A DNA stretch of 63,536 nt, the filler included, from Pelomyxa schiedti (taxonomy: Eukaryota; Protista; Evosea), in assembly GCA_020536535.1 (NCBI GenBank). It is 8 parts of 8 records of this genome, joined end to end, with 100 filler letters (N's around TTAATTAATTAA, not from the genome) between each part and the next. Parts side by side here need not be neighbours in the genome. Positions count along the whole stretch, not along the records: positions 1 to 5,025 come from JAHLWZ010001530.1; positions 5,126 to 16,816 come from JAHLWZ010001234.1; positions 16,917 to 27,389 come from JAHLWZ010001265.1; positions 27,490 to 33,897 come from JAHLWZ010001421.1; positions 33,998 to 51,618 come from JAHLWZ010001128.1; positions 51,719 to 58,327 come from JAHLWZ010001408.1; positions 58,428 to 60,163 come from JAHLWZ010002299.1; positions 60,264 to 63,536 come from JAHLWZ010001777.1. One strand, 5' to 3'. Of this stretch, positions 1-63,536 are shown piece after piece. The notes below the pieces were generated by a model. The model searched no databases. It was not told the DNA's origin and was given only the letters and a program-made list of their open reading frames with translations. Both the position numbers and the translations under genes were made by a program. Within the stretch, counting starts at the first letter, position 1. Each line of letters begins with the position of its first letter.

Positions 1-333
1 AAAAGCAAATGGGAGAGTACCGCTTGCTCCTCCTCACCACTGGCGGCATGGCCTCCCCTCGTCGATTTCTTTTGTGATAATGAAAAGACACAAACCACTG
101 AACAATCGCCAAAACCCATTTATGTCAAGGCCGCACAGCCGCGGCGAGACCCGATTCAACGAACACACACGCCGCGCTGCCGCCGCGGCGCCGCGGCAAC
201 CGCCCCGCGGCACAAAACATCAACAAATCCCGGCAAAATCGGGCCGCTTCACCCTGCCTTGCTCACTAAAAAATTCTGTTTTTCTCATTTGACTCGCCCC
301 CCGGTGTAAATTTTCTCAGAAGTGCAAAACGAG

Positions 334-1605
334 ATGATGCTGAACGCACAGCGCGCACGCGAACAGGTCCTCGCACTGGTGATGGCATCCCACAATCGGT
401 GCGGTGCGTCGAGCCCCGCCCGCCACTTGGTGCGTGCGCTGCCGGACCTCGCCACGTCGCCATTGTGGGACTGGTGCCTCGGCCCCGACTCTGAGGTCGT
501 GTTCGGCCTGCTTGTCTCGACGCCCGAGTTCCACTCGAGCCACTGCTACTACACCTTCGGGGTGTCATCTACCCTTATGAGCGTGACCAGGGACATCGGG
601 TCAGTCGGGGGCAGGAGCCTGTGGAAGGGGAAGCAAACGGCGCCGAGCCACCTCACGCTGGCCGTCGACCCGGGCCACCTTGTGGTCACACAGTTTACCG
701 GGTACGGCAGGACCGGCTGGGCGTTCTCGCTGCTCGACGTGGTCACTCAGGAGCACAGGCTTCTGCTCAGCGAGAGAGTGACGCAATCGAGTCCACGGGT
801 TTATGCCAATCGCAAGTGGTTCCTGAGGTACCAGATAGAGGGGTCATTGGTCATTGTCAATTTGCAACAGCAGCAACAACCCCAACATGTGGAAATCAGC
901 GACATTCTGCGGTGTGACAAAGTCTTCCGTGGAGAGGTGATTACCTTCTTGGGAATCAGCATCAGTAATTATGTACCAGATGAAGCTGTGCTGTTGTATA
1001 ATGTGGGATTTGCGCGGGATCTGTTCCTTCTTTTGGTTGATGTCAGCAATACACACTCAACTGGTAATCTTTCTGTGCTGAGCTTGACTAAAGTCCTGTT
1101 GGATCGTTGCCCTGACACCTGTTATGGCATCTCATCGTGCCTTCTCATGAAGAAAGCCAATGGTGCCCGCGTTTTTATGTGCCCCTTTTTGGGTGCGCGT
1201 AGTTACACTGTGTTTGAAGTTGCAGAACGCGTGGGCACTGTCAAGCTTGTTTCCAGCAACAACATAGAGGGCTTGTCACAGCTGAGCACTTCTTTGTTTT
1301 GCACCTTGAAGGCTGATTATCACAATATCGAAATCTGGGACTGCAACAACATTGCCACTTGCAGTGATCGTGATGGGCAAGCAACACCACTGAGGGTTAT
1401 CAGCCTCTCACCTGTTGAACCTGATACTCTCCTTTTTGTGGAGGGAGCATCAGGTTTCCTCTTTCACAAACACGGAACCATGCTGTCCTGGCTGTCCTCC
1501 TCTGTGGATTTGAAAGACTCCACTGGCTTCCACATTTGCACCATCACTTTCCCCTCAAAACCTCAAAATATCACTGTGACCTCCTCCTCAAAGATCAACC
1601 TTTGA
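334..1605 (+). CDS. Intronless RCG/SPAR-motif family protein (member 1), function unknown
   Basis: Open ORF of 427 aa, first ATG at 334. N-terminal AREQVLALVMASHNRCGASSPARHL..LWDW; C-terminal LSQLSTSLF..EIWDCNN..PLRVI..SGFLF shared with other members in the window. Confidence 0.85.
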   Translation: MMLNAQRAREQVLALVMASHNRCGASSPARHLVRALPDLATSPLWDWCLGPDSEVVFGLLVSTPEFHSSHCYYTFGVSSTLMSVTRDIGSVGGRSLWKGKQTAPSHLTLAVDPGHLVVTQFTGYGRTGWAFSLLDVVTQEHRLLLSERVTQSSPRVYANRKWFLRYQIEGSLVIVNLQQQQQPQHVEISDILRCDKVFRGEVITFLGISISNYVPDEAVLLYNVGFARDLFLLLVDVSNTHSTGNLSVLSLTKVLLDRCPDTCYGISSCLLMKKANGARVFMCPFLGARSYTVFEVAERVGTVKLVSSNNIEGLSQLSTSLFCTLKADYHNIEIWDCNNIATCSDRDGQATPLRVISLSPVEPDTLLFVEGASGFLFHKHGTMLSWLSSSVDLKDSTGFHICTITFPSKPQNITVTSSSKINL

Positions 1606-1701
1606 ACCAATGCAAAAAAAGGATCAAACAGAAATGTAAGCATCTTCATTGTTGAAACAACTTGCTATGTTGTGCCGCTGATCTTTTTCGCACACGAGGA
1701 G

Positions 1702-2959
1702 ATGAACATGCTCCACGGTCAGCACGCACGTGAACAGATTCTGGCGTTGGTGATGGCGTCCCACAATCGGTGCGGCGCGTCGAGCCCCGCGCGCCACTTC
1801 GTTTCCCTCCAGCAGCCACCGGGCGCCACGTCGACGTCGCCATTGTGGGACTGGTGCCTCGGCCCCGACTCTGAGGTCGTGTTTGGCCTGCTCCTTTCCG
1901 GGCCGGGCTTCGACTCGAGCCACTGCTACTACACATTCGGCGTGTCGTCGGCACTGATGAGCGTGCCCGCGGTCACTCGGCGGCAACAGGAGCCTGTGGA
2001 AGGGGCGCCGAAACGCACCGAGCCAACTCACGCTGCCCGTCGATCCTAGTCACCTGCTGGTGGACGAAAATGACCGGGAACAAGAAGGCATTTGAGTTCT
2101 CGCTGCTGGGACGTGGCGACAGGCTTCTGCTCGGCGAGAGAGTGACCGAGTCTAGCCCACGGGTTTATGCCAATCGCAAGTGGTTCCTGAGGTACCAGAT
2201 AGATGGGTCATTGGGCATTGTCAATTTGCTGCCACTCCTGCAACAACAGCAGCTGCAACGGCATCAGCATGTTGAAGTCGGCGGAGTTCTTTGCTGTGAC
2301 AAAGTCTTCTGGGGAAAGGCGATTACCTTCTGGGGAATCAGCATCAGCAACTATGTACCAGATGAAGCCGTGGTGATGCTTTTTGTGGGAGTTTCACAGC
2401 CATTCCTACTTCTGGTAGATGTCAGCAAGACACACTCAACTGGTAAACTTTCTGTGTTGAGTGTTACTCAAGTTCTGTTGAAAGGCATACCATGTTACGG
2501 TCTCTCATCGTGCCTTCTCATGAAGAAAATAAATGGTGAGCGTGCTTTTATCTGCTCTTTTCTTGGTGTGGGTTCTTCCACTGTGTTTGAAGTCACAGGT
2601 GTTGGCACCTGCAAGCTTATTTCCAGCAACAATGCGGAGTGCTTGTCACAGCTGAGCACTTTCTTGATTTGTCTCTTGAAGGCAGATTATCGCACTGTTG
2701 AAATCTGGGACTGCAACAACACAATTGCAGTTGCTTGCAGTGACAATGGTGAAGCCACTGAGGGTTATTAGCATCAGCAACCTGGCTGTTTTGGAGCCCA
2801 ATTCTCTCCTGAGTTTTATTTGTGGAGAATCAGGTTTCCTCTTTCACCAACAGAGATCCAGCACGCGAGCCTCTGTGGAATTGCAAGACTGGTCATTTCC
2901 ACATTTGCACAATCACTTTCCCCTCAGAACCTGGAAATATCACTGTGACCTCCTCCTGA
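1702..2959 (+). pseudogene. Frameshifted tandem duplicate of member 1 (member 2)
   Basis: Collinear DNA similarity to 334-1605. The reading frame is broken near 1975, 2085, 2750 and ~2890 (ORF pieces 1672-2049, 2070-2771, 2698-). Confidence 0.8.
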
Positions 2960-3072
2960 CAGTTCCCCAAACGAGCGAGGCCATACAACAAAAACACGAC
3001 GTTCGGCAGAACGAAACACAGCCCTCCCGAAGTTTTTTGATGGGTTTTCCAAGGAAGAAGCCAACAGTGTTC

Positions 3073-4263
3073 TCACATAAACGCAATCACGTCAAAAAAC
3101 CCAATTTCAGCCGGAACATGGATCACACCAACATTGATGCCGGTGGATGTAGAAACCACCTCAACTCTGCCATCATCTTCATCATCTGCAACGTGTGTGG
3201 CCCCTTTGTTGTTGAGCTTCTGGAAGATAAACACTGGGCTCGCGGCGAGACCTGAGAAACCTGGGCTTCGTTCTATGACTCTGAGTGGCAGTGTCAGGTT
3301 GTTGCAATCCCAGATGTCAATGGGACCACCGCCCAGCCTCGTTGTTGAAAACAGGGAAGAACTCAGCTGTGATACGCTCTCGATTCCATGGGCAATTGGT
3401 GTCATTGTGCCGGTGGTCTCTAGGACTTCACAGAGATCGGCAGAATGCGTTGAGATAACGAGATGGACAAACAAAGCGCGCTGTCCAGTGGACTTCTTCA
3501 TTAATACACACGCTGCAATCTCACCTTCACAACCCCGACACGTTGTGCAGCTCAAAACCACAAGCTTCTTGGTTGTGTATGACTTCTCAACATCAATCAC
3601 TCTAAGGACCTGGCGCCCGCAATCATACAGAACCAGCACCGCCTCATCAGGAATCCTCATGCTTAAGGAAAGTGCGTAACAATACACTGAGGCTCCCTCG
3701 CGTTCCACAGCCACTTCCACCATGCTGCTGCATTCATCCATCGTGCTAGCAATTGTCAGCATGGATTGGTCATCGTAGTGCAGCCACCACTTCTCATTTC
3801 CGCAGTGCTCTGAAGAGTCACGGAACCGCCTGATCAGCAACAGCTTCTTCTCCAGAGTCACCGCGTTCACAAGTGAGTATCTCCGCTCTTGCTCTGTCAG
3901 AACCACTTTGTATGGACCGAGGGGAACTGGCACTGTGACCCTCGTGTGGTATGGCCAGCACGCGTGCAGCTTGAACTCCCTTGTGACTCCCATAAGTGCG
4001 CACGAAATGCCCACGGTGAAGTAGCACAGCCTCGCAAAACGGGGCACCTCGAGGAAAATAGACAGGACGACCTCGGAGTCTGGGCCGAGGCACCAGTCCC
4101 ACAATGGCGAGGACGACGTGGCGAGGAGGGCACGCACCAAGTGGCGCGCTGGGCTCGATGCGCCGCACCGATTGTGGGACGCCATCGCCAACGCCAGGAC
4201 CTGCTGTCGTGCACACGGGCACCCTGTAAAATCTCCTGTTATCATCCACTCATTGCCCGCCAT
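3073..4263 (-). CDS. Intronless RCG/SPAR-motif family protein (member 3)
   Basis: ARQQVLALAMASHNRCGASSPARHLVRALL..LWDWCLGPDSEVV; PDEAVL; VSQLSSSLF..DIWDCNN..PLRVI. Start ATG at 4263 or 4245. Confidence 0.85.
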   Translation of the reverse strand: MAGNEWMITGDFTGCPCARQQVLALAMASHNRCGASSPARHLVRALLATSSSPLWDWCLGPDSEVVLSIFLEVPRFARLCYFTVGISCALMGVTREFKLHACWPYHTRVTVPVPLGPYKVVLTEQERRYSLVNAVTLEKKLLLIRRFRDSSEHCGNEKWWLHYDDQSMLTIASTMDECSSMVEVAVEREGASVYCYALSLSMRIPDEAVLVLYDCGRQVLRVIDVEKSYTTKKLVVLSCTTCRGCEGEIAACVLMKKSTGQRALFVHLVISTHSADLCEVLETTGTMTPIAHGIESVSQLSSSLFSTTRLGGGPIDIWDCNNLTLPLRVIERSPGFSGLAASPVFIFQKLNNKGATHVADDEDDGRVEVVSTSTGINVGVIHVPAEIGFFDVIAFM

Positions 4264-4357
4264 CAAAGATGGGTTCCCTTTGTTTGTTAGGTGTTGCTTA
4301 AGCCCAGATTCTTCCGGTGAATCCCTTTTTCGGGAAGTCATCACTTCCACACAAAGT

Positions 4358-4420
4358 AGCGTGCGGACCTCTACGCACCCCACAGATTGTGGGGCGCCAT
4401 CATCAATGCCAGCATTGTTC
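4358..4420 (-). pseudogene. Decayed remnant of the family N-terminal motif
   Basis: Minus strand reads gaacaa-tg-ctggcattgatgatggcgccccacaatctgtggggtgcgtagaggtccgcacgc, i.e. EQ.LALMMAPHNLWGA*RSAR. It aligns codon by codon to EQILALVMASHNRCGASSPAR at 1732-1795. Confidence 0.65.
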
Positions 4421-4930
4421 TCCTGGCAATCGCCACACAGGAAGAAAACAAAAAAAGGATCCCGTAATTCAGTTTGGGAGATTCGATGGTAATGCCTTCA
4501 GTCTGATTGTGAGGCCTAACTTTCGGTTGGTTGGGAGTGCACAAAGTGCCTTCACTTCATCGCAAACTTTTCTAAACATCGTTAGTTAATGGCAAGTAGA
4601 CTATACCGACAGCAGGAGTACATCGTGATGTGATGCGTCAGCATTTCATCGCCATCGAGGCCACCCTCTAGACGCAATGTCCTGAGAGTGGCCTCAACAA
4701 ACCCTCCCGCCCTGTCCCACAATGGTGTCACCCTGCAAAGGGTGACGTTGGAGTAGGACTGGGGCACTTTTCAAAACAAAAACCCTGTGAAGCACGCGAC
4801 CACAACGACCAACCACTTTTTTTTTCCCTTGCTCTGTCTGCACTGAGAGTTTTGGTAATAATTCCCGATGTATCCTCAACAATTAAACAAGAAAAAGTGT
4901 TCCCAAAAACAAACAAAATTGCGTCATTTG

Positions 4931-5492
4931 TTATTTAAACAGTACAAAGCAGAGATGACTTGCGTACACACAGTGTTGGCTGTGGACTTGCTCTGCTTGT
5001 GTGATGTTGATGCTATTTACAGAGGNNNNNNNNNNNNNNNNNNNNNNNNNNNNNNNNNNNNNNNNNNNNTTAATTAATTAANNNNNNNNNNNNNNNNNNN
5101 NNNNNNNNNNNNNNNNNNNNNNNNNTACCGCACCCAAAATCAAGCACCCTAGCGGGGCCATCACCACCCCAATCCGCGCGCCCCAGCGCCCCCGCCCGGT
5201 ACACCCCCACCCCCACCCCTGTCCCCATCCGCGTCCCTCTCCCTTCCCCTTCCCCTTCCCCGTCATCCACCCCGTGGCCGTGGCCGTGGCCGCCGGTGGG
5301 CGGGGGCGTAGATAGCTGCTGGCTGAGCAGGGACCGCTTGAGTTCCACGATGGCAGGGGCGTGGCCGCTGGCCATCAGGGCCATGGGCCACACGCGGTGG
5401 GCGTCGCACACCCCTTGGTTGACGTGGTACTGTGTCTCGGGATTGGTCGTGGTGCAATCGACTGTGGTTGTTGCCGTTGTGGCGGTGCTCAT
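4931..5492 (-). CDS. Class I SAM-dependent methyltransferase, interrupted by assembly gap 5026-5125
   Basis: ATG at 5492; the ORF reaches motif I 'RVLDFGCG' at the gap edge. A plausible C-terminus (..YASHLCFVLFK*) lies at 4931-5025 across the gap, but the linkage is unproven. Confidence 0.65.
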
Positions 5493-5859
5493 TCGGTTGA
5501 TGCCGCTTCGGTGTGTTTTGTTTCCGGGTTTTTCACTGTAATTTTCGACCCGGGGAGAAACCAGGGCAATTCTGAGGCAAGTGGGGAGCGTCATTACTGT
5601 GGATGTGTGTCATGAGGCAATGATTCGGGATTAGCGTGAAGGAGTGCGAGAACGACCCCGCGGTTTTTCATACGAAAACGACAGTTTGCCGAAAATAACC
5701 TCGGTAGTTTTGAACCCCTGCGAAGAAAGGGGAAAAAAATCAAGGTGTAAAAAAACAAAACCATTTTGAAAGCCGTAAAAACAAAACAAAAAAAAAACCC
5801 AAAGACAAGCAACCACACCGACACCACCGGCACACACAGATCTCACACTGTAGTTGACG

Positions 5860-8800
5860 ATGGCGACAACCGCAACAACCGCGTCGCCCCCGGAAGGGTG
5901 TCAGGCGGACTTCAATAAATACTGCGTGTACCAAAGGACCGACCAATCACTCAACGTTCCAATGTCCAAGGTCGCTTTTTTTTTTTTCGGGTTTTTTATT
6001 TTATATTTTTTTTTGTTTGTTTCGTTTTTGGGGGCGACAAATGCTTGTCGTGTATCGTTACACAAACATTCTTTTGCTGATATTCTTGTTTCACAGGCCT
6101 GCGTTTGGTACCAAGTAAATACCACAAACAAGGAGACCAAAGAGGTATTTTCCGAGTTCGCTACTGGAGAGGTTATTTCTGAAACCCCCGATGATGCTCT
6201 CATCAGAACTGGAGAAGGCCAGGTCCGCCGCACATCTTTACAACCCTCAGCAAACACCAATTTTTGCAGGAAATACGAGTGAAAAAGACCATGATTTTCC
6301 CTCGCAACCCTGCTCGTTTTGATGGTGTGGACGATTGTGCAGAACTTGGTCAACTTAACGAACCTTGTGTCCTTTATAATCTTCGTCTCCGCTACAATGC
6401 TAACATTATCCACGTAAGTGAAGTTTTTCGTGGAGGGTTTCTTATGTTTCTTTTAAGACATACTCTGGTCTGTTTTGTGTGGTTATCAACCCCTACAAAC
6501 GGTTCCCAATCTACACACCGTTTATGATTGAGAGATACCGTGGAAGGAGGCGCAATGAACTACCACCACACATTTTCGCAATTGGAGATGGTGCGTACAG
6601 AGCCATGATGCAGAGCGAGAATCTACCAAATCAATCCATTCTGATCACGTGTGTTAAATATCCACTGGTAACGACAACTGATTTTTGATAGTGGTGAGTC
6701 TGGTGCCGGAAAGACCGAGAACACCAAGAAAGTTATTCAGTATCTTACCAACATTGCCGGTAAGGGCGACGCTGGGGCTTTGAGCCAGTTGGAGCGCCAG
6801 CTACTTGATGCCAACCCCGTGCTGGAGAGCTTTGGTAATGCTAAGACTTGCAGGAATAACAATTCCTCTCGATTTGTGCGTGTTTTCCTTCTCTGAGTAC
6901 TTGTAATCCCTTGGTAGGGAAAGTTCATCAAGATCTTCTTCACAACTGGTGGACACATCTGTGGTGGTAACATCAAAGATTACCTATTAGAGAAGTCTCG
7001 TGTCGTCTCCCAAGCTAACAACGAGAGGAACTATCACATCTTTTATCAGTTGATGGCCGGATCTTCTCCCGAATTGAAAAGTAACAGCCTTCACCCACTT
7101 TCAATCTTTCTGATGGTTTCTAGGGCAACTCAAATTGACAGGACCAAATGACTACTTCTGTGAGTATCCCTTCTTCCCATATCTTTCCATTTGGATGTCT
7201 AAACCTCCAAGATATGAACCAAGGAGGCAATCCAAACATTGCTGGTGTCGATGATGCAAAAGATTTCCAGGATCTTAAAAGGTCTCTCTCCACTATGAAT
7301 GTCAGTGAGGAAGAGCAATCTCAAATCTGGAACATCATTTCTGGTCTATTGCATCTTGGCAATGTTAAGTTCACTGAAGGGAGGGAGGGATGTGAGCTGC
7401 CGGATTCCACAGAACTTGAGCTTGCTGCTGAGATGTTCGGTGTGGGGTATGATGTTTTCAAGGAGGCCCTTATGAAACCAAAGACGGAAGTTCAAGTTGG
7501 TGGCAAAATTGAGCAGATGTGCCAGCACTTGACTATGGATAAAGCGTTTTCTTCCCGCAATGCTCTTGCTAGGACTATGTTCCAGCGACTCTTTAAGTGG
7601 ATAGTGTGGAAAATTAACAAAGAGTTGAATGCCTCTAGCTATGCCAGTTTCATTGGCGTTTTGGATATTGCTGGTTTTGAAATCTTCCCTCTCAACAGCT
7701 TTGAGCAACTGTATGTTTCCAAGTTCCCTTTTATTTTATTGACTTGTAAAAGTTGCATCAATTATACCAATGAGTGCCTTCAGCAGTTCTTCAACTTCCA
7801 TATGTTCACACTCGAACAGGAGGAGTACATGGCGGAAAAACTTGACTACACCCCCGAAAACTATGCCATGGACTCCCAGCCAGTTATTGATCTCATTGAA
7901 GAAAAGCCAGGCCCCCGAGCAGGTATTCTTGCCCTTCTGGATGAACAGTCTTTCCTGGGAGGCGCCGGTACGGATGATCAGTTCCTCCAGAAACTCTATG
8001 GCACATTCGGCCGGCGTGGGCGTGTGCCTCATTTCAAGTTCCATGTATGAGTTTCATTCATGAACCGGGGTTATTAACATGTTCTTTTAGGAGCCACAAT
8101 TCTCTGGTGCTAAGGAATTTGGTGTTGACCACTATGCTGGGCCTGTCAACTATTCCATTGTCGGTTGGATTGACAAAAACCGAGATCCTCTCACGTTGCA
8201 GCTGGAGAAGCACATGAGAACCAGCAACTACAAGCTTGTATCTCATATCTGGACCGAGCAGTTCGATCTTGCTGGTGGTTCTGCTGCAGCAACTGCCAGG
8301 AAGGGTGCAGGTTTCCAGACCGTTGGTGCTAAACATAAAGAGCAATTGAATGACCTGATGACTACCCTCAGGCGCACAACGCCTCACTTCGTGAGATGCA
8401 TTTTACCAAATAAGGAGCAAAAGGCCGCTCTTATGCAGTAAATTCACCTTCCTTACTTTCTCCAATCTCACTGTTGTAAGCTCCGATGTTGTATTGAAGC
8501 AATTGAAATGCAACGGTGTGCTTGAAGGTATTAGGATTTCTCGAAAAGGTTTCCCCAACAGGGTCATGTACGCTGAGTTCTTAAAGAGGTACCCCTTTCC
8601 TCCCTGAGATTTCGGCTTATGTGAAAAGGTACTACTTCTTGGCAACTGGTGTACCCCGAGCCACACCTGACACCAAAGCAACAGTTCAGATTCTTATGGA
8701 GCAGTTGCACACTCCAAAGGAAAGATACCAAATGGGGTTGACCAAAATCTTCTTCCGTACCGGAATGTTGGCTGAAATTGAGGAAATGCGTGAGAGAAAG

Positions 8801-11800
8801 ATTTCAGAGATGATCATTACACTTCAGGCGGCTTGCCGGGCCCTCCTGGGAAGGAAGAATTTCCTAGAACTTCGCAAGAAGACGATCGCCGTACTCACAA
8901 TCCAGGCCAACCTTCGCGCATGGATTCAGTTCAAGGAGTGGTCTTGGTGGAGGCTCTTCATGAAAATCCGTCCTCAGCTGAAACGTGTGAACTTGGATCT
9001 AGAGCTCAAGGTAAACAAACAAAAAACCCACTTCATTGCCTAACTGCACCTTTAGAAACTACAAAAAGAACTCGAAGTTGTTAAGGCTGAGAAGGACACC
9101 GAGGTGAAAAACAAGACCCAGGTTCTTTCTCAGTTGGCCGAGGCTGAGACCCAGATTGGCAATCTGAACAAGCAGATCACTGCAAGCCGGGGAGACATGG
9201 ATTCTCTTCAAGCAGAGAGGGATCGCTTGGAATCTGACAAGCGTGACCTCACCAACAAAGCCTCATCTCTTGATGATGACATAATGCATCTTAAACAACG
9301 AGAGCTCCAGGTGAAGGGAGAATTAGAGAAGCAGCTTGCCGAATACACAAAACTGGAGGACGAGCTTACTGTTGCCAAGAAGCAACAATCTCAACTTCAA
9401 GGAATGGTTGAGCGATTTAAAGGAATGCTTGGAGAAGCCAACAATGCAAATGATGAGTATGAAAAGGCCATCACTACTTTAGAGGCCAACAAAACCGACT
9501 TGACAAAACAAATTGCCGATCTGAACGGTGAAATTGACGAGTCCAATAAAATCAAAGTCCTTCTGGAGAAGACCAGAAGGAAATTGGAGACAGATATACA
9601 AGACCTGACTGCTGCTCTCAAGAAAGAAACTGGCGAAAAAACTGAAATTATTGCTGCCAAGAAAGCTCTTGAGGGTCAGCTTGTACAGTTGAACCAAAAT
9701 CTTGCCGGTGAACAAGCCAATTCACAGGCTTTACAAGGCAGTGTAAAGAAACTCGAAGGAATGCTCGCGGATATGACAGCGAAATTCGAGGCCGAAAAAG
9801 CCACTCACACAACTGTAGAAAAGACTCTCAAGGATACCAGCAATGAACTTGTTACAACTCGAGATGACTTAGAGTCCGAAAGGACGCAGCGCGCGACTCT
9901 CGAAGGTCAAAAGAGAAGTCTACAATCCGAACTTCAAAAGTTGCAAGAAGAAGTGGAAAAGGGCTTTGATCAGAGCTTGCAAACACAGGAATGGCGTAAG
10001 AAAGCCGAGTTCGAACTGGGTGAGCTTCGAAAAGAGATTGAAAGACTCACTGCCCTTGCCAACAAGCTGGAGAAAGAGAAGAAGGCACTTGAGCTCGAGC
10101 TTGCAGATGCCCGGAAGAACCTTGATGGCGCACTTCGTGATAAGGCTAATCTGGAGAGGGCCAAGAGAGGTGTCGACACAGAACTCGAATCACTTAAGGA
10201 GAAACTAGAAATTGCGGAACGCGAGAGGACACAACTCTCCCAAAATTCCAGGCGTTTGGCGTCTGAGGCAGTACAAGCCAAGGCTGCTTTTGATGACTTG
10301 ACTGCTACTAAAACAGTACGTCTTTAATTAAGGCACCTCTTTCTTACCTTCCACAGAATCTCGAGGCTTCCTTGAAGTCAACTGAATCTTCTCTTGCTGA
10401 AACCCACGAAGAGCTTGAGCAACTCAAGCGAGACAAAGAAGCTCTTGAGAAGAAGAAGTCTTCCATTGAGAGTGACCTGAAGACTATGACCGAGCAATTC
10501 GAGGACGAAAAGAAAAACAAGGAACAGCTGGATAGAAAGAAGCGTTCACTAGAAGAAGAGTTCGACCGACAACGCCAGGACTTGGAGCAGTCTGAGGGTG
10601 ATCTCCATCATGTAGAAGCTGAGCGAAAGACCCTCGCAGGAAAGGTGGATGACCTTGAGAAGAAGATAGCTGCCGAAACAGATGCCAAGAATCGCGCAGT
10701 CGAAACACAGAGGACTCAAATAAAGTCAATTGAGGACTTACGTCAAGAGCTTGAGGAGCTTGAAGCCACCAAGAGCAAACTTGCACGGGACAATGCTAAG
10801 CTTGGTTCAGAACTTGAAGCCGAGATCGAAGCCAAGGACTTCGAGAAAAAGAACTTCCTTGAACTCAAGAAGACTTTTGAGAGACTTTCTGCAGATTTCA
10901 AGGCAACCAAAGCAAAACTGGACGAGCAAACCGCTGCCGCTTCAGAGTACTTCGTGATGAAGAACAAACTGGAAACAGAGCTCGCCAACGTTAGCAGAGA
11001 CATCGAACTTCAGGATACAGCTCTCGCTGCTGCTAACAGAGCCAAGAAAGGACTTGAAGTTGAGGTTACGGGCCTTAAGGATCAACTTTCCGTTGTTGAA
11101 GCAGCTGCGTCAACTGCCAAGAACAAGATAAAGGAATTGGAGGGACAGGTTGCTGATCTACATCAACAAATCCTGGAGAAGGGTGATGGTGTTGATTCTG
11201 CAGTTGTTGCTGCCAAGGAGCAGGAAATTATGGACCTCAAGGCCAAATTGAAAACAGAGACGGATGCTAAGCAAACTACCGAAGAAAATCGAAAACAACT
11301 TCGCACAGAACTACAGGAAGCCAAGGCCGCTCTCGAAATCGCCAAAGCGAAGGAGGAAGGCTTCGAGCGTGCCAAGAGAAACCTTGAGCAAGAGGTTGCC
11401 GCTGCAAGGAGCAGTGCAGACCTTGCCGCAAAGAAAGCCAAGATGTCTGAGGAAATGATCCAGAATCTTCAAGCTAATGTAAAGGGCTTGAAGCTGGCTT
11501 CAATTGTCAGCTCTCAGGGAGAAGAGGCGCAACGGCTCGCGTATCAATCCAAAGAGCTCCTTGTTGCGCTTGATGAGCAGAAGAAACTTCTTGGAGACAG
11601 TGAAGTTGCCCGCAAGGCACTTGATGCACAGCTTGCTGAACTCAAAGCCCAACTTGTAGAAGAGGGACTTAACAGGGAGAAGCAACTTAAAGATAAGAGG
11701 ACCATTGAAGTTGCTCTGGAAGAAACCCGCGACCAACTGGAAGAAGCTGAGGAGCGAGCATCCGCAGGGGAAGAGGGCAAACGGAAAGCAGAGGTCGAAC

Positions 11801-13007
11801 TGGATGACCTAAAGAAGAGGTAAACGCTTTTCACCCGCTTTTTCGTTTCTTTGACCGGTTTTTCAGGTATGAAAACGATTTGGACCAGAAACAAAGACTG
11901 GAGGTTCTCAAGGGAGTCCTTGAGAAAGATGTGGAAAAGTTCAAGGCAGCCTTCGAAGAAGAGCACAAACAACGCCTGGAGAGTGACAGGATCAAGAACC
12001 GCCTTGGTGGTGAAGCGGAAGACCTCACCGTGAGACTTGACAATGAAGTCAAAGCCAAGACCGCTCTGGACCATGCCCTCCGCAAGCTCCAGCGTGAGGC
12101 TAGGGTTATCAAGACTAAACTCGACACCCAACTCGCGCAAATGTCTGACCTAGAAACCGGGAACATGAAGATGGAGGAGGAGCTTGACGACATCAAGATG
12201 AAGCTCGAGAGGGAAACCAAGAGCAGAGTCATCCTCGAGAAGACCAAACAACAGATGGAAATGAGAATCGAGGAGCTCACCGAGACCTCCGAGACCGACG
12301 TCAAGCTCAAGCAGAGGCTAGAGAAGGAGAAGCGCGACCTCCAAGTCGAGCTCGATGACCTCAAGGAAATTCAGGACGAACTGGACGAGATGAAGCAGCA
12401 GTTCGACGACGACAAGGCCAAGCTCGAGGCCGAGCGCAACGCCTCCCGCGAAGAGGTCGACAAGCTCACGGTCCAAGTGGACGACCTCGAGCTAGCCAAG
12501 GCCAAGATGACCCGCGACCACTCGGAGCTCAACGAGAAGCTGGCCGAGGAGAGCTCCCAGAGGACCCAGTTCGAGCGGAGCAAGAAGCAGATAGAGGAGG
12601 AGCTCGAGGAGACCCAGAGGCTCCTGGAGGCCGAGCTCCGCACCAAGGCCAAGTTCGAGAAGGCCGTCCGCGACAAGGACCGCGCCCTCGCCGACGCCAA
12701 GACCTCGCTGGCGACCGCGCAGGCCGCGGCGCAGAAGGGAGGAGGCACGGCCACGCTCGAGGCGGCCAACCGCAGGCTCAAGGCGGAGCTCGACGAGATC
12801 AGGACCGAGATACAGGCGGCCGCGGCGGAGAAGAAGAAGATGGACGTGGAGAGGACCCTGCTGCAGGAGCAACTGCAGGACGAGAGGGAGCAGAACGAGA
12901 CCATCCGCAACCAGCTCGCCGGCCTGTTTGGCGGACTCACCTCTGCACCCAAGAGAACTGGTGTAAGGAAGTCCGCCTCCGAGAAACCCAAACCCGACGA
13001 TTCCTAG
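5860..13007 (+). CDS. mhcA: Myosin II heavy chain (multi-exon)
   Basis: [32 protein letters not shown]-loop [79 protein letters not shown] region and long heptad tail. Introns include 5971-6096 and 6223-6269. Confidence 0.97.
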
Positions 13008-13274
13008 TCAATCTAATCGAATCTCCCTTTTGTTGAACAAAACAAAGTAAAAAAAAAAAGGCTTGTTTTTCTGAACTTGTATTGGTTATTGTTTTGATTG
13101 TGGCTCAACGCCGTGATTTCAGCTAAATACCTGAAGGTCAGGAAATTTGATTCCCTCACAAGACTTCCGCGACTTCCCATTACTTCGTAGTCTGTCACTG
13201 GCATAAAAACAAGCAAACAGTCTCATTGGCATAAAAAACATCAAAGTTCAGTCATACAACCAACGGACGGTTAG

Positions 13275-15017
13275 ATGGCAATCACCCCAGCTGTGAAAGT
13301 AACAATAAGCGTGCTAGTGGTTGTTTTGGGGTTTATTATTACTTCGTGTGGGGCTGTTGATGGATGGTGGATATCATACAATGGAAGCCTGCGGCACTTC
13401 ACAGACTTGGCCAACCCCAGTGGCACTGAGAAGTGTTCCATTTCCACTGGCACATGGAATGCTGGTAATCAAACAATTCCCATTTCTTCGTTTTATCTTT
13501 ATGGGTGTCTGTTTACTTTTGGTTGTTCTCGTTAGTGGGAAGTTTTCTGTTTACTGTAACGAAAATGACAATGTCTTTTCTGTATAGGGGACTTTAAGGG
13601 AGGAAAGACTGATATGATCTATGCATTTAATTCTGATGACAGTACTCTGTACACGATATCCACTGAGGATTGTTCTGTTACCAAGATAGGAACTGTTGAA
13701 ACACCATATGACATCAAAGGGCTATCATGGTCCTTTTCTGAAGGGGTAATGTACAGTGTCTATCGGTCTGCCACTGCCTCTTACTTGGGTACAATCAACC
13801 TCGAAACTGCGGTTGTTACTCCTGTTGCGACTGTGAATGGCTGCTTGGTAGATGACATTGCTGTAGTTGGGGACAAGGTATATGGATTTGACCAGCTTTA
13901 CTGGTACGCTCTGTTTGAGCTTTACCCTTCAAGTCATGACTTTGGTTCATTCCCGGGGTCATTCAACCTACCAATTGGAATGAGCTGTGATGCGGACTCT
14001 GGGGCCGTGTACTTCATTTCCTACAACATCATGGAGGCAGCTAACCAGCTGCGTCAATTCAATATCGGGACGGACAGTGCAGATTCAGACCTAGTCGCAT
14101 CTGTCTATACTGAGGGAGACTGTCTGTGCTTTGGTGTACATACATCCCAGTCGGAATCACTTTCGAGTTCTACATCCCACTCTCTTTCGTCATCCAGCTC
14201 AGCCTCAATCTCCACAAGCTCCAGCTCAAATTCGCTGTCTCTTTCGAGTTCCGGTTCCACCTCACAATCACTTTCGAGTTCCGGTTCCACATCACAATCT
14301 CTTTCGAGTTCCACCTCCGCATCCAAATCGCTCTCGAGTTCTACTTCCGCATCCGCATCTGCATCCATTTCCAGCTCTATCTCTGCTTCCACGGCCGAAT
14401 CTCTGTCAACCTCAAAGTCGCGGTCAAGCTCCGGCTCCGCTTCAGGAGTTGTATCACTGTCAAATTCCGATTCAGGGGCTGAATCGCTTTCAGAATCGGC
14501 ATCGGTATCACTTCTTTCATCAAGTTCCACACCTTCATCGAGAAGCTATGCCTCGGACTCTTCGAAATCGCGCTCAACTTCCACCACTTCACCCCTGAGC
14601 TCCGGCAGCTCATCGCGTTCTCAGTCCAATTCCATCACAGAGTCCAGCATCCCGTCATCCTCAACTTCCACCTCCACCCAGTCTTTGCAATCCACATCCA
14701 ACTCTCGGGCGGATTCCCACTCCGAACCAGAATCGGAATCAGAATCCGAGTCCGAAATCGAATCCGAGTCCACGTCGATGGCGCGATCCACGTCAACCTC
14801 AACATCGATGTCTATGTTGTCATCATCAACAACAACAATCAAATCAACGTCGTCGTCGCGATCTCATTCCGGCAGCTCAGAGTCCCAGTCACACCATCAC
14901 TCGTCATCCTCAGAGTCAGAATCAATGGCAACGTCAGAGTCGATCAGCGGTGTCCCATCATTGCTAGGTCCCCCTCCTGTTCTCCTCCTGTTTGCTCTCG
15001 TCGCTTTGTTCCTGTAG
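13275..15017 (+). CDS. Secreted/surface protein with Ser-rich mucin-like stalk and probable GPI-anchor signal
   Basis: Hydrophobic signal peptide MAITPAVKVTISVLVVVLGFIITSCG. The phase-1 intron 13465-13587 joins WNAG-DFKGG in frame. A beta-rich domain is followed by ~280 aa of Ser/Thr-rich sequence and a terminal hydrophobic PVLLLFALVALFL*. Confidence 0.8.
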
Positions 15018-15083
15018 ATTGATCGTTGTTGGAACAAAAAACTTTTTTTGATGTACGAAATGAACGCTTCATAATAATAATAA

Positions 15084-16490
15084 TTACAAGGGGTACATTG
15101 TGAGGGATTGTCGCTTGAGTTGATTATTGAGGGTAATTTGGAGAAGGGGCTGTGATGGTCGCGCGCCGAAAATATCTGTGACCTGCAGCAACGAGGGATG
15201 TTTATGAAGTGTATTGTGGGTGTGCTCTTTGGGAGAAACTAACAGGAGCCCAGAGGAACAGGAAAATCGGGCGCAGTGGTGTGTGTCAATCTTACACAGG
15301 GCCTTGGGGCTTCTGTGTGAGAAATCATAGATTGTGACTGAATGGTTGGTTGTCCTTTCAACAGACACGCTGCGCTCGTCGAGAATTCGCACATAAACGG
15401 CATCAGGAAACAGCTGTTCCTCTGTGGTTGCACAATGAAGATTCCTGTGAAAGTCGAGACCAGTGTAGGTTATAAATAGTTTGTTGCATTGGAAAAGGAA
15501 ATCTTCTGGCCTAGAAATGGGTACGGGCAGAAAGAAATCCGGGACACTGTGGGGTAAACTGATGAATGCAGCCTCTGAATAACACTTCGAGATATCAATT
15601 TGTTCAAAGGCCCAGGCTTCAGTACTCCTGTACATCACTGATACTTCAGCTCCAGGAGGGATTTGTGACTGCAGTATTGAAGTAAACTTCCACTGGCTTC
15701 CATATTCAAGAAGGTCTGCTCTTAGTGGTACAATAACACTGGGCTCCAGCAGTTCCCCGTGTTTTATTTTCCAAATTTCCAAGCACCTCTTCCTCTCATT
15801 TACTGCAACCATCCAATGGTCATTACAAAGTACAAAGTAACCACTTTTATGGTATATAGTTGACAACACCTCACGATCGCGAGTGTCATACACGAGAAGA
15901 GCATGATCCCTGTCCCTCCTCAAGATGGCACTGGTTCTCCCTATCCATCCGATTGGTGTGCATCCATCCTTTTCCTTAGAGACATCAGCCCGGCCAGACT
16001 CCCAGCACCTCCCTTCGTACAACACAGTACTCCAAGCGGAACAACAAGTTCTTGGGAAACACACATTGTTGAGCACAATTGATTCCAATGAAGCCACACC
16101 ACCAGTGTGTGACACTCCGATTCCAAACACCATCAAGAACCCATAAGTGAGTCTGTCGGGATCGCTGCCCATGCGGCCACCCCAAGGCAGCCGGGCCCTG
16201 CGCCGCCTCCTGCCTTTTTTTGGGTCTCTCCAGCCCCCAGAGTCCCTCAGTCTCGTGACGACTTCGAGGCACACCTGCCTGCAGGGGCACATCACCCAGG
16301 GCCGGCCGAGCAGGGCCTGCGAGACCCACGGTGGCAAGACGCGGGCGGGGCTGTGGCACCCGCAGCGGGGAACAACGGAGGCGAGGCTGAGGGCGCAGAA
16401 CTGGGCTCGGGCGTCGATGACACGCACGACTTCGAACAGAGGTGACGAAGACGGCAGAGGCTCACACTGATATCGTCTTCGGGCAAGCAT
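15084..16490 (-). CDS. Intronless RCG/SPAR-motif family protein (member 4)
   Basis: DARAQFCALSLASVVPRCGCHSPARVLPPWVSQALLGRPWV; single open ORF. Confidence 0.85.
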   Translation of the reverse strand: MLARRRYQCEPLPSSSPLFEVVRVIDARAQFCALSLASVVPRCGCHSPARVLPPWVSQALLGRPWVMCPCRQVCLEVVTRLRDSGGWRDPKKGRRRRRARLPWGGRMGSDPDRLTYGFLMVFGIGVSHTGGVASLESIVLNNVCFPRTCCSAWSTVLYEGRCWESGRADVSKEKDGCTPIGWIGRTSAILRRDRDHALLVYDTRDREVLSTIYHKSGYFVLCNDHWMVAVNERKRCLEIWKIKHGELLEPSVIVPLRADLLEYGSQWKFTSILQSQIPPGAEVSVMYRSTEAWAFEQIDISKCYSEAAFISLPHSVPDFFLPVPISRPEDFLFQCNKLFITYTGLDFHRNLHCATTEEQLFPDAVYVRILDERSVSVERTTNHSVTIYDFSHRSPKALCKIDTHHCARFSCSSGLLLVSPKEHTHNTLHKHPSLLQVTDIFGARPSQPLLQITLNNQLKRQSLTMYPL

Positions 16491-16774
16491 GATGTTTGTG
16501 GGGTTTTTTTTTTTGGGCGGTATGGACATTTGATTGGGGTCGGTTGGTGAGTCACTGCTGCCAAGTCACACAAAGTTTCTGAACTGAGATAAAAGCGGAA
16601 CAACTTGGTGAAGTGAAGACTTCCAGGAACCGCAGTGTCCGCCCATAGCGACCAGCAGAAGCTGCGGGTCCACTGAATTCTCAGAATTCATTGCTTATAA
16701 GCTACAACACCTCTGGTACCAGATCTACTAAAATAAATAAACTTTATCTTTTTTGATGTACGAAATGAACTCTT

Positions 16775-16816
16775 TTAGAACAAGGGGTACATTGACTGTG
16801 ATTGGAGTGTGAGTTG
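16775..16816 (-). other. 3' end of a paralog of member 4, truncated by gap 16817-16916
   Basis: QLTLQSQSMYPLF* resembles QLKRQSLTMYPL* at 15084. The flank ttttttgatgtacgaaatgaac..caaggggtacattg is shared between ~15045-15100 and ~16750-16795. Confidence 0.6.
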
Positions 16817-16916
16817 NNNNNNNNNNNNNNNNNNNNNNNNNNNNNNNNNNNNNNNNNNNNTTAATTAATTAANNNNNNNNNNNNNNNNNNNNNNNNNNNN
16901 NNNNNNNNNNNNNNNN

Positions 16917-17154
16917 ACCACAACCCCAATTACCACAACCCCACAAAGCTGGAACCAATTTGGGAGATTGACCTCCTCACCAAGCTTCCAGCCCACCTGT
17001 GCACACCCACTGACATCTGCAGGAGTATCATAATGTACCACCAAACCTGGAATCCTACCGAAACCTCCGTCAAACCAAACACAACAACAAAACAAACAAA
17101 GTTTCTCGCCAACGCAACACCGTAGCAGACACCTACACCGCCAATCCCTTCCAT
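16917..17154 (-). CDS. Possible 5' end of an unknown gene running into the gap
   Basis: ATG at 17154, a putative GT..AG intron, then GLVVHYDTPADVSGCAQVGWKLGEEVNLPNWFQL. No recognisable homology. Confidence 0.3.
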
Positions 17155-17246
17155 CCAAGGGTCGCAGGTTCGATCCCTGAACAGCGCGAAAAAAGTTTTT
17201 TTTTCCTCGCTTTTGCGTGTGGGTAGTAAACCCAGGGCTGTTTACT

Positions 17247-18593
17247 TTACCCCCAATTGTGGTACCCTTCTTGAACTTGTAGAGTTGGTTGTGTGGTTGT
17301 GAGGCTAAATACTGGTGCCGCTGATGTTTGTGTTTGCGATGGTTGTAGGTTGGTGTACTGTGTTGTGACAGGCTGGGTGCTCTGTGTGGTGAGGAAACTG
17401 TAAATTTCCGTGATGAATCGGTTGACAAGGCCCTTATCTGGGGCTGACTTGTGTGCCCACAGGTAGCCATACTCAACAGCTTCGCGGTACTTGCCCATGT
17501 TGTAGAGTGCATGCCTATTTTGGAATTTTTGAGTGAGTATTTTCCGTGGATGTTTGGCTTTTTTTTTTGTTTTGTTTTTGTTTTTGATTGTTGGTGGGAG
17601 AGGAAACACACCCTAGAATCATGTGGGCATTGTAGCAGCCGGGAGAAACAGAGAGCGCGGAAAAGCAGTCCTTGATAGCGTCGTTGTACCGCTTGTCTAG
17701 TGTGAAAGCGGCGGCTCGGTTGCAGTAAATTTGGGCATCTCTGTTGTCATATTTGAGGGCATTGGTGAAGAATATGCACGCCTCACTATAGTTCATAGAA
17801 TTGAACTTCTCAAGCCCTGAAAGGACGGAATTAGTGATGCGTGTTGCCAGGAAAAGGAAAGGGAGATATACCTCGGCTTTGCAAAATTGATGCCCATTGT
17901 CTGTTGCAATCAGGACTTGCTGTGACCATGGGGAGAGTTTTGCACCGCTTTGTAAAGAAAGACAGTATTTCATACGAGATAATTGCGGGAGTTGGGGCTG
18001 GAGTTGGTAACAGTGGCAGGGTGTTTGCTTGTGGTTGTTGAGTCTTGGGGCTTGACTGATGTCTTGATGGAGTAGGAAGATGAGATGATGTTGACTTATG
18101 TGGTACTTTCGAGCAAGCTTTGTAAACAGGCGCCCGGAACTTGGCAGATTTGGAAGTGCAGGGAAGCTCTTTACCACCATACAATTTCCTGTTTGGCGTT
18201 AGGAGCTTTTTAGGCAAGTCCCCTTACGTGAGGAGTTGCTTTGCACAATCCTTCAAATCTCTATCTGTATCTTTCAATTCTCTGCCTGTACCAAAAATAT
18301 GTTCTAGGTCAAGAATAGCTTTTTCTGTTGCACCGATTGCATGGTAGGATTGGGCTCTTGAGTCAAGTTATTTAACAGAAGAGTATTGGAAGTCAAAACC
18401 GTGCAAGAAGTGTTTTGGAGGAGAGACAGCACTCGTTTGACAGTGAATAAGCTTGAATGGCTAATAGATGTTTTCCGGCCTGTGCCAAACTGTCACCTAT
18501 GAGTGGGGAGTTAGATGGCTGGGTACTTGAAGTACCATTTCTTTTATGCATTGCGGCCCTTTCAGCAGCAGAGGACACACATGTGTTTGAACA
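17247..18593 (-). CDS. TPR-repeat coding region (multi-exon), probably the 3' part of the CHD gene
   Basis: TPR-like segments: AERAAMHKRNG/DSLAQAGKHLLAIQAYSLS, KTLLARAQSYHAIGATEKAILDLEH, NMNYSEACIFFTNALKYDNRDAQIYCNRAAAFTLDKRYNDAIKDC, HALYNMGKYREAVEY. Confidence 0.8.
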
Positions 18594-23458
<4,865 letters not shown>

Positions 23459-23843
23459 CAACGCTACGACGGGGAAAAAAAAAAGGCGTGTTTTGGATTC
23501 CGAATCTGGTGGAGCAGGTGTCACAGAGAGGCGGCACGCTTGGGCCAGGGCACCATTGAGAACTTGCGAAGGAGCGGCAGTCGAGATGGCGATATTCCTG
23601 GAAGGAGAGATGGTACGAGAAATCAGGGTGGTGTGTCAAGATGTCGAGATGTCCTCTTGGGCTAATTTGTCTCGATTTGCTGGAGATGTTGATTTTCGTT
23701 CCAATTTGACCATCAGTACATCGCATTCTACCTGTGATTTCCCGTTTTTCGCAAACTGCACTTTCTTTTTTTAACAGGAACAGCAGAAGAACTTTTAACA
23801 ATAAAACCAAAGAAACAGGTGGGGAATAACCACGGTACCAACA

Positions 23844-26682
23844 ATGCCAAGGGTGAACAAAGTGCAACCAGAGCAACCAAATGAGAGTGGTTTGGTCATG
23901 CTCGCCGTCAATACCATTCAGTGTGGTGCTCATTTTGACTTCAGTGTGCATTTCGATATTTCTGTCTCCCCCTTACCCTTTTGTACCGTGGACTTACCAA
24001 CTCTTTTTTTCCTCTTAGATCGTGCTGGTCGCCACACCAAGCAGCATTGTGTGGGCGACGTCGTATCAGAAGGCTGATTCCAGCATTGACGCAATTACAG
24101 AAACTCTGGTTGAGTCACTATCGAAAAACGTCCATGATATTGTTGAGGATATTGTGAAAGAGGCAGATGCAAACCTGGCTGCTGAGGTGTTTTATGTTTT
24201 TCTTAAAATTCCTCTTTCCTCTGACTGTTTGGTTGTGGAACAAAAAAGGTCCAGTGGGTGCGATTCAGGAACATTGACATGAATTCATACCCGCAGTGGG
24301 CAAGTACTCTGAGGCCAAGATATGTTCACTTTGCAGTAACTTCATCGTGTGTTCTTTCCCAACCCTAATGTCACATTCTCACTTTTCAAACAGAATAGCT
24401 GCCATTTCCCTCCGTTCCCCTAACATAACACTCATATGCACTGGCCGATTTGGGGCCACTTCTGTACGTGTCGCTCATTCATACCACTCACAATTCCAGT
24501 TGACTCACATGTTAAACTCAAAGGCAACATGTGGCCGAAAGACCAACGCCACGGACGGGCTGACATATTATGAGGTTGATGCAGTCACCAACAAAGAAGT
24601 GAAGAAGTCGAACCAAGGCGCCTCCGCAACATACTCCTCATACGCCAAGCTTGTCACCGATGGAGTTTACCAAGACATGCTTAGAGGTGTTCCAAACTGG
24701 GGAAAGGTGATTCTCACTCAAACACGAAACTTGACTGGGCCCAATGTTACTGTCTAGGTTGTCACCGTTCAGAACCCCTCCGTTGCGATCTCGTCTTATC
24801 ACCCCTGTATGTTCAAACTTCTTACCAATGAGATTGATTGATGTACCCAGATATGAGTTCGAGTGGAGAGCTTCTCGGAGTAGTTGTTGGCACGCGAACA
24901 GTGCAGTCCTTGTCGGAGGATCTAGTGGAGGTCTGAACTGGAGTTTGTGGAAATCAGACAATTAACATAAACTAGATTGCAGCGGGTAAGAACGTGATTT
25001 ACGTAACCACGCAAGATGGATACCTCCTTGGTGCTTCCAACGGAAGTGTTATCAGCGTAAACGAGTCCAGCACAAGTGTGTCTACCCTTTTACAAACAAA
25101 TTAATTTTTGACGTTTCGCACAACGCAGCACGGCGAGCGAGTGTGTCACTCGCGAATAACAGTGACAGCCCTGTTGTTGCCGCTATTGCACGCGAAATCG
25201 ATGCGCATGGTGGCTGCACCAATCTCTCAGAATCTATGCAGCTCCGCGTGCAGTTGAACGGCAGCACATACACCGTCGGGATTGCACGTGCGTGTGCATC
25301 TCAGCATTTGATGAACCCCTAACAGACTCAAAATCGGCTAATTCTTCCATTATATATATATATATTTCAGATATCGCGGCAGGGCAGCGAGTGTGGTGTG
25401 GATTCAGTGCCATTCCAAGTTCGGAAATGACCAAAACAATTGAGGAGGGCAAAAGAGTCAGCATCGTTGTTTTCGCCTGCAGCGTGGTGGCCAGTCTAAT
25501 TTTGGCAGTTATTTTGGCATTCTTGCTTATTCTTCCTCTGAGGCGTCTCACAAAAGGTGTGTATACTCCACAACATTGTAATTTCACTTTCCCATTCTGA
25601 CGCTTCACAGATATGCAGAACCTGTCGAAACTGAGGTTCAAACCACTTGGCCGAACCGTGAGTGTATTCACTGAGTTGCACTCAATGCTCCGTGATTATA
25701 TGGGCATGAAGCAAGGAATCCACGCCTTTAGCAGGTGCGTCATTCAACTTATATGATAAAAAGTTAAGGTTTTCTCACCTATCTTTTTCCACAGGTACGT
25801 CTCTGCTGGAGTCGTTAGGCAACTCCTTGATGGTGATCAGAAAATGTCATCACTTTATCTTGAGAGGCACTCTGTCACTGTGTGTTCTGGGCTCTCCATA
25901 TTTGACACTCACTTAGGGAAAAGGTTGTTTTCATGGATGTTGTTGGGTTCACCAGTTTGTGTGAGGTGTGTTTCCAGTCATCACTCAAGTGCGCTCATTC
26001 ATAACAGAAATTATCACCAAGCACGTTGGTTACCCTCCTGAGTTTGTTCATGCAGCGGATGTGCCAAGTTCTCATTTCTGAAGGTGCAACTCTTGACAAG
26101 TTCATTGGGGTGTGTTATCCCACTCCACTTGACAGCAACTCACTGAGCTATGCCACCAGGACTGCATCATGTCATTTTGGAATCACCCGCACGGATGTGA
26201 AGATCACACATTCAAGGCAATCAACGCGGTTCTGAGGTGCTACGAGGAACTCGAAAAGCTCAACAAAGAGAATGCCGCGAAGGTTTCTTCTCCTTTCCCA
26301 TACAGGAATTGGGTATCATCAATGTCCCCAGGGACTTCCGGAGCTTCAATTCCGAGCCGGAATCAACACCGGCCGGGTTTTAGTTGGCAACTTTGGCTCC
26401 CCAGAGAGGTTTGATTACACAATCCTCGGCGATGCAGTCAATGTTGCCGGTATGGAGCTTCCATCCCAACCTTCCACACATCACCAACATTCCACAGCGC
26501 GGTTGGAACAACTCAACAAGGAGCTCGGCACCAAGATGCTCATATCAGAGAGTGCTTACAACTTAGTTGCCGGCCGGATCAAAGTACAACCCAAGGGTGA
26601 GGTTGCAATCCGTGGAAGGGAGGCAAAGCTCGAGGTATACGAAGTGATTCCCTCTTCCACGGTACCTGTGTCATCATCCTGA
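23844..26682 (+). CDS. Membrane class III adenylyl/guanylyl cyclase (TM-extracellular domain-TM-catalytic), copy 1, multi-exon
   Basis: [72 protein letters not shown]; second TM VSIVVFACSVVASLILAVILAFLLILPL. Confidence 0.92.
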
Positions 26683-27027
26683 TCGCGGAACCCACTTTGT
26701 TTAGTGTAAATAAAAGTAACTTATAAATAAAAGGCTCATTTATTGTTTGTGAGTTAAAAGCGAAATCAAAAACCTAGGGAAAAAAAAGCCTTTTTATTTA
26801 TTCCTTTTCCTGTTTTTTTCCTCCAGCAGTGCTGCGTTTTTTGGGCAGCTGTTCTGTCATCTCCCACCACAAGCACTGCAACCCAGAAAACGATCTGCTA
26901 GCATTTGCTGGTGCTACAAGCGCAGGAACATGCTAAAAGCGTTTTTTGGGGTAAGTCTAATGGGGGGAACAAGAACCAACTTTGGCTGTGTCGTTCAACG
27001 GAAGATTGATTGATTGAGGGGACTGGC

Positions 27028-27389
27028 CTATGATTTATTGTTGAGGGAAACACGGGCGGCAGTGTTGAACACATCCATTAACCCTGTGCGTCACTTGTTA
27101 GGGGTGATTTGTATAATGAAAGAAACCTTGTTGATTCCGTGCTGAGCAAGTGTGGTAACTCCTTGCTCCTATCATTGTTGACACTTCCTCGGGTGTAAGA
27201 TTCGCTTGATCCTTGGATGATCCAGCCACCACTGTGTGATGTGTGTGTGTGAGAGGGTTTTTTTGGGCGATTCACAGCCGGGGAGAACACACCAAGGTCC
27301 GATTTGGTTCCAACGAGCAGAATTGGTGTCTGGGGGCAATGATGGCTCACTTCAGGTGCCCATTTGTGGACTACGGAATTTAGAGAAGT
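27028..27389 (-). CDS. Rho/Rac-family small GTPase, C-terminal half (5' part in gap)
   Basis: [61 protein letters not shown]; two GT-AG introns. Confidence 0.85.
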
Positions 27390-27498
27390 NNNNNNNNNNN
27401 NNNNNNNNNNNNNNNNNNNNNNNNNNNNNNNNNTTAATTAATTAANNNNNNNNNNNNNNNNNNNNNNNNNNNNNNNNNNNNNNNNNNNNCGTTTCGTC

Positions 27499-29394
27499 AT
27501 GTCATCAAAGGGCACGTCTCGAGGGTCCGGCTCCAAGCGCCAACAGAGGCGACGCCTTACTACAGCCCAACGTAACACCCTCCACAGCAACAACACCCAA
27601 CAACCGCCGCCGCAACCACCTCTCCCAACACAGACACCAACACAACCGCAACCAGCACCACCCCCCCAACAACGCAATCAGCATCAGCAGCAGCAGCAAG
27701 TACCGCAACCAACACTAACACCAGCCCAACGGAAACTACTGGAACGAAACCCATTCGAGGGTATGCCAGAATTCGAGGGCATCCCGCCACCAACGGTAGA
27801 TGACCTCATGGCGATCTACACGATGCTCCAAGCCGGCGGCGCCAACCTGCCGCCACTAATTCCAAGTTCGACTCCAGGTGAATCGGCGGGTGGAAGCAAG
27901 CGCGCGAAGGCGTCGGTTCACATCGACGCACGTCGCCAGTACATCGCGCTGGCCACTGCTTGTAACCCACGCTGCGGGTCTCGAAGCGGGGCGAGGCTTA
28001 TGTCGACCATAACAGGCCACCTGTTCCAGCAATTGTGGTTCGACTGGATCAGGGGCACCGAGCTGGCGCTATTTGCGTCCGTGTGGAAGATCCCAGAGGC
28101 CGAGGCCGACGAGATATCACGCATACCACCATCCAGAAGGGCAGCCATTAAGCCCCAAGAAAGCTACATGGCCGACGCGGCCTGCTTCGGGGTGTCCCTG
28201 CTGACCCTCGGCATCACCACCCACGCAATCGAACTCATGGACGACGGCATCATGAAGGCCGACCTCAACCGCAGCGTGGTGCTCCAGAAGCAGCCCACCC
28301 TCGAGCTCTGGGACGCCGGCCGGGCCAAGGGCCCCAGGGAGATGGCCATCTGCGACGCCTCCTCCATGACCCAGGTCACCCACTTCGCGGCCAACGACGA
28401 GTGGGTGCTGTTCGCGGGCGCCGGCACCCGCCGGCAGGTCCCCCCGGTCCGCGGCTACTCCGCGGGATACGAGGCCATCGGCATAGTGGACATAGACCAG
28501 GGGAGGCTGGAGCCGCGCTGGGCCGCCAGGCACGTGCACCCCGTTCTGGTCCCGGTCCCCGGCCGCCTGGGCAGGTCCGCCGTGCTGCGGCTCGACTTCT
28601 TCCTCGGGGAGCCCATGGTCACGTTCTTTGAGGACGCGGGGGACGGCAGCGGCGACGTGATTTTCTGGTGCTCAGCGTTCGCGCCGATCGAGTCGTGCCA
28701 GTCTGGCATGCTCGTGTCTGACCACTCGTCGTGCTTTGGGCTGCCTCGCGGGTGCTCCCTGGAGTGCGTGGCGAGGCTGAGGAAGAGGGACGGCGAGTGC
28801 ATCTTGATTGTGGGAACCAACAGGCCTGTGGGTACCCGAGACAGGTTCATTGAGGTTCCGGAGGGTCACTGTTTCCCAAGGAGCAACAGTATAAGGAATC
28901 TCCGCACGATGGGCACTGACTTGGTCACAGTCAGTGACTCCTTGTTTGGGCTGTACTCGCCTGGTTGCTCGCCAATCTCGCACTTGTTTGAAGTGTGGGA
29001 TTGCAACGACACATCCAAGCCACTCAAAGTGATACAGCTGGCCACGCAGTTTGTTCTGCCAAGCCTTGGTGCACCTCCAAGTGCCGCAGCAGCGGCAGTG
29101 AAGAAGAACCTGAGGAGGAAGGTTGAGGCGCTTTATGGATTTCTGTTTCACTGGGTGGACAACAAGTTGCATGTGATTGAAGCAAGATCAGAACTCACTG
29201 TTATCACTCTCGATTTGCCCAGGTATTGCACCCAAAACCAACCCTATTGGGTTATTTATACCAAAATTCACAAACCATTCCCAGGGGTGATGATTCTTCA
29301 GCAGCCTGGGTTCCTGGACTTCATGTGTGGTGTCCTTACCCTCTCCATAGGCGCATCACCCCCTGATCATGTTTCTAAGAAAAACGAAAAATGA
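27499..29394 (+). CDS. Intronless RCG/SPAR-motif family protein (member 5) with Q/P-rich N-terminal extension
   Basis: 631-aa ORF; DARRQYIALATACNPRCGSRSGARLM..LWFDW; LVTVSDSLF..FEVWDCND..PLKVI..GFLFH. Confidence 0.87.
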   Translation: MSSKGTSRGSGSKRQQRRRLTTAQRNTLHSNNTQQPPPQPPLPTQTPTQPQPAPPPQQRNQHQQQQQVPQPTLTPAQRKLLERNPFEGMPEFEGIPPPTVDDLMAIYTMLQAGGANLPPLIPSSTPGESAGGSKRAKASVHIDARRQYIALATACNPRCGSRSGARLMSTITGHLFQQLWFDWIRGTELALFASVWKIPEAEADEISRIPPSRRAAIKPQESYMADAACFGVSLLTLGITTHAIELMDDGIMKADLNRSVVLQKQPTLELWDAGRAKGPREMAICDASSMTQVTHFAANDEWVLFAGAGTRRQVPPVRGYSAGYEAIGIVDIDQGRLEPRWAARHVHPVLVPVPGRLGRSAVLRLDFFLGEPMVTFFEDAGDGSGDVIFWCSAFAPIESCQSGMLVSDHSSCFGLPRGCSLECVARLRKRDGECILIVGTNRPVGTRDRFIEVPEGHCFPRSNSIRNLRTMGTDLVTVSDSLFGLYSPGCSPISHLFEVWDCNDTSKPLKVIQLATQFVLPSLGAPPSAAAAAVKKNLRRKVEALYGFLFHWVDNKLHVIEARSELTVITLDLPRYCTQNQPYWVIYTKIHKPFPGVMILQQPGFLDFMCGVLTLSIGASPPDHVSKKNEK

Positions 29395-29415
29395 TTTTTT
29401 GAAGATAAACAATCG

Positions 29416-32400
29416 ATGTCGTTGACTTTCCCTTACGAAGCCGTGGTGTCATTTACACAGATCCCGCTCCCAGAGCGGGTGGCAGGCCCACCACTCCACG
29501 ACATTACAACGAGGAGGCGGGGGCCGCATGTGCGGCGGGGGGACGGGGAGGTCGACGTGGACTGCGTCGTGGTGGGGAGCGAGGCCACGGTGGGCGCGGT
29601 GATGGCGGCGCTGGCGAAGGCCCACGGAGCCAAGCCCGTGGGGCCCAACAACCCTGAGGCTGCGGTGGTGTGGTCCCCCGACGGCGACAGATCGGTCGTC
29701 CTTCACCGGTCCCATGGCAAGAGGCTGGGGCCATCCCACACTGATGGCCCAGAAAGGTTTGCGTTTCTCTGGGATTCATTGAGCTCGTTTTTTTTTTTTT
29801 TTTTTTTTTTTTGGTTTTTTTTTTTTTTTTTTTTTTTTTTGGTGTTGGTGCGTGCATGCACTCCTTTTGGGGTATCCAGTCCTGTTACGTACCTGTCTAA
29901 ACTATTGCAGGAAGATGGTGGTCCTGATTGTGTATTCTACTTTGAGTGTGGAATTGTTTGCGAACCCTCTTGTTGGCTTGGTGAGAAACCCTTCTGATCC
30001 AAGCCAGCCTACTTTCCTTCTGGCTGACTGCACTGGCCTCAATCCTTCTGAGGAGGTTACAATAGGCAAGAAAGTTCACACAATGGATGCCCTCCATTTT
30101 GGATTTGCTGTGTGTCAATTTTTTTTTCTATTTTCTTCTAACATTTTCAAACAAAGTTATGTGCATTTAAGTTGCTCAAGTTCGAGAACACTAATGCCTT
30201 GGCGGAGCTATTCTCTCATATTTGGGATGCCTCAGAACAACAACCATATGTATTGGCTGGAGGCCACGATTAAAAAACTGCGTCAGTATCAGCCAATACA
30301 ACAGGTTGGGGTGGAACTTCCCATTACTGAAGTGACAGAAATTGCCCATGCAACTCCGCAAATTGCACACACAATCACACAATTCACCCTCCTTCATGCT
30401 CCTCATTTGCTCCTCAACACAGTTCAAATGATGCTTGACACCTGGATACGAACAAAAAACTGGGCTGCAATCCAGGTGATACAACTTGCGCGGTCTGTCA
30501 TGGAACAGAGATGCATTTCTGCTTCCTTGAACGGCCCCATTCCTGAGCAATTGAGGGGTTTCTCATGCCACCTGCAATTGAGGTGTTTCCACATCAATAG
30601 GCTTCCGAGGTGGACACTTGAAAACCCCAATGTTCTTCTGAGCACTGAGACATGTAACATTAGCTCTAGTGGAAATCAAAAGCTGACTCCAACAAACATA
30701 CGCAAACTTGTGCTTGTTGGTGACAGTGGTGTTGGGAAAACGACGTTGCTCAAGTGCATGATCCAGAAGAAGAAGGTGATCACAATTCAAAAGCAGAATG
30801 CTCCCACAGATGGGATTGAGAGGCACAACTTGAGGTTCAAAAAAGGGAAGACTGGCTTCAAGTGGACTGTGTGGGACCTTGGTGTGTTTCGTTTTGTTCC
30901 GCTTTCAGAGTGTCACAGTCGCTAATTTCGATCACACACAAACAGGTGGTTACACACCGTTCCATCCATGTTACATGTGCAGCAGATCCATTTTCATTGT
31001 TGTGTTTGATGTCCGTGAAGCAATTGCAGTGGAACCACCACAGAGGCCAAGACTGTATTATTGGTTGAACGAAATTGCTGTTGCTCAGAGCAGATCCATG
31101 AGAAGCTTTGAACAAGCACAGGTTTTACTTGTTGGGACACATGTGGAACCTCACTTGTTTGAAGATGCTGTTCAGCTGGTGAGCAAAATCGCCTGCAGGG
31201 AAGTTCCATTTTGCATCCCAGTGGTTTTCTTGCTTGGATTCAAAGGGGAAGCATGGAGGTACAGGTTCACAGACCCCAAACCCAAACCCATCGGTCAACC
31301 AGTTCAAGAGATTGTTGATATCTTGGAAAATGAGCTTCCAGACACCAGTTTATCAGATGATGGAGTGCTGAAAAGTGTTCCACAAAGTTGGATGATGGTG
31401 AACAAAGAGCTGAAAAAGAGAAGAGATAGAACCGACAAAGGTGGTCATCATGATGGTGACAGTGGTTACATGGAGTGGTCACAGTTTGTTGAACTGGCAA
31501 AGCAGTGTGGCGTGGGGAGGCACAAGCTGGCACGTCAAGAGATTGAGACGTGTGCCAACTTCTTGTATGACATCGGCACCATCATTCACTTCAGGCACCC
31601 GTTCTTGCCCCTTTCAAGCAACCGATTGTCCACTTCACGGATGCACAGGATGGCTGATTGGGTGGCTCTTGATCTCAATTGGAAGAACGCATCCAATGCT
31701 CTGCGTGTAATTACTTTACGTGGTGTTGCAGATACTTTCGGGGTGCCCCAGTATGAAAGTGAGGGGAGTGCATCATCAGCAATGAACGAGGCACTTGCAA
31801 GGTTTGAAGCCATTGTCGAGCTGGAGAAAGCCCCTCAACAGGAGTTTCGGTTCTTCTCATTCTTTGCAGGTTCCAATGGATACCCTGAAGTATCTGCATC
31901 ACACTTAATTGGGTTCTGGAGCCAAACATACCATAATTGCAAAGTACAAGGAAGGGTAATCACATTTCCACTACTTCCACCAGAAGTTTTCTTCAAAGTC
32001 ATGACAAAGGTATTGAACTCACCTGGTTGGACCCCAACACTGCTTTGCGCGGATGCCCTCATCGTTTCCAGACCCCTTAATCATCCTGATGTCAGTGGTG
32101 ATGTTTTGTTTCTCATGATCCGTGAAGGGAACACAGTTTCCATGTGCTTGCGGTCAGATTGGAAGGGCTACACACCAACCCCTCTGAAGGATTTACCGAC
32201 CATACACACTGGGTTGTGGAGAACCTTACTTGGCATCTTGGAGCAGTTCACAGAAGCAATGTATTATCAACGTGAAGAAAGGGCTTCTTTCCCATGGGAG
32301 AACAAGTTTGAATCTTCACTGGCTTGCCCTCATTGCTTGCTGAATTTTGTTGTGTCTCCAAAAAGTGGGGATGTATTGACCTCAGCTCTCTCCACCAAGA

Positions 32401-33654
32401 CTGGAAAAATATCGGCGTTCCCAAAGGAAAATGTCTCCACTTTTGATCAACGTGAGTTTGTAAAAGCAATGCAGAACGGTGAACAACAACTCACCTGTAA
32501 CAGCACAGAAAGGTGTCAAGTGGATCTAGTTGAAATTGCACCAGATCTGTTCCTTGAAATCACTTCAGGAGTTGCCAAAAACACTCTCACTGAAGTTACA
32601 AGAGCCGAGAGTTGTTACAACACCATGCTGAAATTTATTTCTTACGTGAAGCTGGTGCAATGCATGCCACACCATGACAACGTGGCACAGGTATCCTCCG
32701 TCCACTTTCAACCATCACCAGGAGTGGTAATGGAGTCACCTTCAGTCCCCCATCCCGAATTAGTTCTTGGCAAATCCTTCATCAGTTTGGGGGAGTTGGT
32801 ATCCATTCTCATTGAGAAGGGGAACAACACAACAACAGAATTGGACCGTGTCATTCCACACCACCTGAGAGAAAAGATTCTTCTTGATGTTGCAGAGGGT
32901 TTGAATCACCTTCACAGCCAATCACCACCTGTTGTGCACAATGGTGTTCACCCAGGTTCCTCCTCCTCTTCTTGTGTGAAATGAACTCACTTTTTACACT
33001 CACCAGGTGGTATCCTTGTTTTCTCTTTGGATGAATCAGGTCCTGGCCCTCTGGCAAAAGTTTTTCCCAACGTGCACCTTGTATTACCTTAACAAAACAT
33101 AACAGATAAGTCTCTCTGAAAATACCAAGGACTTGTTCCTTGGAACAACAAGAGGCATTGCCGGCAATCCTGATATTAGTTTCCACGCACCAGAGGTTCT
33201 TTGCAAGACATTTTACAACACAAAAGCAGACATCTGGAGCTTCGGTATGATGAACTAAATCAAAACCTTCTCTGACAACAACAAAAACAAAAACAACAAC
33301 AAACCCAAAGGCACACTTGTGTGGAAGCTTCACAACCCACTCTCCATGCTTTTTGGGCACCTCATGAACAACGCGCTTTACACCGAGACGAAATACACAT
33401 CAACGATGGGTGTGTATTCCACCGTTCTCAGCCCACAACAGATCGGACGTGGACTCGTCGACGGTCACATCAGAATGGAATCAGAGTTGTTCCGTCCTGA
33501 GCGGCGCCACTGCTGTTCTCCCACAATGATGACTCCTCGATGGGCCCGCCAGGTGGTGTCTCTGTGCTGTGTTGTTGATCCTGCACTCAGGCCCACAATG
33601 ATTGGTATCCGCAAGGCATGGTCCTTCTTCAATCCTGGTGCTTTGGAGCCGTGA
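29416..33654 (+). CDS. Roco protein: Roc GTPase-COR-degenerate kinase, multi-exon
   Basis: KLVLVGDSGVGKTTL, PTDGI, TVWDLGG, IFIVVFD, YWLNEI, LLVGTH; COR features (CANFLYDIGTIIHF); kinase C-lobe ILLDVAEGLNHLHSQSPPVVH, FHAPEVL, TKADIWSFG. Confidence 0.85.
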
Positions 33655-33700
33655 TTTACGATAAGTTACGTTTATGATGATTTTCAGAAACATCAAAATT

Positions 33701-33897
33701 ATGTTTCGCGCACCACGAGTAGTACATCAACCAAGCAACGTTGGGAGTGACCGACCCAATGTTTGGACCATCGAATCGCACACTGTTTTTAAGGAACAAA
33801 TGTTGGCGTTTATGATGTCGTCGCACGCTCGGTGTGGCGCGAGCAGCGCGGCGTCTGCCCTCACATCCCACAATGCGCCCCTCGCGAGGTTGTGGGT
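33701..33897 (+). CDS. RCG/SPAR-motif family member 6, 5' fragment (gap-truncated)
   Basis: FKEQMLAFMMSSHARCGASSAASAL..LARLW. Confidence 0.75.
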
Positions 33898-33997
33898 NNN
33901 NNNNNNNNNNNNNNNNNNNNNNNNNNNNNNNNNNNNNNNNNTTAATTAATTAANNNNNNNNNNNNNNNNNNNNNNNNNNNNNNNNNNNNNNNNNNNN

Positions 33998-34993
33998 ACT
34001 TATATGAATAGGGTGATGACGAGGCATCTGCACACGGGAATGAGCAACCCGAGGACTTCAACAATGCAGAGTACGCTGCTTCTTTTGATGTCTTCTTCCT
34101 AACTGCACAAAGAACCTTCTCCATCCCTCAATTCTCTATAACTAGCCAGGCTCCCTCTCCTCCTCACACCTCTTCTGTATTACCCTGTCCACTTTAGTTT
34201 TTTTTTTATAACCATTTGTCTAGTCCTCGTTTCGAACAACTCAGGGCACTTATGGCATGTATGCTTACATTTATGTACTCAGTGCCAGAAATGTTAACTA
34301 ATTGCAGGTCTTCCCTCTCTACTCCCAGCCGGCCGATTACTAGTGTCCCCATGTCCGAACCTGTGGAAGAAGGATATGCACCATTCGAATCTGGCGTATC
34401 TAGCACCATAACACCTCACGACGCACAGCAAGGACGTGCCAATCCAGGATGGGATAGGCAGCTGCCCAAACAAATATCCCCAACAGCTGTAACTGTGTCA
34501 GGGTTTCCCCCAGAATCAATACAAGATATGCGGCAGCATTTCTCCGATTACGGAACCATCATCAAAATCCTGCATTCTGGCAAAGCCAACTTTATGGAAA
34601 TAGTGTAGGTTTCCCATAACTTTTACACACTAATAACCATTTTCCGATTAGTTACGATAATGAAGAGAGTGCCCACAACTCACTGCAATCTGATGGAATC
34701 CTATACGGTGAATACATGATAAATGTCAGACCCACACAACCAACCCCCAGCCAACACTCCGCATCCACGCCGCCAAGCCAACAACCAGCATCCACATCCA
34801 CATCCACAACAGCAACGATGATACCCGCACAGCAACCCACGACGATTCTAATTGCCGGGTATCACACCCCCTATCCCTCTATCTTATTCTAACAACGCAC
34901 AACAAACTGTGTAGGGACAGGCCATCACTAACGGGTGCCGTGGAAGACAACGGCTGGTGGGCTACAATTAAAAGTTCACTGCTAGGCTGGTGA
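33998..34993 (+). CDS. NUP35: Nucleoporin Nup35/Nup53 (5' part in gap)
   Basis: Nup53-type RRM: AVTVSGFPPES..QHFSDYGTII..ANFMEIVYDNEESAHNSLQSDG..YMINVRP. C-terminal amphipathic helix NGWWATIKSSLLGW*, comparable to human ..EYMFGW*. Confidence 0.85.
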
Positions 34994-35078
34994 TGTTGTG
35001 TGACCAACCCAAAAAAAAGATGCCTCCTCGTTCTTTTTTTTTCCCCTAAGCATCACCCCGAAATATTTCCGGTCTTGC

Positions 35079-38000
35079 ATGAAGCAGCGCACACTATCGT
35101 ACGGGCGCCGCTGCTGTCGTTGTTGTTGTTGTTGTTGTTGTTTGTGGTCGCTAACGTACCGCAGGTCATTCTTCAAGCCTCTGCCGCCACCAGCAGCCTC
35201 GTCGACAACAAACGACGATGCCGCCGCCGCCGCAGCAGCAGCAGCAGGCACAACCACAACCACCACCACCAGCACGAGCACCAGCACCGGGGGGGACGAC
35301 GACGCGTCGGCTACGACTACCACCAGCAGCAGCAGCAGCAGCACAGGCACCGGCGGGGTGGGCCACCCCCAGGAGGAGGAGGTGGCCGAGGGGGATGGTG
35401 GGGATGGCGGCACTCTGTCAAGGGAAGCAGGGGGAGGAGGTGGTGGCGGTGGCGGGCTGGGGGCAGCGCAGGGTGCGGGTGGGGGAGGGCGAGGGGACTC
35501 TGGGGGCACACCCCCTAGGAGGAAGAGGCCACCTGTGCACTCCACCGCCGCAACTGTATGTGTAGTAGTAGCCTAGCCACACCCCCCCCCCCACCACCCC
35601 TGCTCCCACTAACGCGCGCACACACACATTTACTATTTACTATTCACGCGTCTATGTCGCTATTTTGTGTAGCACCCCAAACTCGTTGTTGGGGGGGGTT
35701 TGGGTGCGGCTATGTATGACCACCTACACATTTAGGAAGCAAAAGCTGTAACCCACAAGAAAAGAAAGGTTAAGCACCAGCCCCACACCCCTTATTCAAA
35801 GTCCAGCGCAAGTGTAGACCATACTCCTGATCCAGAGGTTGCTGCTAAACAAGGTATGCCCCAAACAACAAAGAAGAACCCCTCTCACAACTAAAGCGGC
35901 ACTCGTTGCTGTTCTTTTTGGAGAATCCGAGAATTCATCACCAAAACCCACAGCACCACCTGCGGAACTGGATTGTTCTGTGTTGAATAAAGTAGAAACA
36001 CAACCAAGAACAATGAATGAGATACATAAACCATCAGTAAATGATGCCTCCCAGCAAGAACCTGCCAATCCCGCGGAAGTCGCAGAACTACTATGCCCGG
36101 TTGAACTCCAGCCTGAGCCAAGCGATCCACAACTAGTTGAAGCCCCATCAGTTGAAGAAACATCTGCCAAGTCATTAGAATTGTCTACAACCTCCTCAAC
36201 CTCCACTACAGCAACAACTAGTACTACAACTTCAAGTATGCAAATTGAAGAACAAGGTGAAAGCAGCATGGATGAGGATGATGACGATGAAGAGGTTGAC
36301 ACAGAGGATGAAAAGAAAAATGAAAAGAAAGCACCTTCAACTTCTACAACTACAACAACAACAAAAATTTCTTTGGTGACTCCCTCACGAACACCCATCA
36401 CTGCCCCAGTGAAGCCAGTTGGTGCAACCAAAAAAACTGCTTCCAAGAAAAAGTAAGTCATTTGCCACACTCTTACATTCTCACTAGCCTGCAGGCCAAC
36501 AGTGGTCCTACCATACCACCCGGTGACAGATGCAGGATGGGAAGAAGGCCAATGGTGTGCTATTAAAGATATGTACTAACATTTACAAACATTCAGTGTT
36601 CCATATCGTGTGCTAGCTCAGACATATGCCAATATTGAGGCAACTCCTTCAAGGTACTTCACTGAAATCTTTATAACCCCAACCCAACTTAAGACTCACA
36701 AAGACTGAGTACCTGGCCAATTTGTTCCGATCAGTTTTGTTGTTAAGCCCAAGAAACCTCATACAAGTAGTTTACCTCACAATTGGTCGGGTGTGTAACA
36801 GTCTCTCCCCTACCTGTTTTCACCTCTTTCCATCATAGCTTTCTCCTGAATACACAGGCGAAGAATTGGGTGTTGGTCCCTCAATCCTCATCAAGGCATT
36901 TTTGGTCTGTCCAGTTTTACTGAATAAGTGAAAAAACCAAGGTGATTGCTGACGTGACAGGGAGAAACCAAGCACAAGTCAAGGCTCAACTTCAAACTGT
37001 GGGGGACATTGGCCAAGTGGCTATGGTTATCCCCTTCGTCACTTTCCATTAAGTTACTCTGCTAACAGGCAAACAAACAAACAACGCGAATGATGTATGC
37101 ACCACCACCCTTGACTGTGGAGTCGGTTTTTAATGTAATCACCACTGTCCTTCTTCCATTGCTAAATGTTACTTTCAACAGACGTTGAAGAAAATTGCAG
37201 GTTCAGAAGGCTCGGCAGTAAGAACTTTCCTTCTTTTGTTCTATTCTAAGTTCTTTCGCAGTCAAGAGCAAGAAAACTTGAAAATATTACCAAATTACTT
37301 GTGGCCTGTCAGGAAAATGAATCACGGTACATTATGAGAACTCTACAGGTTACTTGTAACTTGTTAGGGTTTTTTGTTTCACCTCTTCTTGTTTTAGGGC
37401 AAATTTCGTATAGGGTGCAATGTAAAGACTGTTGTTGCGGCACTTGCACGTGCAGTTGTCCAGACACCTCCAAAATGTACGTCAAGCAATCATGAAATCT
37501 GACTCTTAAGATTACTTCAGCCCATCAATTGGGAAAAGACATTATCTTAGATGCACGAAAGGTGATGACCTCTGCCGAATTTGAAGCTCGTGTTACTCAT
37601 ACTCATGAGTTACTTGCAAACGCCTTGAGGTTTTTTTTAAATCTTTTCCCCCGCGATGACTTGATTTGCTAGTTCTCTCCCAAGCTTTGATGCAGTAATA
37701 CCGGTTCTTCTTGGACCAAACGGTGTTGAAGAACTTCCTGTGAAGTGTTGCATCACACCAGGTACTTCATTGTAGAAGGTCTCATCCCGATATATATTTA
37801 TTTTTAGGCATTCCAGTGCACCCTATGTTAGCGCAACCTACCAAGGGAATCTCGGAAATCCTGGACCGCTTGGAGAAGCTTGAATTTACCTGTGAATATA
37901 AATATGATGGAGAACGTGCCCAGGTTTCTTTTTTTTCTGCTTGTAGCAAAAATAAGTTTCACAGGTACATATGGCCGCCGATCACTCTATCAGTATTTTT

Positions 38001-39664
38001 AGTAGGAATCTTGAGAATAACACACAAAAGTTCCCTGACTTGCTCCAGATAGCCAAAAAGGTATCCCTTCAAGTTAACGCATATTGATTGCTTTCTTCAA
38101 GGCAGTAAAAGGAAATGTCAATACATATGTCATAGATTGTGAGGCTGTGGGTTGGGATATTGAAACCAAAAAGCTCCTTCCATTTCAAATTCTTAGTACT
38201 CGTGCCCGCAAAGTAGACCCTTTCTTATATTGTAGGGTTAAGTTTAACATTCGGCAGGCTGTTGACCTGAAGGATGTGAAGATTAGAGCCTGCATATTTG
38301 CTTTTGATATTCTGTACCTCAATGGGCAGGTAGATATTATTCTCCAATGCGACAACTCACTTGATAAGTCTCTTTTAAACAAACCACTCTGTGAACGACG
38401 GGAAATCCTCCATTCTTCGTTCAATCCTTCAGAGGGAGAGTTTCAATTTGCTACCTACAAAAATATTCAAGATACAGCGGACATTCAGCCCTTTTTTGAA
38501 GGTAAAAATCCCTTAAACTTCTTCAAGTAATAAGAAAACAGAGGCAATAAGAAATCAATGCGAAGGACTGATGGTGAAAACGTTGGTCGCTGAATCACAT
38601 TATGAACCCGACAGAAGGTCCTACAATTGGCTCAAGGTGCCTTCATAAACAAAAACTTTTACAACATTAAATATTAACCCAAACGCAGTTGAAAAAAGAC
38701 TACATGGAGGGCATGACAGACTCTGTTGACCTTGTGCCAATTGCAGCATTCTATGGATTGGGAAAGAGAACTGGAGTGTAAGTTCTTTTTTCTCGCAATG
38801 CTTTCTAACTTCTATGCAGTTACGGGGCCTATCTTCTAGCTTGCTATGACCCCGATACAGAACAATTTCAGGCAATGACAAAGGTTTCCTGCACACTCAC
38901 TGCCTTCCCCATTTGTCACCATCACACAGGTTGCTACTGGATTAAGTGATGAAGCGCTCGATACACATCACGAGTTCTTCAAGCAACATACTCTCACTGG
39001 ACCCAAGCCTTACTACAGCGTTGCTCAAGCAGCATCCACAAAGCAACCCGATGTGTGGCTTGATGCGGTACAAGTCTGGGAAGTGAAGGGAGCTGACTTG
39101 ACCATTTCCCCAGCCTACTCNNNNNNNNNNNNNNNNNNNNNNNNNNNNNNNNNNNNNNNNNNNNNNNNNNNNNNNNNNNNNNNNNNNNNNNNNNNNNNNN
39201 NNNNNNNNNNNNNNNNNNNNGACCCAAGCCTTACTACAGCGTTGCTCAAGCAGCATCCACAAAGCAACCCGATGTGTGGCTTGATGCGGTACAAGTCTGG
39301 GAAGTGAAGGGAGCTGACTTGACCATTTCCCCAGCCTACTCAGCCGCCCGCGGATTGGTATTCATTCCCCGCAAAAATTACTCACTCACATTTTCTTCGC
39401 TTCCAGGTGGACGATTCCAAGGGAGTCAGCCTCCGCTTCCCTAGGTTCATCCGCGTAAGGACTGATAAATCCCCTGAGGATGCCACTTCAGCGGAACAAG
39501 TAATTCTATTCTCCACCAAACCGCACCCAAAACCCCTCTCTTACACATGAATCGCGCACCCAACAACCACAACGGCTCAACTGCGCACATTCCAGGTTGC
39601 GGAAATGTATTCAAAACAAGCCCTGTGTATTGCTAACATGAACCGGCACCAGCCTGGCCACTAA
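35079..39664 (+). CDS. LIG1: DNA ligase I (ATP-dependent), multi-exon
   Basis: N-terminal MKQRTL..FFKP PIP-like start; PMLAQP, motif [55 protein letters not shown]. Confidence 0.96.
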
Positions 39665-39877
39665 CCAATTCAATGAAGTACACTTGACACCAAAGCATCA
39701 CGCCTTACAGCACTTCATTTACTGGATACATAGAACATGAAAACACCTGATTTTGTTGAGAAAATTTTCTCTTTTTCTTTGTACAGTTAGAGGGAACAAT
39801 ACACACATAAATAAAGCGGAGGTGTTTGTGGGATGTGATAGGGGTCACGTAGGATAGTGGGTGCGGTGATTGTGCAA

Positions 39878-41052
39878 TCAGGAACAGCATTTGTCGTTGC
39901 TGTGGATAAGTGGTGAAGTGTCCTTGTTGGGGTTTGATTCTGGTGTGTTGGTGAATTCGAGTTGGTGTGCGGGATGTGTGGTGCGAATATTGGATACACT
40001 TGGTGGTATTCGGAGTGCGTTGCGGGGTGAGTGTGCATCGAGCCGTCCGGAACTGATTATGGCTAGGAGAAGGGTCATGAAAGCGGCATCAACATTGAGG
40101 GAGTTTTTGGCTGAAGTCTGGGAATTTGTAAGTTGAGGGAACAGTGAGTACTTTGCTTTTACGTACCTCGAAGAATGGGAGTTCGAAAAGCTCAGCAAGT
40201 TCCAGACCGGCTTCCATTGCCACCGCTCTTCTATCCACTAGATCGGACTTATTTCCTACAAGTACAATACTAACATCCGATCCGACATTCTTGGTGATTT
40301 CGTGGACCCATTGCTTGACACCTAAGAAATGATTATGTAAGAAAAACCAACGAATTTTCACCAGTGGTATTTACTGTGAAACGATCCTTCATCGTCTATA
40401 CTATAAACAAGAACAATCCCCATGCAATCGCGATAACTTCCGGGATATGCTATTAGTGCAACACTTAGACGGATTAATACATACAGGGAGGCTGTTATGG
40501 TGCGAAATCTACCAGAATCCAAGAAAGGATGAGAATGAAAAGGATTAGATGGAATAATGTCACCTTTCATGGCCAGCTGTATCCTACGTGATAGGAAACA
40601 AAAATGGGGAAGATAGAATGAATGCAAAGGAAAAAAACGGAACCACTAGTACCCAAATTTGCATGACATAGTTTTTCCCTCCCATTTTAACTGTTTTCAT
40701 TTTGAAGTCCACACTTAACACTCAGTTAAATAGGTTACACCAACATGAAAATACCCTATTGTGGCTACATATGAAAAATCAAATCTATGTTCGCAATACC
40801 TCAAAAGAAGCGTTGTTTTTCCCACGGCTTCGAGGGAGATTAGAACGGAAAAAAACCCTCAAATACACGCACCACTATCGCCAATAACCAGCATTTTTAC
40901 CAATTCGCACGGCGTCGTGGGCGGCGGTCTACCAAGATCCGTAAGAAAAAAAAACGACACAGTGAATAGGGCACATACTTCAACACGTCTTTTGAAGCAC
41001 ATGTCGTTGTTGTCGTACTTGCGGACGCCGCCACCACGTTTGCCTTTAGCAT
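39878..41052 (-). CDS. Rab-family GTPase (Rab1/Rab8-like), multi-exon
   Basis: KMLVIGDSAVGKTTLL, ATIGVDFK, IWDTAGHERFRTIT, YRDCMGIVLVY, VLVGNKSDL, FFETSAKN, C-terminal KCCS*. Confidence 0.92.
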
Positions 41053-41367
41053 TTTTTGTTCCTTTTTGTTGCGTTTCTCTCCATCGCAGAACCGGCAAAC
41101 CACCAATCGATCAAATCTGGAAAAGCGAGGCAGTACCACCCTGGCAATGGGCTACGTTTGCGTTTTTCTTTCAAGAAGGAGCAGGAGTTCACGTCAGAAA
41201 GTGAAGCAGTTTGTGAATATTCATCAGCAGTGAATTATGAATTCTGGTTGTTCTCTGCAGTCTGCTGTCACCTGTTCTGGTTGTTGTGGTACTAGTAGTA
41301 GTGCCGGTGGATTCAAGTGAGGATAGTGCATCAGTGGTGGATAATCTTGGTTGTTTGGTGGGGTTCA

Positions 41368-42229
41368 TCATCCCAATGAGTGTGAAGTGCCGGCAGTGAC
41401 GCCACTTCTTTTAGAAGTAAGACCGAGCATCCCTTCAATTTTAGCGAGCTAAATGAAAGCATATTTGATTTACCTTCTCTTAGTCTAAAATAAAATTTCT
41501 TTGTGTGAGCAGCTATTTATTGAAAAATATGAAACATATTACAAGTTAATTTAACTTGCTTGGACATGGGAAGTAATTGAAATTACAAGAAGATCAGATC
41601 CTTTACACAGAGATTGCAAAAGGAGGTTAGGATCATTCACCACCTCTCCATTTACAGAAGTATCAAATTCCTTTATTCCTCTCTTTGACATCACTGCTGA
41701 GCGGAAGTCTTTCAGCTGATACAATAGTGAATTTGAAGCAATTGGAATTTATCTATTAGATGTGATTTTGTCCACACAGTATAGTTTTGGGAAAATTGGA
41801 TGTAGCCAATAAAGTCCCGCTCACACCACCGAGAATTGTATATACAACTCAGGTAGAAGCCAGTTGGTGGTTCCGTTGGGGAACCGCAGACCAGTACCAT
41901 GCCGTCATCGTCGATTACAATTTCGTGCCAAAGCTCTGAAAGTGGCGTCCCATCAGACAAGAACCTACCCCCAAAAAGAAGGCGTTGTCTGCAGCATGGC
42001 AACCCTAATGGAAACAAATAAGCAAGCAAGAATAATGTTCACAGCAGCCAGCGACAGCCAAAAAAAACTACGTTGGCAACAGCAACGGCAACAACAACAT
42101 ACCGATTTGACCCTCCACCAATTGTTTTAATGTCAAGACAGTGGCACAAGTGTCAAGTGGTTGAACCAACGGCAACAACATTTGGCCAACCCCAGAATCC
42201 AAACAACGTATACCCAAATACGTGGGCAT
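41368..42229 (-). CDS. Ubiquitin-like (UBL) domain protein; 3' end uncertain
   Basis: Spliced TVLTLKQLVEGQIG-LPCCRQRLLFGGRFLSDGTPLSEL resembles ubiquitin [38 protein letters not shown]. Confidence 0.65.
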
Positions 42230-42557
42230 GAAATGGGAGACCACACAACACACCAAACCACTTCCAGTACTAACCGAATTGAAAACGTAACCGGTCCGTT
42301 GAGTATGAGATAACCGATCTGCAGAACAGCAGGATTCAAGCCCCTCTTACGACTGTGAATTATGGTTTTCCCTGGAATGAAATCGCGACCAGAGTGGCTG
42401 TGTGCGGCAGTCTGTCTGTCCGAAAACCATAATCATCAAAATGCAGTTGCACTTCGTTAATTAAAGGTGTGAGAGTCACGCACGCGGTGCGACGCCTGGT
42501 AACGCAATCGCCGACGACACAAGCAGCAAGAAAGGAGGGTAGATCTAGATCCACGGA

Positions 42558-44075
42558 ATGCAGAACGACGATCTCATATGGGAGTGCATCCGGCACACAT
42601 TCTGTTGTTTCAAAACAAAGTGCGTTTGTCGATTTGGTATCTACATAGTCAATACATGTTCCTCCTATATTTGTTGTGTGGTTCTAGCGAGCGACAGTTA
42701 TTAATGTTAATATGATAAAAACAAAACGAAGTAGATAATCACTTGAAAACTTAGGCTGGCAGTGCATGACTTCTGCCGGAATGTTAACAACGTCACCGGT
42801 CTATGTGATAGAAATTCGTGCCCTCTAGCTAATTCGAATTACGCTACTGTCAGGGAGCACAAAGGTACAGGCTCGGCAGTGTATTATTTTCCTTACTCCC
42901 TTTTTGATGGCACCTAGGAGTATGCTATTTGTACATGAAAACAATTGAAAGGGCACACATGCCTGCCAAGTTGTGGCAGAAACTTCGGCTAAGTGATGAC
43001 TTGAAAGAGGTTTTTTTTTCCCTTTTGCTTTTGCGGAGCTCACCTTTCGTTTCAGGCACTGAAACAAATAAACATGCACCTTAAATATTGGCCCAGACAC
43101 CTTATCTTGAAGTGCAAACAACGTTTAACAAAGATACATCAATACCTCCTAAGGGCAAGAAAGCTTGCAACAAAAACACAGTATTGTGGAAATACTTGTG
43201 AACTTTTCTCTTAGTTGTCTTAGGCGAGAATTTGTACGCGTACACAAGAAAACTGAACGCCAAGAAGCGTCCCGAATGAAAAAAGCTGAGATTGCTGCCA
43301 GATTGGATACGCAAATCAAGAACGAGCTGTACTCTCGACTTCTAAAGGTTATCCTTTCCATTATCGCGTGAAAAAAAGAAACACCTGGTTAGGGAACATA
43401 TCCAGAAATGGAGAATATAACTAAAGTTTTCAACAAAGTTCTCAAGAAACATGGCGTTCCTGAAGAAGAGACTGTGCTTAGCCAACAAGAACAGCCTGAA
43501 ACTGCAACAACTGATCGGAAGCGGCCACGTCTACGCGCAGTTGAAGAGCAAGATGGGGATGAGCTCTTTGCATCCGAGTCTGAAGAGGAAGAAGAAGAGG
43601 AAGAGGAGGAAGAAGAGGAAAGGGACTGGGCGTATGAAGACCTCAGTGACGGGGAGGAACGCGAAGTAGAAATCGAGTATGAAAATGAGATGAATGCACC
43701 TTCCCTACAAACGCGGCGCATTATGGCCAAGCACAGCCCGCCACCACAGTCGCAGGGAGGTGGCAGTGCCGGTGATGTGGAGGATTTGGCGGGTCCATAC
43801 ACCGGAAGCTTCCGAGGCAGATCAACAGCACCCAGAAGAGGTGCAACTGCACGCGGTGGAAGATTACCAAGTGGAAGGGATACCCCCGCCACAACCACCG
43901 CTTCAACTTCAACAACATCAACCACCTCCACAACCAGCACCACAACTACCAAAACCTCACCAAGTCCAACCGCTGCACAGCAAGCAGCAGCTCCGATACC
44001 CAAGAGAAGAAGTGCGTTCTCTCTCAACCAACCTTATTCTCACATTCTCTTCCAGGAGTAAACCAGAAGTCCTAA
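42558..44075 (+). CDS. MAK16: MAK16 (60S biogenesis factor), multi-exon
   Basis: [73 protein letters not shown], acidic tail with EREVEIEYE. Stop at 44061 or 44075. Confidence 0.93.
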
Positions 44076-44247
44076 GCAAACTCTTTCCGATTCCTCCCAC
44101 TGTACTCCTTGGATGATACCTATTCGCTATTGCAAAAACTCTAGTCACGGCAGAAAAAAAAAACAAGAAACTCAAGGTTTCTTTTTAGTTTTCAGTTTTG
44201 GGTTTTGTTTATTTGTTAGGTTTTCATTTACACAGACAGAGGTAGAG

Positions 44248-45768
44248 TTACACACTCCACAGTTGTTGGAAGTCGTCATTGCTTGTGTCCCTTGTGACAC
44301 TGGATCCAATGTCACTTAACATTGGGTTGTTGTTGTTACTGATTGTGTTGTTGCTCTGCGGGAGTGCCATTCCACTCATGGAATTCAGTGCCAGAAGTAT
44401 GTTGTTGTGGTTCGCGGATTGTTGTTGAATTTGTGTTGCTGTGGTGGCAGCTGCGGGTGTTGTTGAAGTGAGTGCGGGGGTGGATGGTGTATTGAGGTTT
44501 TGCACTGTAGTGGCTGCAAGCTGCTGTAGCTCCATGTGCTGAATATATATATTATAATGAGAAACAAAAAGGAAGAAAGGTTTTGAGGAGAGAATAGAAT
44601 AAATACTAAGGTGGAGGCAACTCCGCGGAGCTGTTGTAAAAGAGCCTCTAGCTGGTTTGTTTGGTGAATAACTTCGGCCCATGTCATTTTTGGGATCGGC
44701 TGTAGGGAGTAAGTGAAATAAAAAAAAAAAGGTAGCATACATGTTGGGCAATATTAATTGCTGGCGGAATGTCTATCTTCCTTCTTTTTGGTGACTTGTC
44801 AGTGGACGAGGAATTCTCAAAGCCACTATTGGGAATTTGTTGTTGTGGTGGTTGTTGTGGTTGTGGTTGAGGCTGTCCCATTTGAAGGGTTTGCGGAACC
44901 AGAGGCTGTAATTGTTCTAGTTGGCGCTGCTGGCTTTGTCGTTGCTGTATGAATTGAATGATTTGTTGGGGTGTTACACCCAGTTGTTGAGGCTGCGCCA
45001 TAGGGCTACGCATTATACAGGGTTGAGTTTGAGGTCCGGTTAAAGCCGGGGTTGGCGGCAATGGAAGAGGAGTGGTGGCTGATGGAGTGAAGGTGCTGGG
45101 CGCCAAGTTGGAAACAGGAGTGTTGGGGGCATTGTTAGGATGGATTTGTGCCAAGTTATTTTGGGGCTGTATCATTTCTGTTACTTTGGCTCGGAGGCCC
45201 TCTAGTGTTGACAACAACTTGGGAAATTATCAAAAAAAAAAGAGAAATGAAGGGAAGCTACGCACTATTACATCTGTATCAGGTGGATATACACCAAGCT
45301 CAATGAGAGTTTGATAATCCCTTGGATGTGAAGTGGGGGTGATTGTAAGCATCTCCGGGAATACATTGTGTGTATTGAGGTGGGACGTATCAGGAGAGCC
45401 AAGGAAATCCCCAATAAGTGCTTGCGTAAAGTAGCACCTAGTTTGTGTAATGTGAGTGTTTGTAGTGCGGAATGCTTGAAGCTATTACCAATATTCACAC
45501 ATACTTATCGTAGTTCACACATCTGACTCTGGTGTACTGCCTATTTGCATAGTGCATTGGGAATCCAGTCTTGGATAGTAACTCCCATATCCTTCCATCC
45601 TGATCAACCAATGATAAAGGATTCTGGCCCACTGGTGTTGTTTTTGTTTTGTTATGTTGCAATGCAACAGTTTAGCACTAACCTAACTCACAAAAAAAAA
45701 TAAATTCAATCTCAAACCATACTTTGCTGTTGCTGCAGTGACGACACACCGTTGTTCTGCCACATCAT
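44248..45768 (-). CDS. Hypothetical Gln/Thr/Pro-rich protein (possible transcription regulator), multi-exon
   Basis: Splice-compatible exons from ATG at 45768, a globular N-terminal part (GRIWELLSKTGFPMHY..), then Q-rich low-complexity ORFs 44684-45217 and 44248-44751. Confidence 0.55.
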
Positions 45769-46086
45769 CCCCAATAATTATTACTAGAGTGAAGACAACC
45801 AGACCGAGAAAAAGACCAACCGGGTAACGGTGTATAGTACTAGTTGTTGTTACAACGTCTTTTAGCTTATAAGCGTGTGGCACCAGTTGGTGTCTTTCGT
45901 GGTCGTTCACCGAAATGAAGGCCAGGAGGGCTCCTGGTCTGCCTGGGACACCTGGAGTAACAAACCCCAAGGGGGCGCATTTGTACCGAGGGTTGTCTGG
46001 GATCGGTATTGGACAGGTTCCAGAAGATAAGAGATCGCAATTACGGAAACAACAAGCCGAAGAGCTTTCGGGAGGGACGACGGCGA

Positions 46087-48168
46087 ATGTGGGGAAGCGA
46101 CCGGGGCAAGATGCCACCCGCCGACGACGATTTTTTTGGTGCTTACGCTGCGTATGTTATATTGTTTAGTATTATTTCAAACCTTTCGAACCGTTTAGGG
46201 AGTTCACGGAGCCCCATAATGACGCGCCGGTTACACAAAGTGTTCTCGAAGCGCCTCCGACCAATGCGATGACGTCAGCTGCCTCGCCAAAAGCAACCGC
46301 AAAAGCAGGACCTGTGCCAAAAAGGAGGCGGCTGGTTAAATCGGGAGCAACTGCAAACAACAACAACAACAAGACATCCACACCAAAAACCAACCATTTG
46401 ACTTGTGTTATTTGCCAAGACACACTGGATTCTAACACTGAGTCAACAACAACTTCTTCTAACTCTGCTTCCAATATTTTAAACATGCCTGAGTTCATCT
46501 CCATTATTCAGCCTTGTGGCCACCAATATCATCGCACTTGCATTGTAAAGTGGAGTGAGACTGCTAATACATGCCCATTATGCAAATCTGTTTTCAACAA
46601 GGTGGTCATCAATGTATGCGATTCCGTTTCCCCCCACTAGAACCTCATTTAATAATTTAGGAAAAAGGGGAATTTCTCCTTGTCAAAGAGAAGGTTCAAC
46701 AGTGCGTGGATTTGGATCCTGCCTTCATCGTTGTGTCAAGTGATGAGGAAAGTGAGAGTGAGGAGGATTATATTGAGGAGTCAGCCGAAGAAGCTCCTGA
46801 GTGGTACAGTTCAGAAGATGAGACCCCAAGTTATGAAGAATTTGACCTGGTACTTTTACTTTCCATCCTAACGTGATTTAACACTTCAAAAAGGTGGAGA
46901 GGTATGAGCACCGAAAAGGCATTTCCGCTTACAACCTCCGTGGTCCAAAAAAAGCTCAAGAGGAAGAACCCGATCACTGCGAGAGTATCAACATTGAATT
47001 CTCTGACAGCGAAGAAGAGGCTGACAAGGAAGAAACATCTTGGTGGGAAGTCGACGGCAAATTTGTTGTTCCAGATGGACATCTCTCTTCTAGCGAAGAA
47101 GAAACGGACGATTACTCCGAGGATTCAGCCGCTGAGAGTGATAGCAGCACCTCGTCAAGGCACAATGACCGCAAGTGCCACCCTCCTCGGTTTAAAAGGC
47201 TTGTGCGTGGGTCAAACTGCAACCCCATCCAATCGACCAACACTGAAGACATCAGCAAGCCAGCACAACTTACCAATGAAGTTCCTAGCTCCCAAACACA
47301 TGCTAAACACGAACAGGAGGATGCGTGCAACACAGTCCAGGAAACCGCGCTGTTGCCAGATACTCAATACAACACATCAGTGGCGGTATCAATTCAAGAA
47401 CCGGAGCTCCTTCATTCCGACTCCAATATCAGCACCCAGGGTGAACTGCACGACGAGGAGATCCAAGCTAGCGCCAGTAGCAGCATGCAAAGTTGTGCTG
47501 CTGAAGTGCCTGATGACCGAGAACCAGAACATGCACCCCCTTCTTGTGAGGCCAAGCCAGAGCAGAAGAAGAAAAGGAGAAGGAACCACAAAAAACCGCG
47601 GTACTCAACCACTAGTCCAACTCCGGTCAGTGACACCACAGTTCCGCAAACACCGGCAGCAATGGAGGAACCCCCCATTCCTCTGGCTCCCACCCCAACC
47701 CCATCACCCACCTATATCACCTTTCACAGACCCATACATAGAAAAGTGCCATCATCACCCAGAAAACAAACAAACCCCCACCGGCAACAACAAAAACAAC
47801 TCCACAAACACCCAGCCGCATCGCCATCACAAAGAAAACGCAAGTCTACCACCACACAACAACAACCACCACAGGAACACCAACAATCATCACCACACCA
47901 CATCACAATCAGCAAGCAGTGTCATCCTGTTGTGGTTTCTCTTGCTGATAACATAAGAAGAAGGGTGCTGCTCCCTTTCAACACGGAACCACAAACAACA
48001 AAACAACCTAGGAACCATCAAAGGTTAATATTCACAACAACACCCTTCACACAAAGGCCCCAACATCACAGTCACCATCACACGGCAAAGAGAACAGCCA
48101 TACACCATAAAAAGGACACAACAAAGAGAACAACCACTACCACCACACATAGAGAACGAAAAGCCTAA
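46087..48168 (+). CDS. RING-H2 zinc-finger protein with long disordered C-terminus
   Basis: CVICQD...PCGHQYHRTCIVKWSETANTCPLCK; acidic and basic low-complexity tail. Exon 1 (ATG 46087 or 46111) joins through a phase-2 intron. Confidence 0.85.
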
Positions 48169-48268
48169 CTGGCACTTCCTTCTGAATTCAAATTGAAATC
48201 AAAATAAAACTCTTTTTTTTTTGAACAAGCCTATGTGCGCCTCAATTGAGGCTTTGATTTTTGGTGTT

Positions 48269-51200
48269 CTAGCCATTTGTTGTGGGAGCCGCCACCACAA
48301 CCTCATACACATCAACCTTTGCTTGTCTGCCACGGATTGACACTTGGCCCATTGGGTGCGTTGGTATTCTGGCACCAACCATGTTGAACACACCCTCTGA
48401 TATCAGAATCCTTGTGTTCAGCTCCCGGTTCAGCTGCTCAAGCCTCGCTGTGGTTGGGTGAGTAGTTGAAACACAGTGTATTATAATACTTGGAATGTAT
48501 TTTAATGGCAATGAAGAGAGAACATTAAAACACACCGGCAACATTGACAGTGTCACCAAGGACAGTGTAATCAAACCTCTCTGGTGACCCAAAGTTCCCA
48601 ACAAGAACTCGCCCGGTGTTGATTCCGGCTCGAAAGTGAACTTCCGGGAGTCCCTGTGTGATATTCAGGTTTCTTGCGGAACGAATGGGAAGGGAACCTT
48701 TGATGCATTCTCTTTGTTGAGCTTTTCCAATTCCTCATAACACCTCAGGACTGCCTTGACTGCCTTGAATGCGTGGTCTTCACACGCCTGGGGATGGTTC
48801 CAGAATGACATGATGCAATCCTGTCACCGGCGTCAGTCAAACGAAAATAGAAGAGAGTCCAGCCACACCCCGATGAACTTGTCAAGTGTTGCACCTTCGG
48901 AAATGAGAACCTGGCACATCCGTTGCATGAACAAGCTCAGGAGTGTCACAAGTGTGTTCGGTGCAAGTTTCTGTTGTTGGTGTTGTCATCGCACATCAAC
49001 AAGGAAGAATAATAAGAGAAAACACACCTCACAGAGACTGGTGAAACCAACAACATCCATGAAAACAACCTTGGGTGAAAATGAGGGAAACCACTGGTTT
49101 GGGGTGGTAAACGAACCGTGACAGTGTGCCTCTCGAGGTAAAGTGATGACATCTTGTGCTCCCCATCGAGGAGCTGTCGAACGACTCCAGCCGAGACATA
49201 CCTGTGACAATTAAGAATTACATAATACGAGTGGTTGTGCATACCTGCTGAAGGCATGAATTCCTTGTTTCATGGCCATGTAATCGCGGAGCATGGAATG
49301 CAGCTCCGTGAAAATACTGACAGTTCTCCCAAGTGGCTTGAACCTCAGTTGTGACAGGTTCCGCATATCTGTGAAACGTGTGAGTTGAGGTAAAACTGCC
49401 GGTAATGTTACTGTAAGTAACACCTTTTGTGAGATGCTTCAGAGGAAGAACGAGGAAAAGAGCCAGAATCATAGCTATAACGAGACTCACTACCAGACTG
49501 CAAACGAACACAATGATGCTGACTCTCTTTCCTTCCTCAATCGTTTCTGTCATTTCTGAGGATGGAATTGCTGCCACTCCACACCACACGCGTTGTCCGG
49601 CTGCGATATCTATCCCAATATGTCACAAGTGAGGGAAAATTGTTCCACGTACGAGCAATTGCGACAGTGTATGTGCTCCCATTCACCTTCACATTAAATT
49701 GTGTCTTCTCCGTGACATTGGCACACCCTCCCAAGAGTTCAACCTCTCGTGCGATGGCCGCCACAACAGGGTTGTTGCTATTATTGGCGAGAACAGTGCT
49801 GGCAAGGTAGGCTGTTAAATGGAAGTCAGTCAGGATTCATTGGTGATTTAATGGACAAACTCGTTGCATTGTATGTAACCACGCTTCCGTTGGAGGAGCC
49901 GAGAAGAGTGCCATCGTTTGTGGTAACATAAATCACGTTCTGTCCTGCTGCTATCTGTTTTCGCTATGAGTTCGGCCATTTGTAAACATTTATGTCACTT
50001 ACATCTCGAAGGTCATTGGAGAGAGATGTGACTGCTTTTGCACCTTGAATGACTCCCAGAAGTTCCCCACTCGAGCTCATATCTAGAGTAGATTAAGACA
50101 ATAAGGAAAGAAGGGAGTCTCTTGGTGGTACACATACAGGGATGATATGACGACATGACAACAAGACTCATCAAAACCGTTACAACCTGAATACAAGATA
50201 TCAGGACAAAAAATAAATTGAGCGGGACAAAGTACCCTTCCCCAGTTTGGAACCCCACGCAACATGTCATCATACACACCGTCGATCATCACCTTAGAGT
50301 ATGACACATACGGAGTTGTAGCAATTGGGGCTGTCCTTTTCACTTCCGCATTTGTCTCCGCATCAACATTATAAAAGTTGAGACCATCACTTGCATTGGT
50401 CTTTCGAGCACAGTTGGACTTGTCGGGAGAAAAATTAGTTAAAAGAATTAAAAACTATTTAAATTAGTTATTACTATGTTCAATAAAAAGAATAATAAGA
50501 CCATACGATATTTGCCCCCAAGCGGCCGGTGCATATGATTGTGAGGTTCGGTGACCGCAGGTAAATTGAGTGTATCCTACAAAGATATTAATGTTAATAT
50601 TGCCATGGACTTTAGGAGAACAATACACACGGTGAATTGATTGCAAAGTGAACATATCTTGGCCTCAATTCACTGGCCCACTGGGCCCACGAATTCATGT
50701 CAATGTGCCTGTATCGCAACCATTCAACCTAATTGTCAAACTTAGCCATAAACTCGAGATAATTTGGGCCATACTTCAGCGGCGAGGCTAGCGTCTACCT
50801 CGTTCACGAATCCATCAACGATGTCGTGAACATTTTTCTCGAGTGACTCCACAAGGCTGTTCGATACGGCGTTTATGCTGGAATCAGCTCGATTGTGGGA
50901 TGTCACCCACACAGTGGTGCATGGTGCCACAACCAGCACAATCTAAAAAGAAGAGATGAGCAAAATAAGTTTTTGATTGAATGGGTTCGTAGACGAATAA
51001 GGAGAAACACACACACAGACAGAGCCACACATACCGAACAGACAACGAGAACAACACTGAAAGGAACAGATATCCGCGAGCAACAGGGGGCCGTGGACCT
51101 CGTTCCGTTGTTGTTGTTGTGGCGATTGTGGGATGACGACCCCCCTCCATTCCTCCCACCCCTGAGTCCGCTGATCCTCCTGGCCTCCCTCATGCTCGCC

Positions 51201-51487
51201 TCTTCCTCACACACCTCCGTTTCATATTCCCTCTCGAACACACTTGGTGGTATCTCCACGGCCACCAGGTTGCTGGTGGTCGATGTTGACCTGGAGCTCG
51301 GAGCGCTTCGGGAGGACAAGCCCGGATGCTCTGCTGTCACTGTTTCCGAGGGGTCATCACTGCCATAACAGTCTGCTGCTGTTGGTTCATCATAGTGAGG
51401 GAGTTCTGCTGGTTGTTCTGAATCATTCACTCGCAGTGATGTGGCTGGTGTGTTTTGCTCTGGTTCGACCTTGTTACTCCTAGGCAT
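48269..51487 (-). CDS. Membrane class III adenylyl/guanylyl cyclase, copy 2, multi-exon
   Basis: [60 protein letters not shown]; intron positions broadly match copy 1. Confidence 0.92.
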
Positions 51488-51499
51488 CCTTGGTTGGTT

Positions 51500-51552
51500 G
51501 TTTGTTTGTTTGTTTGTTTGTTTGTTTGTTTGTTTGTTTGTTTGTTTGTTTG
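51500..51552. repeat. (GTTT)13 microsatellite just upstream of the cyclase copy 2 ATG
   Basis: Perfect tetranucleotide run. Confidence 0.95.
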
Positions 51553-51718
51553 AGGCTCCAAGCTTAAGTTGTACTTTGTGTTGAACATGTTTCGCAGTCA
51601 GCGCTGTGTTTCACATTTNNNNNNNNNNNNNNNNNNNNNNNNNNNNNNNNNNNNNNNNNNNNTTAATTAATTAANNNNNNNNNNNNNNNNNNNNNNNNNN
51701 NNNNNNNNNNNNNNNNNN

Positions 51719-51954
51719 GCGGGAAGGTAGTCGGCGGGGGTGATGAGCCACAGCGAGACGCGATTGTGGGAGGGGACAACGACCCACTCGCGGCCGAGGA
51801 GGGAAAGCAGCGAAGGCGTGAGCGAAGAAACGGGGGACGTGGAGCCGCATCGCCCCACAATGACAGCAGCACCCAGCGAAACAAACTGACTGCGTGCATC
51901 GATGGTCACCGAAACTGTTGGTGCTCGGGGCGTCTCGTTAACAGAGAGCAGCAT
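51719..51954 (-). CDS. RCG/SPAR-motif family member 7, 5' fragment (gap-truncated)
   Basis: IDARSQFVSLGAAVIVGRCGSTSPVSSLTPSLLSLLGREWVV. Confidence 0.78.
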
Positions 51955-52002
51955 AGAACGAAAAGTAAAAGAAAAATAAGAAAAGGAAAGAAATAAAACT
52001 TA

Positions 52003-52075
52003 AGGCTCCAGTGGGAATCGAACCCGCGATCTTCGCTTTACGAGAGCGACGCTTTGCCAACTAAGCCATGAAGCC
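52003..52075 (-). tRNA. trnT: tRNA-Thr, anticodon CGT
   Basis: GGCTTCA-TG-GCTT AGTTGGCA AAGC-G-TCGCT CTCGTAA AGCGA-AGATC-GCGGG TTCGATT CCCAC-TGGAGCC-T: a full cloverleaf with one C-A mismatch in the T stem and a downstream T run. Confidence 0.93.
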
Positions 52076-52150
52076 TTCACAGAAGCCCAAAGGCTTCTCT
52101 TCGCATCAGGATCTTCGATTCCGGGCAGAGCCCGAGATTTTTTTTTGGCG

Positions 52151-53503
52151 TCAAGGCAAAGCCCAAACACCATCAAGGCCCCGCATTTCAGGGAGTGGAA
52201 GGAGCAGAACAACAACACCAGAGGATGCCTCAACCACCTTCAATTGGTGTCCAGCAGCAGTGAAAATGAACCCTGACTCGGCTGCAGCAAGACAAAAGTT
52301 GTGATTTGCAGGCATGTAAACACCAGGCACACACATCACCAGTGCTGTTGTGCCACCACTGCAATCCCACATTTTGCAAAGGGAGTCACCACAATCAAAG
52401 CGGACACAGAACCGTGAGTCACTCACACGATACAGACTGCGTGGTCTCTCACACCCTTCAATCAACAGCCTCGTTACACCAGCTTCATTCACTTCCACAA
52501 TTTCTGGAAGAGTACTGCGGCGTCCCATCACATGTGGCTTCCCATGCACAATGAAACAGTGGGACCCACCAATTCTCTTCATTGACAGTGCTTCAGCCAC
52601 CACATAGCCTGGTGGAAACAGGGCCCTCGTTTCACTCGCAATCACCAGGCTCTTGGATTTGTGGGCTCTCTCAACATCAAACAAAACGAACCTGGCTGCA
52701 GTGCTGCCATACTTCTTTACCACCACAGCCAGCATTTCACTTGAATCATTTCTCGAAAATGACAGCACAGCCACCTCGTACTCACCAACATTGAACTCCA
52801 CAGAGATCGGAACCACAACCCTGGAATCCCGAGGCTCAACTTCGGCGAGGCTCATGATGACAACACCAACCATTCCCCCGCACCTCTCCCTCACCAGGGA
52901 TTCATCATCACCCTGAGGCGCCTCGCACTCCACAACGCCCGCCACGAACCACTTCCAGTTCACATCGCACGCTCCCGGCGAGTTCCTCGCCTTCCACAGA
53001 ACCACCTCGGGGTTGGCTCCTGTTTCCTCATGGCACCTTCCAATCTGCCACCTGCAACCCCTGTCGTACCAGTTCAGCTTGTCCACCCACCGAGAGGCAC
53101 TCACCCACCACGTCTTCGCCGCCCACGCGGCCCCGATTCCGCCCCGCTCGTGCCCCCCGGGCTCCCTCGTGAGCGCCAGCAGCACGGGCGACACCGAGAA
53201 CGCGTGTGGCCGGCTGTGGGGGGGTCCCCTGCTGGTCATGCACGCCTCGCCGAGCACGAAGTTTGTGGCGGTCTCGGTGACGAAGGACCAGAGGAGCCTG
53301 GGGACGAGGGAGCCGCCGTGTGCGAGGGCGTCGGCGGCGAGCGGGGCCAGCCGGGAGCCGCACCGTGGGTGGGCCCCGAGAAGAAGCGCCAACAGTTGAT
53401 CCTTGGCTCGAATCCACGCAGCAACACCACCACAACCACATCTCAACGTGGATGGTGATGCAGGGGTCGACGGCCGGCCAGTGTTGTTGGTGCCTGAGAA
53501 CAT
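52151..53503 (-). CDS. Intronless RCG/SPAR-motif family protein (member 8)
   Basis: RAKDQLLALLLGAHPRCGSRLAPL..LLWSFV; LYRVSDSRFC..KMWDCSG..AESGFIF..LKVVEASSG. Confidence 0.87.
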   Translation of the reverse strand: MFSGTNNTGRPSTPASPSTLRCGCGGVAAWIRAKDQLLALLLGAHPRCGSRLAPLAADALAHGGSLVPRLLWSFVTETATNFVLGEACMTSRGPPHSRPHAFSVSPVLLALTREPGGHERGGIGAAWAAKTWWVSASRWVDKLNWYDRGCRWQIGRCHEETGANPEVVLWKARNSPGACDVNWKWFVAGVVECEAPQGDDESLVRERCGGMVGVVIMSLAEVEPRDSRVVVPISVEFNVGEYEVAVLSFSRNDSSEMLAVVVKKYGSTAARFVLFDVERAHKSKSLVIASETRALFPPGYVVAEALSMKRIGGSHCFIVHGKPHVMGRRSTLPEIVEVNEAGVTRLLIEGCERPRSLYRVSDSRFCVRFDCGDSLCKMWDCSGGTTALVMCVPGVYMPANHNFCLAAAESGFIFTAAGHQLKVVEASSGVVVLLLPLPEMRGLDGVWALP

Positions 53504-54037
53504 ATTGATCACCTCTTTTTGCTTTTTGAAAGAATGATGGTGATAAAAAGTTATTGAAGGGCACGAGAGTGTTAGCTTCTGTGGACTCGAGAATAAGTCC
53601 CACAGAGGAAGAAAACGAGTGAGAGTGAAGAGAAGAAAGGGCTCTCTTGTTTGTTCTCGAAAGAAGGAAAGGGATAAAAAGGGAGTGTCTAAAATCTCGC
53701 AGTGCGGTTTTGAGATTGGGTTAAAAGGCCGCGATGTTCAAATGGATTCTCTGACAAGTGTGCATGAAATCAAAAGCGCCTGCCGCGTTCTTGTTGCTGT
53801 ATTTGTGCGCCCAGCTGCGCTGTGCGCTGATCATTACCTTCGCTGTCTCATTCTGGTAATAGTCCAGATTCGGCTCAGTGCTCAGTCTCTCCAATCCCGC
53901 TAAAGTGCGCCAGACTTCAGAGCCTCGCGAGCAAGGCCAAGTTCGTGTACTTGGTGGAAGTACACAAGAGTTCTAGGTGATTACGAGAAATCCAAATCTT
54001 GGTGATTCAGTGAAAAAGATTTTCTTGGAGTTGATTG

Positions 54038-55300
54038 ATGGTCGAAGCGACGCGTGCGACGATTCGTGGCGTTGTTGACGCGAGATCGCAGTTCGTCGCG
54101 TTCGCGTGTTCGTCGAACGAAAGGTGCGGCCGGGGCAGCGCGGCCAAATCGGTGTCCCATAACCACGCCCTGTGCGCCCAGTTTGGCCGCGACTGGGTCG
54201 TCGGCTGCTGCCGCCAAGTCGGCAGCACAATCACGCTGTCCGCGTCCCCATCAGCGGACGATCCCGCGACAACAGCAGAACGAGACGAATGGTGCTTATG
54301 GGATGTTCGCGCCCACCTGTTCATGGGACTGAGTGCCACACTCGGCGTGGTGTGGTGCAAGTGCCTGGATCAGCCGGCGTGCGCGCTGCTGGACTGCGAG
54401 GTCGACACCATCCAGGGCTGCGTGGGCGATGACAGGTTCGTGGCGGTGTCGAGCTCGGGTGCTGCCAACGTGATCGACAGCGAGGGGAACGTGGTTGCGC
54501 CTCTGGATGGCGGGTCGGAGATGGCGCCGTTTGGCCTGTGGGTGAACAACTGCAAGTGGCTGGTGAGGATCGAGGACGGCGGAGAGGATGAGGAAGGCTC
54601 GACCAACCTGAAGATATGGAGGATGCGCGATGGTGCGCCATTGAGGGATGGCGAGCGCTCTTGTGTGCCACTGAGTGTGGATTGTGCTGGGTTCTCTCAA
54701 TTTGAGCCTTTTGGTGACTGCTTGGTGCTTGCTGGCTTCAGTGGCGAAGAAGAAGATGAAGATGACGCACAGCAGCCTGGAATACTTTACTCCATTGATC
54801 TTGAGAAGTTCAATACAACAGCAGCGGGCAGGAATGCTGCTGTTCTACAACATCCCGTTGCTTTTGGATTGGTCTGGGCTTCACCCAACACAATCCTCAC
54901 ACTGCACGGTGACTCAACTAAGGGCTACAAAGTTTACAACACTGTGACTGGTCAACTACACGCATTCCCTTCCTCAAAGTACCAAGAGATGTACTCTGTG
55001 TCATCTTGTGGGGTTCCTGCACACCTTGTTTCCTCTTTAAGAGGGTCTGAAAAGTGCGAGGTTTACCATTGCTCTGAATTGACGATACCCTTGTGTCAGT
55101 ATCAACACACAGCAGCAACAGGCAAGATTGAAGTATGTTCGTCATCCAACGCCATCTATGCTGTGCCAACATCATCAAACACAGCAAAACCTCCTTTACA
55201 GCAGCAAGAGCAACATCTCACAACACTCTACATTCATGATTCCACCACAGGAATACCATTGACCACTCTAGAAGTAATATTGATGCACTACACCCTGTAG
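54038..55300 (+). CDS. Intronless RCG/SPAR-motif family protein (member 9)
   Basis: VDARSQFVAFACSSNERCGRGSAAKSV..FGRDWVV; open 421-aa ORF. Confidence 0.85.
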   Translation: MVEATRATIRGVVDARSQFVAFACSSNERCGRGSAAKSVSHNHALCAQFGRDWVVGCCRQVGSTITLSASPSADDPATTAERDEWCLWDVRAHLFMGLSATLGVVWCKCLDQPACALLDCEVDTIQGCVGDDRFVAVSSSGAANVIDSEGNVVAPLDGGSEMAPFGLWVNNCKWLVRIEDGGEDEEGSTNLKIWRMRDGAPLRDGERSCVPLSVDCAGFSQFEPFGDCLVLAGFSGEEEDEDDAQQPGILYSIDLEKFNTTAAGRNAAVLQHPVAFGLVWASPNTILTLHGDSTKGYKVYNTVTGQLHAFPSSKYQEMYSVSSCGVPAHLVSSLRGSEKCEVYHCSELTIPLCQYQHTAATGKIEVCSSSNAIYAVPTSSNTAKPPLQQQEQHLTTLYIHDSTTGIPLTTLEVILMHYTL

Positions 55301-55377
55301 CCAGAATATTTCAATTGATCTTAATAATTCAATGAAGAAAGTTATTATTATTTTGACTGTGTCTTGTGTTCCTGGCA

Positions 55378-56721
55378 TCAAGGCAACGCCCAAACACCAT
55401 CAAGGCCAAGAATTTCAGGGAGTGGAAGGAGCAGAACAACAACACCAGAGGATGCCTCAATCACCTTCAATTGGTGACGCTCAACGGTGAAGATGAACCC
55501 TGACTCGGCTGCTGCCACGCTCCAGAACTTGTGCTGCTCGGGCATACGCGCTCCAGGCACACACATCACCAGTGCTGTTGTGCCACCACTGCAATCCCAA
55601 ATTTCGCAAAGGGAGTCACCACTGTCGAGGCTGACACAGAACCGTGAGTCACTCACACGATACAGGTTGCGCAGTTTCTCTCTCCCTTCACTCAACAGCT
55701 TCACCACACCAGTTCTTTCACTCACTTCGGTGATTTCTAAAGGAGCAACGCGGCGTGCCCTCCCGTGTGCCTTCCCATACACAATGAAACAGTGCGATCC
55801 ATCCGTCCTCTCCATTGACATGGCTGAGGACACCACATAGCCTGGTGGAAACAGGGCCCTCGTTTCACTCGCAATCACCAGGCTCTTTGACTTGTATGCG
55901 CCCCCTACATCAAACAGGATGAACCTGTTCTCAGTGCCGTCCTTCCTCGCCACCACAGCAAGCATCTCACTCGGCTTTGAGAATGACAACAGCCTCACGA
56001 AGTACTCAGCAGAGTCGAACGCCCCGCCAGAGATCGGAACAATCACCCTGCCCCCGTCAGGCTGGGCATCCGCCCTCATGCTCATAATGACAACACCAAC
56101 CATTCCCCCGCACCTGTCCCTCACCATCGCATCGCCCTCGCCCTCGCACTCAGCCACACTGGCAACAAACCACTTCCCGTTCACATCGCACGCGGCGTAG
56201 CACCCCAGGAGACCGTCCCTCGCTGCCCACAGCAAGCACCCCCCGCCTCCGCCGCCGCCGCCGCCGCGGCCCTCGTTGTTGTCGTGGAGCACCCACCTGC
56301 AGCCGGATGGGTTGAGCGAGCGCAGGCGGTCCACCCACCGAGTGGGGCTCACCCACCACGTAGCGACGCCGGCCACGCCCACGCCGCCCTGCGGGTGGGG
56401 CCTGGGGCCCATGGCCACGCTCTGCAGAAGGGGGGACAGCGAGAAGGCGTGAGGCCTGGCCCTCGGGCGCCCGCTGGGGTCGAACACCTCCCCGAACACG
56501 AGGTTGGTGGCGGTATCGGTGACGAAGGCCCACAGGAGCCTGGCGACGAGCGAGCCGTCGGCGGCGAGGGCCAGCCTGGCTCCGGGGGTAAGCCGCGAAC
56601 CACACCGTGGGTGACCGCCAAACACCAACGCGGCGATCTGGTCTGTGGACCGACCCCACACACCAACAGTGCTGTCGGCACCACTGGTTGTGGTAGAGCC
56701 ATCGTGGTTACTTTTCATCAT
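55378..56721 (-). CDS. Intronless RCG/SPAR-motif family protein (member 10), close paralog of member 8
   Basis: STDQIAALVFGGHPRCGSRL; near-identical DNA to 52151-53503 over the C-terminal coding part (SKSLVIASETRALFPPGYVV, WDCSGGTTALVMCVPG). Confidence 0.87.
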   Translation of the reverse strand: MMKSNHDGSTTTSGADSTVGVWGRSTDQIAALVFGGHPRCGSRLTPGARLALAADGSLVARLLWAFVTDTATNLVFGEVFDPSGRPRARPHAFSLSPLLQSVAMGPRPHPQGGVGVAGVATWWVSPTRWVDRLRSLNPSGCRWVLHDNNEGRGGGGGGGGGCLLWAARDGLLGCYAACDVNGKWFVASVAECEGEGDAMVRDRCGGMVGVVIMSMRADAQPDGGRVIVPISGGAFDSAEYFVRLLSFSKPSEMLAVVARKDGTENRFILFDVGGAYKSKSLVIASETRALFPPGYVVSSAMSMERTDGSHCFIVYGKAHGRARRVAPLEITEVSERTGVVKLLSEGREKLRNLYRVSDSRFCVSLDSGDSLCEIWDCSGGTTALVMCVPGARMPEQHKFWSVAAAESGFIFTVERHQLKVIEASSGVVVLLLPLPEILGLDGVWALP

Positions 56722-57699
56722 TTTTTCGTTCGGTTTTTTTTGCACAAGGGACACTCCAGAAACGACAAGCAACTCTGCTCAGTTGGATTCCCCAAAGTCG
56801 CTGAAACACTGGTACCCCGCTGACACTGGCACCCCTGTTTTCTTGGTGCCTGTTGTTACTACCCTCATCTCCTGATATTCTTTGAATATGCTGTTTCAGA
56901 GGCGCAGAGAAAAATACATGGGCCCTGGGGCTTCACTTGCCTCCCCATATGGGTCCGCTGCCTGATGCTTGGTCTTTCTGTTGTTGGTTAAAATCAAAAA
57001 TAAAAAAAAAAACCCCCACACAACGACTGCAAAACTGCAGTACTGACGGTTCAAGTGCTCTCTCTTGGCATTCTCTCAAGTATATTTATGTCTCATATTA
57101 CTGATTGACCTGACACACAAAAAAGATGGCGGCATAAATGAAGTAGAAACCTTGACAACGAAAACGAACACTGTGCTTCATTCACTGCGGTCCATCAATT
57201 GCCTTTAGTGTGTCCCTTGTCACTTTCATAATCACTGACAACCCACAGTTTTGCGCCTTCAAAATGATCAAGTGGGTACCAAATTCCAGTCCTTTGAATG
57301 AACTGTTGTCAGTGATATCAGAAGCAGCAGAAAGGTGGATTGAAGCAGAATCAGTGTATCGTCTCTCAATTTGAAGAAGTCAGTGACGACCCATCACTGT
57401 TACCTTGCCTGAGTTATGTTGAAGCCTTCCCTTGTACAAACTGTCTGATCAAAATGTATAACATATCTGGATCCCGTAACACAATGACCGCCCTGCCGCC
57501 TCACCTGTTTTATTTCGCCAAAAGTGATATCCTCAATGCTATGAAAAACGGGGAGTCTGAAATTCTCTGTGGTTATGAAAAACGTCCAGTTCATATTCAT
57601 GCAATTGGTCCCTTCCCCATAAATCACCACTTCCTGGGGAGAAAGAAATATTGGGATCGATCCTCCCTCCCAAATCAAAGGGAATCGTTGGTCAAGAAC

Positions 57700-58250
57700 T
57701 CACAACAGTCATGACCCTGTAACAAAGGCAATGGGAATCAATACTGGATCAAGTTAGTTCATTTGAATTGAGGATAAACATCAACTTCACATCAACGACC
57801 CTCTTATCCATGGCCCTTCACTCACATACAACAGGCAGGAAACATCCTCATTTTGTCTCTTGATGATTCTGGACCCGGTCCTTGGGCAAAGGTGTGTCCT
57901 CAATGGAAATAAATCCACAGTGTGATATTACTTATTATTATCCTTTTAACTTAATTAACGGATTATTTATAGATCAAAGAACCTGACAGCATAAACACTC
58001 TTTGCCGGGTGTGCAGGACTGTCTTCTTCAACAGAGTACTCACCGGCGCAGCTGAACTTCATCGCACCGGAAGTTATTTCACACCTTCCCTTTGACACAA
58101 AGGCTGATGTCTGGAGCTTTGGTAATTCATTCTGTCAAATCAAATTCCCGAACTTACTTCGCACTTGTAGGAATGACTGCGGCGATTCTGATGGACCCAC
58201 TTAAACGGCACCCATAGCCAGAAATACCAACTGAAACCGAAACCAACGTC
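57700..58250 (+). pseudogene. Degenerate Roco-type kinase domain remnant (may extend upstream to ~56800)
   Basis: GNILILSLDDSGPGPWAKV matches GGILVFSLDESGPGPLAKV at ~33010. NFIAPEVI and PFDTKADVWSFG lie in different frames, and stops follow. Confidence 0.7.
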
Positions 58251-58296
58251 CGCTTCGAGGCTTTCTAACTCATAGTACCCAGCAAAAAATTAAGTG

Positions 58297-58327
58297 AGGC
58301 TCCAGTGGGAATCGAACCCGCGATCTT
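58297..58327 (-). tRNA. trnT: Second tRNA-Thr(CGT) copy, 3' 31 nt only (rest in gap)
   Basis: aggctccagtgggaatcgaacccgcgatctt is identical to 52003-52033. Confidence 0.75.
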
Positions 58328-58427
58328 NNNNNNNNNNNNNNNNNNNNNNNNNNNNNNNNNNNNNNNNNNNNTTAATTAATTAANNNNNNNNNNNNNNNNN
58401 NNNNNNNNNNNNNNNNNNNNNNNNNNN

Positions 58428-60163
58428 GGCTGGGGCGTGTGCCGCTTCGGCAGCGGCCACGTGTACCGCGGCCAGTGGCGTGGCGGCGAGCAGCACGGCC
58501 GCGGCGAGTGCCGCTTCAAGAACGGCGACGCGTACGACGGCGAGTGGCGGGCGGGCAGGATGGACGGCCGAGGCGCCTACACCTTCAAGAACGGCGACGT
58601 GTATTATGGGATGTACTGCGCCGGGGTGCGGGAGGGCCCCGGCACGATTTCCTTCTCGTCTTCTTCTTGCTCTATTATTGGCTCCAAAGACAATGACAAT
58701 GACAATGACAAGGATAAGGATAAAGATAAAGATAAAGATAAGGGAATGGGCGGCGAGATTGTCAAGGATTCTAGAGGGGGGTTGATGTTTCAGGGTACTT
58801 TTGTCAAAGGCCTGCGTTGTGGGGGAAGTGTGTTTACTTGGTCTGATGGAAGGACTTTAAATTGCCACTGGAAGGAAGACAACCCTGATCCTGCAAACCC
58901 CAGAGCTTGCTTGAAGAGCTCTGATGGGATTACTTTGACTCACTGCCTGTGGAAGCCGAGTACATTGAAAGGGCCCGAACCCTCCGTGGAATTGGTGGCA
59001 ATTTTACAAGGCAATGGCGTTGAGATAAACCTTTGCAGTGGTAATGTCAGCTGCGTTGTGTATGAGGGTGGTGAGGCAGTGAGTAGAACTCAAATCATTG
59101 AACAGCACCCAGCCATACTTTTTCCAAGGTGCCATCAGAGGTGTCAACTGAAACCACTTCAACTGCACTTGAACAACATGAAGTGTTGAAGCCAATTCCG
59201 GCCAGGGCTGTCTCTGGAGCAACCACAGCTGGGTGCTCCTCCCCGCCCTCACCAGGACAGGACACATCTATCTCAGGGACATCTCCCAATGCTAATGCAA
59301 GTCTGCATCAAAGCCACAAAGATGAGTAAGTAACTCACACATGGAAACTCCAAAAAAAAAAAAAAAAAATAATGACAACAACAATAATGAATAACATTGC
59401 AAAAACAGATCAAGCACCATTGCAGTAATTCCAAGAGTTGAATCTGTTGCAGATATAACAAGGTGACTATTAGTATAGTGATTGTATGTTCCAAGCAATT
59501 TTTCAAGGTTATTCCCAGCCGACTGGAGAAAACCTTCCTCACTTGCTGTAGCTGCCGAGCAGGCAGGTATCCCATCCGCTGAAGTCATTTGCGCGCACTG
59601 CCAAGAGGTTGCATCAAGAGTTCCTTTGGATGTTATGGACAATACTCTGTCCCTCACATTAGAGGATGCGGCAACGATTGCACGCTACACATATGACTTT
59701 GGTGAGTTCCGTCATCGTCGCACTTTCTTTATTTACATCTATCACTTCACCAGGGGCGATTTGAAGCACCAAAATCCGCATTTTATTTTGAACAAGAACC
59801 TGGCAGAGCGTTCTGGAACACTGCTCAACATCCTTGGGTTGCTTCAACTTCTGGTTTCTGCATTGCGGAAGCTCCCTCGTTTTGGAGAAAAAGACATTGC
59901 ACTCTACTGTGGCACCACACGCAGGGTCAATTTGTCAGGGTACATTATTGGAGATACCATCACCTGGGATACTTTTGCATCTACCACAACAGACATGGCC
60001 AAAACCAAAGCATTGATGCTTAATCCAACTGGGGAGTGTTCTGGAACCCTTTTCATCCTGAGAAATTGTTGGGGTTATGACATACAGCGATTCTCCTGTA
60101 ACCCTGGAGGAAAAGGTATGCCTTTCCCGGGTGATCTTCCATCTCTGAGGTTTATTCAGAAAT
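58428..60163 (+). CDS. MORN-repeat protein fused to an ART-type ADP-ribosyltransferase domain (both ends in gaps, one frameshift)
   Basis: MORN repeats YRGQWRGGEQHGRG, YDGEWRAGRMDGRG. ART domain: IARYT, NPHFILN..L, LVSALRKLP, LYCG, WDTFASTT, GTLFIL, GYDIQRFS. Joined by two GT-AG introns and a 1-nt shift at ~59120. Confidence 0.75.
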
Positions 60164-60263
60164 NNNNNNNNNNNNNNNNNNNNNNNNNNNNNNNNNNNNN
60201 NNNNNNNTTAATTAATTAANNNNNNNNNNNNNNNNNNNNNNNNNNNNNNNNNNNNNNNNNNNN

Positions 60264-60923
60264 CCCTGACCATGGAATGCATCATCCTTCCACTCACCAA
60301 CATAACTCCCACCCTTGCTGTTGTTGCCTCCATCGCCACCACCGCCAAACAGGATACTCCCTGTTCCACATTTCATTCCGTGATAGAATTGGCCATGGTA
60401 GATGTCACCCAAGCCATCAGGTGACTTCCACATTCCCACACCGTGCCACTGGTGCCTGTCCCACTCACCCTCATACACCATGACCATTGCTCCTGTGGCC
60501 CCCCCCTTGACTGCCCTCCTTTGCACACCCCACCCCTGCATTATACACCCACTCGCCATCCCTCACATCCACACCATTGCTGTCATGCCACGTTCCCCTT
60601 TTCCAGTGGTTGTCCCTCCACAGCCCCTCGAACCACCAGCCATCGGCCCAGCGGGCCACACCCCACCCATCCGTATTGTCGTTGAGCCACTCTCCCTCGC
60701 GGGTGCTGCCATCAGACCACTTGCGCACCCCTCGGCCCGTCCTGGCTCCGTTGAGCCACACACCGTTGTACGTGCCGCCGTTTGGCCATTTTATGGTGCC
60801 CCTGCCGTCGCGTTTGCCATCGACCAGCCGACCAGTGTATGTGGCGCCACCACCAGGCACCGCTGACGTGTCGTCGACAACCATGGTCGCAGCACCCACT
60901 CGTTTGTTGGTTGCAGCTGCCAT
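60264..60923 (-). pseudogene. MORN-repeat gene with a frameshift at ~60545 (3' part in gap)
   Basis: YTGRLVDGKRDGRG, YNGVWLNGARTGRG, YEGEWDRHQWHGVG, YVGEWKDDAFHGQ; the frame changes between DGEWVY and MQGWGVQRR. Confidence 0.75.
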
Positions 60924-60982
60924 GACGGTGATGATGAAATGATCGATGATGCAACAAGAAAAGCAATGATCGATGATGCAAC

Positions 60983-61173
60983 AAACAAAGCAAAAGGGAA
61001 CAAATGAGTAAAAAGAAAAATTTAATATATAAAAGGAAAATGTGCTGGCGCTGACTTCTTTCATTGAAAGTGTCGGTGATGTGATGTTTGAAGATACTTC
61101 AATGTGGTCACAAGGCTAAGTTCATCATTTCCAATTTCATTTTCAGAGAGCAAGAGAACAAGTGAACGGGTTG
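60983..61173 (+). repeat. Left arm of ~190-bp imperfect inverted repeat (partner 62783-62967)
   Basis: tttaatatataaaaggaaaatgtg..ctgacttctttcattgaaagtg..gatacttcaatgtggtcacaaggctaagttcatcattt..gcaagagaacaagtgaacgggttg occurs as its reverse complement at 62783-62967. Confidence 0.9.
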
Positions 61174-61199
61174 TCAGTTCCTGTGTTGTTGCCGGTGGT

Positions 61200-62441
61200 G
61201 GTTCTCCTTCGCAAGCAGTGTTTCCAAGGAGGTGTGACATCCTCCGGGGGCCACACAAACCACCCACAAGGAAGGGGACCGTACAGTCGAGGTTACAACG
61301 CGCGACGCAGCCGACTCGTCACTCATGCAACAGTTTAATGAGGCGGCTGAAGGAGATGATGACGTCGCGGAGGATGACGAGCCAACGGAGGAGGTAGAAC
61401 GCGTGCACGACACAAGATGCGTGGAGGAGGACTTAGCACGCGTTCTACCTCCTCCGTTGGCTCGTCGTCCTCTGATGGCACCTCAAGCCCCACACCTCCA
61501 ATACATTAACATGGGGGCTACTACGCCTGCAAGGCGTGAACATCGATCAAGTCTACTCTGGAACTGCTGTGCACTGGTCAAGATGGTAGATGTGTGTTAT
61601 TTTCCCATTTTCCTTGGAGTCCACACCACACTCACTACACTGAGGTGAAGAAACAAGATAAAGAAGTTGCTTCGGTCACCTTTCCACATCTGGAGAGGGT
61701 GCCACCAGTGCAGCCTCATCGTCGTTTATCATGGCACACGCACGTCACATAGCCTCTCAAACCAACCACACAGAAGTCCTCCTTTCCACCACCTCCACAA
61801 CGGACTCTCTCCAGCCCCACCACGCATTCGCAGGATCACAATGCCGCCCAGAAGAGGATGCCAGAGAACCGCCCACTTGGTGCCCCTGCACACCCGCGTC
61901 TCTGGGCAATAGCCCAGCTGCGAGCTCATCGGAATCTCCGCCACGTTCCTCGCAACAGCCCCACCAGCCAGCAGATTCGCGATCGCAAGCGCGCTGCGGC
62001 TGCCGGAACTGGCCCGGTTGGTCTCGCAGTCATTCACCACGGCGCCGCCGTGCCCAAACCACACTATCGCGTTGAAGTATGCCCTCGACTCGCAGTCGTC
62101 GCCGCCGCCTGGCCCGCACCACGTCCCCCGCTCGACGACGCCCAAGGTGTGTGACACGCCGACGAACACGATGTGGTACGTGGTGGTGGTGGCGTTGGAT
62201 GCGACGGCGGGGCGGCGCTGGTGCTGGTGGCGGTGGTGGTGGTGGAGGAGTGACCCCTGATCACGGCCCTCCTGTCGACGTGCATCACCCACTTGGCTCC
62301 TATTTCGTCGGCGATGACAGCGGCAGGGAGCACCCTCGCTGGGCTGCGCGCCCCACAACGGCAATGCAGAGTGGCCACCGTGCTGGAAAGCAGGGCAACG
62401 AGTTGGTCGCGCGCAAGAAGTACAGCTGTAATCATCATCAT
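61200..62441 (-). pseudogene. Frameshifted RCG/SPAR-motif family member 11
   Basis: LARDQLVALLSSTVATLHCRCGARSPARVLPAAVIADEIGAKWVM, followed by a frameshift near 62190 and later stops; DEAALV remnant. Left boundary approximate. Confidence 0.75.
61376..61466. repeat. Perfect 31-bp inverted repeat with 29-nt spacer
   Basis: gacgagccaacggaggaggtagaacgcgtgc (61376-61406) and gcacgcgttctacctcctccgttggctcgtc (61436-61466). Confidence 0.95.
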
Positions 62442-62782
62442 GTTCTTCGAAGTTGTTTTCGAGTTTTTTATGATGGCGGGCTGCGACGAAGACGTCTTCC
62501 ACCACGACGACGACAACAACAAGACCATTGCACGAAGGCTCCACCCCCGAAAACCTCAGCCCATTTTGATCTGGTTTGTTGGCTGATCGGGGAACCTCCC
62601 TGCTTTTCCTTGTTGATGGAACCTTCAACAAACACAGCTGCATTTTACGGATCCACAGCCAGCCGCGCAGGCCCAAGCACCCCTGTGCACAGGTTTGCCA
62701 CACCATGTTAGCGCCTGCAGTTGTAGTAGCCCCCCCATAATGTATATTCTTCCTGATTTTTTTTTTTTTGCAGTGGTTGGTG

Positions 62783-62967
62783 CAACCCGTTCACTTGTTC
62801 TCTTGCTTTCTGGTTGAAATGATGAACTTAGCCTTGTGACCACATTGAAGTATCGTCAAACCTCACCACTTTCAATGAAAGAAGTCAGTGCCATCACATT
62901 TTCCTTTTATATATTAAATTTGTCTTCACTTATTTGAACTCCTCATTAATTCCCTTTCGCTTTGTTT
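62783..62967 (-). repeat. Right arm of the ~190-bp inverted repeat
   Basis: Reverse complement of 60983-61173 with small indels. The ORF track shows it too: MVTRLSSSF..ESKRTSERV on both 61104+ and 62843-. Confidence 0.9.
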
Positions 62968-63046
62968 ATATTTTCCTTGTATTTATTGAATTAATAGATT
63001 CTATCTGCTGCAGCTTAATAACCATTTAAAACGAGAATTAGGAAGA

Positions 63047-63490
63047 TAATAAAACGATGAAGGCAAACGAAATGACTAAACTAATTTCTCGAATTGAATT
63101 TGATCCAGTGATTTTTCCCGAGCTTCAAATATGGGTTTGCAGGATTCCCGCGCTTTACTGGAACACTTGTTTGGTGTGTTGTATGTGTATGATTCTCATG
63201 ATTTCCGCGTTAATGTAATTGCAAAGTGCATGCATTGCTGGTATTGCCGAAGCTAATAAAACGATGAAGGCAAACGAAATGAATGAACCAATTGAAAATT
63301 GAAGTGAAAATAAGACTCTCATGTTACGTAGATTTGAATTTGATCCAGTGATTTTACCTGAGCTTCAAATATGGGTTTGTAGTATTCCCCCGCTTTACGA
63401 GAACAAGCGCTTGTTTGGTGTATGATTCTCATGATTTCCATGCTAATGTCATTGCAGAGTGCGTGCATGGCTGGCCAGTGCCGGAAATGA
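63047..63490 (+). repeat. Diverged tandem duplication (~207-235-bp units) of a coding-derived segment
   Basis: Units start taataaaacgatgaaggcaaacgaaatga at 63047 and 63254. Both contain EFDPVI.PELQIWVC.IP and YDSHDF..NVIA.C on the plus strand, broken by frameshifts. Confidence 0.85.
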
Positions 63491-63536
63491 CTGCATCAGT
63501 GCTGAAAATATTTGAATATACGGTTCTGTCCTGGCT

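What the first reader, a model, noticed from the sequence alone, without database searches (positions are those of the whole stretch)
334..62441. Large, intronless, fast-turnover gene family with a conserved N-terminal 'RCG-x2-SPAR-x-L' module: candidate F-box-like adaptor repertoire
Seen in sequence: 11 members in 63 kb (334+, 1702+, 4263-, 16490-, 27499+, 33701+, 51954-, 53503-, 54038+, 56721-, 62441-) plus remnants. All share AR-x-Q-(F/L/V)-x-A-L..(H/P)RCG-x2-SP(A/V)-x-x-L...(L/I)..W and, in most, a late 'L-x-x-S-x-S-x-F..E(I/V)WDC..PL-x-VI..SGF(L/I)F..L-x-V-x-(D/E)..(S/T)G' block around a highly variable beta-rich middle. Inference: segments such as SPARVLPAAVIADEIGAKWV and SPVSSLTPSLLSLLGREWV resemble the 'xxLPxE(I/L)LxxI' start of an F-box/BC-box helix. 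A constant adaptor box plus a variable propeller-like body, with birth-and-death evolution, is the architecture of cullin-RING substrate receptors. This could be a lineage-specific ubiquitin-based recognition system, for example for endosymbionts or viruses.
Basis: partly seen in the sequence, partly recalled or inferred. Interest (0 to 1): 0.85.

Follow-up and report, generated by a model that had tools for sequence, protein, structure and literature searches.

The report
Huge propeller family, undescribed docking box
The amoeba Pelomyxa schiedti has hundreds of fast-changing genes for predicted beta-propeller proteins that start with one conserved small helical box, and a related box sits on ankyrin, WD40, RCC1, leucine-rich-repeat and actin proteins in environmental DNA, so it is likely an overlooked docking tag that would plug many different targets into a protein-destruction (ubiquitin ligase) machine.

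Summary
Observation confirmed, with one correction: the window is 8 joined contigs, and the 11 members lie on 5 of them. The organism is Pelomyxa schiedti. A family profile finds 606 clusters at 50% identity; 20 of 20 sampled from the best 150 are P. schiedti. AlphaFold2 gives a beta-propeller body behind a 45-residue helical head (pLDDT 87.5; head alone 95). The head is more conserved than the body (41% against 23% identity). New here: the head is a variant of a wider 'HPRLG box'. 59 non-redundant metagenomic copies conserve positions outside the search pattern, 38 end their ORF, and partners include ankyrin, WD40, RCC1, LRR and actin. Its last helix aligns weakly, in register, with F-box helix 1; the Pelomyxa heads no longer do. 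F-box, BC-box and H-box consensuses are not met. Best reading: cullin-RING substrate receptors with a non-canonical box, most likely docking on Skp1. Any role against symbionts or viruses is unshown.

The parts
334..1605 (+). Complete member, 423 aa: head 8-49, predicted beta-propeller 51-420; modelled
   Evidence: N-part of NCBI model Pelo_17894; RNA contigs over 947-1642
343..492 (+). Head module of the first member (helix 8-18, R-C-G loop, short helix 30-35, helix 38-49)
1702..2965 (+). Frameshifted tandem copy (breaks near 1980-2070 and near 2745); likely pseudogene
3073..4263 (-). Complete member, 396 aa from 4263 (ORF opens at 4341)
4350..4433 (-). Decayed head remnant upstream of the 4263 gene
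   Evidence: DNA 76-80% alike to three heads; weak profile match, E 0.26
15084..16490 (-). Complete member, 468 aa
27499..29394 (+). Complete member, 631 aa, with a 139-aa low-complexity leader before the head
33701..33897 (+). Member cut by the contig end: head only
51719..51954 (-). Member cut by the contig end: head and first strands
52151..53503 (-). Complete member, 450 aa, divergent head
54038..55300 (+). Complete member, 420 aa
55378..56721 (-). Complete member, 447 aa, paralog of the 53503 gene (74% DNA identity)
61729..62441 (-). Frameshifted, truncated member (head and body in different frames); likely pseudogene
5026..5125 (.). First of 7 artificial contig linkers (others start at 16817, 27390, 33898, 51619, 58328, 60164)

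Best explanation
These genes encode predicted beta-propeller proteins with a conserved helical N-terminal box, and they are likely substrate receptors of a cullin-RING ubiquitin ligase in which the box would dock on Skp1 (or a Skp1 paralog) while the variable propeller would bind targets for ubiquitination. Shown: family size, head-over-body conservation, pseudogenes, and a related HPRLG box on ankyrin, WD40, RCC1, LRR and actin proteins elsewhere. Predicted: the propeller fold and the self-folding head. Inferred: the box's last helix acts as F-box helix 1 and the helix before the H-x-R-[LC]-G loop stands in for the missing F-box helices. Untested: binding, ubiquitination and targets. I put about 0.65 on some cullin-RING receptor role and about 0.45 on Skp1 as the adaptor.
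For: Architecture: propeller 51-420 (VIA Z 18.5, rmsd 3.6 over 286 residues to 8wt1_A, tied with other propellers) behind a head that folds alone (pLDDT 95.2, pTM 0.71). Constraint: identity 41% head against 23% body; pairwise dN/dS 0.12, 0.27, 0.35 in heads against 0.38, 0.47, 0.50 in bodies. Scale: 606 clusters at E<=1e-3, 426 at 1e-10. Modularity: 19 of 53 scanned metagenomic ORFs with the box have a Pfam match: 7 ankyrin (4 over the cut-off), 4 RCC1, 2 WD40, 2 LRR, 2 2OG-Fe(II) oxygenase (under the cut-off), 1 actin, 1 SUMO-like; 38 of 59 boxes end within 55 aa of the stop, as poxvirus ankyrin F-boxes do (PMC4353913, passages). Last helix: L-x-x-[DEP]-h-h-x-x-h in 28 of 59 boxes against 2.1% of background windows; it aligns in register with helix 1 of 7 giant-virus F-boxes, score 13.75 against a maximum of 8.99 in 40 column shuffles. 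Precedent: cowpox CP77 binds Skp1 with an F-box reduced to helix 1 (PMC4353913); trypanosome cullin E uses a Skp1 paralog with kelch proteins that lack F-box and BTB domains (PMC12816148, passages).
Against: The Pelomyxa head profile does not align with F-boxes above shuffles (8.5 against a shuffle maximum of 11.6), and the box alignment has only 2.4% hhalign probability on a thin 7-sequence profile. The F-box proline is missing: 5 of 129 heads and 4 of 59 boxes, chance level. No Pfam family fits heads or boxes. The hydrophobic spacing that remains (81 of 129) fits any amphipathic helix. The language-model look-alike of the whole protein is DCAF17, a DDB1 partner. 34 of 53 box-bearing ORFs have no known partner domain. 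Ankyrin, WD40 and LRR domains are promiscuous, so their company does not identify the machine.
Confidence: 0.45

Rival explanations
1. The head is a helix-loop-helix that inserts into DDB1, making the family a giant set of DCAF-like receptors for a cullin-4 ligase.
For: The top ESM Atlas feature matches of the whole protein are DCAF17 clusters (0.91, 192 of 256 features shared). DET1 complexes appear at Foldseek ranks 11 and 18. A helix ending in a glycine before a propeller is the DCAF layout (PMC9975947, passages).
Against: Atlas recognition was 1544, below the tool's 2300 mark, so the score is weak evidence. DET1 lies among generic propellers. The H-box pattern [LV]-x-x-R-x-[LIV]-G is in 0 of 120 heads and 0 of 59 boxes, and a [WY]DxR word is in only 8 of 91 single-unit proteins. 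Most non-Pelomyxa boxes are C-terminal on non-propeller proteins.
Confidence: 0.12
2. The head is a SOCS/VHL-like box that binds Elongin B/C and a cullin-2/5 ligase.
For: Three-helix size, and C-terminal position after ankyrin or WD40 repeats, as in SOCS-box proteins (recalled) and poxvirus ANK/BC proteins (PMC6232478, passages).
Against: The BC pattern is in 18 of 120 heads, all at one offset in the proline-rich third segment, and in 6 of 59 boxes. The conserved first helix has no leucine-x3-small residue pair in BC register. LPxP is in 0 of 120 and 0 of 59.
Confidence: 0.08
3. The box docks on another constant partner outside the known cullin adaptors (a new adaptor, a HECT/RBR ligase, the proteasome, Cdc48 or a trafficking scaffold).
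For: No sequence family fits the box. Its most conserved part, H-x-R-[LC]-G-x-x-S-P, has no counterpart in F-, BC- or H-boxes.
Against: The partner-domain set and the in-register last helix point to the F-box class.
Confidence: 0.22
4. In Pelomyxa the head is only a structural cap of the propeller, and the family grew by duplication or retroposition without a shared docking role.
For: The head is confidently placed in the monomer model (pLDDT about 90 for residues 1-30). The Pelomyxa third helix has lost the F-box-like residues and gained tryptophans. Single-exon ORFs in an intron-rich genome and pseudogenes fit retro-duplication.
Against: The head folds alone, exists without a propeller on other proteins, and is more constrained than the body.
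Confidence: 0.13

Closest known systems
F-box/propeller substrate receptors of SCF ligases (FBXW, F-box-kelch, plant F-box-FBA families)
   Same: Small N-terminal helical module plus beta-propeller; constant head, variable body; large family with pseudogenes. Weak body-only sequence hits to FBXW19, FBXW24, FBXW12 (E 0.005-0.05).
   Different: No F-box Pfam match, no L-P-x-E start, no helices 2-3 after the candidate helix 1; body matches no Pfam propeller family above cut-off.
Poxvirus and Orientia ankyrin/PRANC (truncated F-box) proteins
   Same: Ankyrin repeats ending in a short box whose last helix resembles F-box helix 1; helix 1 alone can bind Skp1 (PMC4353913). The non-Pelomyxa boxes share this layout.
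   Different: No PRANC match among 53 boxes; the conserved proline is mostly absent; in Pelomyxa the box is N-terminal on a propeller.
DCAF17 / DET1-type receptors of CUL4-DDB1
   Same: Helix-loop-helix before a non-canonical propeller; DCAF17 is the top language-model look-alike.
   Different: H-box spacing not met; no DCAF17 or Det1 family among the 25 listed of 49 Pfam families for 100 members.
Lineage-specific cullin complexes of trypanosomes (TbCul-E with Skp1.2 and kelch proteins)
   Same: Propeller receptors without a recognisable F-box or BTB domain in a protist (PMC12816148).
   Different: Four proteins there against hundreds here; there the complex was isolated, here it is inferred.
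Mimivirus BTB-WD40 proteins
   Same: Best structural matches in the viral library (TM 0.52): adaptor-binding domain plus propeller.
   Different: The match is to the propeller; the 45-residue head is too small for a BTB domain, and no BTB family was matched.

Membership tests
F-box protein (SCF) | F-box domain match (Pfam F-box families) | tested here: not met
   No F-box family for 26 heads or 53 boxes at E<=10
F-box protein (SCF) | hydrophobic-Pro-x2-hydrophobic-x3-hydrophobic at helix 1 (consensus from PMC6232478) | tested here: not met
   5 of 129 heads, 4 of 59 boxes; shuffles give 4.6 and 1.9
F-box protein (SCF) | Profile similarity to F-box helix 1 | tested here: inconclusive
   Boxes 13.75 against shuffle maximum 8.99, probability 2.4%; Pelomyxa heads 8.5, within shuffles
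F-box protein (SCF) | F-box three-helix fold | tested here: inconclusive
   Head is helix / short helix / helix; best Z 3.9, no F-box listed; a permuted order would not be seen
F-box protein (SCF) | Substrate-binding repeat or propeller domain joined to the box | tested here: met
   Predicted propeller; ankyrin, WD40, RCC1, LRR on related boxes
F-box protein (SCF) | Binds Skp1 | not tested
BC/SOCS-box receptor (Elongin B/C) | [TSP]-L-x3-[CSA]-x3-hydrophobic on a conserved helix | tested here: not met
   18 of 120 heads, all at one offset in the third segment; 6 of 59 boxes
BC/SOCS-box receptor (Elongin B/C) | Binds Elongin C | not tested
DCAF (CUL4-DDB1) | H-box [LV]-x-x-R-x-[LIV]-G (from PMC9975947, which calls it poorly conserved) | tested here: not met
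   0 of 120 heads, 0 of 59 boxes
DCAF (CUL4-DDB1) | Overall likeness to DCAF propellers | tested here: inconclusive
   DCAF17 0.91 with low recognition; DET1 among generic propellers
DCAF (CUL4-DDB1) | Binds DDB1 | not tested
   No Pfam match over cut-off for 10 window proteins; enzyme hits in long NCBI models lie outside the family unit

The most novel reading that the evidence does not exclude
The HPRLG/HPRCG box is an unrecognised, widespread cullin-ligase docking module of microbial eukaryotes or their large viruses: a reordered F-box in which an upstream helix replaces helices 2-3, or a box for its own adaptor. Pelomyxa has amplified one box-propeller fusion to about 3% of its proteome as a fast-turnover recognition repertoire for policing symbionts, prey or viruses.
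Probability: 0.35. Interest if true: 0.85.

Novelty: new variant of a known kind. Interest (0 to 1): 0.62.

Why it matters
Cullin-ligase receptor inventories in protists rest on F-box, BTB, SOCS and DWD profiles, and none of these detects this box. If it docks on a ligase, protist ubiquitin repertoires are undercounted: by hundreds of genes in P. schiedti alone (606 clusters against 19,876 predicted proteins, about 3% if all are Pelomyxa). The box gives a 45-residue, testable handle on many hypothetical proteins. It also offers a candidate recognition system in an amoeba that lives with three prokaryotic endosymbionts. The general design (constant box, variable propeller, birth and death) is known from plants and animals, so the new elements are the box and its scale in an anaerobic amoeba.

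Tried and rejected
Whole genome: none held, so the member count comes from protein clusters, not from the assembly. Head fold searches: best VIA Z 3.9, no Foldseek match at E<=0.001; uninformative for 44 helical residues. ESM Atlas on the head alone: no usable hit. PDB sequence searches with head and box profiles: 0 and 2 chance hits. Word-index search with the head profile: 37 of 37 hits P. schiedti; it could not reach the R-L-G form. Viral contigs: no relative of P0102; motif scans gave 2, 1 and 0 loci, the three in non-coding frames; the one giant-virus bin searched had no box. Prokaryote genomes: 20 loci; 2 overlapping ones hold real boxes on one short MAG contig, and 0 of the 13 other translated hits show all four off-pattern features. 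The figure '102 of 114 metagenome hits score on the head profile' is not used as evidence, because chance pattern matches score too. A shared upstream mobile element: rejected, as the deep-coverage stretch at 1-336 is not upstream of the other members. One tandem cluster: rejected. Domain fusions in long NCBI models (kinase, E2, Macro, Sel1): not used; 34 of 46 long models join two or more units, and Pelo_17894 joins two separate genes of this window. Positive selection: not seen in four pairwise comparisons, which are too coarse for site tests. RNA run X4 does not cover most of the other two genes on contig 1; contigs cannot show absence. Organism of the metagenomic boxes: 9 of 10 looked up are called genes, none with an organism name. 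Literature: 'HPRLG' gave 2 unrelated papers; Pelomyxa + ubiquitin + Skp1 gave 0; searches listed nothing on this family. The library lacks most subscription journals, and no supplements were read.
Full report
Observation. Seven members are complete ORFs of 396-631 aa, two are frameshifted, two are cut by contig ends, and one head remnant lies near 4350-4433. The window is not one locus: seven N44-TTAATTAATTAA-N44 linkers join 8 contigs, and members lie on 5. The first ORF is identical over 374 aa to Pelo_17894 of Pelomyxa schiedti. That genome has 19,876 predicted proteins and 7.43 introns per gene (PMC8887013, passages), so single-ORF genes stand out. NCBI models skip in-frame pieces of 39-90 nt in 4 of the 7 complete members. 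These pieces include conserved family residues, so I read them as mis-called introns (inference). RNA contigs cover 947-1642 of the first member without a joint; one of the two has 4 differences and may be a paralog, and DNA in the library is not excluded.

Size and range of the family. A 14-sequence profile against 1.84 billion representatives gives 606 clusters at E<=1e-3, 426 at 1e-10 and 131 at 1e-30. Only the best 150 were shown; 20 of 20 sampled from them are P. schiedti, as are all hits of the three word-index searches. The 456 weaker hits were not seen and may include other organisms. If all are Pelomyxa the family is about 3% of the proteome; 34 of 46 long models hold two or more units, so the unit count may be higher. 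No Pfam family describes the unit.

Anatomy. AlphaFold2 on a 100-sequence alignment gives pLDDT 87.5, pTM 0.87: helices 8-18, 30-35 and 38-49, then an almost all-beta body. The body is a beta-propeller: VIA Z up to 18.6, with many unrelated propellers tied; Foldseek agrees. From the strand list I infer seven blades, closed by the last strand joining the first three; I could not inspect coordinates. A family head of 44 residues (Pelo_1171) folds alone with pLDDT 95.2 and has no clear fold match. The head is the most conserved part: 2.08 bits per column against 0.7-1.45 for body blocks, 41% against 23% mean identity, pairwise dN/dS 0.12-0.35 against 0.38-0.50 (the first blade of one pair gave 0.13). 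No comparison exceeded 1.

The head is a variant of a wider box. A DNA pattern for A-M-[GA]-x-H-P-R-[LC]-G-x-x-S-P, built from the heads and partly from my recall of similar protist motifs, gave 118 metagenome loci of about 170 estimated; 114 translated to the motif. After keeping the 102 that score on the head profile and removing near-duplicates, 59 remain. Positions outside the pattern are conserved: Ala at -2 in 52, Leu at +16 in 40, Asp/Glu at +19 in 32, Ile/Val at +24 in 37, and Leu rather than Cys in 58. All four off-pattern features are met in 35 of 59, against 0 of 13 chance hits from prokaryote genomes. A profile of these boxes alone finds three window members (E 5e-7 to 2e-4) and 68 of 163 Pelomyxa proteins; hhalign gives 97.8%. 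Both figures are partly circular through the pattern. 38 of 59 boxes end within 55 aa of the stop. Of 53 ORFs scanned, 19 have a Pfam match: ankyrin 7, RCC1 4, WD40 2, LRR 2, 2OG-Fe(II) oxygenase 2, actin 1, SUMO-like 1; 34 have none. The actin is of the eukaryotic kind. The source organisms are unnamed; protists or their large viruses are my inference. The same pattern found nothing in IMG/VR.

Which machine. The partner set and terminal position are those of cullin-ligase boxes. For Skp1: the box's last helix reads L-x-x-[DEP]-h-h-x-x-h in 28 of 59 against 2.1% background and aligns in register with helix 1 of 7 giant-virus F-boxes (13.75 against a shuffle maximum of 8.99, probability 2.4%). 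Poxvirus ankyrin proteins bind Skp1 with a truncated F-box, in one case helix 1 only (PMC4353913, passages). Trypanosomes pair a Skp1 paralog with kelch proteins lacking an F-box (PMC12816148, passages). Against: the Pelomyxa heads score within shuffles, the F-box proline pattern is at chance level in heads and boxes, and no F-box family matches. For DDB1: DCAF17 is the top language-model look-alike, with weak recognition, but the H-box pattern of PMC9975947 (passages) is in 0 of 120 heads. For Elongin C: the BC pattern of PMC6232478 (passages) is in 18 of 120, all at one offset in the third segment.

Papers. Passages read: PMC8887013, PMC9975947, PMC12816148, PMC11763709 (nothing used), PMC4353913, PMC9485057 (F-boxes in Dictyostelium are hard to predict), PMC6232478. 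All others were seen as search listings only; no supplements were read. Searches for the motif and for Pelomyxa ubiquitin ligases found nothing relevant; this library lacks most subscription journals. Earlier scan notes had nothing on this genome or sequence; one note on a giant-virus box is a parallel that I did not test.

Verdict. The family is real, very large and undescribed in what I could search. It likely works like an F-box/propeller receptor repertoire, but it fails the F-box, BC-box and H-box sequence tests, so it is not filed under any of them. The more general result is the HPRLG box, of which the Pelomyxa head is a derived form. Cullin-ligase role about 0.65, Skp1 as the adaptor about 0.45; defence or symbiont control is a hypothesis without evidence here. 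Novelty: new variant of a known kind. Interest 0.62.

Noticed in passing
window 4530-4830 (+): Candidate abundant non-coding RNA: summed RNA contig depth up to about 19,000 against about 10 on the neighbouring gene, fold z-score -4.95 with 0 of 100 shuffles as stable, ends in a T run; no Rfam match. About 300 nt, the size of SRP or RNase P/MRP RNA (recalled, untested).
   Followed up: partly
window 1-336 and 4201-4368: DNA contig depth far above the flanks in two runs (up to about 13,000 and 1,200 against 10-100): a high-copy repeat at the contig start, not shared upstream of the other members.
   Followed up: partly
window 52002-52076 (-) and 58297-58327: tRNA-Thr(CGT) between two family members, and an identical 31-nt piece at the end of the same contig.
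   Followed up: no
L020:112-1629 (-) and L028: HPRLG box N-terminal to a eukaryotic-type actin domain in one ORF; recalls the plant F-box-actin protein ARP8 (recalled).
   Followed up: partly
L147:994-2854 (+): Three tandem short genes ending in the box on a 7.6-kb contig of a bacterial MAG; probably misbinned eukaryotic or viral DNA (inference).
   Followed up: partly
L006, L012, L018 and L010, L011, L016, L017: Skp1 genes on viral contigs: three intact ORFs and four that look interrupted by introns; bin G001 also holds 7 F-box matches.
   Followed up: partly
window 24001-26645 and 48300-50960: Two paralogous multi-exon genes on different contigs, 65-75% alike, with a nucleotide-cyclase-like motif in the ORF at 26272 (recalled, not scanned).
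   Followed up: no
window 39000-39341: 121 identical bases on both sides of the 100-N gap: likely an assembly artefact.
   Followed up: no
family members, e.g. window 334-1605: Third-position GC falls from 0.62-0.82 in the 5' part to 0.42-0.59 in the 3' part in 6 of 7 complete members, unlike four neighbouring exons.
   Followed up: no
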